In this document: positions 1 to 64,000 of the stretch, in pieces | Layout of the letters: the number at the start of each line of letters is the position of its first letter | How positions within the stretch are numbered: the first letter of the stretch is position 1 | From: a virus | Lineage: Duplodnaviria > Caudoviricetes | Reading direction: 5' to 3' (one strand) | Virus record (IMG/VR): IMGVR_UViG_3300032138_000002 | Coordinates: 64,001-128,000 of that record | DNA length: 64,000 bases | Program-made: the position numbers and the translations under genes | The notes under the pieces: model-generated | Database searches by the model: none | Seen by the model: the letters and a program-made list of their open reading frames with translations, nothing else | Told to the model about the DNA's origin: nothing

Positions 1-6
1 TCGATT

Positions 7-1971
7 TCAATTCTTTTTCTCCTCTAATTCCCTGATAAGTTTTTTCACTTCGAAGTTCGTCTTAAGAATATTCTTCTCCCCATCGTCATAACTAGTTTCA
101 TCACCTTCGGAAATCCCCTTAGTTAATTGGCTCACGTCGGTGGTGCCAGGGAAGAGGGTGTTAATGGTAGTCGGCGTCTTGCCCCCTAAACTACGCATAT
201 TTTTAAGTCTAGGTGCGGAGGTCGACCTTCTATCACCCCCTCGTTGGCTTGCTGGTGTGTAAGTCTTGCCGTGGGAAGACCTTGTGGAAGTCAGTTTCTT
301 GCCGTCGGGCCCGCGAACCACTATTTTGTCAGACCTGTTGCCAGGTGACGCCAGGAGTGGTGAATCTTCGTCGGGCTCTTCGGCATCAGGTTCGGGCGTT
401 TCGGCTCCGGGTGTCTCGGATTCGCCGCCTCCGCCCAAGTCGGCGCCAAGATCTGCGCCGAAGTCTCCACCAAGATCGCCGCCTAGATCAGCGCCTAAGC
501 CACCACCGCCAGTGGCGTCGACAGAAATTTCCGTTTCAGACTGAAGGAGCGCTTCAAACTTTCTATCATGGAACAGTTCTCTTTGATTTCGTAAAAATTC
601 CTCATGAGATACATTAAAAATGTTTTGGGCAATCCATCGTTTACTAAAATACCCTTCGGTTGCGGCAGAGGCTATAGTAAATTTTTGATTGAGGTGTTCT
701 AGTTCTTGCATCTCCGCGATTTTCGAAGGGTTGTTTAATTGTAGGGAAAAAGATAGCAAATCTTCATGTCGATAGCCCAAAGTGTATAAATGAATAATGC
801 CCATTTTTTCCAATTCGGCGACAACGGCGCGTTGTAGTCTTTGCACCGTGCGAGAGAAACGCACATCTTTTTGAGAGAGAGTTGTCTTATCTTCATCGCC
901 CCCTTCCCCTCTAAACAAATAAGATTGAGGAATTTTCAAGGCTGCAAAGAGCTTGTCTTTAAGATATTTGATGTCGTCAATATCTCCAGTGTAAGTTCCG
1001 CCGGGCAAAGTTTCAACCTTCGAACTGACTGTTCCGCGGACGGGTATGAAGTAGTCTTCTTCGATGCTCATCGGGTTATATCGTAGATCTACGCGGCCTG
1101 TATTGGAATCCACAACTTGATTTCTTTTCATCTGGGTCATGACTTTTTGCATATATTGTTCAACGTCATCGGGCTGCACCGCACCAACATCAATATAAAA
1201 TACTCGACGCTCGGGGGAGCGAACAATGCGATAAGCCATTACCGCATCTTCCAACAAATTAAGTTGTCGGAATATTCGTCGTGACGCTTCTAAAACAGAA
1301 GTTCCGTATGGGGTATATTTATTGTTGCCTAAAACACGAAAATGGGCGATCTGCCAATTCTCAAAAGTAAGGCCGCCTGAATTCCATTGAAATTGGACAT
1401 AGCTAGGGTTTGTCTTATCTAAGCCCTCTAAGCGCTCAATTTCACTGGCTGGTAGACTAATAACATTTGAGATGCCCTCTTTCTCATCTATATCCATATA
1501 AAGAAAGTGATCCCCAAATTTGCACATTGCGCGGCACCAGCCAAACAGATTAAACTCAATATTTAATATGTCGTCGTAAAGATGTACTAATATTGCTTTG
1601 AGTTCCTCATTGGGGCAATTAACGTTAAGAACTTTATTAAACGCGTTGGAAGTAGACATCTCATCCGCATAAATATCAATCGCAGACGCAATAATGGGCT
1701 CGTACTCCATTTGGTCAAAGTCGCCATATCTCTCAACACGATTTTGATTGGCAAGAATATTCGAAGTAAGATTCTCGAAAGGATCATATGACGCCTTTTT
1801 AAATTGCTGACCAGTAGCGGACTGGAAGTAATACTTATCTAGCTGTCGCCTCTTTTCTCTTCGGGGGGTTTGGCGCCTATAATTTGTAAGCGGCCCCGAA
1901 AAAATTCGCGTCAACCTTTTATATAAGGATGATTTAGGGTTTCTGTTAGTCTTTTCGCCTGGTCTTGCCAT
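7..1971 (-). CDS. Portal protein (T4 gp20-like)
   Basis: gp20-like motifs YGTSVLE, LLEDAVMAYRIVRSPERRVFYIDVG, EEDYFIP, LPGG, DIDDIKY; adjacent to terminase; low-complexity Gly/Asp/Pro C-terminal tail. Confidence 0.95.
   Translation of the reverse strand: MARPGEKTNRNPKSSLYKRLTRIFSGPLTNYRRQTPRREKRRQLDKYYFQSATGQQFKKASYDPFENLTSNILANQNRVERYGDFDQMEYEPIIASAIDIYADEMSTSNAFNKVLNVNCPNEELKAILVHLYDDILNIEFNLFGWCRAMCKFGDHFLYMDIDEKEGISNVISLPASEIERLEGLDKTNPSYVQFQWNSGGLTFENWQIAHFRVLGNNKYTPYGTSVLEASRRIFRQLNLLEDAVMAYRIVRSPERRVFYIDVGAVQPDDVEQYMQKVMTQMKRNQVVDSNTGRVDLRYNPMSIEEDYFIPVRGTVSSKVETLPGGTYTGDIDDIKYLKDKLFAALKIPQSYLFRGEGGDEDKTTLSQKDVRFSRTVQRLQRAVVAELEKMGIIHLYTLGYRHEDLLSFSLQLNNPSKIAEMQELEHLNQKFTIASAATEGYFSKRWIAQNIFNVSHEEFLRNQRELFHDRKFEALLQSETEISVDATGGGGLGADLGGDLGGDFGADLGADLGGGGESETPGAETPEPDAEEPDEDSPLLASPGNRSDKIVVRGPDGKKLTSTRSSHGKTYTPASQRGGDRRSTSAPRLKNMRSLGGKTPTTINTLFPGTTDVSQLTKGISEGDETSYDDGEKNILKTNFEVKKLIRELEEKKN
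434..505 (-). repeat. Degenerate 12-bp tandem repeat (about 6 units) encoding G(G/A)D(L/F) in the portal C-terminal tail
   Basis: Plus-strand units cccaagtcggcg/ccaagatctgcg/ccgaagtctcca/ccaagatcgccg/cctagatcagcg/cctaagccacca; protein LGADLGGDLGGDFGADLGADLG. Confidence 0.85.
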
Positions 1972-1974
1972 CGT

Positions 1975-3564
1975 TTATCCTTTGAGGACCCATATAAAGT
2001 CCTTTAATTTATCTACTTCTTGCCTAGCTTTTCGTATATCTTGAGTTGGATTTTTATATCCGTGCATTCCGGGGATTGCTGTCGATAATGTGCTTTCTGT
2101 TCTGAACATTGATTCTAACATAGCTTGCTGATATTTTAAATCTTTTTCTATTTCCACAAACACCGTGTCCCGAATCCAGCACCCTATGGCAAAAGACATA
2201 ATCAGATCGTCATGGTAACTTCGCATTGCTTGGGGGCGCCCATTGATCCATACAAAGGTTTTCAGTTCATTCCATAAACGAGAAGAATATGTGGTTACCA
2301 TCTTGTTCCGTACGAATTCTTCCATTTTGGCTATAATCATAGGGCGCGTCTTTAAAGAGGTCGTAAACCCTGCAATAGCGGAATTGTTATATTCTGCCTG
2401 GCTCTGCTCAATAAATTCATGAGTGGATTTGATAGAGTGATATATGTTTGGATACTCGTGCTCTTTGAGTTTTTCTAAAACAGAAAACCCTACCGTGTTA
2501 TTTTCGACGACGATCATACATTCGCCGTACTCTTTTCCTGCGTCAAAAAGGATATTAGAAAAAACGTCCGGGGTTACCTTTCCTTGATATTCTCCGACGA
2601 TCTCCATTGTGTTTAACTTAAAAACTTGGAAGACAGAATAATCTTTGCCATCTCCTCTTGCAACGTCTGCCGAAATTAAATATTTAGAGGCCGCATCATA
2701 GTTCTCCCAAATCCAAAAATTGCGGTCGAAGCCGGTTCGATACTTAGGCTTTTGAATCAATTTTTGAATACGTCCAATATCATCCGGATGAATAACTGTT
2801 TCGCCCGAAGTATTAAAATTGCACTTTAACTCTTGTGCGATTTGTCTCCGGGACATATTTTTTGTTTCTTTTTCAAACCATTCCATATCACGATCAGGGT
2901 GGGTGTCCCACATGAGAGTGGTTGGAAAAAAATCATTAGCCCCTTGGTCAGCTTCCGAAAACGTTTTATGAAACCAATTTCCCACTCCATTTGGGGTGGA
3001 CAAAGCAATACAGCGCCCACCAGTAGACAAAGTGGGGTAAAGACCGGTCCACAGAGCATCTAGACCTTCCACGTGGGCAGCCTCGTCAATTACTAAAAGC
3101 GACAGCGCTTCGGAACGACCGGCGTCCCCCGATGTGGTCGATGCTTTAATTTGAGAACCGTTGGAGAGTTCAAAACTATTTCTATTATCTATAGAAACAT
3201 TGGCAATCTGGATCCAGTCTGGTAAGTTTTTAACAATGGCTTTTACCTTTTTTACAAGGTTGGCGGCTGTGGTATACTTGGTTGCCATCACTAGAATATT
3301 TTTATCGCGGTGGAACATCATCAGCCAGGCGACATAAGCTGCTGTTATTGTTGATATCCCCAATTGTCGAGCTTTCAGAATAACATTAAAACGGTGAGCC
3401 TCATAGTTTTCGATTAGGTCTTCCTGATAATTATAAAGTTTAAAAGGAATGAGGCCTTGCATCGGGTGGGATATCTTGGCGTAACTATTTATAAAATACG
3501 AAGGATCCTTCCCGCATTTAATAATTTCTTTGGTAATCTGTTGTTTTGTTAACTGAAAAGACAT
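1975..3564 (-). CDS. terL: Terminase large subunit (T4 gp17-like)
   Basis: Walker A KARQLGIST, Walker B LVIDEAA, coupling motif STPNG, nuclease motifs ADVARG and HDD. Confidence 0.96.
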   Translation of the reverse strand: MSFQLTKQQITKEIIKCGKDPSYFINSYAKISHPMQGLIPFKLYNYQEDLIENYEAHRFNVILKARQLGISTITAAYVAWLMMFHRDKNILVMATKYTTAANLVKKVKAIVKNLPDWIQIANVSIDNRNSFELSNGSQIKASTTSGDAGRSEALSLLVIDEAAHVEGLDALWTGLYPTLSTGGRCIALSTPNGVGNWFHKTFSEADQGANDFFPTTLMWDTHPDRDMEWFEKETKNMSRRQIAQELKCNFNTSGETVIHPDDIGRIQKLIQKPKYRTGFDRNFWIWENYDAASKYLISADVARGDGKDYSVFQVFKLNTMEIVGEYQGKVTPDVFSNILFDAGKEYGECMIVVENNTVGFSVLEKLKEHEYPNIYHSIKSTHEFIEQSQAEYNNSAIAGFTTSLKTRPMIIAKMEEFVRNKMVTTYSSRLWNELKTFVWINGRPQAMRSYHDDLIMSFAIGCWIRDTVFVEIEKDLKYQQAMLESMFRTESTLSTAIPGMHGYKNPTQDIRKARQEVDKLKDFIWVLKG

Positions 3565-3582
3565 ACACTTTCTTATTCTCTT

Positions 3583-4110
3583 CTACACCAAGCGATCATT
3601 TTTGCCCAAAGACAGCCAATCTCTGATCGCCTGGTCCAGGCGATCTTTATCGGAAGAGGCGTTGACTTCTGCAACCCCGGTTAACCCACCAATAGTATAA
3701 TTTTGTTTCGCGACAACCCAAGTTCGAAAGGTGTTCAGGTGTTCTACTTGAATGTCCGCTTCGCCATCACGCGTTAAAGTTAACGCGTCTCCAGTAATCT
3801 TTTTATACTCTCTTTTAAGATAGTTTACAATATCGGCTAGGTGTTGATCGATGTCGCCCTCGAACTTGTTGACCTTATGTACGTCCTTAAGTTTTGATTC
3901 GGAATGGTAGGTGAGCATCAAGGTTTTACCTTGGACGCGCACGTTATACCCATCCATAATCCTATAGTCTAAATTAATGTTTCCTTTGTCCCTTTCCAGT
4001 CCGGCGTCTTTTGTTTCACCGTCGACTACTAAGTTGGGATCTTGAGAGCCATCGTAATTGAGTGCGGCGGCTTGTGAGATGCCTTTAATAACATCCATAA
4101 TGTGTGCCAT
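3583..4110 (-). CDS. Hypothetical phage protein (late gene upstream of terminase)
   Basis: 175-aa ORF with AGGAGA RBS and an upstream late-type motif; no recognisable family. Confidence 0.7.
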   Translation of the reverse strand: MAHIMDVIKGISQAAALNYDGSQDPNLVVDGETKDAGLERDKGNINLDYRIMDGYNVRVQGKTLMLTYHSESKLKDVHKVNKFEGDIDQHLADIVNYLKREYKKITGDALTLTRDGEADIQVEHLNTFRTWVVAKQNYTIGGLTGVAEVNASSDKDRLDQAIRDWLSLGKNDRLV

Positions 4111-4150
4111 GAGAATTCTCCTAAATAACGTTACTTTGTAAGTAGTTGTC

Positions 4151-4630
4151 TCAATCTAATTCAGTCTTAGATCTTATAAAATCAATAGTATAACACCGGG
4201 CGCGACCCAGTAAGCATAAAATTTCTTTTTTATTAAATCCCACAATTATGGTATTTTTAATAATAAAAAGTGGGACTGCGTTGAGTTCGCCCTTATACCC
4301 AATTTTTTTTGCCAAATCAAGAAGTTCTTGATATTGTTCGGGATTATTCATATTTTTCTCGATATACGAAATTCCGAGTTCATCGAGGAAGTGCTTAGCT
4401 ACTTTACAAAACGTGCACCACGAAGTTGAATACATAATTACACTCACCGATTTTTGGTCGGTCGTTACTAATATGGGTTTTTCTATTTGGTACAGGTCGA
4501 TCTCGCCCATTTCCTCTTCGGCCGCGGCCATATCATCAAGACCCTGCATTAGGACGGAACAAGATACGGGAACAATGATGAGGGCTAGAATTAAAACAAA
4601 CAGTCGCCAACTACTAAGAATTGTTTTCAT
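4151..4630 (-). CDS. Membrane-anchored glutaredoxin/NrdH-like protein
   Basis: N-terminal hydrophobic helix; YSTSWCTFC (CxxC), cis-Pro motif AVP and IIVGF typical of the Grx fold. Confidence 0.8.
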   Translation of the reverse strand: MKTILSSWRLFVLILALIIVPVSCSVLMQGLDDMAAAEEEMGEIDLYQIEKPILVTTDQKSVSVIMYSTSWCTFCKVAKHFLDELGISYIEKNMNNPEQYQELLDLAKKIGYKGELNAVPLFIIKNTIIVGFNKKEILCLLGRARCYTIDFIRSKTELD

Positions 4631-4784
4631 TTTTTCGTTTTTCCTCTATTTCTAAATCGAAGACCCTTTTAGTTACCTCTTCAAGGTGGGTGTAATCAAT
4701 ACTCTGGTACATCTCGCGAAGATTTGTTATTGCTTCTTTGAAGGTCAGTTTTTCTCTTTCTATATCAATACAAATTATGCACAT
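4614..4784 (-). CDS. Small 56-aa protein (MCIICIDIEREKLTFKEAITNLREM...), absent from the supplied ORF track
   Basis: Translated by hand; GGAGG RBS upstream, fills the intergenic gap, N-terminal CxxC. Confidence 0.7.
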   Translation of the reverse strand: MCIICIDIEREKLTFKEAITNLREMYQSIDYTHLEEVTKRVFDLEIEEKRKNENNS

Positions 4785-5081
4785 TTACTCGCCCTCCGAA
4801 TGAGATATACTGCTTGCCTCTTTGGAGAGACCTAACAAAATTCGAATTTCCTCTATAATATCCCCAAGATGCCCCACTTTATCAATAGATATATCTAAGA
4901 CACCAGTTCCATGCATGGCTTCTAACTTTTCTCCCAAACTTTTGTCTAGAGCGGCAACATAAGAGTCTAGCGCGGGGTCTTGGCGGGGTGCGCCAAAGTC
5001 CACATCTACAACATCACCTTCTAGCGCTAAAGCTATTTCTTCCTTAATAATTTCTTTTAATCTTTTTGGATCTAATTTCAT
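4785..5081 (-). CDS. Small acidic protein with LKEIIKEE N-terminal motif (putative internal head protein)
   Basis: ORF with GGAG RBS; motif shared with the neighbouring gene. Confidence 0.65.
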   Translation of the reverse strand: MKLDPKRLKEIIKEEIALALEGDVVDVDFGAPRQDPALDSYVAALDKSLGEKLEAMHGTGVLDISIDKVGHLGDIIEEIRILLGLSKEASSISHSEGE

Positions 5082-5452
5082 TCTTGATTTTCTCCTTGGT
5101 AACCCTTTTCGGCGGTGCGTTCAAGGACGTCCGCCAATTTCGGACCTTGATTAAGCATCTGCAGCCACGCTTGCTGTTGTACGTCTGTTAATTCTTGATA
5201 ATGAACGACTGCTGAAGCTAGGGTTTCTTTAAAAACCTGATTAACTGTAGCTTCATCTATCTCCGCCAACAAGTCCTCTTTGAGTTCTCCCATATTGCGG
5301 AGGGCTGTGGCTACGTAAGCTTTTGGTTTTTTAATTCCTGCTTTTTTAGCCTTTTTGACTTTCGCATCAAATGTAGGCGCATTCAAGATACCGGCTTTTT
5401 TACTTACCTCTTCTCGAATTATTCTTTTTAGATCTTCTATTTTTAACTTCAT
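5078..5452 (-). CDS. Small protein with LKRIIREE N-terminal motif (putative internal head protein); start re-called to 5452
   Basis: GGAG upstream of the ATG at 5452; N-terminus MKLKIEDLKRIIREE parallels the next gene. Confidence 0.65.
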   Translation of the reverse strand: MKLKIEDLKRIIREEVSKKAGILNAPTFDAKVKKAKKAGIKKPKAYVATALRNMGELKEDLLAEIDEATVNQVFKETLASAVVHYQELTDVQQQAWLQMLNQGPKLADVLERTAEKGYQGENQE

Positions 5453-5828
5453 CTTGTTCTGGTCTCCACCCTGTCTCCCACCGCGCTTCTCGGCCCTCGA
5501 CATATTCCATATAACATTTATAACAACATCCGTATCTATTATTATACACATCGTCCTTTAAAGAAAAAGAGTAGACATCACACACAAGGCATGTTCTTTC
5601 TACTCGTTTATTAAGTAGTCTTTTGTCAACAAGAATATCATTTTCTTTGACTTTTTGATTTTTGTCTTTGTGGTGGTCTTCGCGACTTTGTTGGTCACTA
5701 AGCTGTTCTAAATAATCTTTTTCTTTATCTTCATCCCAGTTCTTTCTAGGATGCTGGATTGTTTCCTCCCCGTATTTTTTAGATATCGCCTGTTCTACCT
5801 GGGCTATATATTTTTCATCTCGCTTCAT
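5400..5828 (-). CDS. Cys-rich (CxxC...CCxxC) hypothetical protein; start re-called to 5828
   Basis: CLVC and CCYKC motifs; the longer track start runs through a hairpin and a promoter. Confidence 0.7.
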   Translation of the reverse strand: MKRDEKYIAQVEQAISKKYGEETIQHPRKNWDEDKEKDYLEQLSDQQSREDHHKDKNQKVKENDILVDKRLLNKRVERTCLVCDVYSFSLKDDVYNNRYGCCYKCYMEYVEGREARWETGWRPEQDEVKNRRSKKNNSRRGK

Positions 5829-5835
5829 AAAAGTA

Positions 5836-5864
5836 ATTATAACATCTTTTTCTTTATTATTAAA
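5836..5864 (-). promoter_or_regulatory. Sigma70-type promoter TTTAAT-N17-TATAAT with extended -10 TG; probably gives a leaderless mRNA
   Basis: Sense strand TGTTATAAT ends 7 nt before the ATG at 5828; no SD. Confidence 0.6.
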
Positions 5865-5866
5865 GC

Positions 5867-5906
5867 AAGATGCCCCATCCAAGCCGAAACCTGAACGGGG
5901 CATCTT
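5867..5906 (-). terminator. Long hairpin with UUCG tetraloop downstream of the major tail fibre gene (terminator or processing stem)
   Basis: Sense AAGAUGCCCCGUUCAGGU-UUCG-GCUUGGAUGGGGCAUCUU forms 18 bp including G-U pairs. Confidence 0.75.
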
Positions 5907-5950
5907 TTTATCGGTTAGCCGGAACTAATCGACTTGTAATTAAATAGAAA

Positions 5951-8287
5951 TTACTTAGTGTTGTTCTCAACTTTGGCGGCCAATTCCTTGACAGCTTCTA
6001 CGAGAACAGCGGTAAGACGGGCATAGTCAAGACCGAAGTGATCGCCTTCGCCATTGCTGGCGCGGACAACCTCAGGAATAACCTGGTTTACTTCCTGCGC
6101 GATAAATCCGATATCGGACTTACCATCATTCTTCCAGTCGTAGCTTACGCCACGAAGGGACTTAACTGTATCAAGAGCGTTATCAAGCGAGTTGATATTA
6201 GTCTTGAGAGTCTCGTCGGAGTAAGTAATGTAGGAATGTGCTTTAACGGTACCATTGGTAGAATCGTTTGGAAGCACGAGGCCAGCAGCATTACCCCAAG
6301 TCATGGTTTTGAGCGAACCAGCCACTCTAACCTTGAAGTCTATTTTGGCATCTTCTTCTGTAGCCGTGACGTCAGTCTGAGTTACAAGAATCTTAGCGAG
6401 AAGATCCGAGGCACCACCAGAGTCATCAGCGTAGAAATCAATCTCGCCAACTTCATCGTTATCAGCAGGAGAAGCGCTGTTCTTGTTGAACTTAAGTGTA
6501 GCTGGATTTGCATCAGCGTTGGTGTTCTGAAGTTCAAGAACTGGCTTGTCGCTTGTGCCGCTATCAATCACAACGCTTGGCGAAGTAATTGCAACAGCGG
6601 TAGTTGCGTCAATGTCCAAAGTAGCTGTGGAGATCTCAACCTCGACGTCAGCGTCGATGTCAAGTTGTCCGTCAGCACTAGAGTTAACGAAAGTCGCAGT
6701 ATCCTGGAAGCAAAGCTTGTTGGTACTATTCAGAGTGAGGCCTGTGCCATCAGTATGAGTAAGAGTTGTGTCTTGGTCATTACCAAACTGGATAGTAGAA
6801 CTATCAGCAAGATAAAGGTCAGAGAACTCAAGAGCAGTGCTACCCAAAGTTCCGCCATCAGCGGCGTTTGGGAGAACGTTACCGTCAACCTTAACGTCAC
6901 CGCCGGCTGGATCGAGAACGATGTCAGCAGCAGCAACCATCTTAAAGTCAGTATCAACATCAAGGTAGTCAGCGGCGCTGTCTACTTCAAGGCGGATTGC
7001 TCGAAGGTTACCACCAGCAACGCTAAGAAGGTCGCCAGTTTGAGTCATGGTGACATCACCACTATCCCAGTTGATTACTCCACCTTCAGCAAGGAAGAGG
7101 TCGGAGAAGGCTGTGCCTGCTTGACCTAAGTAAGCGCCATCATCGGCGTCAGGCACCATTCCAGTTTGGAAAACTGCTTGGCCGGATACGTTCATAGCCG
7201 CGTTAACATCCAAAGTAGTACAATCAATGTTTACGTCCGTAGTGGCAGCGATGTCAAGATCTGCTCCCGAAGAGCCGTTGATGTACTGAGTAGCATCATT
7301 GAACTCGATTTTGTTGGTCGAAGCCATGAGAAGCGACGTTGCCGAAGCATCAAAGCGGGCGATTTCGCCAACTGGGTTACATTCAAAGAGAATGTCATCG
7401 CCACTTACTGAAGACGAAATGGACTGCCCGGAAGCATGAGCCATGTTAAACTTCATTTGCAAAGTGCCGCCATCCTTTAAAAGAACAGCACCACCGTCGG
7501 CGTCAAGGATAACCTTGTCCGAAGCGTCGAGGTTGATGTCAGCGGCGTCACCACCAACAAGGTCTAAGTCAGCAGCAAGGGAAGCCGAAACTACCATCTT
7601 GCTAGAAGATTGACTGATTGCACCAAATTGTACCCCATCATCTTTGAAAAGAACATCAGCGCCACCAGCATCAAGAATGATGTCGGTGCTGCAATCCAAG
7701 GTAAGATTACCTGTGGAAGTGATGGAAATGGGTGTAGCCGCGATTGTGAGACCGGTTGTGCCATCGTGAGTGAGTGTGGCGTCGCCACCATCACCTAAAG
7801 AAAGAACAGCAGAGTCGGAACTCAAGGTTACGTCGTCAGCGACGTCGAGGTCGCCAGCGCATACGACTTGACCACCACCACCAAGTGTGATGGTGTTGGT
7901 TGCTGTTGTGGTCGCAGCGAAAATGATTTTATTTTCATCTGCGTCACCGATGATGTTGCCACCAAGAGTGAGGTTACCTGCGATAGTAACATTGGTTGGA
8001 AGACCGAAAGTCATTGTGGTTCCCGCGAATGAGGTTTCAACCTCAAGCGAGGTACCAGCAAGAGTAAAGGTATCCGAACTCAAGTCAATATCGCCACTGC
8101 CGGAGTCACCAGCTACGGTAAGACTATTACCACCAGCTAAGTCGACAATACCGGTCGATTGAGAAATATATAGTTTTGGAACTGTAGCAGAACCCGACGC
8201 GAAAATGCGCGGATGTGTGTTACCCACACCACCCGAAACATTTGCGATGTTTTCGTACTCAGAAAAAACTTGATAAGTTGTAGACAT
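5951..8287 (-). CDS. Tail fibre protein with C-terminal peptidase S74 intramolecular chaperone
   Basis: YSDETLKTNI...IGFIAQEV..VIPEVV...LDYARLTAVLVEAVKEL; internal beta-rich repeats; AGGAGG RBS. Confidence 0.9.
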   Translation of the reverse strand: MSTTYQVFSEYENIANVSGGVGNTHPRIFASGSATVPKLYISQSTGIVDLAGGNSLTVAGDSGSGDIDLSSDTFTLAGTSLEVETSFAGTTMTFGLPTNVTIAGNLTLGGNIIGDADENKIIFAATTTATNTITLGGGGQVVCAGDLDVADDVTLSSDSAVLSLGDGGDATLTHDGTTGLTIAATPISITSTGNLTLDCSTDIILDAGGADVLFKDDGVQFGAISQSSSKMVVSASLAADLDLVGGDAADINLDASDKVILDADGGAVLLKDGGTLQMKFNMAHASGQSISSSVSGDDILFECNPVGEIARFDASATSLLMASTNKIEFNDATQYINGSSGADLDIAATTDVNIDCTTLDVNAAMNVSGQAVFQTGMVPDADDGAYLGQAGTAFSDLFLAEGGVINWDSGDVTMTQTGDLLSVAGGNLRAIRLEVDSAADYLDVDTDFKMVAAADIVLDPAGGDVKVDGNVLPNAADGGTLGSTALEFSDLYLADSSTIQFGNDQDTTLTHTDGTGLTLNSTNKLCFQDTATFVNSSADGQLDIDADVEVEISTATLDIDATTAVAITSPSVVIDSGTSDKPVLELQNTNADANPATLKFNKNSASPADNDEVGEIDFYADDSGGASDLLAKILVTQTDVTATEEDAKIDFKVRVAGSLKTMTWGNAAGLVLPNDSTNGTVKAHSYITYSDETLKTNINSLDNALDTVKSLRGVSYDWKNDGKSDIGFIAQEVNQVIPEVVRASNGEGDHFGLDYARLTAVLVEAVKELAAKVENNTK

Positions 8288-8323
8288 AAAAAACCCTCCT
8301 ATGTTTTGTTTTTTATATGTTTT

Positions 8324-8410
8324 GGCTAGAGATGTACCTCTGCACCCCTAATCACTTAGGAAGTAGTCGGCAAACCCTCGCCACTACTAAATAGAGCACT
8401 GCGCTCTATT
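8324..8410 (-). promoter_or_regulatory. Structured leader of the tail fibre gene: four tandem hairpins overlapping a late-promoter motif
   Basis: Sense hairpins AAUAGAGC/GCUCUAUU; AGUAGUGGCGA/UUGCC-G-ACUACU; CCUAA-GUGA-UUAGG (GNRA loop); AGAG/CUCU. Confidence 0.6.
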
Positions 8411-8433
8411 AAGAACAAAAAAACCATAGTTTT

Positions 8434-9249
8434 TTATTTTTTTAATTTATTAATTTCTCGCTGCAATAAATCTATTTGTTTTTGTTGATCTTTTATAGCT
8501 TCTATCAATATCGGCGTTAAGCGAGAATAATCAATTCCCAATAGCTCGCTCTGAGAGTCTACAATTTCTGGAAGAATTATCTGCATTTCCTGGGCGATAA
8601 GTCCCACCTCGGGAGACCCGCCCGTTTTTAAATTATAAGTTACACCCTGCATCGAGCGTACCTTTTCAATCGCACCATCAATGGGTTTAATATTAGTTTT
8701 AATTCGTTCATCTGAATAAGTAACATATGCCGAAGCCTTGATCTGGCCCGTCTGCGCGTTGTTCGGAAGAATAAGCCCATAGCTAGAATTTGGAGCTATC
8801 CCAATACCCACTGAACCTGCGAAATAACCTCCTTGAGAACCCGTCAATTGTGCCGTGATGGTCGTAGTGTCGGCTGCCGCGTTCCCCAAGGTCACGCTTC
8901 CAGAGACACCCAGAGTGCCGCCGACGCCAAGAGACCCCGTTGTGTCGATATAACCATTTCCGCTAGCTATCCAGCCGACATCATCCTCAAGGCCCGCTGC
9001 AGCTATAGTTATGGTGCCGGCACCATCGTCTGTTATCGTTATGTTCGAGCCGGTCGCAAGACTTTTAAATTGTAATTCTGTGCCAGACTTTTGATAAAAA
9101 ACGCCGTCGGCTCCAGGATCCCCTACGTTTGCGGCAGTGTTGACTTCACCACCACTAGACGCGTCCGAATACTGGATGATCTTTTTACGTAATTTCCCTT
9201 CGGTATAATCGGCAATGTTGCCGACACCGGGACGAAAAGATTTAGCCAT
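8434..9249 (-). CDS. Short tail fibre/spike with C-terminal peptidase S74 chaperone
   Basis: YSDERIKTNI...VGLIAQEM..ILPEIV...IDYSRLTPILIEAIKDQ. Confidence 0.88.
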   Translation of the reverse strand: MAKSFRPGVGNIADYTEGKLRKKIIQYSDASSGGEVNTAANVGDPGADGVFYQKSGTELQFKSLATGSNITITDDGAGTITIAAAGLEDDVGWIASGNGYIDTTGSLGVGGTLGVSGSVTLGNAAADTTTITAQLTGSQGGYFAGSVGIGIAPNSSYGLILPNNAQTGQIKASAYVTYSDERIKTNIKPIDGAIEKVRSMQGVTYNLKTGGSPEVGLIAQEMQIILPEIVDSQSELLGIDYSRLTPILIEAIKDQQKQIDLLQREINKLKK

Positions 9250-9263
9250 GACAATATAGTCTC

Positions 9264-9683
9264 CTACTTAAGAGCGTATGAGGCTCCTATAGTAATTAGT
9301 AGGCCGGTGCCAATGCCGCCTAGAAACCACCACGTAGTATTGTCTCTTTCTAATGCTAAGTCTTGTAAGCTCTCAATTTGACCATTCTTTATGGAGAGCA
9401 TGGAATCATATTTTTTGTTAGCTGCATCCAGATCAGCTTGCAAATTGTCGATCGTAAGGCCTAATTCGGCTCGCAGTCGCTCTTCTAGAATTTCTAAGTT
9501 CAAACTATGTTGAGCAATCAAAGCTTCTCTCTGCGCAATCGTCTCGGCAACTGCGGCAGCATTATATAATATCCCACTATATGGTGCTGTATCACCCTCA
9601 CTCAAAGGGGCAATCTGTGGGAGTTCTGCCATAGCCTGAAAAGGAAACAGCATTAATAAAAATATTGAAACTAGTTTAGTCAT
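9264..9683 (-). CDS. Exported coiled-coil protein with C-terminal TM helix (possible spanin-like partner)
   Basis: Signal peptide ending AMA, heptad-rich middle, terminal WWFLGGIGTGLLITIGA; lysis-gene context. Confidence 0.5.
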   Translation of the reverse strand: MTKLVSIFLLMLFPFQAMAELPQIAPLSEGDTAPYSGILYNAAAVAETIAQREALIAQHSLNLEILEERLRAELGLTIDNLQADLDAANKKYDSMLSIKNGQIESLQDLALERDNTTWWFLGGIGTGLLITIGASYALK

Positions 9684-9686
9684 TAT

Positions 9687-10103
9687 CTATATATTTTTTA
9701 AAATATCTTGTACTGCTTCTTGTGTTTGTGCTTTAAAAATCTTAAGGGCATCTTCTTTTTCAATTTTATGCTTTTTTAAAACTTTTATGAGATTTTTGAC
9801 AGCCTTTTGTCTTTTCGCGTCTTCGCGAGGAGCAGAACGACGCATATGATAGCCTCCCCAAGCATTAATAATTTGTAAATCTCTATTTCCAATCGTATAT
9901 TTACGTGTTTGAGTTGTCTGGACGGGAACTTCTCGTTCTGGAGTTTGAGCGGCTACATCCTGGGGTGCCATGGCGCCAAAGCCAGATAGTGTCCCCATTC
10001 CTAAAGCCAACTTCTGTTTCCAATTCAATTCATTAAGTTCCTCTGTAAGAAGCCCTTGTTCGAACTTTTTCCAATTCTCTAATATTAGTTTCATATCACT
10101 CAT
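9687..10103 (-). CDS. Protein with MKLILENW leader, LxE sites and an internal signal-peptide-like segment; start re-called to 10103
   Basis: MSDMKLILENWKKF...LLTEELNE followed by WKQKLALGMGTLSGFGAMAPQDVAAQ. Confidence 0.6.
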   Translation of the reverse strand: MSDMKLILENWKKFEQGLLTEELNELNWKQKLALGMGTLSGFGAMAPQDVAAQTPEREVPVQTTQTRKYTIGNRDLQIINAWGGYHMRRSAPREDAKRQKAVKNLIKVLKKHKIEKEDALKIFKAQTQEAVQDILKNI

Positions 10104-10515
10104 TAGGTTTCTCCCATATTTCAAATCCGAACTCTTCTTTAATTAGTTCGGCTAATTTATTTGGGTCATCCTTTGTTTCTTCAATAATTTCTTTAACCCG
10201 TTGTTTTTGTTGAGATGTAATTTTCTGGCTTTCCTCCTCCAGCTTCCTCTCTATAAGTTTCAAAGTGAGTTGATATTTTTTAAGATTATCCTCACGCTCT
10301 TTAATCGCTTGTGCGTGAGCCTCTTCTAGCGCGGAGACTTCTGCTTTGTGGGCGGCCCGGGCGTCTGCTAACATCTTTTTGGCGTTGCGGGTGTTTTTGC
10401 TAAAAATTGCATAAAGGAGAATGGTGTACACTAAAAGTGCAACAATCTTCCAATTATGTTTACACCACAACCACGCTTTAGCTAGGCCGGTTTTGAAAGC
10501 CAACCATGTCATCAC
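10096..10515 (-). CDS. Putative inner-membrane spanin (N-terminal TM plus coiled coil)
   Basis: TM IVALLVYTILLYAIF followed by a long charged helix; directly downstream of the holin-like gene. Confidence 0.55.
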   Translation of the reverse strand: MMTWLAFKTGLAKAWLWCKHNWKIVALLVYTILLYAIFSKNTRNAKKMLADARAAHKAEVSALEEAHAQAIKEREDNLKKYQLTLKLIERKLEEESQKITSQQKQRVKEIIEETKDDPNKLAELIKEEFGFEIWEKPNE

Positions 10516-10715
10516 CTGTTATCACCATGTTTCCAGCGACTGGCAATATCAGCCAAACCTTCAATGCCAATATAAGCTAGCGCAACGGCAACCCATTCGT
10601 CTGAACCTAATTTATCCATTGCCAAAAAAGCTGTTGCTGTCGCCCATACAACAAGCTTTCGTGAGGCCCAACGCTCCAGCCAGCGGTCCATGCGTGCTCT
10701 CGTTTTATCACTCAT
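10512..10715 (-). CDS. Putative holin (two TM segments)
   Basis: 67 aa; SRK followed by two short hydrophobic segments and a charged C-terminus; AGGAG RBS. Confidence 0.6.
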   Translation of the reverse strand: MSDKTRARMDRWLERWASRKLVVWATATAFLAMDKLGSDEWVAVALAYIGIEGLADIASRWKHGDNR

Positions 10716-10730
10716 GATTTTCTCCTTGAG

Positions 10731-10979
10731 TTAATGGGATAAATAGCTTCTATTCTCCAAAAAACACTCATATTCTTCACAAGCTTCATTTAATTTTTCA
10801 AAGGCTATAAGGCGCTCTCCATAGGAAGCTTGATCATCATTTACAACTTGTCTATATTCATCTATTTCCTCTTTTAGCCTTTTAAACTTACGGACTTGTT
10901 TCAGTAACTGGTCCAGCTTCTGCTCGTACTTTTCGCGCAAGATTTGGTATTTGTAATCGTTGAGTTGTGCTGTGGTCAT
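10731..10979 (-). CDS. Hypothetical coiled-coil protein
   Basis: ORF with GGAG RBS; no family recognised. Confidence 0.55.
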   Translation of the reverse strand: MTTAQLNDYKYQILREKYEQKLDQLLKQVRKFKRLKEEIDEYRQVVNDDQASYGERLIAFEKLNEACEEYECFLENRSYLSH

Positions 10980-10992
10980 ATATATTTTCTCC

Positions 10993-13900
10993 TTATTGGT
11001 TAATATATGCTAGGCCGTCGACTTTTTCAATTTCGATAGTGGTGTCGACGCAATCTTTGAGGGAATCAAGGTGAGAAATAAGAAAAACCGTTTTAAATTG
11101 GGTTTTGATCATATCAGTTAATATTCGGATGAACCCCTCCATGTTGTCTTCGTCAAGGGACGTCCCCGGTTCGTCCAAGATAAATAAATCTGGCTTGGGG
11201 AGATTTGATACACTAAGTAGCGCAAGCCTAATGGCCATAGCAGCAATTGTCTTTTCAGCACCGGAACCCAACTCGATGGGCCGGGGTTCGTACTTAGAGT
11301 GCTTAATATTGATCTCAAGTTTTTTATCATTAGTCTCAAAGAAGACCTCAAAATCAACAATGTTAGATAAAATCTTGGCAATCTCCTCATTAATGACCGG
11401 TAACTTGTTTTTAATGATATCATAGGGAATTCCATCTTTGGAGCGCATGCACTTCTCATAAAGGTCGTAGGCCGCATAGTCTAGACGTAGTATCGCAAGT
11501 TCTTGTCGCTGGTCTCCGAGATTTTGTAATCGCTGTTCAAGGGAGCCATGGTTCTTATGAAGTTGTAGAAGTTCTTCTTCGCATATACCGAGCAGTTGCT
11601 CTTTCTCTTTTATTTGTGCGCATGTTGTTTTTTTCTGACTTAAGAGTTTTTCCAGATTTTCAATAGCTTCGCGATTGTTTTCATATTCAAGCAATTCCAT
11701 ATTAAGTCTCTCAACAGCCAATTGATTTGTGATAATCATATTATTATTTTTTTCGACAATTAGTTGGAGGTCTGAAATTACACGTTGTGTCTTATTTTCT
11801 TTATCAGCGATCTCTTCGTAACGTTCAACATATTGTTGCACCTTGTCGGGCTGTAGAAACTGAATTTTAGTTTCGGTCTCCGTTGAATATGTGCCTATTC
11901 TCTTGATCGCCTCTTCAATAATGTTAACGGTATTCGCCGATTTGTGGGCGTCCTTAATAAACTTACAGTGAGAGTACTCGCTGCCGCATGGAACTTCATC
12001 TAACAACGTAGATTTCTTCTTAGCTGCTAATAAGTCTTTGTCTTTATGACGTTTTTCGTTGTAAAGGTTATCCAGTTCTTGACGGTGTTCTTTGATAATC
12101 TGTTGAGTTTGTACGAATTCATCAATATCAAATACTGATTTAAGCTTGCGGACTTTTTCCAAATAAGCCTGGTGATCTTTAACCTGAGTATCACTAGCGA
12201 GATTTGCGCGAATAAGTTCTTGCACTTCGCGCTGTTTCGCCTCTAAAGAATTTTTAACTTCTTCATAATTTATAATTTCTGCGGGGATGGAACTAATTTT
12301 ATTTTTTATTTCCGCGAGGATATTTTGTTTCTTGCTGATTGTGCGCTTTACAGATCCGCAATATTTCTTCTTTTCCTTAGTAACTTTTTCGCTCTCTGCG
12401 ATATCGGCTTTTATCTCTTCAACTTCACTATCAAACTCTTTCTCTTCCAAACGTTTGATCGCCGACCTAATATCGGTGCATTCCTCTTTGGCCAATTTAT
12501 ATTTTTTATCGAAAATTTCTAAATCCAAAAATTTAGCCAAGATCTCTTTGCGTTTTACAGACCCTTCTTTAATATAGGAAAGGGAATCAGTCTGAGATGC
12601 CATAGATGTCAGCAAGAAATCGTCGAAGGTCCCGAAAATCTTACGGATTTTCTTGTCCGTATCTTGCCGACTTAAACCGTTTAGTTCTTGTTCGTCCCCT
12701 GTCACACCATCCTTTCGGGAAAACCCTACGTTAGTTTTTGCTTCTTTCGTGGTTTTGCCGTGCAACGTTCTTAGATATTTTTCTGAGTTTCTATCGATAG
12801 AGTAGAGTTTATCCCCCACCCATATATTAACTCTGCCCTGACAGTATTCTTTATTCTGATTGATCACATCAAGATTTTTTCTGTTGTTCTTGGACGTTTT
12901 ATCAAACATCGTGTACAGAATACTGTCGACCACGCTCGATTTACCAGAATAGTTTTTTCCGAATATGCCAACGATGCCCTCAAGGTTCCGAAAGTTGATT
13001 TTGTTGCCTTCCCCGTAGTTAAAAAGATTATCCCACTCTATAGAATCAATCCTCCAGCTTGTATTGCGAATAACATCCTCTTCTTCCTCAACGACGGTGT
13101 TAAATCGCTTGTTCAAATCAAGAACTTTATCCAGAATTTCCTCCGAGGGGTCGTAATCCTTCAAGTATTCGCGAATGAACTTTTCTTGGACACCAATATC
13201 GCGAAGGTCTTCTTGAAGCAAATTACTTGTCAAATTTTCTACATTCCCTCTATTGCCAGTCGCCTTGTTCACAAAGGTTACCACCTCGGGCTTGAACTTC
13301 GTCTTGGCTACCTCCACAGCTTTTTTAAGAACATTTAAAGAGAGATTATTGCGCGATACAACACGCAGCCGGGCGTTCGGAGGCACCACAGCCTTTTTAG
13401 GGATTTTGCCCTTGGGGGTAAGTTCTACAGTAACGAAGGGTTTGGGATTGGGAACAGCAACATGTTCGCAAGTATAGTTGTCTTTATCTTGAATATCCCA
13501 AACCAGATATCCTTTATCATTAGTTTCTCCATGGTTTTGTTGGACTGTCGAACCACAATAACGCACTCGGCCGTCGTCGTCCAAGATCTGATTAGTCTTG
13601 TGAATATCCCCGAGAAACACATAATCGTAATTCTTAAAAATAGAGATATCATTTTCCCCGTATTCCATAACCCAATTTTGGTCCGTCTTGCAGCCGCTAA
13701 TTGAGCCATGGTGAAGTGCAATGTTTATTCGATCTAGATCAGCCGGTTCTTTCCAATTTTCTTCATCAAATACGGATAAGACATTTAAAGAAAAGATATC
13801 ATCGATGTGCGTCTCCCCGGATTGTTTTAAGAAATGAAGCTGCGGGTGGTTGAGCGCTTCTACAATGGGGGTGATGGCGTCTTGCCGGCTACTATTTTTT

Positions 13901-14151
13901 AAATTTCCGTCATGATTGCCGGGAATTACATACGTCGGGGCGATGTCTGCTAAATTCTTCAAAAACCATTGGGCCATGTCAAAATATTCAGGGCTTAATT
14001 GGGTCTTGGTATGGGCGAGGTCACCGCAATGGATAATGCAATCCACTTTTTCTTTCTTAAGATTTTCGAATATTTGTGTGAAGACCTTACGATATTCATG
14101 GTGGTACTTCAGATTCCGGATGTGGGTATCTGCAATGTGGGCGAACTTCAA
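10993..14151 (-). CDS. Fused SbcD/Mre11 nuclease and SbcC/Rad50 ATPase (gp47-gp46-like)
   Basis: Metallophosphoesterase motifs ADTH, GD, GNHD, GDIH; Walker A GKNYSGKSS, coiled coil, signature GSGAEK, Walker B LDEP, ISH. Confidence 0.93.
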   Translation of the reverse strand: MKFAHIADTHIRNLKYHHEYRKVFTQIFENLKKEKVDCIIHCGDLAHTKTQLSPEYFDMAQWFLKNLADIAPTYVIPGNHDGNLKNSSRQDAITPIVEALNHPQLHFLKQSGETHIDDIFSLNVLSVFDEENWKEPADLDRINIALHHGSISGCKTDQNWVMEYGENDISIFKNYDYVFLGDIHKTNQILDDDGRVRYCGSTVQQNHGETNDKGYLVWDIQDKDNYTCEHVAVPNPKPFVTVELTPKGKIPKKAVVPPNARLRVVSRNNLSLNVLKKAVEVAKTKFKPEVVTFVNKATGNRGNVENLTSNLLQEDLRDIGVQEKFIREYLKDYDPSEEILDKVLDLNKRFNTVVEEEEDVIRNTSWRIDSIEWDNLFNYGEGNKINFRNLEGIVGIFGKNYSGKSSVVDSILYTMFDKTSKNNRKNLDVINQNKEYCQGRVNIWVGDKLYSIDRNSEKYLRTLHGKTTKEAKTNVGFSRKDGVTGDEQELNGLSRQDTDKKIRKIFGTFDDFLLTSMASQTDSLSYIKEGSVKRKEILAKFLDLEIFDKKYKLAKEECTDIRSAIKRLEEKEFDSEVEEIKADIAESEKVTKEKKKYCGSVKRTISKKQNILAEIKNKISSIPAEIINYEEVKNSLEAKQREVQELIRANLASDTQVKDHQAYLEKVRKLKSVFDIDEFVQTQQIIKEHRQELDNLYNEKRHKDKDLLAAKKKSTLLDEVPCGSEYSHCKFIKDAHKSANTVNIIEEAIKRIGTYSTETETKIQFLQPDKVQQYVERYEEIADKENKTQRVISDLQLIVEKNNNMIITNQLAVERLNMELLEYENNREAIENLEKLLSQKKTTCAQIKEKEQLLGICEEELLQLHKNHGSLEQRLQNLGDQRQELAILRLDYAAYDLYEKCMRSKDGIPYDIIKNKLPVINEEIAKILSNIVDFEVFFETNDKKLEINIKHSKYEPRPIELGSGAEKTIAAMAIRLALLSVSNLPKPDLFILDEPGTSLDEDNMEGFIRILTDMIKTQFKTVFLISHLDSLKDCVDTTIEIEKVDGLAYINQ

Positions 14152-14159
14152 AATTTCTC

Positions 14160-15098
14160 CTAAATTTTTATTGAATCCAGCGCGTGGTCTATCATAAATG
14201 TATCAGGGCTCATGAAAATAGCGTTTTGTTTTCTCTCAGAGAATTCTTCTTTCGACATTTCTCCGATGTCCTGATACCCGGATGTATCGATTTTGTAAAC
14301 CTCTGCCCCGTAAGACAGAAGTTTATGGATAATATTAATAGATTTTTTCTTTGCATCCTCATCCAGAGCGACGAAAACTGACGCATCATTTTTAATGATT
14401 TCTTGAAATAGCAAGCTGTTAACTCGTAGTGTTGATCCCAGCATGGGAATTGAATTAGGGCCGGCGACGATCGCATCAAAGGCCCCTTCGACTAAAACGA
14501 CGTCTTTATTCCAATCCACAAAGAGATGGTTAAAAATAATGTCCCGGGAGGCCGAAGGGTTTAAATATTTTCTCCAGTCGTCAGTGAAGCTACGAGCGAT
14601 GAAGTAGTTCACGCGACCTTCCATATCAAAAGAAGGTACAATTATTCTCCCTTCGAACTGACCGCGAAGACAATAGCCTATTTTCCATTTTACTATATCT
14701 TCCTGTGTAATATTACGATTTTTAAGATAATTGAGGGCTCTCATAGACGAGAGTTCTTTGTTCCCTCCAGTTAGTGTAACAAATTCTTCCGGAAGAGTCA
14801 AGTAGTTTTTTATATTTTTTTTAACAATATCGTCAAAAAGCTTATCGAACTCTGTAATATCCTCTTTACCCGATAAGCGGTCCCAATCCTTAAGTTGGGC
14901 ATAACTACCAAATCTTTTGATGACGCGGCGGATTTTACGCCCATGTACATCACAGATCCAGCACTTGTATACATCACGCTCAGTATTTACTGACATCTTC
15001 CTTTTATGGTGACGGCAATAAGGACAATAATATAGACGTTCCTCGTTAGAAACAAAAGGTTTCCCGAGGATATCTTTTAAGATTTTATACTTTTCCAT
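14160..15098 (-). CDS. DNA primase (Zn finger plus TOPRIM)
   Basis: CPYC...CWIC zinc finger, YLKNRNI, GRIIVP, VEGAFD, LDED. Confidence 0.9.
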   Translation of the reverse strand: MEKYKILKDILGKPFVSNEERLYYCPYCRHHKRKMSVNTERDVYKCWICDVHGRKIRRVIKRFGSYAQLKDWDRLSGKEDITEFDKLFDDIVKKNIKNYLTLPEEFVTLTGGNKELSSMRALNYLKNRNITQEDIVKWKIGYCLRGQFEGRIIVPSFDMEGRVNYFIARSFTDDWRKYLNPSASRDIIFNHLFVDWNKDVVLVEGAFDAIVAGPNSIPMLGSTLRVNSLLFQEIIKNDASVFVALDEDAKKKSINIIHKLLSYGAEVYKIDTSGYQDIGEMSKEEFSERKQNAIFMSPDTFMIDHALDSIKI

Positions 15099-15607
15099 CC
15101 GGCCTTTGCAATAATATAAGCATCTGCTCTATCATAAGATCCTGGTTTAGGATTTCCGTGTCTCGTATATTCTATATTAAACTTATTTTCTTTGTCGAGT
15201 ACAAAATTCAAAACAACTTCTTTTGCCTTTTTTCCTTTTTCTACTTTTATACCACAAGATTTTCTCGCAGTTGGCGCAGAAATATAGTGGGGAGGTTTAA
15301 GATATTCCCCTTGACATATATATGATACAATACCATTAAATTTAGCTAATGTCAACAATGTTTTTGCTGATGAAAAGCCTGGTCTAAAAGACAAAAGAGG
15401 TTGTTCGATAAAAACCTCTGTAATATCATATCGTTTTACTTGATACAGCCAGTGTATCATGTTTTGTATTTCTTTCCCTTTTTCGTATAAAGTGGGGAAA
15501 TGGTTTTTGTTTCTTAGATCCCAGGCTTCGCAATAAACCAGTTCGCCGTCATCATTCAGAACCGTCGCTCCAACAATAGACGTAGATACATCTAAGCCCA
15601 AAATCAT
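15077..15607 (-). CDS. RuvC-like Holliday junction resolvase
   Basis: MILGLDVSTS, VFIEQP, DRADA: RNase H-fold catalytic pattern. Confidence 0.82.
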   Translation of the reverse strand: MILGLDVSTSIVGATVLNDDGELVYCEAWDLRNKNHFPTLYEKGKEIQNMIHWLYQVKRYDITEVFIEQPLLSFRPGFSSAKTLLTLAKFNGIVSYICQGEYLKPPHYISAPTARKSCGIKVEKGKKAKEVVLNFVLDKENKFNIEYTRHGNPKPGSYDRADAYIIAKAGWKSIKS

Positions 15608-15613
15608 AATATG

Positions 15614-15643
15614 ATTATATCAGATATCGATCTTTAATTTAAA
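15614..15643 (-). promoter_or_regulatory. Sigma70-type promoter TTTAAA-N18-TATAAT (TG extended) heading the resolvase-primase-SbcCD operon; probably leaderless
   Basis: Sense TGATATAAT-CATATT-ATG; no SD. Confidence 0.65.
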
Positions 15644-16957
15644 TGTAAAATCTCGAGTCGCCGTTTTTTTAATTGGGTTGGCCAATTTCGCAATTCCAAT
15701 CAAATTTTTATTTCTATCGTAAACACCCACTTTAGAAATGTAAGTGGTTTTTGCGAAGCTCCCGGTTCCATTGGGAAAAGAACTGCTCACGATATTCTTA
15801 ATTTCAAAGGTGGGGTCTTGGGTATACCCGGCTGAGCCACTCATAACGCCGTGCATAGAGCCCGAAAAGGAAGCGTTGGTATCTCCGGCTGCTGAAGCGG
15901 TGTTTGCGACCGTAAAGGTGGGGTTATTAGAGAAATTCAACTGCCCGCGGGGTGCATGTGCGAACATAGTCACAACGGGAGTATGGTTGGTGCCCTCGAA
16001 TTCCATGCTATAACTAGAAGAGGGTATATTAAGAGAACCTGAACCATCGTTGGGAATTCCGGTGCCCCAATAAGTCCACGTGGGGTTCGTGGCGGCGGTT
16101 GTAGCATTATAAGTTTCAGTATGGGGACTTAGAGCCCATGAACCAGTCAATAATACGATGCCTTCATTGTAAAGTACGACGCCTGCGACGCTCCCACTCT
16201 CGAAACCGGCGTAGGTTCCGCTTACCTCAATTAAATTACCGTTTTTATAGATATCTTTACATTGTGCTGCGAGTGTCCCACTCACATAAAATTTAATATC
16301 CATTGACCCCTTTTTAACTCCGGATCCACAAAAAATAGAAGGGATGTTAATAAAGTTTAGTTCTTGTGTTCCCTTATCCCACTGTGCAGTTCCATCGGAA
16401 ACATTTGCAGAAGCAGTATAAGCATATTGATCACTTAAATACGTATAATAATTTAATGTATTTTTCAAGGCATCAATGTGAGAACTGCTGACAGTCAGGA
16501 TTTGGGTCTTGTTTAGTTCGGGTAAAAAGACTTCTTTATTAGCCAAAATGAAGCGAGACTGATTCGTCCCAAAATATTGTCTAGCAATACTTGCTGAGAG
16601 CGGGTAACTGGAGGTCATCCTTGTGCCGTAGTCAGTTGTGTTATAAGACCCCGTAGTTATAGTGGAAAAGCCCATGCCTGAGGACCCCTTTACTATGAAG
16701 GGGCGGATTAAGGAAATATTGCCGGTGCCGGTTTCCCAATTATAAGTATCTAAATCTTCTGCTCTATCAACATTGAGTTCATACAAACTCACACTACCAA
16801 CAGGGTTTAACGTTACGTTAGTGGGGGTGATACTTCCGCTTTCATAAGGGGTGTTATTAAAAAAGACACTGCCACTATAAACCGTAAAGGAATTTCGTGG
16901 ATAAGTCTTAATTCTGTTTACTAAGACGTCATCTCTTCCAAACTTATAGTACGACAT
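15620..16957 (-). CDS. Virion/baseplate protein with tail-collar-like C-terminal motif
   Basis: C-terminus YISKVGVYDRNKNLIGIAKLANPIKK; paralog of 16973-17998; SGS/TGS rich. Confidence 0.7.
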   Translation of the reverse strand: MSYYKFGRDDVLVNRIKTYPRNSFTVYSGSVFFNNTPYESGSITPTNVTLNPVGSVSLYELNVDRAEDLDTYNWETGTGNISLIRPFIVKGSSGMGFSTITTGSYNTTDYGTRMTSSYPLSASIARQYFGTNQSRFILANKEVFLPELNKTQILTVSSSHIDALKNTLNYYTYLSDQYAYTASANVSDGTAQWDKGTQELNFINIPSIFCGSGVKKGSMDIKFYVSGTLAAQCKDIYKNGNLIEVSGTYAGFESGSVAGVVLYNEGIVLLTGSWALSPHTETYNATTAATNPTWTYWGTGIPNDGSGSLNIPSSSYSMEFEGTNHTPVVTMFAHAPRGQLNFSNNPTFTVANTASAAGDTNASFSGSMHGVMSGSAGYTQDPTFEIKNIVSSSFPNGTGSFAKTTYISKVGVYDRNKNLIGIAKLANPIKKTATRDFTFKLKIDI

Positions 16958-16972
16958 CGCATGACACCGCGG

Positions 16973-17998
16973 CTAATAATCCAACCTTACTCTTAACGTA
17001 AGCTCGGTTTCTGGGGATTTCTTTAATGGTTCAGATATTTTGGCTGTCGCTAATAGTTCGTTATCAGCAGAATAGAGGCCTACAGCCGTAATATAAGACT
17101 GTGGCTGATCTAGTGTCGATTCCTTGACACGGATTTTACTGGCTGAAAGATATGTGGGGTTTGAACTATAGTTAAATTCATTATGATTTGCTCGGCAAAA
17201 ATATACCGTCGAGTTTAACTCTGTAGTGTTGTTCCAATCATTGTTGTTCCAAATGTGTCGGAAAGCATCACAAGAGGCGCTAATAGCAGAGCCTGTCAAC
17301 ACGGCAACCAATCGCTCGGCGTCGGAGTTTGCGATACATTGAGCAAAAGAGGACGTGTGAAGAACCGCTATACCAGCTTGATAGAACAGAAGTCCGACGT
17401 TGCCCGAGAGTGAGCTAGACAGAATAGAATATTCACCAGCCGGAGAATCAGTATAAAAATCAGTAATGTTATTAGTAGTGGGGCAAGTGATTGTATCATT
17501 AGTTCCACTCATTGCTGATGGCCATTGGCGAGCGATATCCTTGTCTAGACTAAGTGTGAAGCTTCCTTTCTTAACTTCGTCTTTGCAGAGAAGTCTCGCA
17601 AAACTAACAAAGAAAACTTCTTTAAGTTTGCCACCACCAGGAATTTGAAATTCTTTAATGGCACCGGTCACGTCGTGGCCCATAAGTACTTGAGCCATTT
17701 GATTATAAATGTTAATCTTCTTGTCTTGCTGAGTTACATTAGAAGATGCACTCAAAGCCGAATTAGCTGAATATCCAAACGAGACATCAAATATATGATT
17801 TGCCGAAGAACTCAAATAAGGATAATCGTAGGTCGATTGGAACATGCCGTGAGAATAATTCTTTATGTTGGTCGTCGCAGTAGCGAGTTCACTATAAGTT
17901 CCGGAAACGATTGACCCCGTGAGAGGAATTGCTTCGTGCAACAAAGTCTTTGTTGCCGTAACGTCGTCGCTAGTTAATGGTTTGAAAGTAGTTGCCAT
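16973..17998 (-). CDS. Virion/baseplate protein with tail-collar-like C-terminal motif
   Basis: FNYSSNPTY and YITAVGLYSADNELLATAKISEPLKK; paralog of 15620-16957. Confidence 0.7.
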   Translation of the reverse strand: MATTFKPLTSDDVTATKTLLHEAIPLTGSIVSGTYSELATATTNIKNYSHGMFQSTYDYPYLSSSANHIFDVSFGYSANSALSASSNVTQQDKKINIYNQMAQVLMGHDVTGAIKEFQIPGGGKLKEVFFVSFARLLCKDEVKKGSFTLSLDKDIARQWPSAMSGTNDTITCPTTNNITDFYTDSPAGEYSILSSSLSGNVGLLFYQAGIAVLHTSSFAQCIANSDAERLVAVLTGSAISASCDAFRHIWNNNDWNNTTELNSTVYFCRANHNEFNYSSNPTYLSASKIRVKESTLDQPQSYITAVGLYSADNELLATAKISEPLKKSPETELTLRVRLDY

Positions 17999-18010
17999 GT
18001 TTTAATCACC

Positions 18011-18988
18011 TTATGAGTTTATCTTCAGGAATCTTACTGGGATGTCAATTCTATATCCCGTGGTTACACCTGTTACTTTAATCGTTGTATCAATATAATT
18101 CGTAATCGCTGTGTCACCGTTAACTCTTGTAAAGTTTGCGGTGGTCGAGACCGTTCCCATCTTTTCAAATAAAGTGTCACTGCGTTGGAGTTCTATAGTT
18201 GCTAAAAGTTTGAATTCCAACTTGGTTCCGCGGGGGCCGCGGATTGTTTCAGTGGCCTCGCTTGTGGTATCTGTGCTACTAATTCGAGAAACAAAGTTAC
18301 CATCGGAACCGAGCGAAACATAATAAGTTGCGATCTGGTCGTCGTCCACAAATGATTTGCGGGCGGGTGTTCCAGTCGTGGATACAACCGTTCCCAAACG
18401 ATCATCGATCTCCAGGAGATATTGTGTCTCTACCAAGTCTCTGTCAAGGGGGATTTTGGGATCAATGTCGGCGGTGTCCAAGCCCTGGTCCAATCGGATA
18501 TGTGATCCGACCCTAGGGTTAATTCCGTTCATCATCCCGTTACCACTTGTAAATAGGCCCGGGTTTGATGTCGCATCCTCTAAGCGAGAGGTTGTCTCGT
18601 CGGAAAGAATAATGAACTTTTCATTAGCTTGTGCTGTGCGCTCGTTACGCTGTGTGTCTTTCATTGTCTCGTTCAATTTAGTAATTGGCAGATACAACAA
18701 GTCAGTGCGGGGGATAGAAACAAGTTTAGATTTCAAAAAAGAAGTGTTATTTGTGAAAGCTTCCAATATAGGGGTTTGCAAAATCTCCAAATCATAATAA
18801 GCGGAGCCACTTGGGTGGGCGCCCTTTGAATTGTTTGAATTGCGGAAAAGTTCATAATTAATTTCGTCATCTCCCAGTGCAAATTTTGTAATGGCGAAAG
18901 TACCATCCCCCTTCGCTAAGCGAAAGCGGCCCGTGTCGGTTAAAACTGCATCCAGAATGATGTCTCCTGAGTTATCTAAAAATCCCAT
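18011..18988 (-). CDS. Virion/baseplate protein with tail-collar-like N-terminal motif
   Basis: LTDTGRFRLAKG...ITKFALGDDEINY; paralog of 26022-27020. Confidence 0.7.
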   Translation of the reverse strand: MGFLDNSGDIILDAVLTDTGRFRLAKGDGTFAITKFALGDDEINYELFRNSNNSKGAHPSGSAYYDLEILQTPILEAFTNNTSFLKSKLVSIPRTDLLYLPITKLNETMKDTQRNERTAQANEKFIILSDETTSRLEDATSNPGLFTSGNGMMNGINPRVGSHIRLDQGLDTADIDPKIPLDRDLVETQYLLEIDDRLGTVVSTTGTPARKSFVDDDQIATYYVSLGSDGNFVSRISSTDTTSEATETIRGPRGTKLEFKLLATIELQRSDTLFEKMGTVSTTANFTRVNGDTAITNYIDTTIKVTGVTTGYRIDIPVRFLKINS

Positions 18989-19012
18989 ATTTATTCTCCC
19001 GTGAATTCAAAA

Positions 19013-19036
19013 TAATTAGTTATTCCTTTTAAATAG
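19013..19036 (-). promoter_or_regulatory. Tandem putative late-promoter motifs (CTATTTA, CTAATTA)
   Basis: The same motif recurs in most intergenic gaps upstream of structural genes. Confidence 0.6.
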
Positions 19037-19066
19037 TCCATATTTTATAAAAAAACTAAAGGGTTA

Positions 19067-22000
19067 CTAACATGTCTCCGTTATTTGTGATTGTTGCGTA
19101 GTCTCAACATTTTTCAAAGTGCACGACAAGTTGATGTCTAATTTTTTACAACTGTTTTTTGACGTCAATCTTATCTTAAATTTCTTGCTGTTGTCAAAGA
19201 TACTTTCATCGGCCACCCCTAGTTTAATTTGTCCAGATTTTCCGCCAATAGTAATCTCCCCATTTTCGTTGGGTGTCACGCCAGAATCTTCCAAGTTCAA
19301 CATTACTTGTTGCAGAGCCGGCTTTATTAATAATAATTTTCTTGCAGGGATAGATGTCTTCGGTTGGAGTTTTTTAAAGTCATAAAGTTTCATATCGAGG
19401 TAAGTGATTCCATCCGTCGAAACTAATTGTACCTCATGAATTGCAGTAGGATTGGAGATATTTCCGTGGATATCGGCCATCCTAAAAATATAATAATATT
19501 TTGTGTTAGGTTTAAGAGTATCACGAAATCCATCAGATGTTATGTCTTCTAATAATATTTTTTTATAAAATTCTGCATTTCTGAAATCTCCATAACTCTC
19601 GGGAGGCACTTCGGTCCTGAATATTTCAAAAGCTGATGGGGGATCATCGGACACATATTGGATTTTGTCTGTGGCTTTAAGAGTAAGTTCATCGAAAATT
19701 GTTTTTTGATTTTCGTAATATTTTTGAATTACTGGACCGTCGCTCTCTAAAATAGCAATCGGCGTTTGATAAACAGGGCCGCCCACTGTAGAACGGAAAT
19801 TGATGAGCAATTTATTGTTGACACTCTTATAGGGGACCAATTCCACCTCGGGTGCCATCGGTGGTTTATTCCTAACAAGCATCTCCGTCGTATAATAAGG
19901 AAGTTCAAATATTTTCATGCATGGGTAAGAATCAGCAATAATTTTAAGGGAGGTGGTGATATCCCAATTTATGCCCCCTTCAGATGCGTTAGGCTGATCG
20001 GACTGGGCTACGGGGGACATGTTGTCGGTAGAAAAGCCAAAGGCGGATCCGCCTAACTGAGTTAATATTTTGTCGACTGCTTGTTCCATTTGAGCCGCGG
20101 TCCCACAGGTATACGTGTCACCAGTAAGACCATTTAATTCGAAACCTCTATAGTAATACTTGGTACCAAAAACCATCCGCTGAGCATATATATTATACGT
20201 ATACATTTTAGATTGCTTCACGCGAGTATCTATATAATGTAAAAACTCCATTTCAGAATCGACCGCGCAATAAAAGTTACCTTCGACTTCGCCCGTTTTT
20301 TTATCAATCTTCTCAATTCTATAACCTATGGTTTCGGAAGTCGCTTTCGAGGGTTTTTTTAAAATTTCCCCTAAAGTGCGCGTAGATGTCACAAATTTTT
20401 CAAAGACATCACTATAACGTGAGTTAGTATAAAGTTTCTGGATTTCCGATTTGGAAAACGTATCGCTTGCATTGTCTCCGAGATCCCCAGTTGCAACAAT
20501 AGGCAGGTTACGCGGATATTTACTTTGGTAAGCCGGGTTCGGACTCTCTCTTACCCCATAATAGTCTTCACCAAACAAAGACCCGTAAAGTAAAAATTTC
20601 ATGAAATCTAAACTATCATAGTCCAGAGCGTTTCCCGTTGCGGCCGCATATCCCGGAGAGCCGGGATTTAATATAATCAAGCTGTATTTATCCCAATCAT
20701 TCGAAATGAGGCCTTCTTCCTCTTCCGGAAAGCCTTCTAAATACGACGGATTAAAATTATGAGTAGGGACTTTGTACCCGGCAGCACGCTGGAGATATTT
20801 ATTGTAAACTTTTAACAACGCTAGTTGCAAGGAGCCGCCCATTTTGTTAGGGCCCCGTCCGAGAAAATCTGCAAAGGGGACCGGCGTGTGGTCGCCTGTG
20901 GCATTGTCCCCCATTCCATTAATGACCTTATATGGGGACGCCTTAGGATCTTCCAACTTTATAACAAGCGCGTTGTACATGGGGAAAAGGCTCTTCTTCT
21001 GTTTGGCGGTGCTTAAAATGTCTTTTATTCCCGAAGCGGGAGTTAACAACAAATCGCGAGTATTATATAAAGTAGCATTTAATGCCGCAGGGCCGAAACC
21101 TGGTTCATCAACATCCGTTAGATATTTGGAACTTAAAATACAAGCCCACCGTTCAAAATATTGCCCGAAATCTCTTTCTCTTGTTTCCCCGATAGCATTC
21201 CGATTAATTTTTTGTACGGACCCAGGAACGTTGGGCTTGCCAGTAAGAATGTCCGTAAACACTCCCTCGACATTTCCATTAAGGGTTAAGAAGTTGTGGT
21301 AGACGTCAGTCAACCATTCCCGACTCGGGTTTTGCTCATCAAAGTCAAAAACCCCATTTTGCATATTGAGTTGTCCAGTGGATGGGGATGGGGAGTATTC
21401 CTCTGCGATGGCGATATTGATGTCTGGTAATACCCTTTCTGGAACGATTGGTGAGTTGATGGCCTCCTCATAACTCTTAATAAATCCATTATATTGTGCC
21501 GTCTCTTCTATGGGAAGGGCCGATGCGCCAAATCCGTCTTTGGAAGAATTGGGCGTAGGGAAATTGGTAGTAAAGTCATAAAAAGGCTTATTAAGTTGTG
21601 GCAAGAGATTAAAATAAAGTTTCCGGAGAGGTTCCTTAAGTTGTTCTTTGAGTTCCTCTATATTGGGATTATCCGCAGATGTTGTGCGTTGGTTAATCAC
21701 ATAAATCTCTTCTCGGACTGCCAGTGAGTTTAAATTAAAAGAACCTGTTCCTACAGTATTCAGGTTGTCCTCGTAGATTTGCAAAGTTTTGTTAAACACT
21801 CCAAACTGTGCTAGCTCTGGACCCCAAGCGTGTTGGAGCCACTCAGCCTCCGCCTGTGCATAAACCTCATCATACTGTTCTTGAGTATTTTCCCACGTTC
21901 CTGCATCTTGCAGACTTACTATCTTTTGGAGGACTATTTTTTGTATATGACCGCCTGATAGGCCATTTTCGACGCCCGAACCGTAGACATCTGTAACAAT

Positions 22001-23419
22001 TGGGCTAAGCTTGGTGACGCCGGTTGGGAGCGGCAAGGACTGGTTAACACTATTGATACGTGTGTTTTTAGTAGTAAAATTACTATTAGGATTGTTTTGA
22101 AGCAGTTGTTCGCAATTGGCCATGCGCGTTTTTAAATTATAGAGGAGATCATCCCATGATTTATTTTTTTCGTATATTTTTTCCCCCGTTGACCAAGGCG
22201 TGTCTAATGGAGAGGGTAAGGTTGCAGGTCCCCCACCAGCTTTATATGCGGCCCATTCTTGATCAAAAGCTTCTGTTTTGACGATGGTTTCATTAGCGTG
22301 TGGTACCTCAGTATAATCTCCGGGTTGAACCGTAACGAATTCCATGTCGGGGTGCCAGTCTTTAGGAAATAAAAATCGTGTAGGGCACATAACAATACTA
22401 TCATCAGTAATTGCGCCGGGTGGGAGCGGGGTGCCTTGCAAATTGGGACCATTTAAAACCGCTATTTGGTACCAATCATATTCGTTGGGAGAAAAAACCA
22501 ACTTGTCTCCGGTGGTCAACACATAAGATGTTTTGTTTTCGAGCGATTGAAATTCAGGCGGTCTCGAAGTTGCGCGATATTGAAAGTCTGCGGCTAGATC
22601 CTCATCAATATCATTAACATAGTCGGTGTAGGCTATAGCATCATTTGAAGTCACACTCGACCAAAAAGCTCCAGTGAACATTCGAACGGGGTCAGATGGC
22701 AAATAAGCGCCGCCGGCGGCGCCCTTTACTTGCATAAGAAACTCTAGAAAATTTACGCCAGTCGGAGTTTCTTGTTTAAACCACTTTAAGAGATCTAGTC
22801 GACTATAAGTCCCATTCCAAAATACATCCTTACCAGGAGTGGCGGGAGCTTTTTCTGCCTCCGCGGTCACGTACTGAATATACATGTCTAGCATATCTTT
22901 ATCTAGGACTAGGGCCTTGCTGTTAGGTGCATCATAGGCGTTCTGAGTTAACACTGTTGTTTTATCTGCGGGAATGGGGTTCCCGGGAGCCCCTATTCCA
23001 CCTTCGCCGACAACCTTAGCGGAACCGCCGGGGCCACTGAGGTCTAAACCTGCCGGATTAGCTACATTTTTGCCCGGGCCGGGTGTTGTTTCTGGTACTT
23101 TAGGTACTTTGTTGGCTTCATTAAAAGCATCCTCTATAGCTTTTGCTGCTGCCGCGGCTGCAGCGGCAGCTTGCATTCCCTCTTCTTGTGCTTTGACTTT
23201 TTGGCTTTCGGCTTCCGAAACCGCTGTCGCTGTTGTAGTTCCGTCCGTTGTATTGGTTTTAGCCGGGGCGGCCGCACCAGAACCCAGGCCTGCCGCTTGA
23301 TTTCCTTTGGTGTCGCCGTTAAGGTCAAGGTTACCTCGTTTATTGCCACCGCGCGGCGCCGGTGTTTTAGGAAGCGGCTGCGGTGGAAATGGTGGAAATG
23401 TTGGTGGGAGATTAGCCAT
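19067..23419 (-). CDS. Large virion structural protein; Pro/Ala/Gly-rich N-terminus, FN3-like C-terminal region
   Basis: 1450 aa in the baseplate cluster; PPMAPEV...DTLKPNTKYYYIFR...GNISNPT pattern. Confidence 0.55.
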   Translation of the reverse strand: MANLPPTFPPFPPQPLPKTPAPRGGNKRGNLDLNGDTKGNQAAGLGSGAAAPAKTNTTDGTTTATAVSEAESQKVKAQEEGMQAAAAAAAAAKAIEDAFNEANKVPKVPETTPGPGKNVANPAGLDLSGPGGSAKVVGEGGIGAPGNPIPADKTTVLTQNAYDAPNSKALVLDKDMLDMYIQYVTAEAEKAPATPGKDVFWNGTYSRLDLLKWFKQETPTGVNFLEFLMQVKGAAGGAYLPSDPVRMFTGAFWSSVTSNDAIAYTDYVNDIDEDLAADFQYRATSRPPEFQSLENKTSYVLTTGDKLVFSPNEYDWYQIAVLNGPNLQGTPLPPGAITDDSIVMCPTRFLFPKDWHPDMEFVTVQPGDYTEVPHANETIVKTEAFDQEWAAYKAGGGPATLPSPLDTPWSTGEKIYEKNKSWDDLLYNLKTRMANCEQLLQNNPNSNFTTKNTRINSVNQSLPLPTGVTKLSPIVTDVYGSGVENGLSGGHIQKIVLQKIVSLQDAGTWENTQEQYDEVYAQAEAEWLQHAWGPELAQFGVFNKTLQIYEDNLNTVGTGSFNLNSLAVREEIYVINQRTTSADNPNIEELKEQLKEPLRKLYFNLLPQLNKPFYDFTTNFPTPNSSKDGFGASALPIEETAQYNGFIKSYEEAINSPIVPERVLPDINIAIAEEYSPSPSTGQLNMQNGVFDFDEQNPSREWLTDVYHNFLTLNGNVEGVFTDILTGKPNVPGSVQKINRNAIGETRERDFGQYFERWACILSSKYLTDVDEPGFGPAALNATLYNTRDLLLTPASGIKDILSTAKQKKSLFPMYNALVIKLEDPKASPYKVINGMGDNATGDHTPVPFADFLGRGPNKMGGSLQLALLKVYNKYLQRAAGYKVPTHNFNPSYLEGFPEEEEGLISNDWDKYSLIILNPGSPGYAAATGNALDYDSLDFMKFLLYGSLFGEDYYGVRESPNPAYQSKYPRNLPIVATGDLGDNASDTFSKSEIQKLYTNSRYSDVFEKFVTSTRTLGEILKKPSKATSETIGYRIEKIDKKTGEVEGNFYCAVDSEMEFLHYIDTRVKQSKMYTYNIYAQRMVFGTKYYYRGFELNGLTGDTYTCGTAAQMEQAVDKILTQLGGSAFGFSTDNMSPVAQSDQPNASEGGINWDITTSLKIIADSYPCMKIFELPYYTTEMLVRNKPPMAPEVELVPYKSVNNKLLINFRSTVGGPVYQTPIAILESDGPVIQKYYENQKTIFDELTLKATDKIQYVSDDPPSAFEIFRTEVPPESYGDFRNAEFYKKILLEDITSDGFRDTLKPNTKYYYIFRMADIHGNISNPTAIHEVQLVSTDGITYLDMKLYDFKKLQPKTSIPARKLLLIKPALQQVMLNLEDSGVTPNENGEITIGGKSGQIKLGVADESIFDNSKKFKIRLTSKNSCKKLDINLSCTLKNVETTQQSQITETC

Positions 23420-23421
23420 TA

Positions 23422-26028
23422 TTAATCCTCCACCGTAAATACGGTATCGATTTGCATGTTTTTATCAAAGGGGTCATCGAATATTCCTGCTTTTTTGTCT
23501 ACCAGCGGTCTCAAGCGGCAAAGGTCACCCGGAATTAATTCCATCGGAGAACTCACTTGTTTATAAATAGCCTTCTTTGCTTTTTGCAAATCTCCAGCGA
23601 CTGTTGCATATCGAACAAACTTTTCAATTACCACAGGCTTCATCTGTTCTGAGGCCTGTTTCCGGGGATTATAATTATCAAACAATTTTTGCAAAACTAT
23701 ATGTGGATTTTTACCTTTGTTTTTAGCCCGGCTCAATGCGGCATCCAATTGAAGTTGATCTCCATAATTTAAAGATCCTGTCATATCGGTGGTTTCGTCG
23801 AGAACCGAAACATATTCGTCGGCTTCTCGTTTAGAATCGTATTGATAAATATTATCAACAGTTATACTATTTTTGCTTCCCCACTCTATTAATTTTAACG
23901 TTGCCGTATTGTCGTTAGTTCCGATATTCTCGACGCTACGGATTTTTGTAGCAACCTTGCTGTCTTCTTTGATCAAGGCAATATCAATATTAAGCGACGG
24001 GGGAATCGGGTTTTCTCCCAGTTCTTGTTGTAAAGAGCCCGGGCCCAATGGGATAGCCTGCGGGAGCAGGAATGACCCGGGGATGGTAGTACTAGGGCCG
24101 CGGGTGCTTTGGGCCACTAGAGGTGGTGTCAAGGCCGTCAGAGTGCTAAGGCTTACCGTCGACGGGCCAACATTCTTTGTTGAAACGTCCATATATTTTC
24201 TTCCGAAATTTTTGGGGGCGTTAAGACTTATTTTGTCTTCTTTAAACCACTTTTCCCTAACAATTGTTCTGGAACCCCTAGAGCCCTCAACATTGGTCGC
24301 CACCAAGTCACCTTTAAGAAACTTTTTATTTTGGCCGGCATTGTTCTTGCCCAAAATCTGTCCGACCCGGGTTAACAATTGTCGATTAAATTCAATGAGT
24401 TTGCTCATATTGGCCGGCGTCGTGCAGGAAATGTTAAGCAGTTGAGACATTTTAGTCACATTGATTGGATTAGAAGAAAACATGTTCAAAACTTCTACAT
24501 GTGCTAACAGCGCGTTGGTGATTTTCTGTTGGTCTGACCGGTAGACCTCCTCGGCTGTGGAACTATATCTCCCCTGTTCCTTATTAAACATTCCTTTCTG
24601 TGTGGTTCGATCATAAAAAGAAGTAAACACATCATCGATCTCGTTTAATTGGCGATATTTTGGTTCTAAGACTGGAGCGAGAGGGTCTGTTACCTCTATT
24701 TTGAAAGAGTATGTATATGTGCCGGCAGTTTTAGTAGCCGCTTCATAATCGGTTCCGGAGAACATGCGAATTTTAGTTGTTTCAGTATTTCTTCGTGTTT
24801 CTTTTATTCCGCCAATCTGTTGCCGAACTCCGTTAACTCCTTCTGTTTCCATTATTTCTGTGTTTCGGCCTATTAAATCCGAAAATGTAGCCACCAGATG
24901 TGGTTCTTCATCAGGACTATTGCGAAAAATGCTTAATTGTTTTATTTGAAAGCCGCGCAATAGCTGCTCCTGCGTCGTATCAAAGTGTTGTAGAGTTGCG
25001 CCGCGGCTTATTTGAGAAAGCAGCGTTTCCATATCCAATGAAAAGACAAAATTTACTTGTTTTTCCAAGTCTCTCGTTAATTGAAAATCTATAAATATTG
25101 GGGCGTTTTTAGCGTGGAGTGTGTGATTATCTGTGCGCACCTCATCAGATTGGTACCACGCAGGTTTCCCGATATTATTTTGCGCGGCTGTGCGGGGAGT
25201 TTTAGCCTGTGAGGCCGCCTTAGGGGTCATCCATAAAGGTTGAATTGGTGGCATATAATACAACATATCCAACACACGTAGGTCTTGTACTAAAGGGTCC
25301 ATAACGGCCAGGCCCCCTTGAATCACACTTTTATAAGCAGGGAAGCCGGCCGAAACCTTGTTCATCGTCGGAGAAGAGGACATGTCCAAAAACGGAACTA
25401 CAATGAACATCATAAAGCTTGTGGAGGCCGGGGCGGTAAATAACGTAGAGGCCGTAAATGGGAGATCAATAACAATTTTCCCGTTAGTTGTGTTAGTCCG
25501 CCGTTGGAGGCGCGCGAGTTTTTGTTTTAAAACAGAGGAATCAACGCTAATAATTTCATGTTCATACCCGGTAGATTTCCCATTTTGGCGCGGACCTACG
25601 GCGCCAATGGTTGTAGCCGTTGTGGCTGTAGTTACGCTAGTGGGTGTGATCAGTTGATCTAAACTTCTGTAATGATTTAAAATATATTGGGCCGAGTGAG
25701 GTGACGAACTTTTAGGAAGGGCCCGATAAAGTTTTTCGTCTGTTATCTTCAGGACCAAATAATTCATGCTCTCGGCAATACCTTTTTTGTATAACCAACC
25801 AGTTGTTACCTTCTCTTTATTATTCCTACCAATAACCATTTCGCTAAAAAAGCTGACGCGGGCTTTAATATCATTAGCCCCTTTGCCTGCAATGGTAACC
25901 ATTATATCTTTAACATTAGGTATGCTAGTTTCGCGATTTCCGGTGCGTGATAAATCAGTTCTACGCAAACCTTCGGGAGGAATAATTCGATTCACACGGT
26001 TTCTGTCGTTCGGTGGTGTCATCAGCAA
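23422..26028 (-). CDS. Hypothetical virion structural protein (868 aa)
   Basis: Long ORF tightly packed within the structural cluster; no family recognised. Confidence 0.55.
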   Translation of the reverse strand: MLMTPPNDRNRVNRIIPPEGLRRTDLSRTGNRETSIPNVKDIMVTIAGKGANDIKARVSFFSEMVIGRNNKEKVTTGWLYKKGIAESMNYLVLKITDEKLYRALPKSSSPHSAQYILNHYRSLDQLITPTSVTTATTATTIGAVGPRQNGKSTGYEHEIISVDSSVLKQKLARLQRRTNTTNGKIVIDLPFTASTLFTAPASTSFMMFIVVPFLDMSSSPTMNKVSAGFPAYKSVIQGGLAVMDPLVQDLRVLDMLYYMPPIQPLWMTPKAASQAKTPRTAAQNNIGKPAWYQSDEVRTDNHTLHAKNAPIFIDFQLTRDLEKQVNFVFSLDMETLLSQISRGATLQHFDTTQEQLLRGFQIKQLSIFRNSPDEEPHLVATFSDLIGRNTEIMETEGVNGVRQQIGGIKETRRNTETTKIRMFSGTDYEAATKTAGTYTYSFKIEVTDPLAPVLEPKYRQLNEIDDVFTSFYDRTTQKGMFNKEQGRYSSTAEEVYRSDQQKITNALLAHVEVLNMFSSNPINVTKMSQLLNISCTTPANMSKLIEFNRQLLTRVGQILGKNNAGQNKKFLKGDLVATNVEGSRGSRTIVREKWFKEDKISLNAPKNFGRKYMDVSTKNVGPSTVSLSTLTALTPPLVAQSTRGPSTTIPGSFLLPQAIPLGPGSLQQELGENPIPPSLNIDIALIKEDSKVATKIRSVENIGTNDNTATLKLIEWGSKNSITVDNIYQYDSKREADEYVSVLDETTDMTGSLNYGDQLQLDAALSRAKNKGKNPHIVLQKLFDNYNPRKQASEQMKPVVIEKFVRYATVAGDLQKAKKAIYKQVSSPMELIPGDLCRLRPLVDKKAGIFDDPFDKNMQIDTVFTVED

Positions 26029-27020
26029 ACGTCTCCGGGATCTTCAGGATCAATGTCATAAATATCTTTAGGTGATGTATCCCCTGATAAATCCTGTTGT
26101 GTATCATCGCAAGCGATGATTTTGTCCGAGAGAGCATTTTGTTTTTTACTAAACTCATGTTTCTCGGGAAGTTGACACAAAATTGTATTAGGAACTTGTT
26201 CATCGGTCATAATATCAAAATAATATTCCACAGTGTCGGGATTGTCGGTATCTAATTCTCCAGAAAAATAGAGTTGTTTTAAAACCGTCTTACTGTTTTG
26301 AGTTTCTTCTACAAAAACTTCAATATCAAAATTTTCTGTCAAGAAATCTGTGTTCTTTTCTAAAATAGATAAAATGAGGCCGTCATCTTTAATTTGAATG
26401 GTGCCTCCGTCATCGAACTCCAAAGTCTCCTCAAGATCACCTAAAAGTGGATCCCAATCATCATCGTTAGGAAATGTCTGTTTGTTGGCGAGTGGGTTTT
26501 CAATGAGATTTCCCTGAGCATTATATTGTGTAACATAAGTTTCGAAAGCAATTGTAGAGTTAAGTTGTGGAATATTTAAATTTCTGCCGCCTGCACCGGT
26601 AATATAATTTTCAGAAGTATTCAATTCCCCGAACAAATATTGTACGTCCCACGCTGGTGCAAAGTTGCCTGATAATGCGCAGTTTCCTAGCGGCACCCCC
26701 AGAGCGTATTCCTTCTCACTTAAGTTTTGTGTCTTAATTTGCATATTCATACCGGCAGTATTATTAAAGTCGCTGTCGCGGAGGTTTTCCTCGATGCCTC
26801 TAAAAACATGTTGAGTATGTAATCGGGGAGTTTTAGTTTTAATTCGCGTCTCCGCCCCATTCTGGGATTCCGTAATCCCGCCGGCGTTCCCATCATATAA
26901 AATGTCATCATCAAAAAATGCATAATAAACCGGTTGCATTTTTCCTTGGGCCAACAGGCGCTTGCCAAATTGGGTAAGCTGAATATCGAGGACATCTTCT
27001 TGAGGGTTAAAAAATTTCAT
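26022..27020 (-). CDS. Virion/baseplate protein with tail-collar-like N-terminal motif
   Basis: LTQFGKRLLAQG...YYAFFDDDILY matches the N-terminus of 18011-18988. Confidence 0.65.
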   Translation of the reverse strand: MKFFNPQEDVLDIQLTQFGKRLLAQGKMQPVYYAFFDDDILYDGNAGGITESQNGAETRIKTKTPRLHTQHVFRGIEENLRDSDFNNTAGMNMQIKTQNLSEKEYALGVPLGNCALSGNFAPAWDVQYLFGELNTSENYITGAGGRNLNIPQLNSTIAFETYVTQYNAQGNLIENPLANKQTFPNDDDWDPLLGDLEETLEFDDGGTIQIKDDGLILSILEKNTDFLTENFDIEVFVEETQNSKTVLKQLYFSGELDTDNPDTVEYYFDIMTDEQVPNTILCQLPEKHEFSKKQNALSDKIIACDDTQQDLSGDTSPKDIYDIDPEDPGDVC

Positions 27021-27033
27021 AGTCTTTCAATAA

Positions 27034-30000
27034 TTACTCGGAATTATCCTTTTTTGTGAACTCTATTTCGGTATCAACCTTGGCTAGTTCCACCAATGAG
27101 AAGAAGTCATAAGGCCAGTTATAACTGTAATTTGGAGTTTTCTTTTCTCCGCCAACTTCGAATTGGAAAGCAAAACGGTCATCGTCGGTAGAATCTGCTG
27201 TCGCTGCATAGTAGTTAGAAGCGGCTCGGCGTTTAACCTTAAATATCATCCACTGAGTTTCCGCGGGGGGCGCTTTGCCTCCGAAGAACTCATTAGAAGT
27301 CATCTCGTGGGATATCGAAACTGATTGTTTTTCTGCTGTCTTGGCGATTTTGGGCATTAGATTTTGCCAAATATCAGAGAGATCCTCACGGTCCAAATCA
27401 TGTGTAAATTCAAACATATACATTGCAAATGGGGAAATTTTAGTATCTGTCAAGAAATCTAAATGTGGGGGGATCACATATTTTTCCATCGTTTCGACCA
27501 TATGAACAATGGAATCGCCCGGGATACGATTAGTTGTTTCTAATCTTTCAATTTCCCGTTTATTAGCAATACCTCGAACATACTTGATTTGTGATTTCAA
27601 AAGAGGAAAGAATTTTCTTTTTCCTTTCTTTTGCACAAAAGGAATAGCAACAACACATTCTCCAATCTCTTTTTTGCTCGCGAGTTCCCCAACTCGTTTT
27701 TTTGTACCTTCAAATCCGCACACGTCTAGAAGAGACCCCGTATTTGTACTTTCTAGCGTGTTGACCTTATCCGGAAAACTTTCTTTAATGCCTAAGAAAA
27801 TGCCTGCGGATCCGCTTGGAACATAACCGTATTGTCCCCAAATAGTGGTGGCTTGGCTTCCTGACGAGTATGGAGTTTCTCCGGTTTCTGCTATATATTG
27901 TGATAGGTTATTGTTGGCCGATTGAGTGAAATTTAGAGTTGGGCATTCGAATTTTGGACTGATTGTCCACACATCGTATGAAGAATCCGACGCATCTTCG
28001 GCTGTGGATGCCACAAACTCATCGCCGGAGGTTTCGCCGGCCTCGTATGTAACTTTTTTGACACTCGTTTTGCCAAATAAATTTACTGAAGATGTCAACC
28101 TCATTTGTGACAGACCCGCGGTGTGGCCGTTGTCGGTAGCTCGTCGCAACCACTCCGTATCGTCATTAGCACTAGATGTAAATATAGTTTCTATTTTGCA
28201 CCCTGCTAATATCTCGTCTAAAGTAAAAAATTTAGTTTCATTTTCTAGGAGAGCCTCATGTTGGTGTGGGGTAAAGGCCACGCGTGCTACCGCAGAACCA
28301 TAAAAATAAGGGGGAGTAAAGGGGGCAAAAGCAGGGTCGGTGACATTTATAGATTCTGCATAATATCCTGGAGGTTTAAGTGGGTGAGACACTTCGCTGG
28401 AACTCACAAACTGGCATGGGGGGCCAAAAAATGTCCCACGATAGTTTCTGCTGCCCGTTACATAAGTGCGCATATCATCCGAACCAGTAGTTTCCAAAAC
28501 AACAATATCGGTTAGCCCCTCGCTCATTACAAAATCCGAACTCTTACGTAGCTCTACATCCATATAATAAGTGGATCCCGATTGCATACTTTTAAAAGTT
28601 CTTTCAGGTTTAGAGGTGAGGTTTACAAACCTTGAATTATTTAAGAAAAATTGTGGAATTTCGGCTAAAAAGTTATTCATCGCCAGGGGATAGTTAAGCT
28701 TATTTTCTCCGTTCCAGTCAAAAAAGGAGTTATCTGTGGTTGGCCCGTATAGCGATGCAGTGGGTCTGTGTGGATATTGCATGTATATCGCGCTGGAGCC
28801 ATCTGATGCCGAGGGTGGTAGATAACGACTTGGGTCTACCAAAGCTTCGAATGGAAGTCGATAATTGAATAAACCGCCCGCTCCAGACAAATATCCTAGT
28901 CCGGTGGAGGCGTTGGCGTCATCAACATTCGGGCCTAAAGTTCCAGAACCCAGTGATCCGGTTACGGTAGGCCAATCTACTGCAATACCACTCTTTATTG
29001 AGTTGTACAGGATGCCCGGAGCGAAAAATGGTTGCATTAAAGATATAAGACGTTCTGCGTCGTAAGATCCCGTTTTAGTCAATGATGATCCCGATATGTT
29101 CTCCCCAAACGACCGAGAGAGTTCACTGCCCAATTGTACGCTGCGGAGAACCGGATAAAAACCATTATAGGGCAATAATTTTTTAACCCCTTCGCACGTC
29201 AAAGTAATTTTATTAACTTTGTTATTTTCTTCTTTGAATTCTCCAAAATGTTTCATAAAGTCTGTATTACTATAAATTTGGAAAAAGTTTTCATTATAAC
29301 TAGATGTCGGAGTGTCTGCGCTGGCTGATACCGCGGTTCCGTTAAGCGTTAGAAATCGATTATTAAAAGAAAAACCATTATCAATATAGTGATCCATATG
29401 TTCTGATATGCGGAATTCTGGTACCACACTATAGTTTTTACCGAATGTCCGGATGTCCGATGCGTAGTCCTCATAGGTATCGTGCCATGGCGCATTGTCA
29501 GACATCACATCAGCATTCCAAAACCCGCCGCTGGGGATAGTGGAGGAAACACTAGGGTTGGTGATACCTTGTTTGAGAAAAAGCCCGGGGTATTTTATAG
29601 TGTTGAACGCTGGGTCACCACGGAGCGCGCCGGCGCTGGAAGAGTATAATATTGCCCAATTATTAAAGTAAATATACGATTGAGAGGCCGTCAGGGGACC
29701 TTGCCAGCCGCCGTCCGCATATTGCCCCGAAGCTCCATAAGTATAGGGAAAGCTACTTGTGGCTGTAGCTCTCAACCATTGTCGCCACATAGAGTTATAT
29801 AATTCACCATTTGGATATTGCCGTAAAATATACGGGAAACTACCGGTTCCGGTGAACCATTGGTTTGAATCCAAAGGCCATGCAGATAGGCCGAGCTTCC
29901 ACATAGCCATTCTGTCATTCTTGGGTACATCCCCCGAGAGAAAATAGTTAAGCGAGGCTGAACCCACATACTGAGACAGTGTGGTGCCCATAGAGTTTTT

Positions 30001-33000
30001 AGCCATATTATTATTACGTACACGATAGGAAGGCGCGTTTGGAAAGAGCGGTGCGAGAAGGGGGAGATCGGTGACCCCACGAGACCGCCAAAAAGTATTC
30101 TGCGTTCCCAGAGTTCTATTAAAAGCTGCCGAACCACTTTCCTCTACGAATTCTAGACGGCCTCGAACTTTGGCTAAGTATGTGTTTTCTTCACGAGGGT
30201 AAACTGTTTCTCTATAAGTAAAGCTATTAAGAGTAACGTCTGTATTGTTTGCCACGCGATCTACAATGACATCATGTACTTGTTCCTGATTAGTTGGAAC
30301 TCCTAAGCGTAAATCCATTTCCGCATTAGTCATGAAGTCCAAATTGTTGCCGTAAGTATCTCGCAACTCTACGATATTATTCATATTATCTTGAAGTTGG
30401 TGTGTCATTGGCTTAAACTTAGACGAAGCAGGAGGTACAGTGAACTTTTTGATGTCTCTAGCATACTTTAAAGTATTTTCTTTTAACTCTCCGGCATAAT
30501 AACTTCCCTGCGGCCGAGGGCCTGATGGGAGTGGGCGAGTAACAAGTATATCAATAGTGTTATTCTTTCTTTGCTCTCGGACAATTGGATTATCATGACC
30601 GCGAATCTGTTTCCACGTAGGCCACCCATAAGGACCTTGGCGATGGTGAATAAGACCGTTAAGGAGTTTGGATCCCGAAATAGCTGTATACGAAGGATTA
30701 GAAGAGAGGGAATAAAGAAGTCCGCCTCTATAATTAAAGTCCGTTGACGAAGCAATGTTTTGAGAGGGGTAACCCCTCGTATTTGTACTCGAAGTAATGG
30801 GCTCATAGATGTTGGAGTTAAGTCCTACGAAATCATTGGCTAAAAAGCCTGTTAAGCCGGAGTTAACATCTGGCCCATACACACGCCCGGGAGTAAAAAG
30901 GGCGCTTCCGAGAGAACTTGCGGTGAGGAATTTAATGGGACTAGACCATCCTGCAATTCCGGCTGCACCAGAAACCGTTCCGTCATAATATCGACTATTA
31001 GATGTGTACCCTACTAATGGGTGGGTACCTACGTTTGCCCCACTGATTGAAGAAGTGATCCAGGCATATTGTAATTCGCTTCGGGGGATGGACACATTCA
31101 TAAATAAATTATCATACACAGATGCCGTCACATAACGATTAGGATTAAATTCACTCAGCACATCCATGGCAGCGTTGCCAAATTTCATGATACGGTGTGT
31201 GTTACGGTTGACTTGCTGCCAAGAAGCTGTAGTATCGTAGTTGTCAGCTTGGATTGAGCCAAATTCGCTATCGATACCAAATTTGCCACAGTGTCGTGCT
31301 GTCAACACATTCAGGCCGTCATCGCGAGTATGAATTTCCGTATGAACATCGATGGCCATTTTATTATTGTCGTTGGCGCCGTCGGATCCAGAACTAGCAA
31401 TTACAGTCTGATTCTTATAAGGTAACGCATTATAAACTGAATATTCTTCGGACGGTGTGTTCATATACCCTCGCGAACTAATTTCAAAGCCGCCGGGTGA
31501 GGCACAGCGATTAACGATAATCGACTCTGTTTTAGGTCGCGAGGGTAATTCGAAGTTAAGGTTTCCTGTCAAGAACGCAACTTCCGGCGTTTGAGAGGCT
31601 AAGTCTTCGGAATTATGAACAAACCATCGGTTATTTGCCGTACGGCTATTGGAGGATACCACGTCGGTGTTGCGAGAGAAGTTTCCAATTACAGTGGTTT
31701 TTTGTTGGGCAGACCCCGTAGCTGTCTTAAGATTTTTAATAACAACCGGGCGTTTCGTGCCAAGATTAATATCAGATCTTGCAAGATCCAGATTAAGTGT
31801 TCCGGATTTTGTTTTACGGGGCTCATAAATACTGACATCTGCGCCAATGCCGCCGGCTAACGTTGCCGGGGAAGCGCCTGTGCCGCCGGCAACAAAAGTT
31901 CCGACAACATCTGTGAACGTAATATCATTTCCCGCGGCGCCCGGAGCGGTCGCGGTCACCTTGAATTTATTCGTAGTGCTGCCTGCTTCGGCAGTGATCC
32001 CAGCAACACCATTGGTTGCGTCACCTGATCCTGCTCCATACGCAACAGAGTTTGATGGAGATGGAGTGCCGCCGCCAATAGCGATGATTATGCGGGCGCG
32101 GATGGCTGCAGCGGTTCCCGCTGAGCTAAATTCTACTTGGTTTGCGGTACCGGCAGATGGTGTTCCAGCCACCATTTTGATAGTTATGTCGGTTCCGGCG
32201 CCTCCAACTGCAGATGGAACATTAACTGTGAATTTGTCATTGTCGCTGGAGCCAGCCAGGCTCAAAACGTCGTCGCGGGAAGCTGCCACGGATGCGCTCA
32301 AAAAACTTGCAGGCCCGGATATTCTAAATCTTTCAGGACGAGAGTAGTTATTTTGGCTTCCGGAGGCGACAGGTTGTTTGCGATTTAAGAACCCTCCCTC
32401 GTTTTGTCGAGCGAATGGGCCTTGGAGGGGTGTTTCAATAGTGGCGGCGACGTCTTGTTGAATGTTGGTAAAAATTAGTCCCTGACTACTGCTATAAAGC
32501 GATGGGAAACTATTTGGCATCCGACTTCGTTTACTTCCCCACAGCCGGCTGTCGACAGATGGGAACACCTGCACCTTTGGAATAAGATTAATCGGAGTCC
32601 AACCGGGTGTTTCTTCGTCTGGTTCGGGGGTTGAATCGGGCTCTTGGTAATCAATCAAATTAATAGAATTGACTGAAAGGGTGGCATCCCTAACTGATGG
32701 GGCCTCTAGCGTCTGCTCCTTTTTTAAATTGGTCGCGCCGGCGTGGAGTACCACGTCTTTGTTCAGGGCAGACAGGCCGCCTCGTTTAGACAATAAGTTT
32801 TCCGCTTCTTGATTAGAGCTTTTCTTGGGAATATTAGATGAATGTCTTCCTCCCATGGGGTTAAACATCACTCGTCGAAGGGCTTCGCGGGTTTCGTCGA
32901 CTGAAGTATTACCTGAACTAATAGCTGAGATCTTTGTGGGGTCCGCTGCTGTCTTCCACCAAACTGGGTTGGTGTTTTGACTGCCTTCTGTTGGGGACGC

Positions 33001-36000
33001 TTCTACAGTGGCGTGGTTCTCTCCCCAAGCAGTGCCATTATTCGAGGCCTCGCTTATGTTGTCAGGCTGTTTTGTTTCGAGTTTGGCCGCGGAACCCTTA
33101 CCTCCGATATAGTAATCCAACATGGGGTATTTATTCCAGTATTTGTTCCTTTCTAGAACATGGCTCTCGACAATAGTGCGCAGACCAGAGGATTTTCCGG
33201 CGGAAGCGGGAAAAAGTTGTTCCACCATATATCCGATCGCATTATCGATCCAGCGATAATAGCTGAGATATTTATCAATGTCCGGGTCGTTATCAATCTT
33301 TTCGAAGAAAAGCTGTCTTAGCTTCCCAAGAGTTTTATAATCTTGACGGTAGCGGTTTACCCCATGACCAATCAGGCTATTAAAATCTTTTAGCGTCGCA
33401 AAGAAATTAATCATTTCTTCGGAAATAGCCCTATACATACTTTTTTCTAGAGAAAATTGATAGGTCGTCGGGCGAGTTTCCCGAGTAAATTCAATGTCGT
33501 CGCGCTCTAAAATTGTCACCATATCTGAGCTATCAATCTCTTCTGGAAGGGATTGTTTAGCATTAGAAATATATTGATTTCCCACCACATTTGAGTTCGA
33601 TGTGGCGAAGAAGCCTCCCCGGCCAGTTTGGTTGTAGCCAAGAACGTTTCCGAGCCAGCGATATCGTTTGGTCATCGGAATGGAGCCAGATGAAAAATCC
33701 TCGATTTGGAAACGCCCTGAAGCGTTGGAACTCGTTACCGTACTAAAGTCCCAGTTTAAAAGCAGTGTCGCGCTCTTGGGGACATATTGATTATTACCCT
33801 GAAAGACGGGAGCAATAGGCACAGCCGACGATGAATTTTCAAACAAATAAGCACTTTCATAGGGATAAAAGCGTCCAAAGTTAGTAATGTCAGACGCATG
33901 CGCATCAATTTCATCGTTTTGAACATAGTCAAACCAAGCTCGGGTAGACCCTATCTTAAGGTCGGTATGATTTAGGAGGGAGCCCGTAAAGTCGGTACGA
34001 TACGCGCCGGTATAGAGACGCTTAGGATTTTTTAAAAATTCGTCTCCATAACTCTCTGCTACTGATGCAGTTAAATAAAAGCTATTTGTTTTTACATAAC
34101 CGTCGTATGATACTCCATAAAATTCATATTTGTAACCATTAGCATCTTCGCTGCCATCGACTGTATCTCTGTAAGGGTACGACTTAGGTACAACACGTAC
34201 AGCGATATTCCATTTTTGATTCTCATACTGATCCTTGAAATAAGAGCTTGTCAGGGTAGTGAGGCCGGGCATCGCGGCATTAGACGCAGATAAGATAAAT
34301 TTTACATTTTGAGAATTTTCTTTTTCTCTTGCAACATACACCTGGAAATTGGCGTAGTCAGTGGTCGCGTAACCTGTAGGCCACCGTGTTTCGGTGCCGT
34401 CGGATGTATCACCAACTTGATGAATTCCAAAAACCGAAGAAGACAGGTAGGGATAAAGCGCGTTAGCTGAGGAACCAGAATAATAAATCGACAGTTGATT
34501 TGGGAGAAGGAACTCGCACTCATAAGTTTGAGCCATTCCATTTTCCAAAAATGTTTCCGCGGGATATTGAGAGGCTGAGATGAAGCCTGTAGTCGTCGCA
34601 GACGATAATTTATATTGGTACATGGTTGCGCCCCAATTATCTTGGGTGCTAAAATCTACAAATTTCTTTTTCTTGGTACGTAAATTAACATTCTTATCAA
34701 ATTCGTGAGTATTGTTGTGAGTATAAACGTTCAACTTTACAATTTCTTCATCGATTCCGAAACAACGAATAAGATTACGAATTGACTTTTCAGTTCCTTT
34801 AGCCTTATAAATGTCTGTGAGGTTGTTATAAATGTTTTTATAAATCAGATTTTTAACATTAGACAACTTATCCGAAAAACGAATGAAATCATTTTGATTC
34901 ATAAATTGTTCTAATACTGATGCGTCTGCGAACATCTCTGTGGTCAGGAACCCTTTGCCTTGCAAAACCTTCTCATTATATGGGAATGCCTTTTGTTGAC
35001 TTCCGCTTATACTTGCGCTAACATATGTTTTATCTTGTAAACGTGGGAGATATTTAATTTGTGCAGATACGTCATCAAAATAATTTGCCATAATCTGAGT
35101 TAATTTGAGGAGGTTTTTCCCAGTTTCATCATCTTCTGAAATAATCCACTCGGGCAGCGAATTATAAAGGGAGGCGGCATTTTCAAAGTCATAAACCTGT
35201 CCCTCTCCCGTCTTGGCCGTTATAAGATTACCCACCTCGGGATGGGCACGATACATAATAGGGTCTTTAAATTCTGTTATCGAGGCAGAAGATTCTACAA
35301 TCGCGGATCCCGTATTCCTGGCTGTGGCTGTATAGCCAGTCCAAGTTCCGTTCGAAACACGGCCAGAAAAGTCCAATACAATGGAATCTAAACTGGTTGC
35401 TCCGGTGATACCCTCATTAAATTTAAAATATACTCCGAGATCTGTGTTGGCTAAATCGACATTTGTACCTGCGCCGATGGCGCCATTGTAATTGAGGCCC
35501 ACTTGTTTAGCATCCCTGCTCGACTTCCAGAATCTAAGTTCGTCTAGGGAGCCTGAGAGCTTACCATAGCCTCTCATAAGCTCCATGTCCTCTCCAACGG
35601 CTGTGTTGTAGGTCCCGCCTTCTGTACCCGAAGGAGAGGCCACTAAGGCCCCTACATTCGCCACCATGGCCCCACTCACATAATCAATAGTGGAGCCGGT
35701 GAAGAGTGACTGATTATAACGGCCGTCGACATAAAGAGAAACTTCTACGGCCTTCATATCCGGCTGGAGGCCGCCGCCGCTGGCCTGCGTCGTATCCACC
35801 GGTGGGAAAGTTTGTAAACTGCCGAGTGAGCCGGTATTTTTAATAGTAACGGCGTAGTGCTGCCATGTGTTATCGGCCATACTAGTGGTAGTAATACTTC
35901 CAATTGGTACTCGCCAGAACCCATTGGTACCTGACATGCACGTGACATACAACGGGCTGCTATTCGTATTTCCTGAAACTTCAACTCGGAGGCGCCCATA

Positions 36001-36699
36001 ATTTACACTGGACGAGATGCTGCTGGTTGTAAAACAATCAAAAATGGTTTCAAACCCGCCACCATTAATACTTGATAAGAACTCTGACTTCTTCAACCAA
36101 AATTCGACAGTATTTCCTGTAGCGCCGTTTATTTCTAGATTCGAGCCCCGCTTATCACTGAGATTAAAAAAGTTGGCGCCCTTTCGTGTTGAAGTTCTGT
36201 CTTGTATCTCGATAAAACTATTGCGAACAGCGTTATTGTCTGCATCCGCATTGGGACCGCCTTTTACTAAAATATATTCTAAATCGGAGGATTTATCGTA
36301 ATCTCCAATAGTTGCAGCTTTGGTCCCCCAGCCGTCGCCCTCATTGTCCGGTGAAAATATAGCGTATCCAGTAGTTCGAGGATATAACTCATTGAAAATA
36401 TAGAGATCTAAGTAAGAAGAAGAATTGAGCCATGCCTGCTTTTCATATAAAGATCCGTCATACGGATAATCCTCGTACACTCTCCGAATAGAAGCTTCGT
36501 AGTATTCTTCAGCCGAACCAAATTTAACAAAGTTCGCCGGAGAAGAATAATCAATAGGGGGAACATACCGGTGTTGAGCCTGCGCAACTGCATAAGCATT
36601 TCTATCCGACTCTGCGTTGTCTCCAATTTCTTTGGTAGATTTCGCAACAAATATTTTTTTTTGGCCTTGGCCTTTAAATAAGTCTTTTAGATCGCTCAT
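27034..36699 (-). CDS. Giant baseplate wedge protein (gp7/P2 gpI-like core) with LamG/concanavalin-like domains, 3221 aa
   Basis: IYKAKGTEKSIRNLIRCFG (gpI/gp7-type motif); LamG pattern TVEFW...WQHYAVT...LYVDG...GSLDELRFW...YFKFNEG; located after gp25 and gp6. Confidence 0.75.
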   Translation of the reverse strand: MSDLKDLFKGQGQKKIFVAKSTKEIGDNAESDRNAYAVAQAQHRYVPPIDYSSPANFVKFGSAEEYYEASIRRVYEDYPYDGSLYEKQAWLNSSSYLDLYIFNELYPRTTGYAIFSPDNEGDGWGTKAATIGDYDKSSDLEYILVKGGPNADADNNAVRNSFIEIQDRTSTRKGANFFNLSDKRGSNLEINGATGNTVEFWLKKSEFLSSINGGGFETIFDCFTTSSISSSVNYGRLRVEVSGNTNSSPLYVTCMSGTNGFWRVPIGSITTTSMADNTWQHYAVTIKNTGSLGSLQTFPPVDTTQASGGGLQPDMKAVEVSLYVDGRYNQSLFTGSTIDYVSGAMVANVGALVASPSGTEGGTYNTAVGEDMELMRGYGKLSGSLDELRFWKSSRDAKQVGLNYNGAIGAGTNVDLANTDLGVYFKFNEGITGATSLDSIVLDFSGRVSNGTWTGYTATARNTGSAIVESSASITEFKDPIMYRAHPEVGNLITAKTGEGQVYDFENAASLYNSLPEWIISEDDETGKNLLKLTQIMANYFDDVSAQIKYLPRLQDKTYVSASISGSQQKAFPYNEKVLQGKGFLTTEMFADASVLEQFMNQNDFIRFSDKLSNVKNLIYKNIYNNLTDIYKAKGTEKSIRNLIRCFGIDEEIVKLNVYTHNNTHEFDKNVNLRTKKKKFVDFSTQDNWGATMYQYKLSSATTTGFISASQYPAETFLENGMAQTYECEFLLPNQLSIYYSGSSANALYPYLSSSVFGIHQVGDTSDGTETRWPTGYATTDYANFQVYVAREKENSQNVKFILSASNAAMPGLTTLTSSYFKDQYENQKWNIAVRVVPKSYPYRDTVDGSEDANGYKYEFYGVSYDGYVKTNSFYLTASVAESYGDEFLKNPKRLYTGAYRTDFTGSLLNHTDLKIGSTRAWFDYVQNDEIDAHASDITNFGRFYPYESAYLFENSSSAVPIAPVFQGNNQYVPKSATLLLNWDFSTVTSSNASGRFQIEDFSSGSIPMTKRYRWLGNVLGYNQTGRGGFFATSNSNVVGNQYISNAKQSLPEEIDSSDMVTILERDDIEFTRETRPTTYQFSLEKSMYRAISEEMINFFATLKDFNSLIGHGVNRYRQDYKTLGKLRQLFFEKIDNDPDIDKYLSYYRWIDNAIGYMVEQLFPASAGKSSGLRTIVESHVLERNKYWNKYPMLDYYIGGKGSAAKLETKQPDNISEASNNGTAWGENHATVEASPTEGSQNTNPVWWKTAADPTKISAISSGNTSVDETREALRRVMFNPMGGRHSSNIPKKSSNQEAENLLSKRGGLSALNKDVVLHAGATNLKKEQTLEAPSVRDATLSVNSINLIDYQEPDSTPEPDEETPGWTPINLIPKVQVFPSVDSRLWGSKRSRMPNSFPSLYSSSQGLIFTNIQQDVAATIETPLQGPFARQNEGGFLNRKQPVASGSQNNYSRPERFRISGPASFLSASVAASRDDVLSLAGSSDNDKFTVNVPSAVGGAGTDITIKMVAGTPSAGTANQVEFSSAGTAAAIRARIIIAIGGGTPSPSNSVAYGAGSGDATNGVAGITAEAGSTTNKFKVTATAPGAAGNDITFTDVVGTFVAGGTGASPATLAGGIGADVSIYEPRKTKSGTLNLDLARSDINLGTKRPVVIKNLKTATGSAQQKTTVIGNFSRNTDVVSSNSRTANNRWFVHNSEDLASQTPEVAFLTGNLNFELPSRPKTESIIVNRCASPGGFEISSRGYMNTPSEEYSVYNALPYKNQTVIASSGSDGANDNNKMAIDVHTEIHTRDDGLNVLTARHCGKFGIDSEFGSIQADNYDTTASWQQVNRNTHRIMKFGNAAMDVLSEFNPNRYVTASVYDNLFMNVSIPRSELQYAWITSSISGANVGTHPLVGYTSNSRYYDGTVSGAAGIAGWSSPIKFLTASSLGSALFTPGRVYGPDVNSGLTGFLANDFVGLNSNIYEPITSSTNTRGYPSQNIASSTDFNYRGGLLYSLSSNPSYTAISGSKLLNGLIHHRQGPYGWPTWKQIRGHDNPIVREQRKNNTIDILVTRPLPSGPRPQGSYYAGELKENTLKYARDIKKFTVPPASSKFKPMTHQLQDNMNNIVELRDTYGNNLDFMTNAEMDLRLGVPTNQEQVHDVIVDRVANNTDVTLNSFTYRETVYPREENTYLAKVRGRLEFVEESGSAAFNRTLGTQNTFWRSRGVTDLPLLAPLFPNAPSYRVRNNNMAKNSMGTTLSQYVGSASLNYFLSGDVPKNDRMAMWKLGLSAWPLDSNQWFTGTGSFPYILRQYPNGELYNSMWRQWLRATATSSFPYTYGASGQYADGGWQGPLTASQSYIYFNNWAILYSSSAGALRGDPAFNTIKYPGLFLKQGITNPSVSSTIPSGGFWNADVMSDNAPWHDTYEDYASDIRTFGKNYSVVPEFRISEHMDHYIDNGFSFNNRFLTLNGTAVSASADTPTSSYNENFFQIYSNTDFMKHFGEFKEENNKVNKITLTCEGVKKLLPYNGFYPVLRSVQLGSELSRSFGENISGSSLTKTGSYDAERLISLMQPFFAPGILYNSIKSGIAVDWPTVTGSLGSGTLGPNVDDANASTGLGYLSGAGGLFNYRLPFEALVDPSRYLPPSASDGSSAIYMQYPHRPTASLYGPTTDNSFFDWNGENKLNYPLAMNNFLAEIPQFFLNNSRFVNLTSKPERTFKSMQSGSTYYMDVELRKSSDFVMSEGLTDIVVLETTGSDDMRTYVTGSRNYRGTFFGPPCQFVSSSEVSHPLKPPGYYAESINVTDPAFAPFTPPYFYGSAVARVAFTPHQHEALLENETKFFTLDEILAGCKIETIFTSSANDDTEWLRRATDNGHTAGLSQMRLTSSVNLFGKTSVKKVTYEAGETSGDEFVASTAEDASDSSYDVWTISPKFECPTLNFTQSANNNLSQYIAETGETPYSSGSQATTIWGQYGYVPSGSAGIFLGIKESFPDKVNTLESTNTGSLLDVCGFEGTKKRVGELASKKEIGECVVAIPFVQKKGKRKFFPLLKSQIKYVRGIANKREIERLETTNRIPGDSIVHMVETMEKYVIPPHLDFLTDTKISPFAMYMFEFTHDLDREDLSDIWQNLMPKIAKTAEKQSVSISHEMTSNEFFGGKAPPAETQWMIFKVKRRAASNYYAATADSTDDDRFAFQFEVGGEKKTPNYSYNWPYDFFSLVELAKVDTEIEFTKKDNSE

Positions 36700-38333
36700 G
36701 ATTTTTCTTCAACTCTGAATTTGAATATCTCTGGCTGTTCCAGATAACCTTCTCCTGTATAGTATGCAAACTTAATGCCGTACGCATAGTCTCGTTCTAA
36801 GAGTGATATGTCAAAATCAAAATAGTTGCCAGAAACATCAAAGGATAACCTGGTATAATCAGATTTAGATCCTGTAGCGCCTGGTGCGCTTCCTGTTCCA
36901 AACACCACTGCGTCGGTATTGTCTGCTAATCTATAAACTCTATAATAGGCATTATCAATAATCGTATTTTGTACGTCTGCCGTGGCTTTTGTGTAAATAT
37001 TTTTTGTGTCGCCTATTTCCCGGATAAATACTCGGAACCGGGGCTTTTCTGTTTTGCCATATAAATCTTTTAAATTAGTAATTTTAGTGGTATAAGTTGG
37101 CGTTGAATAAATGGGGGAAGTACTAAGAGTGGTGGGAACGAAGCTTCCTGTGCTGAACTGAGCTATAACGTTCGAACCGGCTGCATTGTTTGTGTCCTCA
37201 CTTCCCGTAAACCATACATCATATATGCGCGTTAATGGCGTAGACGCGCCTGTAAGAGCGACAGAGGCCGAATATATCCCCGTAGATACATAACCCCCTG
37301 TAACGGCGAAAACGTTAGTGCTTCGTACGTGTTGGCCGTCCGCTACACTTTCTAAAGCATCACCCGTAGGGGCTGTGTTGTCAAGGTTTCCAGAGAAAAA
37401 AGAAACATAGATTTCACCGGTGTAATCCGTAGCGATGTTGGGGATATCAGTGAGTTGTCCCCGGACATAGTTGTACAGGTAGAGAGTATTCAAGTTTTCT
37501 AAAGCGGTAGAAAGAGAACTGCTATAAAAGAAATTTCCCCTGTCATCTTTTTCGGTGTTGTCGTAACGAGCCTCAACACAAGGGCGTTTGAAAAAAAACT
37601 CACTCCCGCGGGCAAAGAATTTTTTAGTATAATAGGATTCCTTAGATCCTGTGGTATTAAGCACGAGGGCTGTCGACGTACCGGCGGAAGAATAAGCTTC
37701 TTGAGACCCTGTTAATTTTACCATAACACCGTAGTTGGGAATGCCCCCTCCTGAAGCTCCCTTTATCCATTGTTCAACCAATTCGGAGATATCCACTTCC
37801 ATACTCTCAGTACCATCTGGAAACGTCACAGTATAAGTCGTCGCGGGGCTTTGTTGACCGTAAAAGTCTCCCCCTACATTGTCCCAGCTAAGGAGACCTG
37901 CTGATGATGTAGCTCGGCGGAGCCAATTGGAACCCGAACCGTCATAGGTGGAATCCGAATATTCATCATTATCTAGGCCGTTTCCCTCTTCCCACTCTTG
38001 ACGCATAGGCGCTACTACCAATTGGATGTTTTTAGGCACCGTAAAGGCATGTGCGGCATTGAAAAGGCGAAGATAGAAAGAAACATTTCCCGATGCAGGA
38101 AGAGTGCCCGCGGTTCGATCGGAACTAATATCTGAAATAGGAAATCGTACCATGGAGCGTGCTAGCTCCTGGGAATATCCATAGGTGCTGCCAGAATTTT
38201 GTCCGTAAATCGAAAATACTTCCATAATATCCGATTCGCCTGTATTGGAGCCGGTTCCGCGGGTGGTTAAATTAGCCTTAAACGCATTTGTGATGGTATT
38301 ATCGGCATCGGCAGTATATCTTTTTATAGGCAT
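36696..38333 (-). CDS. Baseplate-associated protein with DNRLRE-like beta-sandwich domain
   Basis: ADADNTI, RSMVRF, YLRLF, WEEGNG, DISELVEQW, NYGVMVK pattern; between gp6 and the gp7-like gene. Confidence 0.6.
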   Translation of the reverse strand: MPIKRYTADADNTITNAFKANLTTRGTGSNTGESDIMEVFSIYGQNSGSTYGYSQELARSMVRFPISDISSDRTAGTLPASGNVSFYLRLFNAAHAFTVPKNIQLVVAPMRQEWEEGNGLDNDEYSDSTYDGSGSNWLRRATSSAGLLSWDNVGGDFYGQQSPATTYTVTFPDGTESMEVDISELVEQWIKGASGGGIPNYGVMVKLTGSQEAYSSAGTSTALVLNTTGSKESYYTKKFFARGSEFFFKRPCVEARYDNTEKDDRGNFFYSSSLSTALENLNTLYLYNYVRGQLTDIPNIATDYTGEIYVSFFSGNLDNTAPTGDALESVADGQHVRSTNVFAVTGGYVSTGIYSASVALTGASTPLTRIYDVWFTGSEDTNNAAGSNVIAQFSTGSFVPTTLSTSPIYSTPTYTTKITNLKDLYGKTEKPRFRVFIREIGDTKNIYTKATADVQNTIIDNAYYRVYRLADNTDAVVFGTGSAPGATGSKSDYTRLSFDVSGNYFDFDISLLERDYAYGIKFAYYTGEGYLEQPEIFKFRVEEKS

Positions 38334-40123
38334 TATTTAATAACCCCTATAATGTCCTCTTGCGTGTCTTTTAGTTCAAGCACAAAACTGTCCGGTACCA
38401 AAAGCATCTGGCCATCATACGATGTATTGGCTTCAACATCAAAGAATATATCCGAATACCCCGTACCCGTTTTCTGGAAGATTGTGACGTCTAAAGTATC
38501 AACAACTCCGTCTGTAGAGTTCAGGGTCCGATATATCTGTGCTATTGATAAGGCCTCACCTACATTCATTTTGGTATTGAATAGTTGAGCCACTCGTCTT
38601 TTTAGGTCCAACATCAAATCAATGGAATTCACGTTTCTCTGTGCTATTACCGAAAATCTCACACCTATATTAATTACATTTGCATCGAGTATATCTATTG
38701 TATCGTTTAGCATCTTGTAATCATTTATCCAAACTTTCAAATTATTTTTAACCGTGGGGGTGCTCTGCACCAAATTGCCATTATACTCGGAAACAACATA
38801 AATGTTTAAGTTTCTCTTAAAAGAATCTTTGTCTTGCGCGATGGAGCATCTCTTAACTGCACCAAATTTAGGGGGCATGCTGTAAATCATACTTATATAA
38901 TCTTGTGTGGTAACGGCCCTGTTTTGTGCAGCAAAATAATTTTTAGCCAATAATTTAAGTTCTGTTGTATTCGGAGTGTCGATGTCTCCTACAATACGCC
39001 GTTCATTGTCAACCTGGAGGCTTGTTCTTACGTCGGACACTTTAGAGGATACAAGAGACGCCTCATCGGAAAACTGCATTTCATAGCCTCCCATTTGTAC
39101 AAGTGTTCCGACGCCGGCGTTAACATCATTGCTGGTGTTTGCTCTGTAAGAGATATATAGGGTGGTGTTCGAGGGACCTACACCAAATTTATCATTAGCC
39201 ACCAATTTTCCAGGATCAAGAGACATGGCGGTGGTATAGTCTTTAGCGTGGCGTTTTAAAACAACCGCAGAGGGGTCCGCTACGGCATTATTAGTTACAT
39301 CCAGATCCGATCCATGGCCGAATTGTAGGGTCGTTGAGCTACGATTATAAGCGGTCGAAAACCGACGCGTTACAATGTGGGGGGTAAGAATATAGGGTAC
39401 CCTGTTGCTATCACTGCCTCTATTTTTTACATTACGATATATTACGTTCTGAGCTAAAGACGGCACCTCATAATATATATTTCCATTACTATCGGCTACT
39501 GATAATATTTCCGTCAAGAATGGATCAGGGATAGTCACTGAGCGGAATTTGCGAAAGCCGCCTATATTGGCTGTGTGGACGCGTCGGGTCCCAGATATAA
39601 CTTCGGCGTCGATTTTAATGGCGTAGTGCGTTGGTACGCCCGTAGTTGCATTTGTGGTCGCGACAACAACCTCTGCGTCTGCTCTAGTAAAATCTACATC
39701 ATCTATTAAAGTATATGGGTTTCCCCCGGTTGAAGTCACGATGGCTCCGCGTTTGAGGAGAGGAAGATAATCACTATCCACACCAATCCCATTAGCGTTG
39801 GCGGGTACTAAGACATAAAAGGAAACCGTGCCGGTGGCCGTTGCAGTCGGCTTATAATTATAACCAAGCTGCTTCGCGAGACGAACAATATTTTGATATT
39901 CCGTAGCTGTATCTAGAAAAGATTCGTTGGCCTGATAATCCAGGTAAAACGAGAGTACGTCGCCGACATAGGCCACGGCATCGAACATTAACGATCCAAA
40001 GGATGCTTTGGAAAAATCTTTATACTGATCTGGATAATAACGCTTTGTGTGTTCTACCAAATCGCTTTTAATATCGTTAAAGGTCCTGCTCGTGTATTTA
40101 ATTGGAATGTCTTGGTCTGCCAT
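38333..40123 (-). CDS. Baseplate wedge subunit (T4 gp6 / baseplate J-like)
   Basis: YTSRTFNDIK, DVLSFYLDYQANESFLDTA, LGY, QFG.G, QNRAVTTQDY. Confidence 0.92.
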   Translation of the reverse strand: MADQDIPIKYTSRTFNDIKSDLVEHTKRYYPDQYKDFSKASFGSLMFDAVAYVGDVLSFYLDYQANESFLDTATEYQNIVRLAKQLGYNYKPTATATGTVSFYVLVPANANGIGVDSDYLPLLKRGAIVTSTGGNPYTLIDDVDFTRADAEVVVATTNATTGVPTHYAIKIDAEVISGTRRVHTANIGGFRKFRSVTIPDPFLTEILSVADSNGNIYYEVPSLAQNVIYRNVKNRGSDSNRVPYILTPHIVTRRFSTAYNRSSTTLQFGHGSDLDVTNNAVADPSAVVLKRHAKDYTTAMSLDPGKLVANDKFGVGPSNTTLYISYRANTSNDVNAGVGTLVQMGGYEMQFSDEASLVSSKVSDVRTSLQVDNERRIVGDIDTPNTTELKLLAKNYFAAQNRAVTTQDYISMIYSMPPKFGAVKRCSIAQDKDSFKRNLNIYVVSEYNGNLVQSTPTVKNNLKVWINDYKMLNDTIDILDANVINIGVRFSVIAQRNVNSIDLMLDLKRRVAQLFNTKMNVGEALSIAQIYRTLNSTDGVVDTLDVTIFQKTGTGYSDIFFDVEANTSYDGQMLLVPDSFVLELKDTQEDIIGVIK

Positions 40124-40150
40124 AGCTTAAAGCCCCTTAAATGTCAAAAA

Positions 40151-40157
40151 TAATTAG
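40151..40157 (-). promoter_or_regulatory. Putative late-promoter motif CTAATTA upstream of the gp6-like gene
   Basis: Recurrent intergenic motif. Confidence 0.55.
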
Positions 40158-40159
40158 TG

Positions 40160-40567
40160 TTATTTCACAATTATGTCAAGAACATCCGACTCATTTAAAT
40201 TGGCGATGCGGTAGACAACACGGACAACCAGAACATTGGGAGAGATCTGTTCATATGCCGATACTAGATTGCCCGTTGTCGTTCTGGTAAAAACTCCTAC
40301 AGAAATTAGTTCAACATAAGGCAAATAAATGGCGACCTGTGAGTTGATTCTACCCTGAATTGCCCCTTCGGTGGCTAGCGTCCCATTCTCAAATAAGAAG
40401 TTTCTTAACCCAACTCCAAATCCGGTTTCCATGATCTTCTCCCCGGGACTAGTCAAAATTAAATTTTTAAAATTTTGTTTAACATTGTCTTTTATATTCT
40501 GAATTGCGGTGTACGCGCCATTGGTTTCGTCCATGGTGAGGGGCAGTTGTGGTTGGATATTGGGCAT
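40160..40567 (-). CDS. Baseplate wedge protein gp25-like (GPW/gp25)
   Basis: QNFKNLILTSPGEKIM..GFGVGLRNFLFE...YLPYVEL. Confidence 0.9.
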   Translation of the reverse strand: MPNIQPQLPLTMDETNGAYTAIQNIKDNVKQNFKNLILTSPGEKIMETGFGVGLRNFLFENGTLATEGAIQGRINSQVAIYLPYVELISVGVFTRTTTGNLVSAYEQISPNVLVVRVVYRIANLNESDVLDIIVK

Positions 40568-43500
40568 TTATGTTTGTTCTCCTAATTTGATAATTTCTTT
40601 TTTTAGCTGATCTAAAAATGGGATAATTGCATTATTATATTCCGCGTTGTCGGATGATTGCATCGCCAACGTGTGTAATAAATATGTTGTATACAAAGAA
40701 TATATATCTTTTATAGGCAATATCTCATTAAACAAGGTGTCCCACGCGGTTCCCTCTTGTAATAGACATGCCAACTCTTTCCAAATTGTGTTGCCATAAA
40801 GATAGACTGGTGCGTGTGTGAAGGGTGATGGGATCTCATATTGGCCCGTCGGGTCCGGGCTTTCGGCGCCACCGCCCGATTTGGTATCTGCAACTTGGCC
40901 CGCGTAATCTCCGGAACCATATATCACGCTGCGGCGGGGGTCTATTCCGGATCCGGGGAGGTGGGGGATCCCCGCCACTGAATGTGGTAAAAGTTTAACA
41001 AATTCTCTTAAAGTGGCTGTTGCTGGATCAATGGCCGTCTCATTAAAAACATCTAATTCTGGGCTAGCTAGCGACTTGGCAGCTTCCGCAATTCGAAGTG
41101 TTAGGGGGATTTTTTGATAGGGGAAATGTTCGCCAATGTTTTGTAAACCAATAAGTGGTTCCTCTGTGCCCGCGGTTGAGGATGCGATAATAAATCGGAG
41201 GGGCATCCAAAGACGATCAAATAATATTTCATCCGGAGTACTGGCCGCTATTGCAGCTACAGGGTCCGAATTAAAAGCGATCGGAAGAAGATCGGGTGTT
41301 GCAGCGATGCCCGTGAGCGTCTGTTCCTCTTCGCCCTCCACTGTCCCACTAAACGTGTCCCAATAGGCAGCATCGTTGCCAAATAAACCCACTATACTGT
41401 CCCTCAAAAGATAGTTGAGGCGCACTCCCAGCTTGAGGTTGGGTAACAAATTAGATACAGTAATTGTATCGGAAGTACCGTCAGATGACGGATCCCGAAG
41501 GGAAATCTTTTTGTATACTCGTATTATGCGAATCGTCTTAGTTGTGGCGGTGACATACTGGTCGTCGTCTTCACTATCTTTATACTGGATACCGTTGATG
41601 AGCCCAGCCTTCTTAATAACTTGCCCTTCGTTGCCGAGTTCTGTTCCCTTCGAAGCAACGCCAAATTGGATCGGGACGCGCAGCGTTTGTTCTCTTTCTA
41701 CTATTGTGCCGGTATCTTGATCGAAAACCTTTGCAAGGTGATAAGCCTGTTCTGTGAAAATTGGTTCGGATACAGCTTTGTTAGTTTTCTCATTTAAGTT
41801 TAAGAACAGGTCTTTTAATTCTTTTATATTTTTAGGCAACGAAAACTTTCGGGTGGTCCCGCTGGGCAAATAGTTCCATGTCCCTATGTTGGTCCCGGGG
41901 GCGGACGCTTCTTTGGTGTTCTGTGCGGTAGTTTTTGATGTGAGGTCTAGCTGGGGTCCATACCACACATTGAGTTCTTCTCGACTAGTATAATATGTGT
42001 CTTCCCGCTGGCCGCTCAAAGGAAAGGTTACTGTCTCAGGGGCAGTTCCAGTATACCACGTGATTTCAGATGTTTTATAGGATGAAGGTGTCGAACCGCC
42101 ATAACCCACCTTATTCAAGAATGGGGCCGTGGCGAGGGCCCATGGAAAATATTTCTTCTTTGCCGCGGAATAAAAATTGCGAGTATCCCACGGGACCGCA
42201 CACCCGAGATATCGACCGCCGGCGCCGACCGACGTAGGGTTTCGCGCAGCCGCATTGGTATCTGGTTTCCGCTCAGCGTCGACTTCGTTATCTTCTAAAC
42301 CGGTCCAGGAACGTGTCCACCGGGCGTCTCTTAAGGGAACAGTCTCAAAAATATGGTTTTGTTCAATCGGGTTGAGTTGTGGGGTGATAAGACGTGTGCG
42401 GAGAATCCAATCCACATCATTTGAATTTAAAGTGCCGGCAGGGCCCCCTATAAAATTTTTCACGGATGGGCCATATGGCATATTAGAAATGCGACCACTA
42501 TAGTACCCAAACACTTTTGCGCTGTTTACCATGGTAGAAACCATGTCCCAGACAGGGGAATACCAAACGCCGGAGGCCGGGAGCCCATTTGTAACTTCCC
42601 AAGAATTATCTTCGTCAGGCGCGACGTACCAACCCAGTGGAATCATTAATTCTTTTTTATAATTATTTTCAAAATAAGATGCATCCCCCCCTATTATTTT
42701 TAATAGGTCTATTGTTTCTTCGGTAGAGAAAGTAATGGGGCGGCTAGAACTGTCGCTTTCAAATATAGCATCGCCGTCGGGGTGTTGTTGCAAATACGGG
42801 AATCTCTCTTTGATCTCCCCCCGCTTTTCTTCCCAGGAATCAAATATAGAAATATTCCCCAATGATGATGCTGCGGCTTGAGACGCGCCTTTCACATTAA
42901 TAGCGTCGAATTGAACAAAATTTTCAAAGAAAAAGCCGCCTCGTACTGGAATTTGTTCCTTTTTCCATTCCTCCAAGCTCAAATCATCGTCTGGAGTTTC
43001 TGTCGCCTCTAATACAGCTTTAGTTTGCCACACTAATGTATCTAAATCCGCGGGGATGATGGCGTCGGGCTTCGAGGCCCCTGTGGCTCCATATTTAGGA
43101 TTGGAGAACTGGGGAACACTATCTGTCCCTAAAAGACGAGTGTCGGCCCACATATTTTTATTTAAGACAGGGAAGCCGTAGTGATTATTTTGAGCCGATA
43201 CATCGAGCGGAAAGTTAGGGCCAAACGAAGCCTCCGGGTCGCAAGATGGCGCGTCTCCTGATGCAATTAACCCCGTTATGGTATCGTCCATGGGAGCCAG
43301 CGCATTATATTTAATATTATTCACGTCTAAACTTTCGTTATAACGCAGAAGTTTAATTTTTTGTAAATGTGCGTAAATTTCGGCGGTGAACTCTGTATTC
43401 TGGTTAGCTGCTGTGTTTAGCTGAGCGAGTACCTCCGGGTTGTTTAACAAATCAGAAGCTTGCGGATATGCGGCAAGGTAGCCAAGCAGATTAAACAATG

Positions 43501-46500
43501 CGGGGACCGTTTCCATTCTTTCTATTAGAACGAGAAATGATTCAAGTAACGCATCATTATTTTTAAGGGCCGGTGATTCGCTTAAATCACCTTTTTTGAA
43601 ATTAGATCTCGCTATCGTTTTAAAAAGTTGTTTGACTTCTTCAATTTTAAAAAAATCGTATTCCGATGATTGCAATTTTAACAACGTCGCCGGAAGATTG
43701 GACGGGCTAAATGTTGCTTCACCACCTTGCTCTCGACCAATCATTAGTCTACCCACTAGACTATTACACATTTCGTTCCAAAGGGTGGCCGGCCCAAGAG
43801 GATCATCCGAATAAGCATTTCCGGCAGAGGATACATCGCCGAGGAGTACATCCTGAGGAGCTAAGGATTGTTGGGAAACCACCTCGGCCAATTTCTGACC
43901 AGAAGCTTCAGTGCCCCATGCAGTGCTTTTGGGGGTCCATATAAGTGGGGGGGCAAAATTTAAGTTTTTTATTGTATTAACAGTGGATAACAAATAATCT
44001 CTAATTGTTCCAATCATTGTGTAGGCTTCTTCTACTGTTAATTCGAGAGGGGCGTCACTGAAACTTCCTAATAATGAATTTAGCTCTTGGATTGCCGATG
44101 ACAGTGTGTTTTGCACCATTGTTAATAGACCACTGGGAAGGTTATGTGCCTCTATCTGTGTCTCTACCATAATTAGCGTCCCGCGGGCGTGACTTAGATT
44201 ATCAAGCGATGCTTGAATAACCTCGGAAAAGTTTCCTTCTGCCTTGTAAGGAAGGGTTGGATCCCCAAAAACCACAGGGTGTATTTGTGCTTGGGACAAA
44301 CTTTGAAGAGGGCCTGGTGTCACTCCTGCGGGACCATGTTCAATTAGGTTCGCGGCAGGCTCTAAGAGTAGATTATCGTCTCCGGAAAATACATCGGCAG
44401 CGGCGCCGCCCTTTTTCCAGAAACCACTTATTTTGGTCGTTTCATAAGGAAGGGTAAATGTAAAAAGTTCGAAAAAAGTAGCAAAGTTAGACCCCAAATC
44501 TGCGGCAGGATCCTGTGTCCTTTTTATTAGTGCTGCCGCGATATCTGCCATCACATCGTCATAAAGATCTTCTTTTACTCCATCAAAATAATTATTGGCT
44601 ATTTTTTGACGGGCTGTTTTATGAACAGCCGAATCTACTAGTATATTCTTCAAGTCTTGTTCGGGATTAGCATCCGTATTATTCACGCCATTTATCATAT
44701 CCATTAGCGATTTCCCCACCTCTTTTTTTAACAATTGGTCGGCAGCTAACTGATCCGCAATATCGCCCGGGCTTAATCCTATGGCGGCTAATGTTCTCGT
44801 GTGTTCGGCATATTTGCCGTCCCCGTCGTTGCATATATCGTATCCGCTCAAGCTCTCAGTAATATTATATATTTCCTCTATTTGTTCACAGATAGATAAA
44901 TCAGCTAGATCACCTATACTTTTATAAAAATATATTAAAGATTTCCGAATAGTGAACTTTTGATTAATAATTTCATACCCATGATCTTCATTAAAATAAT
45001 ATACGCGATCGATGAGACTATTGGAGGGGGTGCCACCCAACAATCGGCAAATATCTAAAGGAGTTAACACCAAAAATAATTGTGTAATGTATTTTACAAA
45101 ATCAATATCGACGTCGAGGTGATCATCCATGTTGGGGGGAAACTTCAAAGCTTCGGGAGAAAGGGAACCGGCGGTGGGGAGGCGCCCTGTTCTAGAAGCC
45201 TGAGGCGGACATAAACTGTTCAGCCGTTCAATGAGTTCATTGATTCTCTGAATTACTAGTCTTTCTACCAATCCATCGATATAATTTTGCATCCGGTCTT
45301 GCATCGTTTGCAATCGTTGGGCCGGGCTCACCCCATCCACCCCTAGGGCTTTTTGTGCAAATCCCAACGCATCGTAAATATTGATATTAATATTGATTTT
45401 ACCGGGACAATGTTTTTTGGCAGGGAGTTCGTCATCTATCCTATTGTATAAGTTGGTGACGGCGGACGTCCCAGTCTGTGATAGCATTTCATACATTTCT
45501 TTAATATTGGCTACCAGTATGGCGGCGCCGCCTACAATAACCATACAAATTACTGTTTTAGTGTCTTTAGTAAGCGCATTGACGACGCCTTCAATGTCTC
45601 TAGGCTCTAAAAGTTCTACCTCTTTATCTTTAAGTGTCTTTTGTTTTGTAGAGTGAATCGGGGATGTTTTAGATACTATTTTAAAATCAGATACTAAACT
45701 TTTCCATGTTTTAGCGCCCACCACTCCATCTTTTTTTAGGGAGGACCCTCCTTGGTATGATTTAACCATTCGCTTAGTTTTTGGGCCAAAGATGCCGTCT
45801 ATTTTTAAAGGGCGCATTCCTTCAACCTCTATGGGCTTTATATCATTAGGGGAACCGGGGACGGGTTCGGTAATGTAGTCGGGACCAAATATCATTAAAT
45901 TAAGCAATGTTTGTAATAGTTCTACTAACTTACCTTCATTTCCGCTTCTTAGTGTTTTTAAATTTTCACTCTCGGGAAGGGTCATCTGGGGAGCTTCCTC
46001 GGCCGCTAAAGCATCTGCTGCCGCGGTGGCAACGTCGCCGACTGTCGTATCGAAGAACCCTTCGAGATCTCGATAGGCCTCTAATATTTCAGGGTCGTTG
46101 TTGACACCAGAAATAATACCATTAGTTGCGGCGCGCTTCATTTCTCCGAGAAGCTGCTGGTATATCGCCTCTCCGTCGAAAATGGTTTCGCCCGTTGCCG
46201 GGTTGACTTGATGAATGTTGCGTATTTGCTCTAAATAATAAACAGCTTTTTCCGGATCTCCGAAAATAGCCGTTAATGTTGTGTCACAAAACATGTCAAT
46301 AATATCTTCAATTGTAAAAGTGATATTCATACATGCCAGGGCGCGTTCGGCAAGCTCCCTGATGGTTACTTTAGACAATATTTTTCTTTGTGCTTCCAAC
46401 AGGGACGTAATTTTAGTCCCCTGATGTGACATATCGATCATAAAATTATCTCGGATATCAGTAACTTGAGTATCTAAAATTGTATTATGTTGACGACGAT

Positions 46501-48298
46501 TAGTACTATTGTTCAGTTGAACCTGCTCTCCGCGGACCTGTTCAGCGGTTTGGGGGACCGGGGGTTCCTCCTTAATTTCTTCAATGGCGTTTGCGATGGG
46601 GGCTATGTTAGCTTTTTTGCGGCGGCCGTCGAGATAACGATCGCCATCCGGATCGAAATACTTTAAAGTAGTATCAGATAACTGAATATATTTACGCACA
46701 AATTCAGATAAAGGCAATGGGCCCGAACTATCTATAGAACTTTCATCCGTGGAAACTTCTATTTTCTCAATAGAGACACAATCCCCATCACCTGAAGAAT
46801 CGAACTTAGCCAAATTTATAAGGAAATTCACCGCCCTTTCGTCGGAAAGGGATGAAAAAAAGAGGGGCCCTATCTGTCCGGTATTATTGTTAATCTTGTC
46901 TAGCGCAGAGGGAGAGTTATTTAAATTAAGGGGGGCGCTTTTATAATAACTTTTAATATATTTATCTATTTTAGCCTGTCCGAGTGTGTTACCTTCGGGA
47001 TCGACTTCGGCTCCTAAAATATCTGAGTCAAAATCATTTGGTGAATTAAGGTACTCGAACTTATCAATAACATTACGCGTGAACATGAGGCCATATGTGG
47101 CCACATTTGACTTAAATTCTTTCTCTAGCTCAACAAAAAGATCGCCGATCTTTTTCTTTTCGTTGGTCACTTTTGACCCCACCGCCACAGTCGTCTTGCC
47201 ATCGCTTACGGTGGCAGCTACCGGTGGCTCTGTCTCCACCGCCTCAACTTCTGTAAACGTTAATGGTGCGGATACCTTTATTTGACTATTCACTGTCCAT
47301 CTCGCCGAGATAAGATCGATAATTTCTTGGCCTGTTTTTTCAATATTTTTAAGTATTTTCGCCAATTTACGTGTTTTACGTACCACATACATTACTTTTA
47401 ATTCATTTCGGTTAATGAACATATAAAAAGGGCTATTCAGAGAAATTTTGTTCACCTTGAGATATTCCTGCACATCATTCTGTAATCGCTCTAGAGTGAA
47501 TATCTCCCCAGCCCACGTAACATCGCCGAAATTATCAAAATATACCCACTCATTATTTTGAGGCCTTTTGTCAAGATCTTGATAATATTCAAGTCTTTCT
47601 ATAAAACCACCCAACTGAGAGGTAAAATCAGTGTAATCATCAAAAGAAAGGATATAGAGGGGGTCAACGATATCTTTGAAAGTCTCGTGTTCTTCCTGTT
47701 CAGAAAACCGTTGATTGTCTATTTTTAATGCGAGTGCTCCCAAATTTAAAGTACTATCTTCCCATGGGCGCGGGGCACGAATGAGATTTTTAAATCGTTT
47801 GCCATCATAAGTAATTTTAATTCGTATAAAACCGGTAGCCACTTCCTCGGAGGTGAATTCTGTCTCACCACCCATCATCATATCAATTATTACCGGTTCC
47901 ACTACGGGTTCAGATTCTGTTATTTTGTTATCAACCCAATCGACTTCGGCAAAGGGGCCCTGGTCTAATGCAGCGCTTGCGGCGGTGGATCCTTGGGTTT
48001 CATAAAGTATCTGCGGGCCCAGTTCAAATATCCCGGAAATATCTTTACCGTATTTAAAAGCGATCATCATCAGGCCCAGCATTTTGTAATGATCGGCGCG
48101 CGGGGCATTGACTGTCGCGGGGGCGTTGGACATATAGGCGCCCTGATTTATCGTTATATTAGGTTTCTCAACATAGAGATAGTTCCCCACATCTTGTGTG
48201 GCCCCGGAGGGTAGTTTGAGACGAAAAATAATATTATAATCCCCATTTCCATCAATATAGGGTTCGTTAACGGGTATATTTGTCCAGTCTTCTGCCAT
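40568..48298 (-). CDS. 2576-aa virion protein containing a peptidoglycan-binding (PG_binding_1-like) domain
   Basis: TLRSGNEGKLVELLQTLL...IDGIFGPKT...YQ....LKKDGVVGAKTW at about 45690-45960; located between spike and gp25. Confidence 0.65.
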   Translation of the reverse strand: MAEDWTNIPVNEPYIDGNGDYNIIFRLKLPSGATQDVGNYLYVEKPNITINQGAYMSNAPATVNAPRADHYKMLGLMMIAFKYGKDISGIFELGPQILYETQGSTAASAALDQGPFAEVDWVDNKITESEPVVEPVIIDMMMGGETEFTSEEVATGFIRIKITYDGKRFKNLIRAPRPWEDSTLNLGALALKIDNQRFSEQEEHETFKDIVDPLYILSFDDYTDFTSQLGGFIERLEYYQDLDKRPQNNEWVYFDNFGDVTWAGEIFTLERLQNDVQEYLKVNKISLNSPFYMFINRNELKVMYVVRKTRKLAKILKNIEKTGQEIIDLISARWTVNSQIKVSAPLTFTEVEAVETEPPVAATVSDGKTTVAVGSKVTNEKKKIGDLFVELEKEFKSNVATYGLMFTRNVIDKFEYLNSPNDFDSDILGAEVDPEGNTLGQAKIDKYIKSYYKSAPLNLNNSPSALDKINNNTGQIGPLFFSSLSDERAVNFLINLAKFDSSGDGDCVSIEKIEVSTDESSIDSSGPLPLSEFVRKYIQLSDTTLKYFDPDGDRYLDGRRKKANIAPIANAIEEIKEEPPVPQTAEQVRGEQVQLNNSTNRRQHNTILDTQVTDIRDNFMIDMSHQGTKITSLLEAQRKILSKVTIRELAERALACMNITFTIEDIIDMFCDTTLTAIFGDPEKAVYYLEQIRNIHQVNPATGETIFDGEAIYQQLLGEMKRAATNGIISGVNNDPEILEAYRDLEGFFDTTVGDVATAAADALAAEEAPQMTLPESENLKTLRSGNEGKLVELLQTLLNLMIFGPDYITEPVPGSPNDIKPIEVEGMRPLKIDGIFGPKTKRMVKSYQGGSSLKKDGVVGAKTWKSLVSDFKIVSKTSPIHSTKQKTLKDKEVELLEPRDIEGVVNALTKDTKTVICMVIVGGAAILVANIKEMYEMLSQTGTSAVTNLYNRIDDELPAKKHCPGKINININIYDALGFAQKALGVDGVSPAQRLQTMQDRMQNYIDGLVERLVIQRINELIERLNSLCPPQASRTGRLPTAGSLSPEALKFPPNMDDHLDVDIDFVKYITQLFLVLTPLDICRLLGGTPSNSLIDRVYYFNEDHGYEIINQKFTIRKSLIYFYKSIGDLADLSICEQIEEIYNITESLSGYDICNDGDGKYAEHTRTLAAIGLSPGDIADQLAADQLLKKEVGKSLMDMINGVNNTDANPEQDLKNILVDSAVHKTARQKIANNYFDGVKEDLYDDVMADIAAALIKRTQDPAADLGSNFATFFELFTFTLPYETTKISGFWKKGGAAADVFSGDDNLLLEPAANLIEHGPAGVTPGPLQSLSQAQIHPVVFGDPTLPYKAEGNFSEVIQASLDNLSHARGTLIMVETQIEAHNLPSGLLTMVQNTLSSAIQELNSLLGSFSDAPLELTVEEAYTMIGTIRDYLLSTVNTIKNLNFAPPLIWTPKSTAWGTEASGQKLAEVVSQQSLAPQDVLLGDVSSAGNAYSDDPLGPATLWNEMCNSLVGRLMIGREQGGEATFSPSNLPATLLKLQSSEYDFFKIEEVKQLFKTIARSNFKKGDLSESPALKNNDALLESFLVLIERMETVPALFNLLGYLAAYPQASDLLNNPEVLAQLNTAANQNTEFTAEIYAHLQKIKLLRYNESLDVNNIKYNALAPMDDTITGLIASGDAPSCDPEASFGPNFPLDVSAQNNHYGFPVLNKNMWADTRLLGTDSVPQFSNPKYGATGASKPDAIIPADLDTLVWQTKAVLEATETPDDDLSLEEWKKEQIPVRGGFFFENFVQFDAINVKGASQAAASSLGNISIFDSWEEKRGEIKERFPYLQQHPDGDAIFESDSSSRPITFSTEETIDLLKIIGGDASYFENNYKKELMIPLGWYVAPDEDNSWEVTNGLPASGVWYSPVWDMVSTMVNSAKVFGYYSGRISNMPYGPSVKNFIGGPAGTLNSNDVDWILRTRLITPQLNPIEQNHIFETVPLRDARWTRSWTGLEDNEVDAERKPDTNAAARNPTSVGAGGRYLGCAVPWDTRNFYSAAKKKYFPWALATAPFLNKVGYGGSTPSSYKTSEITWYTGTAPETVTFPLSGQREDTYYTSREELNVWYGPQLDLTSKTTAQNTKEASAPGTNIGTWNYLPSGTTRKFSLPKNIKELKDLFLNLNEKTNKAVSEPIFTEQAYHLAKVFDQDTGTIVEREQTLRVPIQFGVASKGTELGNEGQVIKKAGLINGIQYKDSEDDDQYVTATTKTIRIIRVYKKISLRDPSSDGTSDTITVSNLLPNLKLGVRLNYLLRDSIVGLFGNDAAYWDTFSGTVEGEEEQTLTGIAATPDLLPIAFNSDPVAAIAASTPDEILFDRLWMPLRFIIASSTAGTEEPLIGLQNIGEHFPYQKIPLTLRIAEAAKSLASPELDVFNETAIDPATATLREFVKLLPHSVAGIPHLPGSGIDPRRSVIYGSGDYAGQVADTKSGGGAESPDPTGQYEIPSPFTHAPVYLYGNTIWKELACLLQEGTAWDTLFNEILPIKDIYSLYTTYLLHTLAMQSSDNAEYNNAIIPFLDQLKKEIIKLGEQT

Positions 48299-48300
48299 AA

Positions 48301-49377
48301 TTAATTAGTTAATACTCCATCACTGCAAATATACTTTGCGCCGGGGGAGTTTTTAACGGGCTTGTCTGTTGGCGGTTTAAGGAATGTATTGGCAATCTCT
48401 ATGGTTTTTTTAGCGCTCTTATCAGCTAAATCTGCCTGCTGATTTGAAATTTTACCGTTTGTGGTCCCAATGCCGCGTGATGCTTTTTTTACATCGCTTT
48501 TTTTGGATGGCATCGTTACTTGAAGTCCTAGGGACGCTGCGATAGCTCCTCCGGCGTTGGGGGGGTGGGTATGACCGCTAATATCTTTGAGTGCTGATGA
48601 TATCTTGGAAAGTGCCTTTGTGTTTTCCTTATTAATTTCCCCTTGATACTCTAAGAAATTATACATTTCATTTCGTATAATACCGATGTAATCTAAAATT
48701 CCATTAAGGCAATCTACAAGGTTTTGTCCTTTTACCACGGGTTGCATATTAATTCCCTCCGTAGGGTGCGTCATAGCAATTAAATTTATTAGCCCTCTAG
48801 AGAACTTTTGGGCCCCTTTGGAATTTACTGTGTCAGTTCCTGCTACAATTTTTATGCTCGATCGAGCACAAACCCTTGTGGAATCGGCGTTTAAGGCGAT
48901 GGCAGATTTACTTTTTATGTCACCGATCGATCCGGGTGGAAGGCTCAAGTATTCGTCGACGTTACCCTTTTGAGTAATTAATATTTTTGCAGCATCCGAC
49001 TTAAAATTGGTTTGGTAATAACGATCGTTTCGTGGATCAGCGCTCATTGGACCGGCAACTAAGTGAATGGCGCCGGCTCCTGTTTGGTCCCAGAGACCCC
49101 CTTTACCGTCCATATCTTTACCGAGAATTACAAAAGCCCCATACTCCCCTTCCAGATAATTGCCTTTAGGGGCTTTTCTAATAATGGGTTGAGGGTCTAT
49201 GTCCGGACCCATCAGTTCTTGTTGCTCTGGTGCGAGCCCGTCATATTTACCCGCGTTTATTATAAGACCCTTGTTATCAATCGATTTTGTTTGGGTTTTA
49301 GCAGGCGTTTTTGTCAAGGATGCCTCAACTTCCCTCTGTAGTTCTTCTCGTGTGAATATTTGATTATTTGTCGTCAT
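48301..49377 (-). CDS. Baseplate spike (gp5 C-terminal/gpV-like)
   Basis: Beta-rich region, PVVKGQNL, and HTH metal-binding tip motif SGHTHP; position downstream of the gp5 OB-fold-like gene. Confidence 0.65.
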   Translation of the reverse strand: MTTNNQIFTREELQREVEASLTKTPAKTQTKSIDNKGLIINAGKYDGLAPEQQELMGPDIDPQPIIRKAPKGNYLEGEYGAFVILGKDMDGKGGLWDQTGAGAIHLVAGPMSADPRNDRYYQTNFKSDAAKILITQKGNVDEYLSLPPGSIGDIKSKSAIALNADSTRVCARSSIKIVAGTDTVNSKGAQKFSRGLINLIAMTHPTEGINMQPVVKGQNLVDCLNGILDYIGIIRNEMYNFLEYQGEINKENTKALSKISSALKDISGHTHPPNAGGAIAASLGLQVTMPSKKSDVKKASRGIGTTNGKISNQQADLADKSAKKTIEIANTFLKPPTDKPVKNSPGAKYICSDGVLTN

Positions 49378-49417
49378 TTCATAGCCTATTAGTGTAATTA
49401 CTTCCTCGTAATCATTA

Positions 49418-51442
49418 TTAAACTAAAGGTACCACTGTGTTAAAAGCTGGCTCGGGTTCGGGCTTACCGTTCCTCTTGTAAACTCCCGGATTTAGCGTGC
49501 GCTGCCCCAGTAACTCTTTACCCGCTCTAATAAATGCGTTATTTTGGCCCGCCCAACCATAGCGTAAGTCACTTATATAACATCTTCCGTTGACATTGCC
49601 GTATTGACGTCCGACATAGCTAAGCCAGTCACTGTTACCAGTGGACAGAAGGGCTCCAACGCTGGCATAAAAAGCGTCGTGAGGACTGGCTCCCTTATAG
49701 CGGCTGTAGCCATAATAAGTATAAAAAGAGCCGTCTTGGTGGTGGCCGCCGTAAGCATGATTGGTCATTCCTTGATCCAACTCTGAGCCTTTCCCCAGCG
49801 AGTTAGCCTGCCAAAATGCCATAGTCACCTTTGACATTTTACTCTTTTTGACAATGGGAACACGCCACCATGGAAAGCATTTTTTAGCCCACTTGGATTC
49901 ATCGGGCTCCCACCCATAGTCAACGCCGTACAGAATATCACCACCCAGTGGAATTCCTGGGCCGGTGCCAAGTTCTTGATATGGGAACCGCAAGGGCACC
50001 TTCATATACGATGCATTTTCAGCATATGCGCTGCCGTTGTTAGCAATGTCTTGACAAAGTATCCACGATGTTTCAAGCTGAGCCAACGTTGGAAGCTGGT
50101 AAAAAGAGTTTCTTCCCAGGGTTAGGGCAATTTGTTTATTTAATTTAAAAGTAGAATCAGCACTTGCCGCATTGGCCACAGGCTTACCAAGCCCTAAAAT
50201 ATAGTAACCGCCGGCTTCACAAACCTTTGCCATCGAAAAACTGCCGCCGGTAGAGGCTCCGTAAAACTCAATCCCCGGGGCGGCCTGGGAAATCCAGTTA
50301 CAATTAGCAATAAGCTCATCAAATGGCGCGCAATGGGTGATCTTGCCGTCTGTTGTGGCCCACATGTGTACTCCTGGGACCTTACCGGCCGCGGAAGCTT
50401 CAGCCTTTGTCTTTCCCGCATCTAAAGCTGCGTAGTATCTGTCAGTTCTTTTTGTAAACGATTGAGGGCCTTTAAACGGGAATTTGTCGATTTGGTCGGC
50501 GCGCCTTGCCGCAACCGCTGTTTCGTGTATACAAAACATTGTTACACCCCTCTTCATATATTTAATATGGTGGGGATATCGACCCTTAAAACGAACAGCC
50601 AAGGGGTCATATCCAGCTTTTTCTTTGCACGTCAGCCAGTTTATGATTTGTAGCCGAGGATCATAAGTTCCGGCCAACTTACTTTGAAAAGGGCCATTCG
50701 GATCATTGGGGTCTGCGCCACCTTGCGTTACGCTATATTTAGCTGGTCCTTTTTGGTACATTCCTGGAAGAGGGAAGGCTTGAGCGTCTGTAAAAGCTGG
50801 AATATTTCCGGGGCCCGAATGATTGGCTACATTCTGAGACGTCGATCCCAGTGGCCCGGGTGTTCCATTGTTGTATTGCTGCTGTGTATTCTGGGGTTTG
50901 TAGGGGGTGGGGGTCCTACCTATGCACGACTGTTCTCGACTGTTTGCTTTTCCCAGAAGCTCGGGGCCGGTTTGGGTAGTGTAATCATTATACGCCACGC
51001 GTACAACATCATAAGGTTTTATTTCCTCAGTTAACCCAGCGGGGTTGTTTCTATTGATAAATATATCGTGCTTTACAATAGCATTAATATCGCGGGTGGA
51101 CATGTCGACAAACGTTTTTTCGAATGTCCAGTGAAAGAAATCTTTCATGGGAGGCGATGCTGGGCCCGGGATTACAGTTGGTGCTTCAGACTGGTGAAAG
51201 CCCGGGATGCGGGCCATGACCTGTGTGTATCCCTCGGTGTCTTTTCGTGTCGCCAGAACTATGGCAAGAAGATAAGGGGGCGTTAGCTGTGGGCCACTTT
51301 TATTTATAAAATGCGACCGCATCTCAGAATCTAGATCGGCCGTGCTCCCGTGGGTCGAAACATAGGGAGAAGGGCGGCGCGAATAAATAATAGGATTAAG
51401 AGCGGATGCCGCAGGATCCTCATAGTGTACTAATAAAGACAT
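49418..51442 (-). CDS. Baseplate hub gp5-like protein: N-terminal OB-fold-like region plus N-acetylmuramoyl-L-alanine amidase-like domain
   Basis: ARIP...DVVRV in the N-terminal part; FCIHET, VH....DGKI, GIEF, PTLAQL, NH.....HQD follows the Amidase_2 pattern. Confidence 0.6.
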   Translation of the reverse strand: MSLLVHYEDPAASALNPIIYSRRPSPYVSTHGSTADLDSEMRSHFINKSGPQLTPPYLLAIVLATRKDTEGYTQVMARIPGFHQSEAPTVIPGPASPPMKDFFHWTFEKTFVDMSTRDINAIVKHDIFINRNNPAGLTEEIKPYDVVRVAYNDYTTQTGPELLGKANSREQSCIGRTPTPYKPQNTQQQYNNGTPGPLGSTSQNVANHSGPGNIPAFTDAQAFPLPGMYQKGPAKYSVTQGGADPNDPNGPFQSKLAGTYDPRLQIINWLTCKEKAGYDPLAVRFKGRYPHHIKYMKRGVTMFCIHETAVAARRADQIDKFPFKGPQSFTKRTDRYYAALDAGKTKAEASAAGKVPGVHMWATTDGKITHCAPFDELIANCNWISQAAPGIEFYGASTGGSFSMAKVCEAGGYYILGLGKPVANAASADSTFKLNKQIALTLGRNSFYQLPTLAQLETSWILCQDIANNGSAYAENASYMKVPLRFPYQELGTGPGIPLGGDILYGVDYGWEPDESKWAKKCFPWWRVPIVKKSKMSKVTMAFWQANSLGKGSELDQGMTNHAYGGHHQDGSFYTYYGYSRYKGASPHDAFYASVGALLSTGNSDWLSYVGRQYGNVNGRCYISDLRYGWAGQNNAFIRAGKELLGQRTLNPGVYKRNGKPEPEPAFNTVVPLV

Positions 51443-51445
51443 TCA

Positions 51446-51730
51446 CTATTTTTCTCCTTGGATCAGATCGTACAATTCCTGTTTATCATTGTCGGTGAGA
51501 CCCACTTCTTTGCTTTCCTTTTTTTGGATCAACGCCGCTATTTTAACCAATTGTTCGTTGGATCGCTGGAGTGTTTCCACATATTTAGCGGCTATAGCTC
51601 CGACCTTTTCATGATTGGCGCTATCAACAGCCAAAAGATTCATAACATCTCTGAGAAGTGCTTGCGTTACTTCTCTATCATCAGTAATGTTCTGAATGGC
51701 CTCTTGGAGGTAGTGTTCTATATTTTTCAT
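51446..51730 (-). CDS. Hypothetical helical phage protein (94 aa)
   Basis: ORF with GAGG RBS and an upstream late motif. Confidence 0.65.
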   Translation of the reverse strand: MKNIEHYLQEAIQNITDDREVTQALLRDVMNLLAVDSANHEKVGAIAAKYVETLQRSNEQLVKIAALIQKKESKEVGLTDNDKQELYDLIQGEK

Positions 51731-51751
51731 TTTTCACCTCTATATCTTCAA

Positions 51752-51758
51752 TAATTAG
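51752..51758 (-). promoter_or_regulatory. Putative late-promoter motif CTAATTA at the head of the baseplate module
   Basis: Recurrent intergenic motif directly after the sigma gene. Confidence 0.55.
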
Positions 51759-51764
51759 AGGCAT

Positions 51765-52448
51765 TTATATTTTTCCATCATTCCAATCAGAACGAAAGTT
51801 CCTATATTTTATTCGTAGTTTATTCAAACTATTAACCACCTGCTTGGTGTTTAGCCCCGTTAGTTCTCTTAAATACAGATAGACTGCTTTTTTGTTAAAT
51901 ATTTCAATGTCATCCGAACTATTAAATAAAACGTCTATTGCTTTGAGAACCTTGCGTTCATTTTCTTTTAATTTAAGTTGGTGCCAGGTCGACATTTCTT
52001 CTTTGAAAAGTAACCAGAATTCTTGATGTTCTCTCTCGGACACGTAACCTTCATCATTTGATAAATATCGCTGCTCTAGTCCACTGTTAATATCATCAAA
52101 ATTTAACTCCCGGCGCGTTTTTGTAGCGTTTTTTTTGACCTTGTGAATAAACCAATTTTTTGTGATAACACTAAAATAAGAAAATGCCTTTGACCCCTTA
52201 TCGGGATCGTATTTGTCTAAGATCGTCGTAAGCCAGAGTTTACATTCTTCCATTAAAAACTCAATATTTGGAAGATTGGAGAACTTATAAGTATAAACAA
52301 TCTTGTTTACTAGCTCGTGAAAAGCCGGTTGTATCAACCTAATATAAAGCTCCTGTTTTTCATCGCGGTCATCGGACAAGGCATATTGAACGACGGCGTT
52401 CTCATGTTCTTTGGTAAAATAATGTCTACTCTTCCTCTTCTGGGCCAT
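51765..52448 (-). CDS. Phage RNA polymerase sigma factor (probable late sigma, gp55 analogue)
   Basis: Region 2-like LDKYDPDKGSKAFSYFSVITKNWF; C-terminal helix-turn-helix-like LYLRELTGLNTKQV. Confidence 0.8.
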   Translation of the reverse strand: MAQKRKSRHYFTKEHENAVVQYALSDDRDEKQELYIRLIQPAFHELVNKIVYTYKFSNLPNIEFLMEECKLWLTTILDKYDPDKGSKAFSYFSVITKNWFIHKVKKNATKTRRELNFDDINSGLEQRYLSNDEGYVSEREHQEFWLLFKEEMSTWHQLKLKENERKVLKAIDVLFNSSDDIEIFNKKAVYLYLRELTGLNTKQVVNSLNKLRIKYRNFRSDWNDGKI

Positions 52449-52722
52449 CTTCTTCCTCTTCAGTTACAGCTAGGGCTCTTTCGTACCCCTTTACGCGTTC
52501 AGTGAACTCTTTTGAGTGTTTTATAAGACTTTGAAGAGTGGAATCTCCATAAAAAGTTTCCATCGCGTGGATACTTTCAAGGTGACTGCCAAAGCCAGTC
52601 AGATCATCCAGTAAATCCTCCATATGTTCGAGCACATAAAAATAGTCTCTTAATACGTTTCTTAAGTACCATATAAAAAATATATTCAAGAGAACTGAGA
52701 ATGCTAATAGTGTTGTGATCAT
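52426..52722 (-). CDS. Small membrane-anchored protein
   Basis: N-terminal TM (ITTLLAFSVLLNIFFIWYL), acidic tail. Confidence 0.65.
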   Translation of the reverse strand: MITTLLAFSVLLNIFFIWYLRNVLRDYFYVLEHMEDLLDDLTGFGSHLESIHAMETFYGDSTLQSLIKHSKEFTERVKGYERALAVTEEEEDGPEEEE

Positions 52723-52976
52723 GGGTGATATTCTTCGGTTTTGAGCTTTTTCTTCTCTTCGGCTACCTCTTTTTTGGTAGCTTCTATATGTTGCTTAACC
52801 AAATCTCCAACTTTTTTCTTGTTTGTCCGTTTAGGGGTTTTTGGAATAGGGGTGTAAACCTTTTTTAAAGTATTGATCTCTCCACATTCCTGACACTTTT
52901 CAAGGCGCTCATCCATGGCATGAACCACCATAAACTCTTTTTCGCACCCTGCGCATCGGTAATGATAACGAGGCAT
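52719..52976 (-). CDS. FmdB-family zinc-ribbon protein; start re-called to 52976
   Basis: MPRYHYRCAGC...CQECG; TAATG coupling to the upstream gene. Confidence 0.8.
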   Translation of the reverse strand: MPRYHYRCAGCEKEFMVVHAMDERLEKCQECGEINTLKKVYTPIPKTPKRTNKKKVGDLVKQHIEATKKEVAEEKKKLKTEEYHP

Positions 52977-53275
52977 TAAATTTCGTCGGGATCCAACGTG
53001 CTGCACTCCACTTCTCCATCATCATCATCTTCTGTGATAGTTTTTGTGGCAGTAGCTAATGCATCTGCGTCTTCGTGGGAAACCTTCACCAAAGGTGGGT
53101 TAAGAACCACTAAGGTTCCATCAGTGTTTGGGGTTAGACGTAAGCCCTTCAAAGTGGGAACAATATCGCTTTGTTCGAGCAACGATTTTTGTAGTGCCAT
53201 CATTACAGTTCCAACTGCTTGGTCTGATAGCAAAAATTCTGTCAAATTGGTTGTAGTGTCGGTTGTAGTTGTCAT
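52976..53275 (-). CDS. Hypothetical protein
   Basis: ORF coupled to the downstream gene; start at 53275 or 53290. Confidence 0.6.
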   Translation of the reverse strand: MTTTTDTTTNLTEFLLSDQAVGTVMMALQKSLLEQSDIVPTLKGLRLTPNTDGTLVVLNPPLVKVSHEDADALATATKTITEDDDDGEVECSTLDPDEI

Positions 53276-53283
53276 TTTCTTAT

Positions 53284-54249
53284 TCACCATTTAAAGTTTT
53301 GTTTATAATATTGGATTAACGTGGGCAATTCGTTATCGAAATCCTTTTGATTGTTCCAGCCGAGGGCTCTCAGTTTTTCATCGTTGAGCGCGTACCGAAC
53401 ATCTTGTCCTTCTCTAACATATGATAAATCCACATATTCTTCCCAATTATACTTGTTCTCGAAGAAAGTGTTAATGATTTTTTTTACGGTGTCGCGGTTG
53501 GCTTGTTGAAGATTGCCCGCCACATTATATATTTCATTTATCGAACCTTTTTCGATAATTGTCATGACTGCTTCGGCGGTGTCGTCAGCATGCAGCCAGT
53601 TTCTTACTGGTTCGCCTGCGTTATGAAGCCTTATCTTTTTGTTCCTTTGTAGTAGTTTTACTGCAACGGGAATCAACTTTTCTGGATATTGGCCAATTCC
53701 ATAATTGTTGGTGGGGCGGAGTATATTATACTGAAGTCCATATGTTCTTGCCCAGGCTAAGATAAGCATGTCTGCGGCGGCCTTTGAAGCAGCGTAAGGG
53801 TTGCTTGGGTTTAAGAGGGCGGTTTCGGTAAAGGCTCCGTGTTCAATGTCTCCATAGACTTCATCTGTGCTAAAATGAAAGAACACCGGTGGGTTGGCAA
53901 TATTGTTAGGCTTATTTCTTATTAAGTCTAGTAAATTGCGAACTCCATCCACGTTTGTGTGTAAAAAGTCAGTACTATCAATTATACTATTACCTACGTG
54001 AGATTCTGCAGCGATATTAATCACATAGTCACAATCAGGTAAAAATGATAGTTCGCAAATATCTTCGTTGATAAAAGTGAAGTTCTCTTCTGTCGGAGTA
54101 TTAAATTCGCGGAAATCATAAAGAAAATCCTCGTTGGCTGCATAGGTTAAAGAATCAACCCCATAAACCTTCCACCCTCTTTCAAGACACTTGCGGGTAA
54201 CATAGTGGCCAATAAGCCCTAAACAGCCTGTAATCGTCACTAACTTCAT
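53284..54249 (-). CDS. rmlB: dTDP-glucose 4,6-dehydratase-like NDP-sugar dehydratase
   Basis: TGCLGLIG, DSLTYA, AAESHV, STDEVYG, YAASK, NNYG..QYPEKLIP, RNWLH. Confidence 0.9.
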   Translation of the reverse strand: MKLVTITGCLGLIGHYVTRKCLERGWKVYGVDSLTYAANEDFLYDFREFNTPTEENFTFINEDICELSFLPDCDYVINIAAESHVGNSIIDSTDFLHTNVDGVRNLLDLIRNKPNNIANPPVFFHFSTDEVYGDIEHGAFTETALLNPSNPYAASKAAADMLILAWARTYGLQYNILRPTNNYGIGQYPEKLIPVAVKLLQRNKKIRLHNAGEPVRNWLHADDTAEAVMTIIEKGSINEIYNVAGNLQQANRDTVKKIINTFFENKYNWEEYVDLSYVREGQDVRYALNDEKLRALGWNNQKDFDNELPTLIQYYKQNFKW

Positions 54250-54689
54250 CTTATTAACTCTTCCTTATAGTAAGCGGCTCTGTCGCTGCATATGCCCGCA
54301 CAGTGCCTTAATTCCTCAGTTATTTCAGGAGGGGGTTTTACAGCTATCGAATTTTTAACCAAGGTTTGACCTGGGTATGTCCAAATATAACCCCTGTTAG
54401 TTAAAGCAAAATTATCAGTCTGATGCCAAAAACAATGGACGTCCAACCTCAGCAATCTTTCAAGGGCGTTTAAATTTTTGGCGTGACACCAGAAGTTTTT
54501 ATTAAAAAGGAAGTTGGTTGGGATATATTGATCAGAACCATCATGTCCCAAATAAAAGCTCCCCTCTTTCCACCACACATCTATTTCTACTTCAAACCCC
54601 TTATAAACTGCGTCTAAAATATAGTTGGGAGTATTTTCAAAAGCAGGCTGTGGGCCTATGATGTTGCCTCTATGGGCTATTATTTTCAT
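54246..54689 (-). CDS. GDPD/PI-PLC-like phosphodiesterase-fold protein; start re-called to 54689
   Basis: MKIIAHRGN, ENT, VEIDVW, LGHD, GICSD; ATGA overlap with the upstream gene. Confidence 0.75.
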   Translation of the reverse strand: MKIIAHRGNIIGPQPAFENTPNYILDAVYKGFEVEIDVWWKEGSFYLGHDGSDQYIPTNFLFNKNFWCHAKNLNALERLLRLDVHCFWHQTDNFALTNRGYIWTYPGQTLVKNSIAVKPPPEITEELRHCAGICSDRAAYYKEELIR

Positions 54690-55429
54690 CCAATATTCCT
54701 GAGAATAAAATTCTCCATCATTATAACACATTCTGGGAGGGGTTGTTTAGCTGTGTTTATGGTTAAATCTGGGGTTTGGGGTTCTTCAAAGGGGTCTGAA
54801 ATGCCAGTAAAATTATAGATCTTATCGGGGTGACCATCAGGTAGGAGCGCCTTAGCATATAACCCCTTTATATCTCTTTTCTTTACCGTCTCTAAATCGC
54901 ATTTTATGTATATTGTTTTAACGCTAGAATCTTTTTTCTGGTTTTCTATTCTTATCTCTTCATAGGGGTTGATAGCAGCGATGATTGATATTATGCTGTT
55001 TCTGGCTAATATTTTGCTCACAAAACTTAAACGCCTAATATTGTTGTTTCTGTCTTCTTTGGAAAAACCCAAGTCTTTGCACAGGTTTTCGCGATACTCG
55101 TCGCCGTCAATTACCTCTACCAAATAACCTTTTTTTCTCAGTCTCTGCGCTGTGTGCTGCGCTAGTGTGCTCTTGCCGGCACCAGATAAGCCCGTCATAT
55201 GAAGTGAAATGCCTTTGGTTCGACCCCAACGAATGACAGCCCAAAATCGTTCATGATAAATATAGGCAAACAAAGTGACAATTTGGTGGAGCACACTAAT
55301 GCTGACAGACGTGGCTGCTGAACTGGTAATAAAATATGAACAACATAATAGGCTCAAAAAGCCTAACAGTCTCCACGACAAAGATTTAACTATACTGCGT
55401 CGTCGGGTATCAATCATCCAGATATCCAT
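54686..55429 (-). CDS. cysC: DUF2061 membrane domain fused to adenylyl-sulfate (APS) kinase
   Basis: RSIVKSLSWR...YHERFW (DUF2061 pattern); TGLSGAGKSTLA, DGDEYR, LGFSKEDR, RDIKGLY, FTGISDPFEEP. Confidence 0.88.
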   Translation of the reverse strand: MDIWMIDTRRRSIVKSLSWRLLGFLSLLCCSYFITSSAATSVSISVLHQIVTLFAYIYHERFWAVIRWGRTKGISLHMTGLSGAGKSTLAQHTAQRLRKKGYLVEVIDGDEYRENLCKDLGFSKEDRNNNIRRLSFVSKILARNSIISIIAAINPYEEIRIENQKKDSSVKTIYIKCDLETVKKRDIKGLYAKALLPDGHPDKIYNFTGISDPFEEPQTPDLTINTAKQPLPECVIMMENFILRNIG

Positions 55430-56237
55430 AGTGACGGAGCCATGGGCCGCACTCTGTCTCTATAAAAGCTATTTGTTCGTCGGTCAAAGTTTCTTTGTAT
55501 CCCCCCACTTTGCCGTTATTTGATGTAATGTGTTCTTTTAACATTAACGTGGCCGAATATCGGGGGTCACTCCAATCACCAGAAGTCAACAAATTGTCCG
55601 TATCATCTTTAATGCCTTCCGCTTTCATGATAATCGACTTAAGTACCTCTTCTTTCATGGTATCGATCTCGGGAAAAAAGTTTCTCATCAAAGTTTTGAG
55701 TGTTTCAAGGGGGTCAACCTTATAATCCTCATAACACCATTCATAGCGTTTAACATATTTGTTTATATCAGGAATTGCTTCGTTATCGACATATTGCTGG
55801 ACCTTGGAAAAATCCTTTTGCTTTGATGCGGCATACCACATCAGGTGTTCTTTCACTATGTTTTCGAACTCCTCTTGTGATAATTCTACGTTTCCATGGT
55901 GTTCCCTTCTTTTACGCAACGCCGAGGCCGCAGTATCGCGGATATCACGACGTACGGTAATTAAAAAATCACACACGATATCTCCCGTATGTTCCTTTGC
56001 TATGAGTATATCCACGGGAGCAGGGGGTTCTTTTGTGTGATATTCACAATAATCCTGACTGAGGGCTACGGCGACGTTAAGTTGGCAGGTTTCGCAGAAA
56101 ATTCGCATAAGATTGAGAAGCAGAGTGCTTCCAGATTGCGGCATTCCCCCTATACACACAATCGGTGGCCGTTTTTTTTGCCATGTCTTTTTCCGCATTC
56201 GTGTCCAGATGTTATCGTCTTTCCAGGACAAGTCCAT
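55410..56237 (-). CDS. PAPS-dependent sulfotransferase-family protein
   Basis: 5'-PSB-like GMPQSGSTLL, 3'-PB-like RDIRDTAAS, YED, GKVGGYKETLTDEQIAFIE; next to APS kinase. Confidence 0.75.
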   Translation of the reverse strand: MDLSWKDDNIWTRMRKKTWQKKRPPIVCIGGMPQSGSTLLLNLMRIFCETCQLNVAVALSQDYCEYHTKEPPAPVDILIAKEHTGDIVCDFLITVRRDIRDTAASALRKRREHHGNVELSQEEFENIVKEHLMWYAASKQKDFSKVQQYVDNEAIPDINKYVKRYEWCYEDYKVDPLETLKTLMRNFFPEIDTMKEEVLKSIIMKAEGIKDDTDNLLTSGDWSDPRYSATLMLKEHITSNNGKVGGYKETLTDEQIAFIETECGPWLRHYGYLDD

Positions 56238-56950
56238 TATTGGTTCTCCAAAAAATATTTGAGGTCTTCAGGAGTACCTAGGCCCCACATTTTGTTAACA
56301 TAAAATGGAATTAAAGTTTTTCCGTCTTCTAGCATTTCGTTATAAACCGGGGCAATATAATATTCCCCATTTACTCTCACGTTTTTTTCTATCATTTGGT
56401 GAGCATATTTAACGAACTCTGAGCCTCGTCGATACCAATATATACCACATGTGGCGATATTGGAAATAGGCCTTTTCTCAGCCACCTCTGTAACAAAACC
56501 GCGAGAATTTGTCTTTACAAAGGACCATTTTGGGTGTACGGCATTGAACGTGAAGACCATCGAATCTACATCAGTTAAGTTCTTCAAAGTTTTAAAATTC
56601 TCGGCCTCGTACTCAATAAATTGATCAGAATTGGCGATTAATAAGTCCTCGTCGTCGTTAATAAGATCTTGAGCTAATAGGGCAGTGCAAGCCGCTCCTT
56701 CAGTTAACTCTTTTACCTCCACATGAGAACAGCGGCCATTTGTTATACGTTCCAGAGTATCTAAGAGACCGGCATACTTTTTTACGTGATCGTGCCTTAC
56801 TAAAAATATATATTCACAATCAAAATCTAGATTTTCTACCACCGTTTGGATCATGGGTCTTCCACGAACATCAATCAATGGTTTGGGAAAAGTATATCCC
56901 TCTTTGGTGAATCTACTGCCTTCACCCGCCATGGGTATTAAAACTTTCAT
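56237..56950 (-). CDS. Sugar-phosphate nucleotidyltransferase
   Basis: LIPMAGEGSRF...PKPLI, TEGAACT, ANSDQ, VAEK, LGTPED. Confidence 0.88.
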   Translation of the reverse strand: MKVLIPMAGEGSRFTKEGYTFPKPLIDVRGRPMIQTVVENLDFDCEYIFLVRHDHVKKYAGLLDTLERITNGRCSHVEVKELTEGAACTALLAQDLINDDEDLLIANSDQFIEYEAENFKTLKNLTDVDSMVFTFNAVHPKWSFVKTNSRGFVTEVAEKRPISNIATCGIYWYRRGSEFVKYAHQMIEKNVRVNGEYYIAPVYNEMLEDGKTLIPFYVNKMWGLGTPEDLKYFLENQ

Positions 56951-57566
56951 CTATAAATCTTTTAACCCCCTTTTTAATTACTTCGGTGGCATTGGTGACT
57001 TTCATTACACTACACCCGGATGCACGTGCAGCTTTTTCCCCTTTGGGGGAATCTTCTATTATCATAGCATTTTTAGGGACACAATTAAAGTGTTTTAATA
57101 CCTGAATATAACCTTCGGGGTCTGGTTTTGCATTAATCACATCTTCATTAGTTAAAAAGTACTCAAGATGCTCTAAAATACCAGCTTCAGTCAATACAAG
57201 TGAGGCCGTTTCTCGAATACTATTAGTAAAACACGCAATTCGGGCGTTATTGGATTTAAGCCATTGTATTAATTCAACTTTTTCCGGTCTTTCTTCGGAT
57301 TGTGCTCTGATTATCTCTAGAGTGCGCTCTTGCTTAAAATCAAATATGTCTTGAACATTATCTTTTTCAATTTTATTGGCCTCCACCAGCATTTTTAATT
57401 TTATCTTAGTGGGGAGGCCGTTGTATATTTTATAATGTTCCTCTAGGGGAATCTCATAGTTACAAACATGTTTTAATGCAGCATTGAATGCTTCTAAATG
57501 CCATCCGCAAGCATCTACCAACACCCCGTCCATATCAAAAATAACTAGTTCTGGAAACCTAGACAT
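56922..57566 (-). CDS. HAD-family phosphatase (beta-PGM-like); start re-called to 57566
   Basis: FDMDGVLVD, FTNS, KPDPEGY, IEDS; GAGGT RBS. Confidence 0.88.
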   Translation of the reverse strand: MSRFPELVIFDMDGVLVDACGWHLEAFNAALKHVCNYEIPLEEHYKIYNGLPTKIKLKMLVEANKIEKDNVQDIFDFKQERTLEIIRAQSEERPEKVELIQWLKSNNARIACFTNSIRETASLVLTEAGILEHLEYFLTNEDVINAKPDPEGYIQVLKHFNCVPKNAMIIEDSPKGEKAARASGCSVMKVTNATEVIKKGVKRFIDESFNTHGG

Positions 57567-58281
57567 TTGTACCTCTAGCCGCTGGGTCAATATTGTATTC
57601 ATCCAGGAGACTTTTAAGTTTTTTAGGATAACACTGAAAATCCCATTTACCTTTTACGACCGCGGTGGCAAAATAAGGATAAACATGACTATCCCAGTGA
57701 AAGTCTCCTCGCATTTGTTCGCCTTCCATAAAAGTCATCGCGCACTTAAATGCATGTTTTGCACAAACAATATTACTGTTGGCTTCGAATTTCCATATAT
57801 TCTCACCGGGAGTTTCCTCATAGATACGCATTAAATTTTCTTTTTTACACAATGTGGGTTGAATTGCGAATTGTAAATCCGGAGGGCAATAAAAAACATT
57901 CTCGTGAAGCATGGTGGGAGTTAAGGTTTCATATGGTCTGTACGTTGCCCGTACAAATTTAATAAAATCAAGTTGTTGTTCTTTTATCAAGCTACAACAT
58001 TTCTCTATTATTTGATTATTCGGCTCCCCATATAAAAACATATCCTCATGGTGAAATACAATTATGTCTTCTTCGACTTGCTGAATACCTTGCAAAACGC
58101 GTTGTTGATAGGGCAGTGCATCGTCATACCGCAACAAAACCCAGTCGGAATTTAAATCCGGCGTGCTTTGGTCAGCAATTAGATATTTCTTTACTTCCGG
58201 CAAAAACTTGTCCATTTGAGCGAACATGGGTTTCCAGATATCTGAATAATCTGAATGGGAATAGAAAACGGCGGCGTACAC
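57559..58281 (-). CDS. Putative glycosyltransferase-like protein; GTG start re-called to 58281
   Basis: Sugar-cluster context; HHEDMFL acidic motif, QPTL.KK, WKFE, AVVKGKW; AGGA RBS before the GTG. Confidence 0.45.
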   Translation of the reverse strand: MYAAVFYSHSDYSDIWKPMFAQMDKFLPEVKKYLIADQSTPDLNSDWVLLRYDDALPYQQRVLQGIQQVEEDIIVFHHEDMFLYGEPNNQIIEKCCSLIKEQQLDFIKFVRATYRPYETLTPTMLHENVFYCPPDLQFAIQPTLCKKENLMRIYEETPGENIWKFEANSNIVCAKHAFKCAMTFMEGEQMRGDFHWDSHVYPYFATAVVKGKWDFQCYPKKLKSLLDEYNIDPAARGTNV

Positions 58282-58289
58282 TAGTATTC

Positions 58290-59090
58290 CTACAACAATG
58301 CCATGAAGTCTGCGTGGGCGGTGGCGCCACACTCATCCATTTGTTTAAAGAAATCAACGGATAAGCTTCGATTCACATCGTCGATAAAAGGCGAGAACTT
58401 ATCATGAGTTAATTCCTTTTTTTCGAACGTTAAAAGATGATCTATCTTTGTTTCTAGCACTTTGTCCCACACGCGTGTTCCGATTGTTGGGATTGTTCCC
58501 AGTTCACACACATCCCGTAGACCTTTCACCGTACGCATTGAGCCGGCAATAATTTCTGCGCAGTCTGATTTACGCTTTTGAGCAAAAGCTACGTGTGCGG
58601 CAGCGTCCACTCCCTGCTCTTCCATCCGGCCGGGAATCAAACTAACATAACGGACATTATAAGTGAAACATGATAAGGCAGTTGAACAGTCGGCGACGCC
58701 GGTGACGTTTGTTTCCATAAAATTATTCAATTGGTCTACAACCTCAAGCACTCCGTGAAATGGGGGTATTTTTAGGCCTAGGCGTGTGGTGCCGTCTGTA
58801 AACTGACATATATACTCGGCCCATTTAACAATGTCATGAGGACACATCTCCGAATTTGGCGCTTGTACATATACGACGCCTTTGTTGTCGCCTCGTATTT
58901 TGGTTACAAGCGCACATAACTTCGGGAGATGTTCCGTCCATTGTTCTAGGCGATCCATATTTACCTTTTTAAATGCATTTGGATTTGTGGTGATCCCGCG
59001 CACGTGAGTACTATCGACGGTATTTTTAAGGCGCCCCCAGACATTTTCGATATATTCTATATCGGCAGTATCAAAAAAGAAATCAAACAT
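58290..59090 (-). CDS. Divergent transaldolase / fructose-6-phosphate aldolase family enzyme
   Basis: FFDTAD, GITTNP, Schiff-base LKIP, NVT, YVS...GR, IAGSMR. Confidence 0.8.
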   Translation of the reverse strand: MFDFFFDTADIEYIENVWGRLKNTVDSTHVRGITTNPNAFKKVNMDRLEQWTEHLPKLCALVTKIRGDNKGVVYVQAPNSEMCPHDIVKWAEYICQFTDGTTRLGLKIPPFHGVLEVVDQLNNFMETNVTGVADCSTALSCFTYNVRYVSLIPGRMEEQGVDAAAHVAFAQKRKSDCAEIIAGSMRTVKGLRDVCELGTIPTIGTRVWDKVLETKIDHLLTFEKKELTHDKFSPFIDDVNRSLSVDFFKQMDECGATAHADFMALL

Positions 59091-59448
59091 TTTTTTCCTC
59101 CTCGGCTTTTAATAATGTTTTTTTAACAGTGTCCCAATCAGTGAATTTTATTCCCTTATCATCTATAAAATAATCTACATGGGGTTTTCCAAACAATAAC
59201 TCATCATAAGGGATGCAGTATTTGTCTAGCCAATCTAAAACAAGCTTCCCTTGATTTGCAATAATTCTTCCCACGTTGTTTTCACAAGTTCTCATGTTTC
59301 GAGCAGTAAAAATGACAATATAATATCCACGTTGTTTTAAAAATTCTAATGTTTCTACAGCGTTAGGCAAAGGTTTTACATCACGGTAACTCTGGTCTGC
59401 GGCTTTGGTCTCGCATATTGTCCCGTCTAAATCAACGCATATCTTCAT
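59083..59448 (-). CDS. Small HAD phosphatase (capsule biosynthesis phosphatase type)
   Basis: VDLDGTI, FTAR, YDELLFGKP, YFIDDK. Confidence 0.88.
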   Translation of the reverse strand: MKICVDLDGTICETKAADQSYRDVKPLPNAVETLEFLKQRGYYIVIFTARNMRTCENNVGRIIANQGKLVLDWLDKYCIPYDELLFGKPHVDYFIDDKGIKFTDWDTVKKTLLKAEEEKNV

Positions 59449-60403
59449 AATCTAACGCCTCGTTTAAAAGTTTGATACCAGTAGTATACATCACCGTTTG
59501 CCGGGGCAAGCTATCATAATGTCGCGAGCACATACCAATGTATATCAATCCTTGAATTAACTTAGCTCTATTATCTCTGAATCTGTCGAATTTATTAAAC
59601 ACTTTTTTAATTTTTTCTTTATTATCATTTGCAAAGGTAACCTGAAAGTGGTTTAAGTCTTTATTCTCTTCTAACTCAAATTCATCAAAAATAATATATT
59701 CATATCCCCCTTCGAAAGAATGAACAAGTTTAGCTATATCATAGAGTGGATCACCAAACACACCGTCCTCACCAAAATGCCCGCGAGGGTCTACGAATTT
59801 TAACAAATGGGTCTGAGTTTTTGCATTTACCCCACAAAGAATATTCGAAAAACAAAAATCTCCATGAATAACCGAAAGTTGACGCAAAGGCGTTAAATAA
59901 TGTCGAATAAGTTCCTGTAGCTGATTCCATAAACAGTGGAAGTTCGCATAGGAGCGTCCGTCGATAATAAGTTTTTGATGGGTGGCTATGACTGCAAATT
60001 TAGGGTTTTCTAGTAATTCTTTATAATAACGTTCCGTTTTGCCAATGTACATTGCTTCTGCGTACGCTGTGAAATCGTCGTTTTTATGGGTTGTTACAAA
60101 AGAATCTAAAGCGTCGTTAATACCCGATGCAACATTTTCCCAAAAGGCTTGATCGAAATCCTCGTATACCATATAATCACCCAGATTATTATAAGCGTAG
60201 TACTCTAATTCCATCGAATGCTCCCCATCTTCATGTGAAGATTTGCGAAATCTAGGGAAAAAGATAGAGTGCGGTGTCGTCTCTATATCTTTATAATAAT
60301 TTATTTCATCAAAGAGGCGTGTTTCGCGGCTTCGTTTCGTTATGGTTCCTAACGATGAGTCAATCGAAAACGAATTATAGGCTCTCGTTATATGCTGCTT
60401 CAT
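59432..60403 (-). CDS. Aminoglycoside-phosphotransferase-fold sugar kinase (capsular polysaccharide type); start re-called to 60403
   Basis: IHGDFCFSNIL, DPRG.FG, GDPLYDIAKL.HS; GAGGA RBS. Confidence 0.8.
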   Translation of the reverse strand: MKQHITRAYNSFSIDSSLGTITKRSRETRLFDEINYYKDIETTPHSIFFPRFRKSSHEDGEHSMELEYYAYNNLGDYMVYEDFDQAFWENVASGINDALDSFVTTHKNDDFTAYAEAMYIGKTERYYKELLENPKFAVIATHQKLIIDGRSYANFHCLWNQLQELIRHYLTPLRQLSVIHGDFCFSNILCGVNAKTQTHLLKFVDPRGHFGEDGVFGDPLYDIAKLVHSFEGGYEYIIFDEFELEENKDLNHFQVTFANDNKEKIKKVFNKFDRFRDNRAKLIQGLIYIGMCSRHYDSLPRQTVMYTTGIKLLNEALDYEDMR

Positions 60404-61775
60404 AGACTTCCTCGATGGACAAGATCGATAAGCCATTATTCACCGCAAATTTGTTAAGATCGCCGCCTTTTGTCATCGTCCCATCGTCATTCATAATTTC
60501 ACAAATAATAGCAGCCGGTTTAAGACCCGCTAGTTTCATTAATTCTACAGAGCCTTCCGTGTGCCCTCTGCGCTCCTTCAGGAGGCCGTCACGTGCCCTC
60601 AGGGGGAACAGGTGGCCTGGGCGTGTAAGGTCGTCAGGCTTTGACGTGGGGTCCAGCAATACTTGAAGAGTAACCAGCCGATCGTACACTGACATGCCCG
60701 TAGTTGTGCCGTGCTTTGGGGCACCATCAACCGATACGGTAAACGGAGTTTCGTTAGCATCCGTATTATTCTCAACCATGGGTGGAATTTCCAAACGCTT
60801 AAGATCGGCGTCCGTCATGGGCACACACATCAACCCCTTCGCTTTATTCATGGTAAAAACAAGGTTTTCGACGGATGCGCGTTCGGCAGCGATCACAATA
60901 TCCCCCTCATTTTCGCGATCATATTCATCCACCAAAATAATTGGTTTCCCTTGTCTAAGTTCTTCGAGGGCGTTTTGCATTTTTCTGCTTTTAATCATTT
61001 CATTTTCCTTTGTAGCTGATTTGGCAATAAAAATGTCTACTTTGCTAGACATTTTTTTAATTTCTAACCATGTTTCAAATTCGGCGAGGCTTTCTGGAGT
61101 GTCCATCGATCTCATTTCTAGAATATTGTAATCGAAGATATTCTTACCGGCTGCAATTGCTTCATTAAAAACTGGTGAAATATAAAATTCGTTATTAACA
61201 CGAATATTTTTGGTGATCATGGAATTGGCAAATTCTATAAAATCGGATCCGTGGCGCCAATAAAAGGCGCCCGCCAAGGCTGTTGTAGAAATAACTTCCT
61301 TTTCAGCTACTCGATTTACGCGGCCACCATCACCAACCTCGGCATAACTCCATGATTTATTTCCGCTCTTATCATTAAAAGTAAAAATCATTCCGTCGAT
61401 GTCTGGATTGTTGATTGTTGTAGTAAATGTTTCCGTTTCCCAGAGGAAATAGTTATCACAATTGACAATCATTAGCTCTTCGTCGTTGTCGATATGGCGC
61501 GCCGCTAACAATGCTGTACAAGCTTGGCCGTCGGTTATACCATCTGCTACCACAAGTCGGCAATCGGGGACAATTTGTTTCAGTGTTTGATCGATATGAT
61601 ATTTATCGATATGTTCTTTCTGTACAATAAAAATATATTGCCCCTCTATGTTTAAACTCTCCACAACGCGTTGTATCATTGGTTCGCCGGCGATGTCGAT
61701 TAGGGGCTTAGGTAAACTATACCCCACTTCTTTAAAACGCTTTCCGGCGCCTGCCATTGGTATTAATATATTCAC
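60375..61775 (-). CDS. ribB: Nucleotidyltransferase fused to 3,4-dihydroxy-2-butanone-4-phosphate synthase (RibB); GTG start re-called to 61775
   Basis: N-terminal LIPMAGAGKRF...PKPLI; C-terminal RENEGD, GLMCVP, FTVSVD, TTGMS..DR, RPGHLFPL, RRGHTEGS, ICEI. Confidence 0.9.
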   Translation of the reverse strand: MNILIPMAGAGKRFKEVGYSLPKPLIDIAGEPMIQRVVESLNIEGQYIFIVQKEHIDKYHIDQTLKQIVPDCRLVVADGITDGQACTALLAARHIDNDEELMIVNCDNYFLWETETFTTTINNPDIDGMIFTFNDKSGNKSWSYAEVGDGGRVNRVAEKEVISTTALAGAFYWRHGSDFIEFANSMITKNIRVNNEFYISPVFNEAIAAGKNIFDYNILEMRSMDTPESLAEFETWLEIKKMSSKVDIFIAKSATKENEMIKSRKMQNALEELRQGKPIILVDEYDRENEGDIVIAAERASVENLVFTMNKAKGLMCVPMTDADLKRLEIPPMVENNTDANETPFTVSVDGAPKHGTTTGMSVYDRLVTLQVLLDPTSKPDDLTRPGHLFPLRARDGLLKERRGHTEGSVELMKLAGLKPAAIICEIMNDDGTMTKGGDLNKFAVNNGLSILSIEEVYEAAYNESL

Positions 61776-61777
61776 TT

Positions 61778-62659
61778 TTATTCCCACTCCGTTTGAAGGG
61801 CTATAGCACTGTCCCATAACTCATTTTTTATTAGAAACCATTTCATCAGCAAAATACCATTGACAGCCAAATAATAAGGATACTTATGTAAATTTTTACT
61901 GCGTTCCTCCGGAGGTTTTGTTTTTTCGTTGCTCCGAAAATCATTCATTTTAGATTCGGGCCAGCCTGATGTCACTGTCTCCCTATATTCACTTCTCAAT
62001 TGCAAATAGTCTAACAACACTTTTTCATAAAGGCTGCAAAAAATATCCATGTTTTTGGAATTAGAATAGAACCACATATCCGCGGGCCCTTCATTGAAAA
62101 GATCCCAATCAGCTTGATATAAATAATTCATATCCAACGTCGGGTCAAAGTTGATACATTGACACGGAAAAGGATTTTGTTTTCCTGGGCCGCTCGTGGC
62201 GCGATTGATGCGACCTAAGTCGAAGCGTGCCTTAATAACACAGTCATATTTAAACCCTTGTTCTTTTTCATATTCTCGCTTAAGAACAAGCGACTGAGAA
62301 AGAGAATAATATTGACTTAACAACCTCTCTGGGCCCACGTACCCAGTACCAGAAGTCGACGTCATTGTCCAATTTCCCAAAAAATTATAGGGATCGATAT
62401 CTTCTCGACTTACCTCGTGTTCTTGAGCAATGGGTACAAAGTCAATTTGGGGCTCTATAATGTGTTTTCTAGGCTTATATAAATCAACTAGTTTCTCCTC
62501 TAGATGGGGCTCCCAATTGTGAAAGAACACATCAATTTCGCAATCCTCCGAGCCATGGCTAAGAATATGTTTCTTAATATATTCAAACCCATCCATGCCC
62601 CGGGAGGAACTATCTTTCAGGGAATCGAAATAACCCGATAAACAGAGAGCGATTTTCAT
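61778..62659 (-). CDS. Putative glycosyltransferase-like protein (MKIALCLSG type)
   Basis: KIALCLSG, DVFFHNW, SQYYS, YDCVIKARFD, ADMWFY; sugar-cluster context. Confidence 0.5.
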   Translation of the reverse strand: MKIALCLSGYFDSLKDSSSRGMDGFEYIKKHILSHGSEDCEIDVFFHNWEPHLEEKLVDLYKPRKHIIEPQIDFVPIAQEHEVSREDIDPYNFLGNWTMTSTSGTGYVGPERLLSQYYSLSQSLVLKREYEKEQGFKYDCVIKARFDLGRINRATSGPGKQNPFPCQCINFDPTLDMNYLYQADWDLFNEGPADMWFYSNSKNMDIFCSLYEKVLLDYLQLRSEYRETVTSGWPESKMNDFRSNEKTKPPEERSKNLHKYPYYLAVNGILLMKWFLIKNELWDSAIALQTEWE

Positions 62660-62685
62660 TGGTAAATGCCTTTTAGATAATAATC

Positions 62686-62713
62686 ATTATACCACAATTT
62701 GATTTTTTTTAAA
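62686..62713 (-). promoter_or_regulatory. Sigma70-type promoter TTTAAA-N16-TATAAT (TG extended) driving the sugar cluster
   Basis: Sense TGTGGTATAAT in the AT-rich gap upstream of 62659. Confidence 0.65.
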
Positions 62714-62725
62714 TACATTAATATT

Positions 62726-63736
62726 TTAAGTTTCATCTCGATCTATAGTGGTATCGGCGGGGGGTTTGACGGCCCGCACATAATAGGCAGGTCGGGTAGT
62801 AAATAAATCCGTTCCCATAGTTACGGTAATATCTTTAAAGCCGGCAATATAAAAATCTCTCAACAAATAGCGTGGATCTTCCACTCGGCAATTCATAGGA
62901 GCCTGTCCGTATTCTTTTTGCTGGCGCAAGCCCCATGTGCCCGTATAGCCGTTGCTTATTTCCATATCTATAAAATGGTGGGACACGATCCCCCCTGGCT
63001 TTAACACACGAAAGCTTTCTTCGATCAAAGACATCCGATTATAATAATCGGGAATGTGAATAAAGACTGCGGAAGACATGACAAAATCGTATTCTTCGGA
63101 CAGTGCCGGTTTTAAGTCCCAGCCACTGGTTTCAAAGCTTTGTGATTTGCCGGCGCCATGGATATCTTCGGCATATTTTTTACTATATATAATATTTTGT
63201 TCAGAGATGTCGCAGCCATCCACTCTTTCAAACTCAGCTATATCGAGCAAATTTTTAAGATTACGTCCGCAGCCACAGCCAACATCTAAAGCTTTTTTTC
63301 CCTTCCAACTGGGCGCATCAGAATATACATCCCCCAATAACACCGTCCAATATTCTCTATCCTCATCCCGTTCCTTGTGATTTCCGACTGTCATTCCAGT
63401 GTGCTCGGCCTCAAAAAAACCTTTTTGGTAGGCGGTGTAGGTTTCTATATTGGGGGCGCCGGTTGTTTCTATCCAATCGAGGGCGAAGTATTCACCCACC
63501 GTTACCCCCTCGTCGACCAAATCTTGGCGGAAGACATCTAAACTGCTTTGATAAGAAGCACCAAACACCTCGCTGAATATCCATATAACGCCGGGGCGGA
63601 GGGATAATCTCTGGGAGCGCATTTCCATGCGGATGTCTTTGTAATTTGTATATATTGTAGTATCCGGCTTCCCAAAGTTTTTTTCATCATTGCAATAGAT
63701 TTCATAACCCTTCATTACGTCTGGAAGATGGTTCAT
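62726..63736 (-). CDS. Class I SAM-dependent methyltransferase with an unknown N-terminal extension
   Basis: ALDVGCGCGRN, GCDIS, YDFVMS...FIH, RVLKPGG. Confidence 0.85.
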   Translation of the reverse strand: MNHLPDVMKGYEIYCNDEKNFGKPDTTIYTNYKDIRMEMRSQRLSLRPGVIWIFSEVFGASYQSSLDVFRQDLVDEGVTVGEYFALDWIETTGAPNIETYTAYQKGFFEAEHTGMTVGNHKERDEDREYWTVLLGDVYSDAPSWKGKKALDVGCGCGRNLKNLLDIAEFERVDGCDISEQNIIYSKKYAEDIHGAGKSQSFETSGWDLKPALSEEYDFVMSSAVFIHIPDYYNRMSLIEESFRVLKPGGIVSHHFIDMEISNGYTGTWGLRQQKEYGQAPMNCRVEDPRYLLRDFYIAGFKDITVTMGTDLFTTRPAYYVRAVKPPADTTIDRDET

Positions 63737-64000
63737 TATCTCACCTTTTTCCTGGTTAAAAACAAGTCGAACTCTCTTAAATCTCGATAGGGTGGATCCT
63801 CGGGAAGATCGTCCACAGTTTCAGGATAATTTTGCATTAACATAAGGCCTCGGGCTGCTTGTTCCGGAGTCATATACATATTCCAGCCTTCTTCTTCAAT
63901 CATATCCTCATGATAGGGGACTTCTGATCTTCCTTCATATCTGGCTTTGCGAAAATATTCTACGGCTTTTATGTCGTCAGTCAAGATCATTCCTCCTTTG
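63736..64000 (-). CDS. DegT/DnrJ/EryC1/StrS aminotransferase, C-terminal part (truncated by the window edge)
   Basis: KGGMILTDD...RYEGR...GWNMYMTPEQAARG; frame is open to the window end. Confidence 0.75.
   Translation of the reverse strand, partial: KGGMILTDDIKAVEYFRKARYEGRSEVPYHEDMIEEEGWNMYMTPEQAARGLMLMQNYPETVDDLPEDPPYRDLREFDLFLTRKKVR

Follow-up and report, generated by a model that had tools for sequence, protein, structure and literature searches.

Virion proteins of an uncultured marine phage (genome of 159 kb, roughly 90% complete) carry a marked excess of the short sequence Ser/Thr-Gly-Ser. On sequence grounds, this tag is on balance best read as a putative acceptor for the cytoplasmic O-glycosylation of these proteins. 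The window analysed is a stretch of 64,000 nt, positions 64,001 to 128,000 of the record IMGVR_UViG_3300032138_000002. Across related phages, the excess occurs only where a conserved pair of GT4 glycosyltransferase genes is found, and the motif is therefore probably the attachment tag of a phage-made sugar coat. In the sequence-only reading of this DNA, [ST]-[GAS]-[ST] tripeptides had been proposed as acceptor sites. The proposal stands in the form of a candidate sequon: the motif is virion-restricted, co-occurs with a glycan pathway and tracks the GT4 pair.

An earlier hand count had given about 20 such tripeptides in the 445-aa protein, about a dozen each in the 341-aa and 545-aa proteins and more than 50 in the 3221-aa protein. 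The recount gave 20, 12, 13 and 68, against 6.2, 4.2, 6.4 and 27 expected after composition shuffling (z 5.9, 4.0, 2.8 and 8.3, respectively). With shuffling over whole proteins or over local stretches of 20 residues the excess is kept (z 2.6-8), and it persists inside 20-, 40- or 100-residue blocks. It also exceeds the first-order Markov expectation (20 against 13.4 in the 445-aa protein and 68 against 48.7 in the 3221-aa protein), i.e., correction for Ser/Thr/Gly content by shuffling or by the Markov model does not make it disappear. Serine codon use inside the motifs is that of the background; thus no DNA repeat underlies the signal, as had been stated earlier. One could suspect an artefact, compositional or statistical, of proteins rich in Ser, Thr and Gly, since Ser and Thr are more abundant in the enriched proteins than in the others and related small-residue tripeptide classes are 1.7-2.3x enriched. 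This explanation is effectively refuted by the controls listed above. Furthermore, [ST]-G-S reaches z 14-15, equally Ser/Thr/Gly-rich proteins of cyanophage P-HM2 show only about 1.2x for [ST]-G-S, and the excess is repeated in every orthologue set of the close relatives.

The core of the motif is hydrophobic-[ST]-G-S-hydrophobic. This is narrower than the [ST]-[GAS]-[ST] pattern described first, which is enriched overall but most of whose Thr-ending variants show no enrichment. [ST]-G-S was observed 43 times against 7.5 expected (5.7x), and in the pooled enriched virion proteins its excess is 4.8x (z 14.9). The variants with Ala or Ser in the middle, [ST]-[AS]-S, are 2.5-3x enriched. The selectivity for the middle residue is 3.8x for Gly, 2.4x for Ala and 1.7x for Ser, with Thr being depleted. 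The hydrophobic residue noticed earlier in front of the motif was found at -1 in 49 cases against 27 expected. A hydrophobic residue is favoured after the motif as well (43 against 27), and charged residues before it are depleted (4 against 17). The hydrophobic flanks suggest that the surroundings of the motif are partly buried. In the pooled enriched proteins, the Bacteroidota O-sequon D-[ST]-[A/I/L/V/M/T] is not enriched (29 observed, 39.1 expected; observed/expected ratio, O/E, 0.74), and neither are the N-linked sequons N-x-S/T (O/E 0.94) and PglB D/E-x-N-x-S/T (O/E 0.80).

The virion proteins contain 202 motifs against 101 expected, and the remaining ORFs of the genome show no excess (107 against 101). 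The motif recurs in non-homologous proteins, namely the fibres, the extra N-terminal region of the sheath, the capsid extension and the neck; 8 of the 9 capsid-protein motifs fall outside the conserved core. Both tail fibres had been said to carry the motif, which is correct, but their excess is only marginal: 15 against 8.6-10 expected (z 1.7-2.3) in the 778-aa fibre and 5 against 2.2-3.0 in the 271-aa fibre. Among the neighbours regarded earlier as motif-poor, the gp25-like, 1450-aa and 2576-aa proteins are indeed not enriched, but the gp6-like and 868-aa proteins are mildly so. In the former (8 against 3.2), the motifs are mostly Thr-ending variants and the enrichment of orthologues is inconsistent; counterparts of the latter (9 against 4.4, z 2.2) show no consistent enrichment in the relatives. 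The 332-, 325-, 358- and 674-aa proteins and the portal are not enriched either. Because of its peptidoglycan-binding domain, the 2576-aa protein is probably an internal one. No PHROG or Pfam family was found for the 445-, 341-, 545-, 3221-, 1450-, 868-, 332- and 325-aa proteins. The coordinates are given in Table 1.

Table 1. Features discussed in the text; positions are those of the window unless marked as genome positions.
Feature	Position	Strand	Remarks
778-aa tail fibre	5951..8287	(-)	Tail-fibre PHROG matches; marginally enriched
271-aa tail fibre	8434..9249	(-)	Tail-fibre PHROG matches; marginally enriched
445-aa virion protein	15620..16957	(-)	Last gene of baseplate/tail block; densest in motifs (20)
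341-aa virion protein	16973..17998	(-)	Distant paralogue of the 445-aa protein
868-aa virion-module protein	23422..26028	(-)	Weakly enriched
3221-aa giant baseplate/fibre protein	27034..36699	(-)	68 motifs
545-aa protein	36696..38333	(-)	Directly downstream of gp6-like gene; 13 motifs
gp6-like baseplate wedge protein, 596 aa	38333..40123	(-)	PHROG 219, E 9e-21
Glycan cluster, in-window part	53284..64000	(-)	Pfam matches; continues past window end
DegT, FkbM, UDP-GlcNAc 2-epimerase, GT2-like, two tandem GT4	genome 127,736-135,455		Pfam
Glycosyltransferases	genome 131,327-135,455		Beyond window end

Nine genomes were compared by genome-wide [ST]-G-S O/E. With the GT4 pair, the ratio is 2.34 in this phage, 2.49 in Flavobacterium phage immuto, 2.38 in Microcystis phage Mel-JY01 and 2.67 in Rhodothermus phage RM378. 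Without the pair, it is 1.41 in LR756508, 1.10 in LR756511, 0.71 in T4, 1.33 in P-HM2 and 1.23 in Tetrasphaera phage TJE1; these five include two members of the same clade. The values of T4 and P-HM2 show that phage fibre proteins do not generally have the motif in excess. The co-occurrence of motif and glycan genes across related phages, put forward for checking by the sequence-only reading, was thus found as tracking of the GT4 pair, with the four positives lying in one deep clade and hence giving few independent contrasts. The capsid protein closest to that of this phage (54% identity) belongs to the low-excess LR756508, so the split does not simply reflect relatedness. LR756508 has the catalytic GT4 only and no partner glycosyltransferase. 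The enrichment forecast for this genome largely failed, and the missing partner was offered as an explanation post hoc. LR756511, scored as pair-less, is no clean GT-free control, as it possesses two GT4 genes of generic type, one of which lies close to the capsid gene. TJE1 possesses a distant single GT4 and no excess. In RM378, the excess lies outside the capsid, sheath and 341-like orthologues, which are not enriched (2/1.8, 3/3.7 and 1/2.2 observed/expected, respectively). In immuto, whose tandem GT4 genes are gp181 and gp180, the enriched ORFs are all in virion modules, and the grammar is the same (hydrophobic residues 80 against 45 at -1 and 95 against 45 at +1; charged residues 4 against 21), also in fibre proteins non-homologous to those of this phage.

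In this phage, immuto and Mel-JY01, the orthologous neck, sheath and capsid proteins are each 2-3x enriched, and only 3, 3 and 1 motif columns, respectively, are common to the three. Orthologues keep motif density and not positions, so that the motif is not needed for the fold. Such density kept during the turnover of positions would be expected of a modification tag. The 3221-aa orthologues repeat the excess (63/34.5, 75/33.7 and 35/13.1 plus 18/7.7 observed/expected), with 28-55% of sites conserved against 9-12% expected (3-5x) and more than half turning over. The 545-aa orthologues give 13/7.7, 13/4.7 and 15/5.7, and those of the 341-aa protein are enriched in all relatives examined and also in immuto and Mel-JY01.

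Marine metagenomes contain more than 2,700 homologues of the 445-aa protein; in DNA and protein searches, its gene had no match in cultured phages. Among the best 120 of these homologues, the overall O/E is 3.2 and ten sites are conserved as a class; the O/E is 3.8 at conserved sites and 1.4 in variable segments. As the motif lies mainly at conserved sites, its behaviour is not simply that of a fast-evolving shield. The AF2 model of the protein (pLDDT 65) has an Ig-like beta-sandwich core. Foldseek returned nothing at E <= 0.001 with this model, and the best hit of the VIA wide fold search (Z 5.2) was a generic Ig-like sandwich. The 445-aa and 341-aa proteins have a 40-residue C-terminal stretch in common (BLASTP E about 1e-5); apart from this, BLAST revealed neither internal repeats, also in the 3221-aa protein, nor a repeat domain in common.

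The ten strongly conserved sites could also mean that the motif is a structural habit of the beta-rich virion proteins of this clade, for instance a tight turn or strand-end cap, co-inherited with the glycan cluster. In the 445-aa model, the motif occupies three of the six tight hairpins, and strand interiors hold no motif centre. The mapping of motifs on the structure, which had been recommended earlier, is not significant for strand ends (p about 0.16-0.2) in this model of moderate quality. The hydrophobic flanks, the preference for Gly in the middle, the predominance of enrichment in conserved segments and the membership of the positive genomes in one clade are consistent with such a habit, as is a mild generic excess in the giant Ser/Thr/Gly-rich proteins of P-HM2 (1.3-1.5x) and in the T4 sheath (9 against 4.0). 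However, the LR756508 orthologues of the same fold keep the motif at just 1 of 10 shared positions, and this phage, immuto and Mel-JY01 are each enriched with positions that are barely common. The T4 fibre proteins have no excess, and in this phage the motif recurs across the non-homologous proteins named above. Ala and Ser exchange freely with Gly at the conserved sites of the 445-aa family, which argues against a turn needing Gly backbone geometry. The structural explanation is considered unlikely.

The glycan cluster of the phage comprises about 22 genes, the last of them coding for two tandem GT4 glycosyltransferases just past the window. Its in-window genes were assigned by Pfam to an epimerase/dehydratase, APS kinase, sulfotransferase-like protein, nucleotidyltransferases, HAD phosphatases, aldolase, kinase, NTP-transferase-RibB fusion and methyltransferase. 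The sugar source placed earlier at 53-64 kb contains sugar-nucleotide and tailoring enzymes only; the glycosyltransferases lie beyond it (Table 1). The phage has two GT4 and one GT2-like glycosyltransferases, which are conserved in the relatives: all five near-complete close relatives contain two or three tandem GT4 genes, and the GT4 pair is tandem at 12 of 13 further loci. The 423-aa enzyme passes the curated cut-off of PF00534 (Glycos_transf_1; 39.7 against 26.4 bits) and shows the E-x7-E signature in a C-terminal Rossmann domain, E290 and E298 being invariant in 11 homologues. Its closest solved relative is the chlorovirus glycosyltransferase B736L (PDB 3OY2, E 5e-5). The 417-aa partner remains below the cut-offs (PF00534, 21.3 against 26.4 bits; PF20706, 24.1 against 26). 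Its E281 is nevertheless invariant, with a Glu as the consensus eight residues on, and so it looks like a divergent GT4. The cluster proteins together have one transmembrane segment, in the APS kinase. No polytopic membrane protein, flippase, polymerase or oligosaccharyltransferase was found in the roughly 90% complete genome.

The motif could instead tag another virion process (a phospho-, sulfo- or polyol-phosphate group, an assembly chaperone or a decoration protein), with the cluster serving the host envelope, a small molecule or DNA. This might follow from the Lic-like logic of the cluster (kinase, nucleotidyltransferases, HAD phosphatases, RibB fusion), and its PAPS-forming and sulfotransferase-like genes could make O-linked groups other than glycans. 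When the sequences of the three glycosyltransferases were searched against solved structures, no acceptor type emerged, and the RM378 pair has no adjacent sugar genes. This possibility is nevertheless considered quite improbable. It is specifically the GT4 pair that the excess follows, an envelope target would lack export machinery, and no co-varying protein kinase or chaperone was met in an unsystematic search. The usual precursors of DNA glycosylation are absent as well. For DNA hypermodification by the glycosyltransferases, no route to hydroxymethyl-pyrimidine DNA was seen: the genome, of which roughly 90% was available, has no match to a TET/JBP dioxygenase (PF12851), a ThyA-family hydroxymethylase (PF00303) or a C5 methylase (PF00145).

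In the glycosylation reading, hydrophobic-[Ser/Thr]-Gly-Ser-hydrophobic would be both the recognition and the acceptor tag, Ala or Ser being tolerated in the middle, and the acceptor would presumably be one of its Ser/Thr residues. The soluble cluster of about 22 genes would supply at least one unusual activated sugar, with amination and methylation probable and sulfation possible. The two tandem GT4 enzymes (423 aa and 417 aa) may then initiate the glycan on the tagged Ser/Thr itself and lengthen it there. Fibre, baseplate, sheath, neck and capsid-extension proteins would be the targets, before or during assembly in the cytoplasm of the infected cell, with a possible benefit such as protection, adhesion or stability. 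More tentatively, and again from gene and protein comparisons, sequon-directed phage-encoded O-glycosylation may be a feature of a widespread aquatic/marine myovirus clade with Flavobacterium, Microcystis, Rhodothermus and uncultured hosts, in which the GT4 pair would read the tag and the glycan coat would vary between lineages.

Glycosylated phage particles are known from few systems only, and no acceptor sequon for phage virion glycosylation was found in the literature searched. If the reading is true, this would be the first one defined, and a sequence rule would predict sugar-coated virion surfaces straight from genomes. It would also explain why more than 10% of the genome is devoted to sugar chemistry without export genes in a large marine clade, and it would bear on host recognition, particle stability and the evasion of grazing or immunity in the ocean. 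The tag is already open to testing in the cultured phages immuto, Mel-JY01 and RM378, all three of which have both the GT4 pair and the excess; nothing on their glycosylation was found in the literature searched.

In mycobacteriophages Che8, Corndog and Myrna, phage glycosyltransferases are thought to decorate their own virion proteins (Freeman et al. 2023, Cell Host Microbe, as cited in PMC12582341 and PMC10568470). The likeness lies in phage-encoded glycosyltransferases that would act on their own virion and in a glycan built without export machinery, both putative for the present phage. The present phages differ from those described there in belonging to a T4-superfamily myovirus clade with marine/aquatic Gram-negative and cyanobacterial hosts, and in having a short dispersed tag on many proteins, among them fibres, sheath and neck, together with a far larger sugar pathway and the conserved GT4 pair.

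In chloroviruses and giant viruses, virus-encoded cytoplasmic glycosyltransferases act on their own structural proteins, as is putatively the case here; the hosts are eukaryotic, however, and the similarity of B736L to the 423-aa phage enzyme is confined to the generic GT4 core. The glycans of chloroviruses are attached by N-linkage, at sites that are atypical.

The GtfA/GtfB O-GlcNAc transferase of serine-rich repeat adhesins likewise combines two adjacent GT-B/GT4-type genes with cytoplasmic glycosylation, and its acceptor Ser is flanked by small residues (S-A-S and S-S-S types). Gtf1 (PDB 4PQG) gave a weak sequence match (E 0.003). GtfB is non-catalytic, unlike the phage partner, which keeps the E-x7-E signature; a GtfB-like catalytically dead partner was ruled out by this E-x7-E-like motif of the 417-aa protein. 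Furthermore, the phage tags are dispersed in folded beta-rich proteins and not in long low-complexity repeats, and the phage has no accessory Sec system.

For the S-layer protein of Kuenenia stuttgartiensis, G-[T/S]-X has been proposed as the O-glycosylation recognition sequence, the glycan being HexNAc-rich and methylated and occupying many sites per protein (PMC5088730). The phage motif shares the Gly before Ser/Thr, and the phage cluster has a UDP-GlcNAc 2-epimerase and methyltransferases, but the Kuenenia acceptor is a bacterial cell-surface protein and not a virion. G-[ST] alone is just 1.4x enriched in the phage, compared with the 4.8x of [ST]-G-S, and the phage tag is thus longer than that of Kuenenia.

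The hand counts of [ST]-[GAS]-[ST] in the sequence-only reading were borne out: the exact numbers are 20, 12, 13 and 68 in the 445-, 341-, 545- and 3221-aa virion proteins, against 6.2, 4.2, 6.4 and 27 expected from composition. The excess is not a composition effect, as it persists under shuffling confined to blocks of 20, 40 or 100 residues; it also surpasses a first-order Markov expectation. Motif Ser codons match the background and BLAST found no internal repeats, which agrees with the earlier rejection of DNA repeats and points to selection at the protein level. The tripeptide enrichment is thus confirmed, and it is sharpened by the residue preferences. The middle residue is Gly in 53 cases (13.9 expected), Ala in 30 (12.7) and Ser in 30 (17.9), and Thr is depleted there. 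The third residue is Ser in the overwhelming majority; SGS is enriched 4.9-fold and TGS 6.8-fold, with TGT, SAT, SST and TST at expectation or lower. Hydrophobic residues are preferred at -1, as had been claimed, and also at -2 and directly after the motif, and charged residues are almost absent at -1 (4 vs 17 expected). These preferences give the working motif hydrophobic-[ST]-G-S-hydrophobic, Ala or Ser being tolerated in the middle. The core [ST]-G-S is enriched 4.8-fold in the enriched virion proteins (z 14.9); other bacterial sequons in the same proteins are not (O/E 0.74-0.94).

The phage is known from a single contig of 159,483 bp, estimated to be ~90% complete, and by sequence is a distant T4 superfamily member; for the sheath core, the nearest cultured relatives are cyanophages (~33% identity). 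Every long ORF of the window lies on the minus strand. The flagged stretch is the distal portion of a baseplate/tail module transcribed in the order gp25-like, gp6-like, then 545, 3221, 332, 868, 1450, 325, 341 and 445 aa. DNA metabolism genes (RuvC-like, primase, SbcCD-like), two tail fibres, terminase and portal follow; sheath, neck-like protein and major capsid protein are encoded immediately upstream of the window.

Genome-wide, the excess is limited to virion proteins, which pooled hold 202 motifs vs 101 expected, all other ORFs (37,163 residues) holding 107 vs 101. Besides the four flagged proteins it extends to the sheath (17/8.7, observed/expected), the neck-like protein (9/2.4) and the capsid protein (9/3.7, with 8 of the 9 motifs outside the conserved core). 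The tail fibres, previously counted among the carriers, are only marginal. Among the proteins considered motif-poor, those of 1450 and 2576 aa are indeed not enriched, nor are the portal and hub-side proteins, but a mild excess is seen in the gp6-like and 868-aa proteins. The 2576-aa protein, whose gene lies upstream of that for the gp25-like protein, has a peptidoglycan-binding domain, which makes an internal position probable; it could be a giant hub or tail-internal protein that acts at the cell wall. A C-terminal stretch common to the 445- and 341-aa proteins also ends at least five Mel-JY01 proteins, which suggests a fibre-like family with a common attachment or assembly module.

No excess is seen in fibre and baseplate proteins of T4 (gp34 13/10, gp37 10/9.7, gp12 6/5.2), and the giant virion proteins of cyanophage P-HM2, equally rich in Ser/Thr/Gly, show a mild generic one (broad class 1.3-1.5-fold, [ST]-G-S ~1.2-fold). 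The motif excess is therefore a lineage trait and not general to myovirus fibres. In T4 (AF158101), sheath gp18 (9/4.1) and tail-tube cap gp48 (10/5.4) have a mild broad-class excess and none for [ST]-G-S, a small generic baseline of such tests.

The 445-aa protein has >2,700 homologues in marine metagenomes. The best 120 of these (~40-50% identity, one at 92%) are enriched without exception (O/E 3.2 overall); they share ten class-conserved sites, with S/T, G/A/S and S swapping within each position, and O/E is 3.8 in conserved segments vs a modest 1.4 in variable ones. Such conserved sites, like the hydrophobic flanks, would also fit a structural role of the motif. Surface turns had been expected: in the only structure model, that of the 445-aa protein, 3 of 6 tight hairpins carry a motif and 0 of 20 motif centres lie in strand interiors, a placement that is not statistically significant in a model of moderate quality (pLDDT 65). 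In the present phage, immuto (Flavobacterium) and Mel-JY01 (Microcystis), orthologous neck, sheath and capsid proteins are each 2-3-fold enriched but have only 3, 3 and 1 motif columns in common. In LR756508, orthologues of the same fold retain the motif at 1 of 10 of these positions and show no enrichment; the motif is thus not needed for folding. Synteny and the protein-specific pattern recur in 14 related contigs. All 3221-aa orthologues are ~2-fold enriched, their motif sites being conserved 3-5 times above the prediction from non-motif Ser/Thr/Gly, with more than half turned over. Judged from these alignments, density and not position is maintained, as in modification tags.

The sugar cluster at 53-64 kb, proposed as the source of the glycans, holds sugar-nucleotide and tailoring enzymes only; the glycosyltransferases lie beyond the window, where the cluster goes on with DegT, FkbM, UDP-GlcNAc 2-epimerase, a GT2-like protein and, in tandem, two GT4 enzymes (417 and 423 aa). 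The ~22 cluster proteins are all soluble, except for one hydrophobic segment in APS kinase. The genome (~90% complete) encodes no polytopic membrane protein fit as flippase, polymerase or oligosaccharyltransferase, and, for glycosylated DNA, no route through TET/JBP, ThyA-family or C5-methylase enzymes. The acceptor is thus likely to be in the cytoplasm, which is where virions assemble. E-x7-E is invariant in the 423-aa GT4; the 417-aa partner keeps a similar motif and is probably an active enzyme, not a dead subunit of the GtfB kind. In the proposed mechanism, soluble phage enzymes build activated sugars; for the later steps, we infer that the two GT4 enzymes add sugars one after the other to tag Ser/Thr on virion proteins soon after their synthesis.

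Tandem GT4 genes, 2-3 of them, are present in each of the five near-complete close relatives, the epimerase number varying. Homologues of both GT4 genes of the present phage are tandem in immuto, Mel-JY01 and RM378 (Rhodothermus), which form one deep clade with the present phage by terminase, portal, capsid and gp6-like similarities. With a single ORF caller and a single statistic in nine genomes, [ST]-G-S O/E was 2.34 in the present phage, 2.49 in immuto, 2.38 in Mel-JY01 and 2.67 in RM378 (partner weakly similar), all with the tandem pair. It was 1.41 in LR756508 (catalytic GT4 only), 1.10 in LR756511 (generic GT4 genes, no pair homologue), 1.23 in TJE1 (one distant GT4), and 1.33 and 0.71 in P-HM2 and T4 (none). 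The predicted co-occurrence with glycan genes thus holds for the GT4 pair, with few independent contrasts among the nine genomes. Relatedness does not simply explain the split, since the LR756508 capsid is closest to that of the present phage (54% identity) yet the genome is low, and the most distant member, RM378, shows the excess. Enrichment had been predicted for LR756508 and largely failed; its missing partner gene is an explanation offered only after the result. RM378, despite its pair, shows no enrichment in its capsid, sheath or 341-like orthologues. Enriched ORFs of immuto comprise the sheath, fibres, 'tail spike' and the products of genes that follow the one for the baseplate wedge, and motif flanks follow the same grammar even in proteins not homologous to those of the present phage. 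One Mel-JY01 protein of 805 aa, apparently a low-complexity repeat protein, differs from the dispersed motifs seen elsewhere; it inflates that genome's broad-class count.

The interpretation of the motifs as acceptor sites is partly supported, by virion restriction, tracking of the GT4 pair and maintained density; on sequence grounds, the balance tips slightly towards an O-glycosylation tag. Mycobacteriophage virion glycosylation, as described in papers that cite it, is the closest precedent. The closest acceptor motif is G-[T/S]-X of the Kuenenia S-layer protein (PMC5088730). The predicted system would work in a similar way to both, and to chlorovirus capsid glycosylation and GtfA/GtfB; membership of the latter family was rejected, the partner keeping its E-x7-E-like motif where GtfB is a dead partner. 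A defined tag with a GT4 pair appears undescribed for this clade in the literature searched. The idea is directly testable in three cultured phages, immuto, Mel-JY01 and RM378.

Coordinates of the features discussed (window coordinates unless marked)
Feature	Position	Strand	Remark
445-, 341-, 545-, 3221-aa proteins	15620-38333	-	flagged virion proteins
445- and 341-aa proteins	15620-17998		common C-terminal stretch ~40 residues, E about 1e-5
2576-aa protein	40568-48298		PF01471, E 5e-8
APS kinase	54686-56237		N-terminal DUF2061 hydrophobic segment; adjoins weak sulfotransferase match
Nucleotidyltransferase-RibB fusion	60375-61817		intact RibB (DHBP synthase) domain, Pfam E 2e-72
PD-(D/E)XK (Cas4-like) nuclease	genome 135,467-136,228 (window ~71,467)		adjoins GT4 gene(s)
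LR756508 sheath paralogues	202,463-208,400		484-kb megaphage; two in tandem, 824 aa, both unenriched
Mel-JY01 (PP395634) 805-aa protein	635-3052		123 [ST]-[GAS]-[ST], mostly S-G-T
Partner GT4, IMG/VR relative	L142:3853-5850		665 aa vs ~420
Partner GT4, IMG/VR relative	L144:3920-6076		718 aa vs ~420

Within the glycan cluster, the RibB fusion hints at an activated four-carbon unit from ribulose 5-phosphate, and APS kinase with the sulfotransferase-like match suggests PAPS-dependent sulfation of the product. The PD-(D/E)XK nuclease gene is directly beside GT4 gene(s) in the present phage, immuto (gp183) and LR756508, and one gene off in Mel-JY01. The longer partner GT4 enzymes of two relatives carry an extra C-terminal domain, possibly the downstream GT2-like protein.

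Follow-up and report, generated by a model that had tools for sequence, protein, structure and literature searches.

At the end of the window (the whole 64,000-nt stretch analysed, positions 64,001 to 128,000 of IMG/VR record IMGVR_UViG_3300032138_000002), we find support for an operon of co-oriented genes, resident in the phage genome, that would make an unusual glycan in activated and tailored form. The operon would comprise four modules, namely a RibB-fed nucleotide-sugar route, a 6-deoxyhexose branch, sulfation and transfer, and we hold with middling confidence the proposal that these modules serve glycosylation of virion proteins, favoured over modification of the host envelope or of DNA.

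Positions 53284-64000 contain 13 complete ORFs and the 3' part of a 14th (DegT-like), all on the minus strand, with neighbouring genes overlapping by 1-62 nt and a 66-nt gap at 62660-62725 as the sole exception, in agreement with the thirteen co-oriented, mostly overlapping genes described in the initial annotation. Profile (HMM) searches recovered every family named there, whereas the extent given did not stand: the operon continues for 7.4 kb beyond the window end to a total of 21 genes and ~18.2 kb (window 53284 to L002:8455), about two-thirds of it had been visible, and a conserved GT4 pair had been missed. Eight genes lie wholly or partly past the window end (L002:736-8455), encoding the rest of the DegT-like protein, an FkbM methyltransferase, a GNAT protein, a GT-D-fold protein, a WecB-like 2-epimerase, a 536-aa protein with a GT2 domain and two GT4 proteins. 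The genes within the window are as follows.

53284..54249, minus strand: g21, NDP-hexose 4,6-dehydratase (RmlB-type SDR), the island's last gene (PF16363, 183 bits; TIGR01181, 280 bits, below the 365-bit equivalog cut-off)
54246..54731, minus strand: g20, short GDPD-like protein, the N-terminal half of a glycerophosphodiester phosphodiesterase fold (no Pfam match)
54686..55429, minus strand: g19, DUF2061 membrane domain plus APS kinase, for PAPS supply (PF01583, 153 bits; TIGR00455, 175 bits, above the 138.7 cut-off)
55410..56237, minus strand: g18, PAPS-dependent sulfotransferase (weak Pfam match, 21 bits)
56237..56950, minus strand: g17, sugar-1-phosphate nucleotidyltransferase, NTP-B (matches to RmlA-long, archaeal GlmU and MurU models)
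56922..57602, minus strand: g16, HAD-IA, beta-phosphoglucomutase-family hydrolase or mutase, partner of g17 (PF13419, 99 bits; TIGR02009, 99 bits)
57559..58332, minus strand: g15, candidate transferase with Met36 as its probable true start (Pfam, NCBIfam and PDB profiles all without a match)
58290..59090, minus strand: g14, TAL/FSA-fold class I aldolase of a separate catalytic type (PF00923, 38 bits)
59083..59448, minus strand: g13, small HAD-IIIA phosphatase, AfhF homologue (TIGR01689 EcbF/BcbF, 86 bits)
59432..60436, minus strand: g12, APH-fold sugar kinase, homologue of the AfhE C-terminal domain (weak Pfam APH match; HGDxxxSN and DPRG motifs invariant)
60375..61817, minus strand: g11, nucleotidyltransferase (residues 15-250; PF00483) fused to the DHBP synthase RibB (residues 272-473; PF00926, 243 bits; TIGR00506, 218 bits, exceeding the cut-off of 177)
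61778..62659, minus strand: g10, protein of GT-A / nucleotide-diphospho-sugar-transferase fold, candidate transferase for the cassette product (no Pfam match)
62726..63736, minus strand: g09, class I SAM methyltransferase (PF08241, 49 bits, residues 145-268)
63736..64000, minus strand: g08, 3' part of a short DegT-like protein of 206 aa, the remainder extending to L002:1356 (PF01041, 83 bits, in two stretches)

The record derives from an uncultured marine phage and, because it measures 159,483 bp at ~90% completeness, we reject the jumbo-phage label that had been given to its relatives. Portal, TerL and baseplate genes are present on the same contig as the island, whose GC content (0.39-0.42) is like that of its surroundings. 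The island comes after a PD-(D/E)XK nuclease gene and the soluble GT4 pair and lies upstream of same-strand tail and baseplate genes; the gene order of Flavobacterium phage immuto, the closest cultured isolate by TerL, matches this arrangement (nuclease, GT4 pair, variable sugar genes), and related viral contigs are syntenic with the island at 40-86% protein identity. We propose that the placement of the island is fixed in a lineage of T4-like aquatic myophages.

Four cassette genes form the core of the first module: they encode a nucleotidyltransferase-RibB fusion, a kinase of APH fold, a small HAD phosphatase and an aldolase resembling transaldolase. Our literature search found no paper on this cassette. 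The RibB part of g11 matches Vibrio cholerae RibB (7uez) at 204 bits with the DRENEGD and RRGHTEG motifs intact, and the g14 profile matches subfamily-5 transaldolases at 1e-5, which bears out the earlier naming of RibB and a transaldolase-family protein. Like TalB and FSA, g14 is a TIM-barrel class I aldolase with DTAD, TTNP and K-I-P motifs, the last containing the Schiff-base lysine (Lys107), and with an Arg/Ser/Arg phosphate site (R155/S184/R186). It differs in having Gln76 in place of the Glu of TAL, Ile152 in place of the Phe of TAL and the Tyr of FSA, and a C-terminal extension of ~45 aa. These residues are family-wide (Gln in 100/102 members, Ile or Leu in 102/102, Lys in 101/102), and the family is small and separate, with only 240 matches among 1.84e9 representatives. 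By hhalign, g12 aligns to residues 210-504 of Bas47 bas47_0151 at 98.2% probability (E 4e-14), and g13 is 30% identical to the Bas47 phosphatase bas47_0150 (E 4e-12).

The cassette is recurrent. In a set of 50 viral contigs collected with the aldolase profile, the kinase was found in 50, RibB in 49, the HAD phosphatase in 47 and an NTP-transferase in 46. Among the 49 viral loci that match RibB, 18 showed the nucleotidyltransferase-RibB fusion, of which a 94%-identical copy occurs on a 31-kb metagenome contig. The fusion is also present in the cultured Synechococcus phage S-SKS1, where the four cassette genes are adjacent (SWZG_00039-00042) and in the same order (nucleotidyltransferase-RibB 40% over 97% of the query, kinase 41%, HAD 54%, aldolase 44%), flanked by SDR epimerases and transferases. 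The S-SKS1 cluster (SWZG_00036-00055, NC_020851) is annotated only as hypothetical proteins, 'phosphoheptose isomerase' and 'transaldolase', and we found no study of it. However, S-SKS1 belongs to a separate genus (Llyrvirus) with a cyanobacterial host, and homologues of the GT4 pair, APS kinase, sulfotransferase, GT-D-fold protein and short DegT-like protein were not found in the 29-kb region compared.

Judging from its sequence, the RibB domain would convert ribulose-5-P to 3,4-dihydroxy-2-butanone-4-P (DHBP), and the aldolase may then make or remodel a sugar with an omega-phosphate, a reaction in which DHBP could stand in for glyceraldehyde-3-P as its methyl-ketone analogue. A ketone electrophile is nevertheless unusual for a class I aldolase, which counts against the proposed cooperation between RibB and the aldolase. 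By homology to a characterised pathway, the AfhE-like kinase would phosphorylate the anomeric OH, the AfhF-like HAD would take off the terminal phosphate, and the RibB-fused nucleotidyltransferase would yield the NDP-sugar. That pathway is the UDP-D-arabinofuranose route of Escherichia coli phage HY126 (arabinose-5-P isomerase, AfhE and AfhF) and of RB69 (gp55, gp52:53 and gp51) (PMC13326640; PMC6024577). Both routes start from ribulose-5-P and lead from an omega-phospho sugar through a 1,omega-bisphosphate and a 1-phosphate to an NDP-sugar, with homologous kinase and phosphatase. In contrast, the island has RibB and the TAL-like aldolase in place of an SIS-type isomerase, encodes its kinase as a separate gene, has its nucleotidyltransferase fused to RibB and contains no ThyA-like 5-hydroxy-dCMP synthase, because of which DNA is an unlikely target. 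Arabinose cannot be the product if the pathway runs through RibB. The initial annotation had compared these enzymes to the HddA/GmhB/HddC heptose route. The parallel with the bacterial GDP/ADP-heptose route (GmhA, HddA or HldE, GmhB, HddC) holds in that the order of action on a sugar with a terminal phosphate is the same, first a kinase, next a HAD-IIIA phosphatase and last a nucleotidyltransferase, although the homology proper is to AfhE and AfhF. The island kinase is APH-fold rather than GHMP or ribokinase-like, its phosphatase, of EcbF/BcbF type, is a HAD of 121 aa that lacks a cap, and there is no GmhA.

In a second branch, the HAD mutase or phosphatase, the second nucleotidyltransferase and the RmlB-type dehydratase would feed a 6-deoxyhexose, possibly 4-amino, N-acyl or methylated through the short DegT-like protein, the GNAT protein and two methyltransferases, with the WecB-like enzyme as a putative UDP-ManNAc supply. 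The nucleotidyltransferase g17 and its partner g16 are 57% and 38% identical to the respective domains of a marine HAD-NTP fusion (P0068). The GxxGxxG, STDEVYG and YAASK motifs are present in g21, consistent with its earlier naming as RmlB, and g09, correctly called a methyltransferase, has an additional 140-aa N-terminal region. The DegT family assignment of g08 likewise stood, while its description as a full aminotransferase did not: it keeps the NCTNAL, YDAAK and SFHIKK (Lys) motifs and is missing ~50 internal residues and the C-terminal domain. Same-length relatives occur in three related loci (71-78% identity), and g08 is a conserved short form that may be inactive. The g20 profile, built from five phage homologues, matches GDPD N-termini (7e0v, E 0.0036) with H20, R21, E49, D51, H63 and D64 invariant.

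For sulfation, the g19 APS kinase would turn host APS into PAPS, which the g18 sulfotransferase would consume. Over almost its whole length, the g18 profile (four phage homologues) aligns with SULT1C2 (2e-7) and SULT1B1 (1e-6), and the 5'-PSB (GMPQSGST) and 3'-PB (RRDIRDTAAS) motifs are invariant. The PAPS supply and transfer pair named initially is upheld. No ATP sulfurylase is encoded in the record, and APS must therefore be supplied by the host. None of the other related viral loci compared has g19, but a copy with 86% identity occurs on a metagenome contig of 31 kb, equal in length to the contig that carries the 94%-identical nucleotidyltransferase-RibB.

The island is confirmed to encode four to seven soluble transferase domains, one of them with a GT-D fold. 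We propose GT4a, GT4b, the 536-aa GT2-domain protein and the GT-D-fold protein (g05; GT-D/DUF1792, 4pfx at 1e-5) as the better-supported transferases, with g10 and g15 as weaker candidates. Characterised members of the GT-D/DUF1792 fold glycosylate serine-rich adhesins. The AF2 model of g10 (pLDDT 66) retrieves GT-A enzymes at VIA Z 8-9 and, weakly in Foldseek, GT6/GT8, and its homologues adjoin the kinase-HAD-NTP trio in 12 bacterial loci. Relatives of g15 occur in three related loci (47-53% identity); in the ESM Atlas it falls in viral clusters only, the nearest named cluster being GT2 at 0.92, which is a lead only. No hydrophobic segments were found in the transferases, all of which are predicted to be soluble, and the only clear membrane-spanning segment among the 21 island proteins is the DUF2061 domain of the APS kinase.

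One could read the island as unrelated auxiliary metabolic genes beside glycosyltransferases, with RibB serving riboflavin synthesis, the transaldolase pentose-phosphate flux (compare cyanophage talC) and CysC sulfur assimilation. Genes for talC, cysC-like and cofactor functions are indeed common in marine phages, and S-SKS1 carries a canonical talC elsewhere in its genome. However, RibB is fused in frame to the nucleotidyltransferase and linked to the kinase and aldolase in 49/50 contigs, no further rib gene was present among the proteins scanned in and around the island, the aldolase lacks the catalytic pairs of TAL and FSA, and the APS kinase gene lies directly upstream of and overlaps the sulfotransferase gene, all of which make this reading highly improbable. 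Scarcely credible is a recent intact copy of a characterised bacterial LPS/capsule locus, phage-captured or mis-binned, which the initial annotation had named as one case against its own reading and which we rejected: the best bacterial kinase homologues are only 23-35% identical, and RibB and the aldolase, recurrent in the viral contigs, are found in 0/80 bacterial kinase loci. Megablast against the phage collection gave no match for the region, and both the GC content and the synteny with viral contigs argue against such a copy, even though APS kinase, WecB and RmlB individually have close cellular relatives and an abundant marine family shares 55-64% identity with the DUF2061-CysC form.

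As to the acceptor, hypermodification of DNA, in which a sugar is placed on a modified phage base as an escape from restriction and CRISPR (compare RB69, Bas47 and HY126), would suit the homology to AfhE and AfhF (which serve DNA arabinosylation), the preceding PD-(D/E)XK nuclease gene and the GT4a match to the Pfam 'GT4-conflict' family (33 bits against a threshold of 26). We consider it improbable: neither a ThyA-family hydroxylase/hydroxymethylase nor ThyX was found in the ~90% complete record, no dNMP kinase adjoins the island, the bacterial homologues sit in polysaccharide loci, and sulfation, methylation and this number of transferase domains go far beyond known DNA glycans. Remodelling of the host envelope, with nucleotide sugars and PAPS feeding host lipid-carrier pathways or phage transferases acting on host LPS, capsule or S-layer glycans, is a stronger contender, though still rather unlikely. 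The kinase-HAD-NTP trio lies beside GT4, GT2, WavE and Wzm/Wzt in the 80 bacterial loci and adjoins DUF2972 capsule genes in Campylobacter; its bacterial homologues belong to LPS/capsule loci that have ABC exporters; WecB and RmlB are classic envelope-sugar enzymes; and comparable cyanophage clusters have been read as host cell-wall synthesis and modification (PMC12801897). Against this, the transferases are soluble by prediction and include a GT-D fold, the GT4 pair that anchors the island is conserved throughout the phage lineage, and neither a lipid-carrier initiating transferase (Bac_transf, Glycos_transf_4) nor a Wzx flippase was found in the 159-kb record, itself ~90% complete. The earlier statement that export genes are lacking thus stands for Wzx, the one export family named there that the search covered. 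Furthermore, tail-region proteins of this genome contain [ST]G[ST] more often than their shuffles do (12 vs 1.9, 28 vs 8.7 and 9 vs 2.1). This excess, an indirect sign, together with the lack of an initiating transferase, Wzx and a ThyA-type enzyme, leads us to favour virion protein glycosylation. We would like to note that host carriers and exporters could serve the island, which is a point against the virion reading.

Chloroviruses and Mimivirus decorate their virion proteins without host pathways, by means of their own nucleotide-sugar synthesis, methylation and cytoplasmic glycosyltransferases. The island resembles them in this gene content, but they are eukaryotic viruses with other sugars (rhamnose, viosamine, bacillosamine), and we know of no RibB-based route or sulfation module among giant viruses. 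Mycobacteriophages also decorate structural proteins with phage-encoded soluble glycosyltransferases and sometimes methyltransferases (Freeman et al. 2023, PMC10527164, as related in PMC12619734), which the present phage may do as well. As related there, their systems consist of two to four genes, draw their nucleotide sugars from the host and modify the C-termini of capsid and tail-tube subunits, whereas the present one is a 21-gene supply and tailoring pathway with [ST]G[ST]-rich tail and baseplate proteins as candidate acceptors. Were the glycan destined for the host envelope, it would alter the surface of the infected cell, for example through superinfection exclusion, prevention of progeny re-adsorption or grazer avoidance; under virion glycosylation, which we favour, the soluble transferases would assemble it directly on soluble acceptors, most probably Ser/Thr residues of tail, baseplate and neck proteins.

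The glycan island of this phage is a variant among known phage nucleotide-sugar pathways and phage glycosylation, and what is apparently new in it is the front end formed by RibB and an aldolase. The initial annotation had proposed an operon for an activated and tailored glycan at positions 53284-64000. Its gene set is confirmed and its interpretation partly supported: on the minus strand of the interval lie 13 whole ORFs together with the 3' part of one more, with neighbouring island ORFs overlapping by 1-62 nt and a sole gap of 66 nt at 62660-62725. The gene families named in that annotation were recovered using Pfam and NCBIfam, namely an RmlB-type SDR, DUF2061 with APS kinase, a sulfotransferase, a methyltransferase, DegT, two sugar-phosphate nucleotidyltransferases, a HAD-IA protein, a 121-aa HAD-IIIA protein, a TAL/FSA-like protein, and an APH-like kinase. 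RibB was also recovered, in the form of an in-frame nucleotidyltransferase-RibB fusion (g11). The island proved larger than reported. It continues past the window edge into the adjoining DNA (L002), and because eight genes lie wholly or partly beyond the edge, it comprises 21 genes over about 18.2 kb, including the following features:

56237-57602, minus strand: a split HAD and NTP-transferase (g16 and g17)
L002, on the upstream side of the DegT-like gene: an FkbM methyltransferase, a GNAT protein, a 262-aa protein (g05), and a WecB-type UDP-GlcNAc 2-epimerase (TIGR00236, 234 bits)
L002, next upstream: a 536-aa GT2-domain protein, and two GT4 glycosyltransferases, GT4b (L002:5934-7187) and GT4a (L002:7184-8455)
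Outside the island, directly before these genes: a PD-(D/E)XK nuclease gene

The GC content of the island (0.39-0.42) is the same as that of its surroundings. The T4 late-promoter motif TATAAATA was found 5 times versus 5.5 expected, showing no enrichment, and scans for sigma-70 promoters and terminators gave results near chance, with no strong minus-strand terminator within the island. A sigma-70-like site lies on the minus strand in the gap at 62660-62725 (TTTAAA, a 16-nt spacer, TG, and TATAAT). This site could be an internal promoter, although such sites are near chance level in this AT-rich DNA.

The source record is a single linear sequence of 159,483 bp with a CheckV completeness of about 90%, and the phage, with a genome of roughly 175 kb, is a distant T4-like myophage from an aquatic setting; the earlier label of a jumbo phage does not hold at this size. 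By TerL, the nearest cultured phages are Flavobacterium phage immuto (41.6%) and Microcystis phage Mel-JY01 (40%), and a megablast search of phage genomes with the island region returned no match. The content of the genome includes:

Nearly all on the minus strand: genes for portal, large terminase, tail-fibre and baseplate-wedge proteins, and an SbcCD-like nuclease
Nearly all on the minus strand: giant ORFs of 3221, 2576, and 1450 aa
27034-36699 and 40568-48298: the ORFs of 3221 aa and 2576 aa, adjoining baseplate genes

In a single 1052-aa ORF at 10993-14151, the N-terminus resembles an SbcD-like nuclease and the remainder an SbcC-like ATPase, making it an apparent SbcD-SbcC fusion. Upstream of the island lie a 226-aa protein (L002:9569-10249) with a weak, sub-threshold C-terminal match to anthrax-lethal-factor-like (ATLF) domains and a PIN-PhoH fusion protein (L002:10585-11898).

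The C-terminal domain of g11 is, by family membership, a predicted DHBP synthase (RibB). The domain scores 218 bits against TIGR00506 (cut-off 177) and resembles V. cholerae RibB (7uez, 204 bits), and the DRENEGD, RPGH, and RRGHTEG motifs (acidic loop and His/Glu) are kept. A search of IMG/VR using the fusion protein yielded 16 viral contigs, while the aldolase profile yielded 50. All 50 of the latter carry the kinase, and the RibB domain is present in 49 (the one contig without it ends inside the cassette), the small HAD in 47, and the NTP-transferase in 46; a match to the fused NTase-RibB was found in 18. This near-perfect linkage, together with the fusion here and in those 18 related contigs, argues for RibB being on the pathway. 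In the nearest viral contigs almost the entire island is conserved, gene order included (40-86% protein identity), and the cultured phage S-SKS1, which infects Synechococcus, has the fusion, kinase, HAD, and aldolase genes side by side (SWZG_00042-00039, 40-54% identity). No discussion of the SWZG_00039-00042 cluster was found in the published S-SKS1 literature, and a literature search found no paper describing RibB in a phage glycan, cyanophage, or polysaccharide context; the front end of RibB and a Gln/Ile-type aldolase is thus apparently undescribed. A distant viral contig (L013) encodes a RuBisCO-large-chain-like protein (PF00016, 116 bits; L013:14793-16022) shortly downstream of its RibB cassette, after a 117-aa ORF, and also carries a GT11 fucosyltransferase and CmcI-like methyltransferases.

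The TAL/FSA-like aldolase keeps the Schiff-base Lys (GLKIPP), the DTAD and TTNP motifs, and the Arg/Ser/Arg phosphate site, with K107, R155, S184, and R186 invariant in 9 phage sequences and kept by at least 93 of the 102 representatives of the family. At the position of the TAL Glu the residue is Gln, and where TAL has Phe and FSA has Tyr it is Ile, a site equivalence that we assume by reading the motifs VYVQ and YVSLIPGR against the known TAL/FSA motifs. Of 102 full-length family members, 100 carry Gln, all 102 carry Ile or Leu, and 101 carry Lys, and neither the catalytic pair of TAL (Glu and Phe) nor that of FSA (Gln and Tyr) occurs. A profile search of 1.84 billion representative proteins retrieved only 240 sequences, 115 of them at E 1e-30. 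The aldolase forms a small, sharply separate family with its own predicted catalytic type: the aromatic side chain common to TAL and FSA gives way to a smaller aliphatic one, and the acceptor phosphate site is retained.

For the kinase and the small HAD, there is a characterized counterpart. In phage HY126, AfhE is bifunctional, with an N-terminal nucleotidyltransferase and a C-terminal kinase, and with the HAD phosphatase AfhF it converts arabinofuranose-5-phosphate via the 1,5-bisphosphate and the 1-phosphate to UDP-arabinofuranose, the substrate being drawn from ribulose-5-phosphate via an arabinose-5-phosphate isomerase (PMC13326640). Homologues of AfhE/AfhF are found in RB69, DLP3, and Bas47 (PMC13326640; PMC6024577). 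A tblastn search of phage genomes with the island kinase (g12) retrieved S-SKS1 and, more distantly, 137 Escherichia phage records, many of them annotated "GlmU" or "UDP-arabinose biosynthesis". The kinase aligned to residues 210-504 of Bas47 bas47_0151 (hhalign, 98.2% probability, E 4e-14), with the motifs HGDxxFSN and FIDPRGxFG common to both, and the 121-aa HAD protein (g13) matched Bas47 bas47_0150 by BLASTP (30% identity over 101 aa, E 4e-12). BLASTP of g11 to the N-terminal nucleotidyltransferase domain of the Bas47 protein gave no significant match, and the kinase profile retrieved only chance-level protein-kinase matches from the PDB. The homology of kinase and HAD makes the activation half of the cassette a relative of the characterized pathway. 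In AfhE the nucleotidyltransferase is fused N-terminally to the kinase, whereas here the kinase has a gene of its own (334 aa) and RibB is the fusion partner of the nucleotidyltransferase. The AfhE/AfhF route also uses an arabinose-5-phosphate isomerase (SIS), whereas Pfam and NCBIfam scans detected no SIS family in the 21 island proteins. By gene content, the isomerase is replaced by the putative RibB and aldolase. Arabinose is excluded as the product of a route that passes through RibB.

A kinase profile scan of 185,579 species genomes gave 80 bacterial loci in which the kinase is 23-35% identical to that of the island, with an adjacent NTP-transferase in 76 and a small HAD in 69. This trio of kinase, small HAD, and NTP-transferase is widespread in polysaccharide loci (L021-L100), often adjoining WavE (PF07507), and its hosts include Legionella, Campylobacter, Helicobacter, Pantoea, Xenorhabdus, Photobacterium, and many MAGs. 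Neighbouring genes encode GT4, GT2, WavE (17 loci), and parts of Wzm/Wzt ABC exporters, as well as DUF2972 capsule genes in Campylobacter. Several of the bacterial kinases exceed that of the island in length (507-542 aa in three loci that were examined), and the kinase is sometimes fused to an NTP-transferase-like domain, a weak N-terminal one being seen in L021; no family matched the N-terminal regions of the long Pantoea and Campylobacter kinases. The sugar made by the bacterial trio appears to be uncharacterized. The RibB and aldolase profiles had no match among the ORFs of the 80 loci, and the island is therefore not a recent bacterial capture; a recent intact copy of a bacterial locus, which the initial annotation had considered, was not found. 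Homologues of g10 (293 aa, no Pfam match) adjoin the trio in 12 bacterial loci, and its structural model has a GT-A/nucleotide-diphospho-sugar-transferase fold (VIA Z 8-9; Foldseek weak). We tentatively suggest, with low confidence, that g10 is the likely transferase for the cassette product. Assignment of g10 as WavE was rejected, the hhalign probability against the bacterial WavE family being 8.5%.

The genes g16 and g17 are the split form of a common marine HAD-NTP-transferase fusion (38% and 57% identity to P0068). That fusion, of about 455 aa, is abundant in marine data and is also found in the cyanophages S-CAM9, S-PRM1, and S-8S53. In the RmlB-type protein g21, both motifs typical of NDP-hexose 4,6-dehydratases (Thr-Asp-Glu and YxxxK) are present, and the score against TIGR01181 (the RmlB equivalog) is 280 bits, below the 365-bit cut-off; it is a candidate dehydratase of the RmlB type. 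The DegT-like protein is short (206 aa; PF01041, 83 bits), and the Lys of its SFHIKK motif aligns with the PLP lysine. A full DegT/DnrJ/EryC1 aminotransferase is a PLP enzyme of fold type I with about 370 aa. Compared with it, the C-terminal domain is missing entirely, as are about 50 internal residues, whereas the motifs for PLP-phosphate, Asp, and Lys are preserved. It is 71-78% identical and of the same length in three relatives, and the immuto version is 214 aa. We regard it as a conserved short form and a putative aminotransferase of uncertain activity. A half-length GDPD-like protein is encoded by g20.

The predicted sulfation pair is sound. The APS kinase (g19) scores 175 bits against TIGR00455 (cut-off 138.7) and 153 bits against PF01583. 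In the sulfotransferase (g18), GMPQSGST (5'-PSB) and RRDIRDTAAS (3'-PB) are invariant and the profile matches SULT1C2 over residues 18-244 at 2e-7; its single-sequence Pfam score is 21.3, just below the cut-off of 22. No ATP sulfurylase is encoded. The APS-kinase-like g19 may have an alternative substrate similar to that of Cj1415. The MeOPN route (Cj1415-1418) was considered and rejected because the scans showed no glutamine-kinase or amidotransferase-like family among the island proteins and the sulfotransferase is adjacent. The g19 protein is 55-64% identical to an abundant marine DUF2061-CysC family, and among the related viral loci compared, only the present phage has an APS kinase of this type, which looks like a late addition to the island. 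An 86%-identical copy of the APS kinase lies on a 31-kb metagenome contig equal in length to the contig with a 94%-identical copy of the NTase-RibB fusion, and is therefore probably from the nearest relative of the phage.

The island probably serves to coat the phage's own particles, a reading with indirect support from its soluble transferases, a GT-D fold, and an [ST]G[ST] excess in tail-region proteins. The AF2 model of g05 (262 aa, pLDDT 71) matched 4pfx and 4phr in Foldseek (E 1e-5, probability 1.00, TM ~0.5) and also 5v4a (1.4e-3), and its D31-G32-E33 is invariant; the DxE motif is what we take to be the metal-binding motif of the GT-D (DUF1792) family, and the model places g05 in this predicted fold. 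The GT-D enzymes characterized so far build up the O-glycans of serine-rich adhesins in bacteria. For g05, neither Pfam nor a PDB sequence-profile search gave a match, and PDB searches with profiles of g15, which stays unassigned, and of the 536-aa GT2-domain protein likewise had no match. The motif [ST]G[ST], tested against 200 composition-preserving shuffles per protein, is in excess in a 445-aa protein encoded at 15620-16957 (12 observed versus 1.9 shuffled), the 3221-aa protein (28 versus 8.7), a 545-aa protein (9 versus 2.1), and two smaller proteins, all in the tail region. The pair of GT4 genes is conserved in the lineage and is found directly after the PD-(D/E)XK nuclease gene in the present phage, in the viral contig L008, and in phage immuto (NC_055915, record positions 48008-59988), where the nuclease and GT4 pair are followed by different sugar genes that include a short DegT (gp172). 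Homologues of GT4a are present as well in Mel-JY01, in RM378, and in an uncultured phage of 484 kb. As in an O-antigen locus, the anchor appears fixed and the cargo variable, which suits a virion surface structure under diversifying selection.

Remodelling of the host envelope by the island is a serious rival to a virion coat, since the bacterial homologues of the trio sit in envelope loci and the cyanophage literature reads comparable clusters in this way (PMC12801897). The island transferases have no hydrophobic segments, and PF02397 (Bac_transf), PF00953 (Glycos_transf_4, WecA/MraY type), and PF01943 (Wzx) are absent from the record of about 90% completeness. The earlier statement that export genes are missing is thus upheld for an initiating transferase and Wzx, the families that the search covered. 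As for DNA, the AfhE/AfhF system has a ThyA-homologue 5-hydroxy-dCMP synthase, whereas PF00303 had no match in the 159-kb record and did retrieve the control genomes. With neither a ThyA-family nor a ThyX gene in the record, the DNA acceptor of the arabinosyl system is missing.

DHBP is CH3-CO-CHOH-CH2OP, that is, glyceraldehyde-3-phosphate with methyl replacing the aldehyde hydrogen, and its phosphate is two carbons from the carbonyl, as in a normal aldolase acceptor. In the mechanism we propose, DHBP from RibB would be the electrophile and a dihydroxyacetone or glycolaldehyde unit the nucleophile for the aldolase. The product would be a C-methyl-branched ketohexose-6-phosphate or pentose-5-phosphate, an analogue of the furanose phosphates used by AfhE-type kinases, and AfhE/AfhF-like enzymes would then activate the branched sugar. 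Ketone electrophiles are unusual for class I aldolases, and for this reason we consider a role of DHBP as electrophile unlikely. Alternatively, the aldolase may make an ordinary or 1-deoxy sugar phosphate, with RibB having another role. The wider proposal is that the cassette leads, with no need of SAM or radical chemistry, to a sugar that is either C-methyl-branched (a tertiary alcohol) or 1-deoxy, and that in this phage the sugar would be sulfated and carried as an O-glycan on tail and baseplate proteins. This too is put forward as a doubtful, speculative reading.

We know of no sulfated glycan on any phage virion, nor of one made by a phage. If the wider proposal is true, this would be the first one reported from a virion, and it would bring with it a second role for RibB outside riboflavin synthesis, a new catalytic subtype of the transaldolase fold, and a new front end for the phage kinase/phosphatase route to nucleotide sugars. 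The question is directly testable because the cultured phage S-SKS1 carries the cassette and the cultured phage immuto carries the GT4 anchor. Aquatic phages would then carry O-antigen-like variable glycan islands at a fixed locus, and a virion glycan coat would matter for adsorption, for stability and grazing in seawater, and for how antibodies recognize therapeutic phages.

Follow-up and report, generated by a model that had tools for sequence, protein, structure and literature searches.

The 64,000-nucleotide stretch of viral DNA analysed here (the window; positions 64,001 to 128,000 of IMG/VR virus record IMGVR_UViG_3300032138_000002) encodes a member of the TAL_FSA superfamily with a TIM-barrel transaldolase fold, in which the two known proton donors of the superfamily, the glutamate of transaldolase (TAL) and the tyrosine of F6P aldolase (FSA), are both replaced. 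The protein belongs to a discrete clade and is encoded within a conserved cassette that points to an undescribed step in the making of an unusual activated sugar. The fold and the covalent chemistry of the protein are known; the novelty lies in the catalytic site and in the proposed pathway role. The fold, the residue mapping, the conservation and the gene linkage were established by structure prediction, profile alignment, a survey of 104 full-length sequences and a comparison of 48 related viral loci. The functional reading that is favoured here, at about an even chance, is that the protein is an active class I aldolase or transaldolase using Lys107, which would perform the carbon-skeleton step of a RibB-dependent NDP-sugar cassette with 3,4-dihydroxy-2-butanone 4-phosphate (DHBP) as acceptor; the substrates and the product are those that we infer.

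Gene and family assignment

The gene lies on the minus strand of the window, and the positions relevant to its chemistry are listed below.

58290..59090, minus strand, transaldolase-fold (TAL_FSA) gene, 266 aa, with a PF00923 match and an AlphaFold2 model
58863..58865, minus strand, codon of Gln76, which aligns with the catalytic Glu of TAL (E60 of Thermoplasma acidophilum TAL, TacTAL) and with FSA Gln59
58770..58772, minus strand, codon of Lys107, which is predicted to form the Schiff base and corresponds to TacTAL K86 and FSA K85
58635..58637, minus strand, codon of Ile152, which aligns with TAL Phe132 and FSA Tyr131
58293..58439, minus strand, C-terminal region (residues 218–266), comprising a linker and helices 238–254 and 256–265

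The open reading frame is intact, with an ATG start, a GAGGAGG sequence 7 nt upstream and a TAG stop. It is part of a long run of co-oriented genes and has an 8-nt overlap with the upstream HAD phosphatase gene. The motifs quoted in the preliminary description were all located in the translation, namely DTAD (D7), TTNP (residues 34–37), VYVQA (Q76), LKIP (K107) and YVSLIPGR (S150, I152 and R155). The protein scored 38.1 bits against the Pfam TAL_FSA model PF00923, above the gathering cut-off of 27, and 30.5 bits against the FSA/TalC equivalog model TIGR00875, below the cut-off of 245.95. A search of the PDB with the single sequence was barely significant. The 3' end of the gene has a 43-nt overlap with a 257-aa open reading frame (57559–58332, minus strand) that has no family match and has homologs in the five closest loci only, which places it outside the conserved core described below.

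Predicted fold and C-terminal tail

The structure was predicted with AlphaFold2 using the family alignment, which gave a pLDDT of 96 and a pTM of 0.92. Comparison of the model with solved structures gave a Foldseek probability of 1.00 and VIA-align Z scores of around 22.5 to TAL, FSA and sulfofructose transaldolase structures. The barrel (residues 1–217) superposed on FSA and on the T. maritima, B. subtilis, T. acidophilum and sulfofructose transaldolases with an rmsd of 1.9–2.4 Å over 191–196 residues (Z ~22), while the whole chain (residues 1–266) aligned over 236–243 residues with the classical TalB, human and Francisella transaldolases (Z 22.5–22.9).

The protein had been described as carrying a C-terminal extension of ~45 aa. 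The excess over FSA is indeed ~46 aa; however, VIA-align maps model residues 2–217 onto FSA 1–200, so that only ~29 aa of this excess are C-terminal and ~17 aa are internal insertions. The tail contains three near-invariant residues (F247, F248 and M251), and in the model it superposes on, and resembles, the C-terminal helices of the classical TalB-type enzymes. In classical transaldolases these helices fold back over their own barrel, while the corresponding helix of FSA is swapped to the neighbouring subunit. As the whole model aligns to TalB-type chains, the tail of the window protein is predicted to fold back on its own barrel.

Mapping of the active site

Active-site residues were assigned by aligning a family profile built from 32 members to solved structures, including TacTAL, with HMMER, and by hhalign comparison with E. 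coli FSA. In the alignment with TacTAL, D7 was paired with D6, N36 with N28, Q76 with E60, K107 with K86, T130 with T110, S150 with S130, I152 with F132 and R155 with R135, the segments GvvyvQ, yvsiiPGR and GSMRT falling opposite GPVSVE, YVSPFVGR and ASIRN, respectively. In the comparison with FSA, Q76 corresponded to Q59, K107 to K85, S150 to A129, I152 to Y131 and R155 to R134. The YVSLIPGR segment of the window protein aligns without gaps to both YVSPFVGR of TAL and YVAPYVNR of FSA, and Gln76 is positioned at the end of a predicted strand (residues 72–76), as Glu60 and Gln59 are at the end of strand 3. The hhalign alignment with FSA shifted the N-x-T motif by three residues, and the assignment of T130 is therefore taken from the HMMER alignment with TacTAL; hhalign against TalB gave a partial alignment with a probability below 1%. 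A MAFFT alignment with four canonical sequences put FSA Gln59 opposite Lys64, and was discarded for the HMMER and hhalign alignments because both of these agree with the predicted strand 72–76.

The residues retained by the window protein are Asp7, Thr34/35, Asn36, Lys107, Asn128, Thr130, Ser150, Arg155, Ser184 and Arg186, so that the Schiff-base lysine, the aspartate and the Arg/Ser/Arg phosphate site (R155, S184 and R186) are all present. The TAL glutamate that activates the catalytic water (TacTAL E60, TalB E96) is absent and replaced by Gln76, and the Phe of the TAL S-P-F-V-G-R motif (TacTAL F132, TalB F178) is replaced by Ile152. The Gln59-Thr109-Tyr131 triad of FSA is only partly present, with Gln and Thr kept and Tyr changed to Ile or Leu. 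From an alignment by eye the preliminary description had assigned Gln to the TAL Glu position, as in FSA, and Ile to the position of FSA Tyr and TAL Phe, and had concluded that both known proton donors were missing. The two profile methods agree on each of these assignments, proper alignment to TacTAL and E. coli FSA restored no catalytic Glu or Tyr, and the absence of both donors extends across the whole clade.

In FSA and TAL the proton transfer is mediated by a water molecule that is held by Gln/Glu, Thr and Tyr/Phe, and Tyr131 is the main proton shuttle of FSA (PMC13259622). The same paper, citing Stellmacher et al., states that swapping the water-site residues interconverts TAL and FSA activity (PMC13259622). 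In the window protein a non-ionisable Gln/Thr/Ile(Leu) combination occupies this site, where TAL has Glu/Thr/Phe and FSA has Gln/Thr/Tyr. With no ionisable member in the water site, proton transfers would have to proceed via Asp7 and Lys107, and perhaps via Tyr/His74 or Asp/Glu134. The donor pocket (Asp7, Thr34/35, Asn36 and Ser150) and the distal phosphate pocket (Arg155, Ser184 and Arg186) are canonical, and the protein should therefore bind a 2-ketose phosphate shaped like F6P. Ser150 is the TAL-type residue, and Ser at the equivalent FSA position (A129S) favours dihydroxyacetone (PMC3962226, PMC13259622).

Conservation and distribution of the clade

Approximately 281 clusters at 90% identity matched the aldolase, and a profile search of 1.84 billion representatives returned at least 115 clusters at 50% identity with E <1e-30. 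Conservation was examined over 104 full-length sequences, consisting of the window protein and 103 representatives of 50%-identity clusters. Position 76 was Gln in 102 of the 104, and position 152 was Ile in 87 and Leu in 17, with no sequence having Phe or Tyr. Asp7 and Gly131 were found in all 104 members, Thr34, Lys107, Asn128, Thr130, Ser150 and Arg155 in 103, and Asn36 and Arg186 in 102; Lys107, Asp7, Arg155, Ser184 and Arg186 were each kept in at least 95. The only near-invariant ionisable residues are Asp7, Lys107, Arg155 and Arg186, and none of the positions among the 104 members holds a fully invariant replacement acid/base. Position 74 is mostly Tyr (54) or His (36), with Phe in 9 and Trp in 4, and faces the same way as Gln76, being two residues earlier on the same strand. 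Position 134 is Asp in 87 members and Glu in 8. From these patterns positions 74 and 134 are candidate relay residues, neither of them universal.

The clade is well separated from the canonical enzymes. The weakest full-length member among the matches listed scored 119 bits against the family profile, compared with 48 bits for cyanophage S-WAM2 TalC, 5 bits for E. coli FSA and 1 bit for E. coli TalB, and the clade is therefore considered discrete. The solved structures closest to the profile were B. subtilis Tal (42 bits) and T. acidophilum TAL (37–39 bits), and short TalC-type transaldolases are the most likely ancestors of the clade. A metagenome representative (P0237), which diverges most among the full-length members, has Glu at position 76 and Leu at position 152, which fits descent from a Glu-bearing TalC-like ancestor. 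This, and the mere 5 bits that FSA obtains against the profile, suggest that Gln76 is convergent with FSA rather than inherited. A second metagenome representative (P0197) has Glu in place of the Schiff-base Lys together with further losses, and may be a degenerate copy.

Two strict peptide patterns, run against 185,579 cellular species genomes, found no clade member, and all 47 loci recovered from IMG/VR were viral contigs. The members known so far come from viral and metagenome sequences, and the term virus-only is provisional. No description of this Gln/Ile(Leu) aldolase clade was found in the literature searched.

The absence of both known acid/base residues could indicate an inactive remnant of a transaldolase with a structural or regulatory function, and in P0197 even the lysine has been lost. 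The conservation makes this most improbable, to the point of near-dismissal: the Lys, Asp, Asn, Thr, Ser and both Arg residues remain near-invariant among members that share only 27–47% identity with the window protein, which is not expected of a dead enzyme. The intact reading frame with its strong ribosome-binding site, and the fixed position of the gene in 48 loci, also argue against it.

The gene cassette

The aldolase gene is accompanied in the window by the following genes.

61778..62659, minus strand, 293-aa protein without a Pfam or NCBIfam match, from a family of unknown fold that is found mostly in viruses
60375..61817, minus strand, fusion of a sugar-1-phosphate nucleotidyltransferase to RibB (DHBP synthase), 480 aa, matching TIGR00506 ribB
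59432..60436, minus strand, 334-aa kinase of the APH fold, homologous to the kinase half of AfhE-type nucleotidyltransferase/kinases, with a tblastn match to phage HY126
59083..59448, minus strand, small HAD phosphatase, 121 aa, AfhF/EcbF-BcbF-like, scoring 86 bits against the capsule phosphatase model TIGR01689 (cut-off 162)
56237..56950, minus strand, a further nucleotidyltransferase encoded on its own, 237 aa, paralogous to the N-terminal domain of the RibB fusion

The RibB domain scored 218 bits against TIGR00506, above the ribB equivalog-domain cut-off of 177, and the nucleotidyltransferase domains gave weak matches to RmlA, GlmU and MurU models. The kinase matched the nucleotidyltransferase/kinase gene of phage HY126, and many other E. 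coli T-even-like phages, in tblastn over residues 169–328 (29% identity, E 1e-8). The APH-fold kinase, small HAD phosphatase and sugar-1-phosphate nucleotidyltransferase are encoded together, as in the AfhE/AfhF-type module.

Linkage was assessed by tblastn of all window proteins against 48 related viral loci. The genes adjoining the aldolase were the kinase (48/48), the HAD phosphatase (47/48), RibB (47/48) and a nucleotidyltransferase, in the fixed order RibB-kinase-(nucleotidyltransferase)-HAD-aldolase. The nucleotidyltransferase can be fused to RibB or have its own gene, which then lies between those of the kinase and the phosphatase; RibB and the nucleotidyltransferase are separate in many loci, and many related loci have one nucleotidyltransferase only. 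Clustering of all open reading frames from 49 loci upheld this core, and placed an SDR epimerase/dehydratase in 36 of these and homologs of the 293-aa protein in 43, often two per locus. All matches to the 293-aa protein in the Atlas were hypothetical viral clusters, in one of which 11% of the members carry DUF7796; the protein may be a transferase that uses the cassette product. An arabinose-5-phosphate isomerase was found neither among the conserved cassette clusters nor in Pfam scans of the neighbours.

Several loci carry additional genes. In some (L015:6727-7536 and L015:5730-6734) a second APH/EcKL-like kinase and an extra SDR epimerase/dehydratase lie between RibB and the core kinase, so that RibB can be several kb from the remaining cassette. 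A 409-aa protein resembling the RuBisCO large chain (PF00016, 114 bits) is encoded just downstream of the cassette in 8 of the 48 loci (at 11855-13084 in L027, and also in L026, L028-L030, L033, L035 and L036), and is absent from the window. The RuBisCO-like family contains enolases and isomerases. In the window, a few genes downstream of the cassette (54686-56237, minus strand), two overlapping genes encode an APS kinase, which begins with a DUF2061 membrane segment, and a protein with weak likeness to sulfotransferases; this pair suggests that the glycan or another product is sulfated.

Relationship to phage TalC

The only cultured carrier found was Synechococcus phage S-SKS1, which can be grown on Synechococcus WH7803 and whose aldolase is 44% identical to that of the window. 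S-SKS1 carries both a canonical Glu/Phe TalC with the motifs VSAEVV (Glu) and YISPFVGR (Phe), which scored 171 bits against PF00923, and an aldolase of the Gln/Ile type, which scored 47 bits. The canonical gene is at L053:1492-2157 (NC_020851.1, ~24.6-25.2 kb), ~11 kb from the Gln/Ile aldolase, and the two form a natural side-by-side pair for comparison. As S-SKS1 has both, the two enzymes are not redundant. The suggestion that the aldolase has a role apart from that of cyanophage TalC was strengthened by this pair and by the cassette linkage in 47–48 of 48 loci; a chemistry or a substrate different from those of TAL and FSA would be consistent with the sequence features. The window belongs to a 159-kb viral record, estimated to be 90% complete, in which the Gln/Ile aldolase is the single TAL-family gene. 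No psbA/Photo_RC was found in this 159-kb genome and no tRNAs in the window. A cyanophage label for the window phage is unsupported in view of the absence of psbA, its relative S-SKS1 being one.

The canonical donor and phosphate pockets could also belong to an ordinary transaldolase or F6P aldolase that acts on pentose-phosphate intermediates, either supplying ribulose 5-phosphate for RibB or doing the usual job of TalC, with Gln and Ile as tolerated variants. The best canonical matches of the family are TalC-type enzymes (B. subtilis Tal at 42 bits and S-WAM2 TalC at 48 bits), and the window genome has no other TAL gene. Such an assignment is nevertheless unlikely. The protein reaches 30 of the 246 bits that TIGR00875 requires, the replacement of both proton-shuttle residues extends to virtually every clade member, and S-SKS1 retains a canonical TalC too. 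An ordinary transaldolase could not alone yield ribulose 5-phosphate, and no transketolase was found travelling with the cassette in the clustering of open reading frames from the related loci. In addition DHBP, with four carbons, cannot cyclise, and would leave the kinase, phosphatase and nucleotidyltransferase with no sugar to activate.

Proposed activity and pathway

In the favoured reading, RibB would convert ribulose 5-phosphate to DHBP, and the aldolase would most likely join a C3 (or C2) enamine unit to this product. The enzyme is expected to carry a dihydroxyacetone-type enamine, the bound species approximating a ketohexose 6-phosphate Schiff base on Lys107. The hydrophobic residue at position 152 may shield the enamine from protonation, like the Phe of TAL, and favour transfer over release. 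In DHBP the ketone carbonyl lies two carbons away from the carbon that bears the phosphate, the same spacing as for the aldehyde of glyceraldehyde 3-phosphate, with a methyl group replacing the aldehyde hydrogen. If DHBP accepted a C3 unit, the product would be a 4-C-methyl ketohexose 6-phosphate able to form a furanose, and thus a cyclisable and probably C-methyl-branched sugar phosphate. A furanose-forming product would be the kind of substrate expected for an AfhE/AfhF-like trio, and its conversion to an NDP-sugar would fall to the AfhE-like kinase, the AfhF-like phosphatase and the nucleotidyltransferase.

This scheme, although unproven, would assign a role to every cassette gene. Gene adjacency suggests DHBP as the substrate and does not prove it, and the literature searched contained nothing relevant that links DHBP synthase, transaldolase and nucleotide sugars. 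The more specific proposal is that the enamine adds to the DHBP ketone to give a tertiary-alcohol, C-methyl-branched sugar phosphate, and that the Gln/Thr/Ile(Leu) site is adapted to the extra methyl group and to another proton relay. In this detail the scheme is tentative and rather doubtful. A ketone-acceptor aldol addition would be unusual for the TAL/FSA family, and is thermodynamically less favourable.

Two further readings of the RibB linkage were considered. The aldolase may make a conventional higher ketose, as LmbR does, while the DHBP from RibB is activated separately as an NDP-linked four-carbon unit. Two such branches would account for the two nucleotidyltransferases of the window, one fused to RibB and one separate, and LmbR provides a precedent for a transaldolase working with a kinase, a phosphatase and a nucleotidyltransferase. 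The arrangement appears quite improbable, as many loci have only one nucleotidyltransferase, a conventional transaldolase reaction leaves the clade-wide loss of Glu and Phe unexplained, and clustering of the open reading frames revealed no conserved isomerase comparable to LmbN in the cassette.

Alternatively, the carbon-carbon bond machinery may have been lost with the Glu or Tyr, leaving an enzyme that performs Schiff-base chemistry other than aldol chemistry on the RibB product, such as C3 epimerisation, enolisation or beta-elimination of phosphate. The residues lost are those that serve the C4-OH and carbinolamine proton transfers in TAL and FSA, the linkage to RibB is tight, and some related loci encode a RuBisCO-like protein. 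Against this, the distal phosphate pocket (R155, S184 and R186) is kept, and by chain-length reasoning a four-carbon substrate bound to Lys107 is too short to reach it. The residues that bind the hydroxyls of dihydroxyacetone (Ser150, Asp7 and Asn36) are kept as well, and the kinase, phosphatase and nucleotidyltransferase trio needs a cyclic sugar. Chemistry of this type is decidedly improbable.

Significance

In the textbook view of TAL and FSA, the choice between transfer and lyase chemistry depends on a single acid/base residue, either Glu or Tyr. The clade described here has neither of them, although it occurs in nature, is conserved and is abundant, with 115 or more clusters at 50% identity. 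Study of it could reveal a third catalytic solution on the TAL/FSA scaffold, which would be of interest to enzymologists and to those engineering FSA or TalB. If the proposed addition to a ketone is true, it would provide a SAM-independent route to branched sugars. The partnership of RibB with the activation trio bears on how phages may build a possibly branched or deoxy NDP-sugar from ribulose 5-phosphate, and is approachable with five recombinant proteins.

Comparison with known systems

The short TalC-type transaldolases (B. subtilis 3R8R, T. acidophilum 3S0C, T. maritima 1VPX and cyanophage TalC) have the TIM-barrel core in common with the window protein (rmsd ~2.0–2.4 Å over 191–196 residues), and share with it the Schiff-base Lys, the Asp, the TTNP and N-x-T motifs, the Ser and the Arg/Ser/Arg phosphate site. 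The clade differs in having S-[ILFVM]-[IL]-P-G-R in place of S-P-F-V-G-R and N-x-T-G in place of N-x-T-L, as well as ~17 aa of insertions and ~29 aa of extra C-terminus with F247, F248 and M251. E. coli FSA (1L6W) also has the same fold (Z 22.3, rmsd 2.0 Å over 193 residues), with Gln59 equivalent to Gln76 and the same water-site Thr, while the clade has no equivalent of Tyr131 and has Ser150 where FSA has Ala129.

A water site that combines Gln and Thr with a hydrophobic residue, and so lacks any ionisable group, also occurs in two engineered enzymes, FSA Y131F (4RXF) and TalB E96Q (4RZ5), both of which were among the fold matches of the model. These were made as laboratory probes of the acid/base residue, whereas the clade is natural and conserved and carries further changes around the site. 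FSA Y131F and TalB E96Q are reportedly poor catalysts, and the natural enzyme might accordingly be slow or do something else; nothing was found on E60Q/F132Y or E96Q variants in the literature searched. The whole clade model, C-terminal helices included, aligns with the classical long transaldolases (TalB 1ONR and human TAL 1F05), although sequence likeness to these is negligible and TalB has Glu96 and Phe178.

At the level of the pathway, lincomycin octose synthesis includes a transaldolase, LmbR, that makes octulose 8-phosphate. The likeness to the cassette is in pathway logic alone (transaldolase to sugar phosphate, then kinase, phosphatase and nucleotidyltransferase to NDP-sugar), and the LmbR pathway, unlike the cassette, is without RibB. 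The phage UDP-arabinofuranose pathway, which combines an arabinose-5-phosphate isomerase with the AfhE nucleotidyltransferase/kinase and the AfhF HAD phosphatase, has a homologous or analogous kinase, phosphatase and nucleotidyltransferase trio, and like the proposed cassette route it starts from ribulose 5-phosphate. In phage HY126, AfhE and AfhF are reported to convert arabinofuranose 5-phosphate via the 1,5-bisphosphate and the 1-phosphate to UDP-arabinofuranose (PMC13326640). By analogy the cassette looks like an AfhE/AfhF-like activation module in which RibB and the aldolase would stand in for the isomerase, so that the sugar activated would have a different carbon skeleton.
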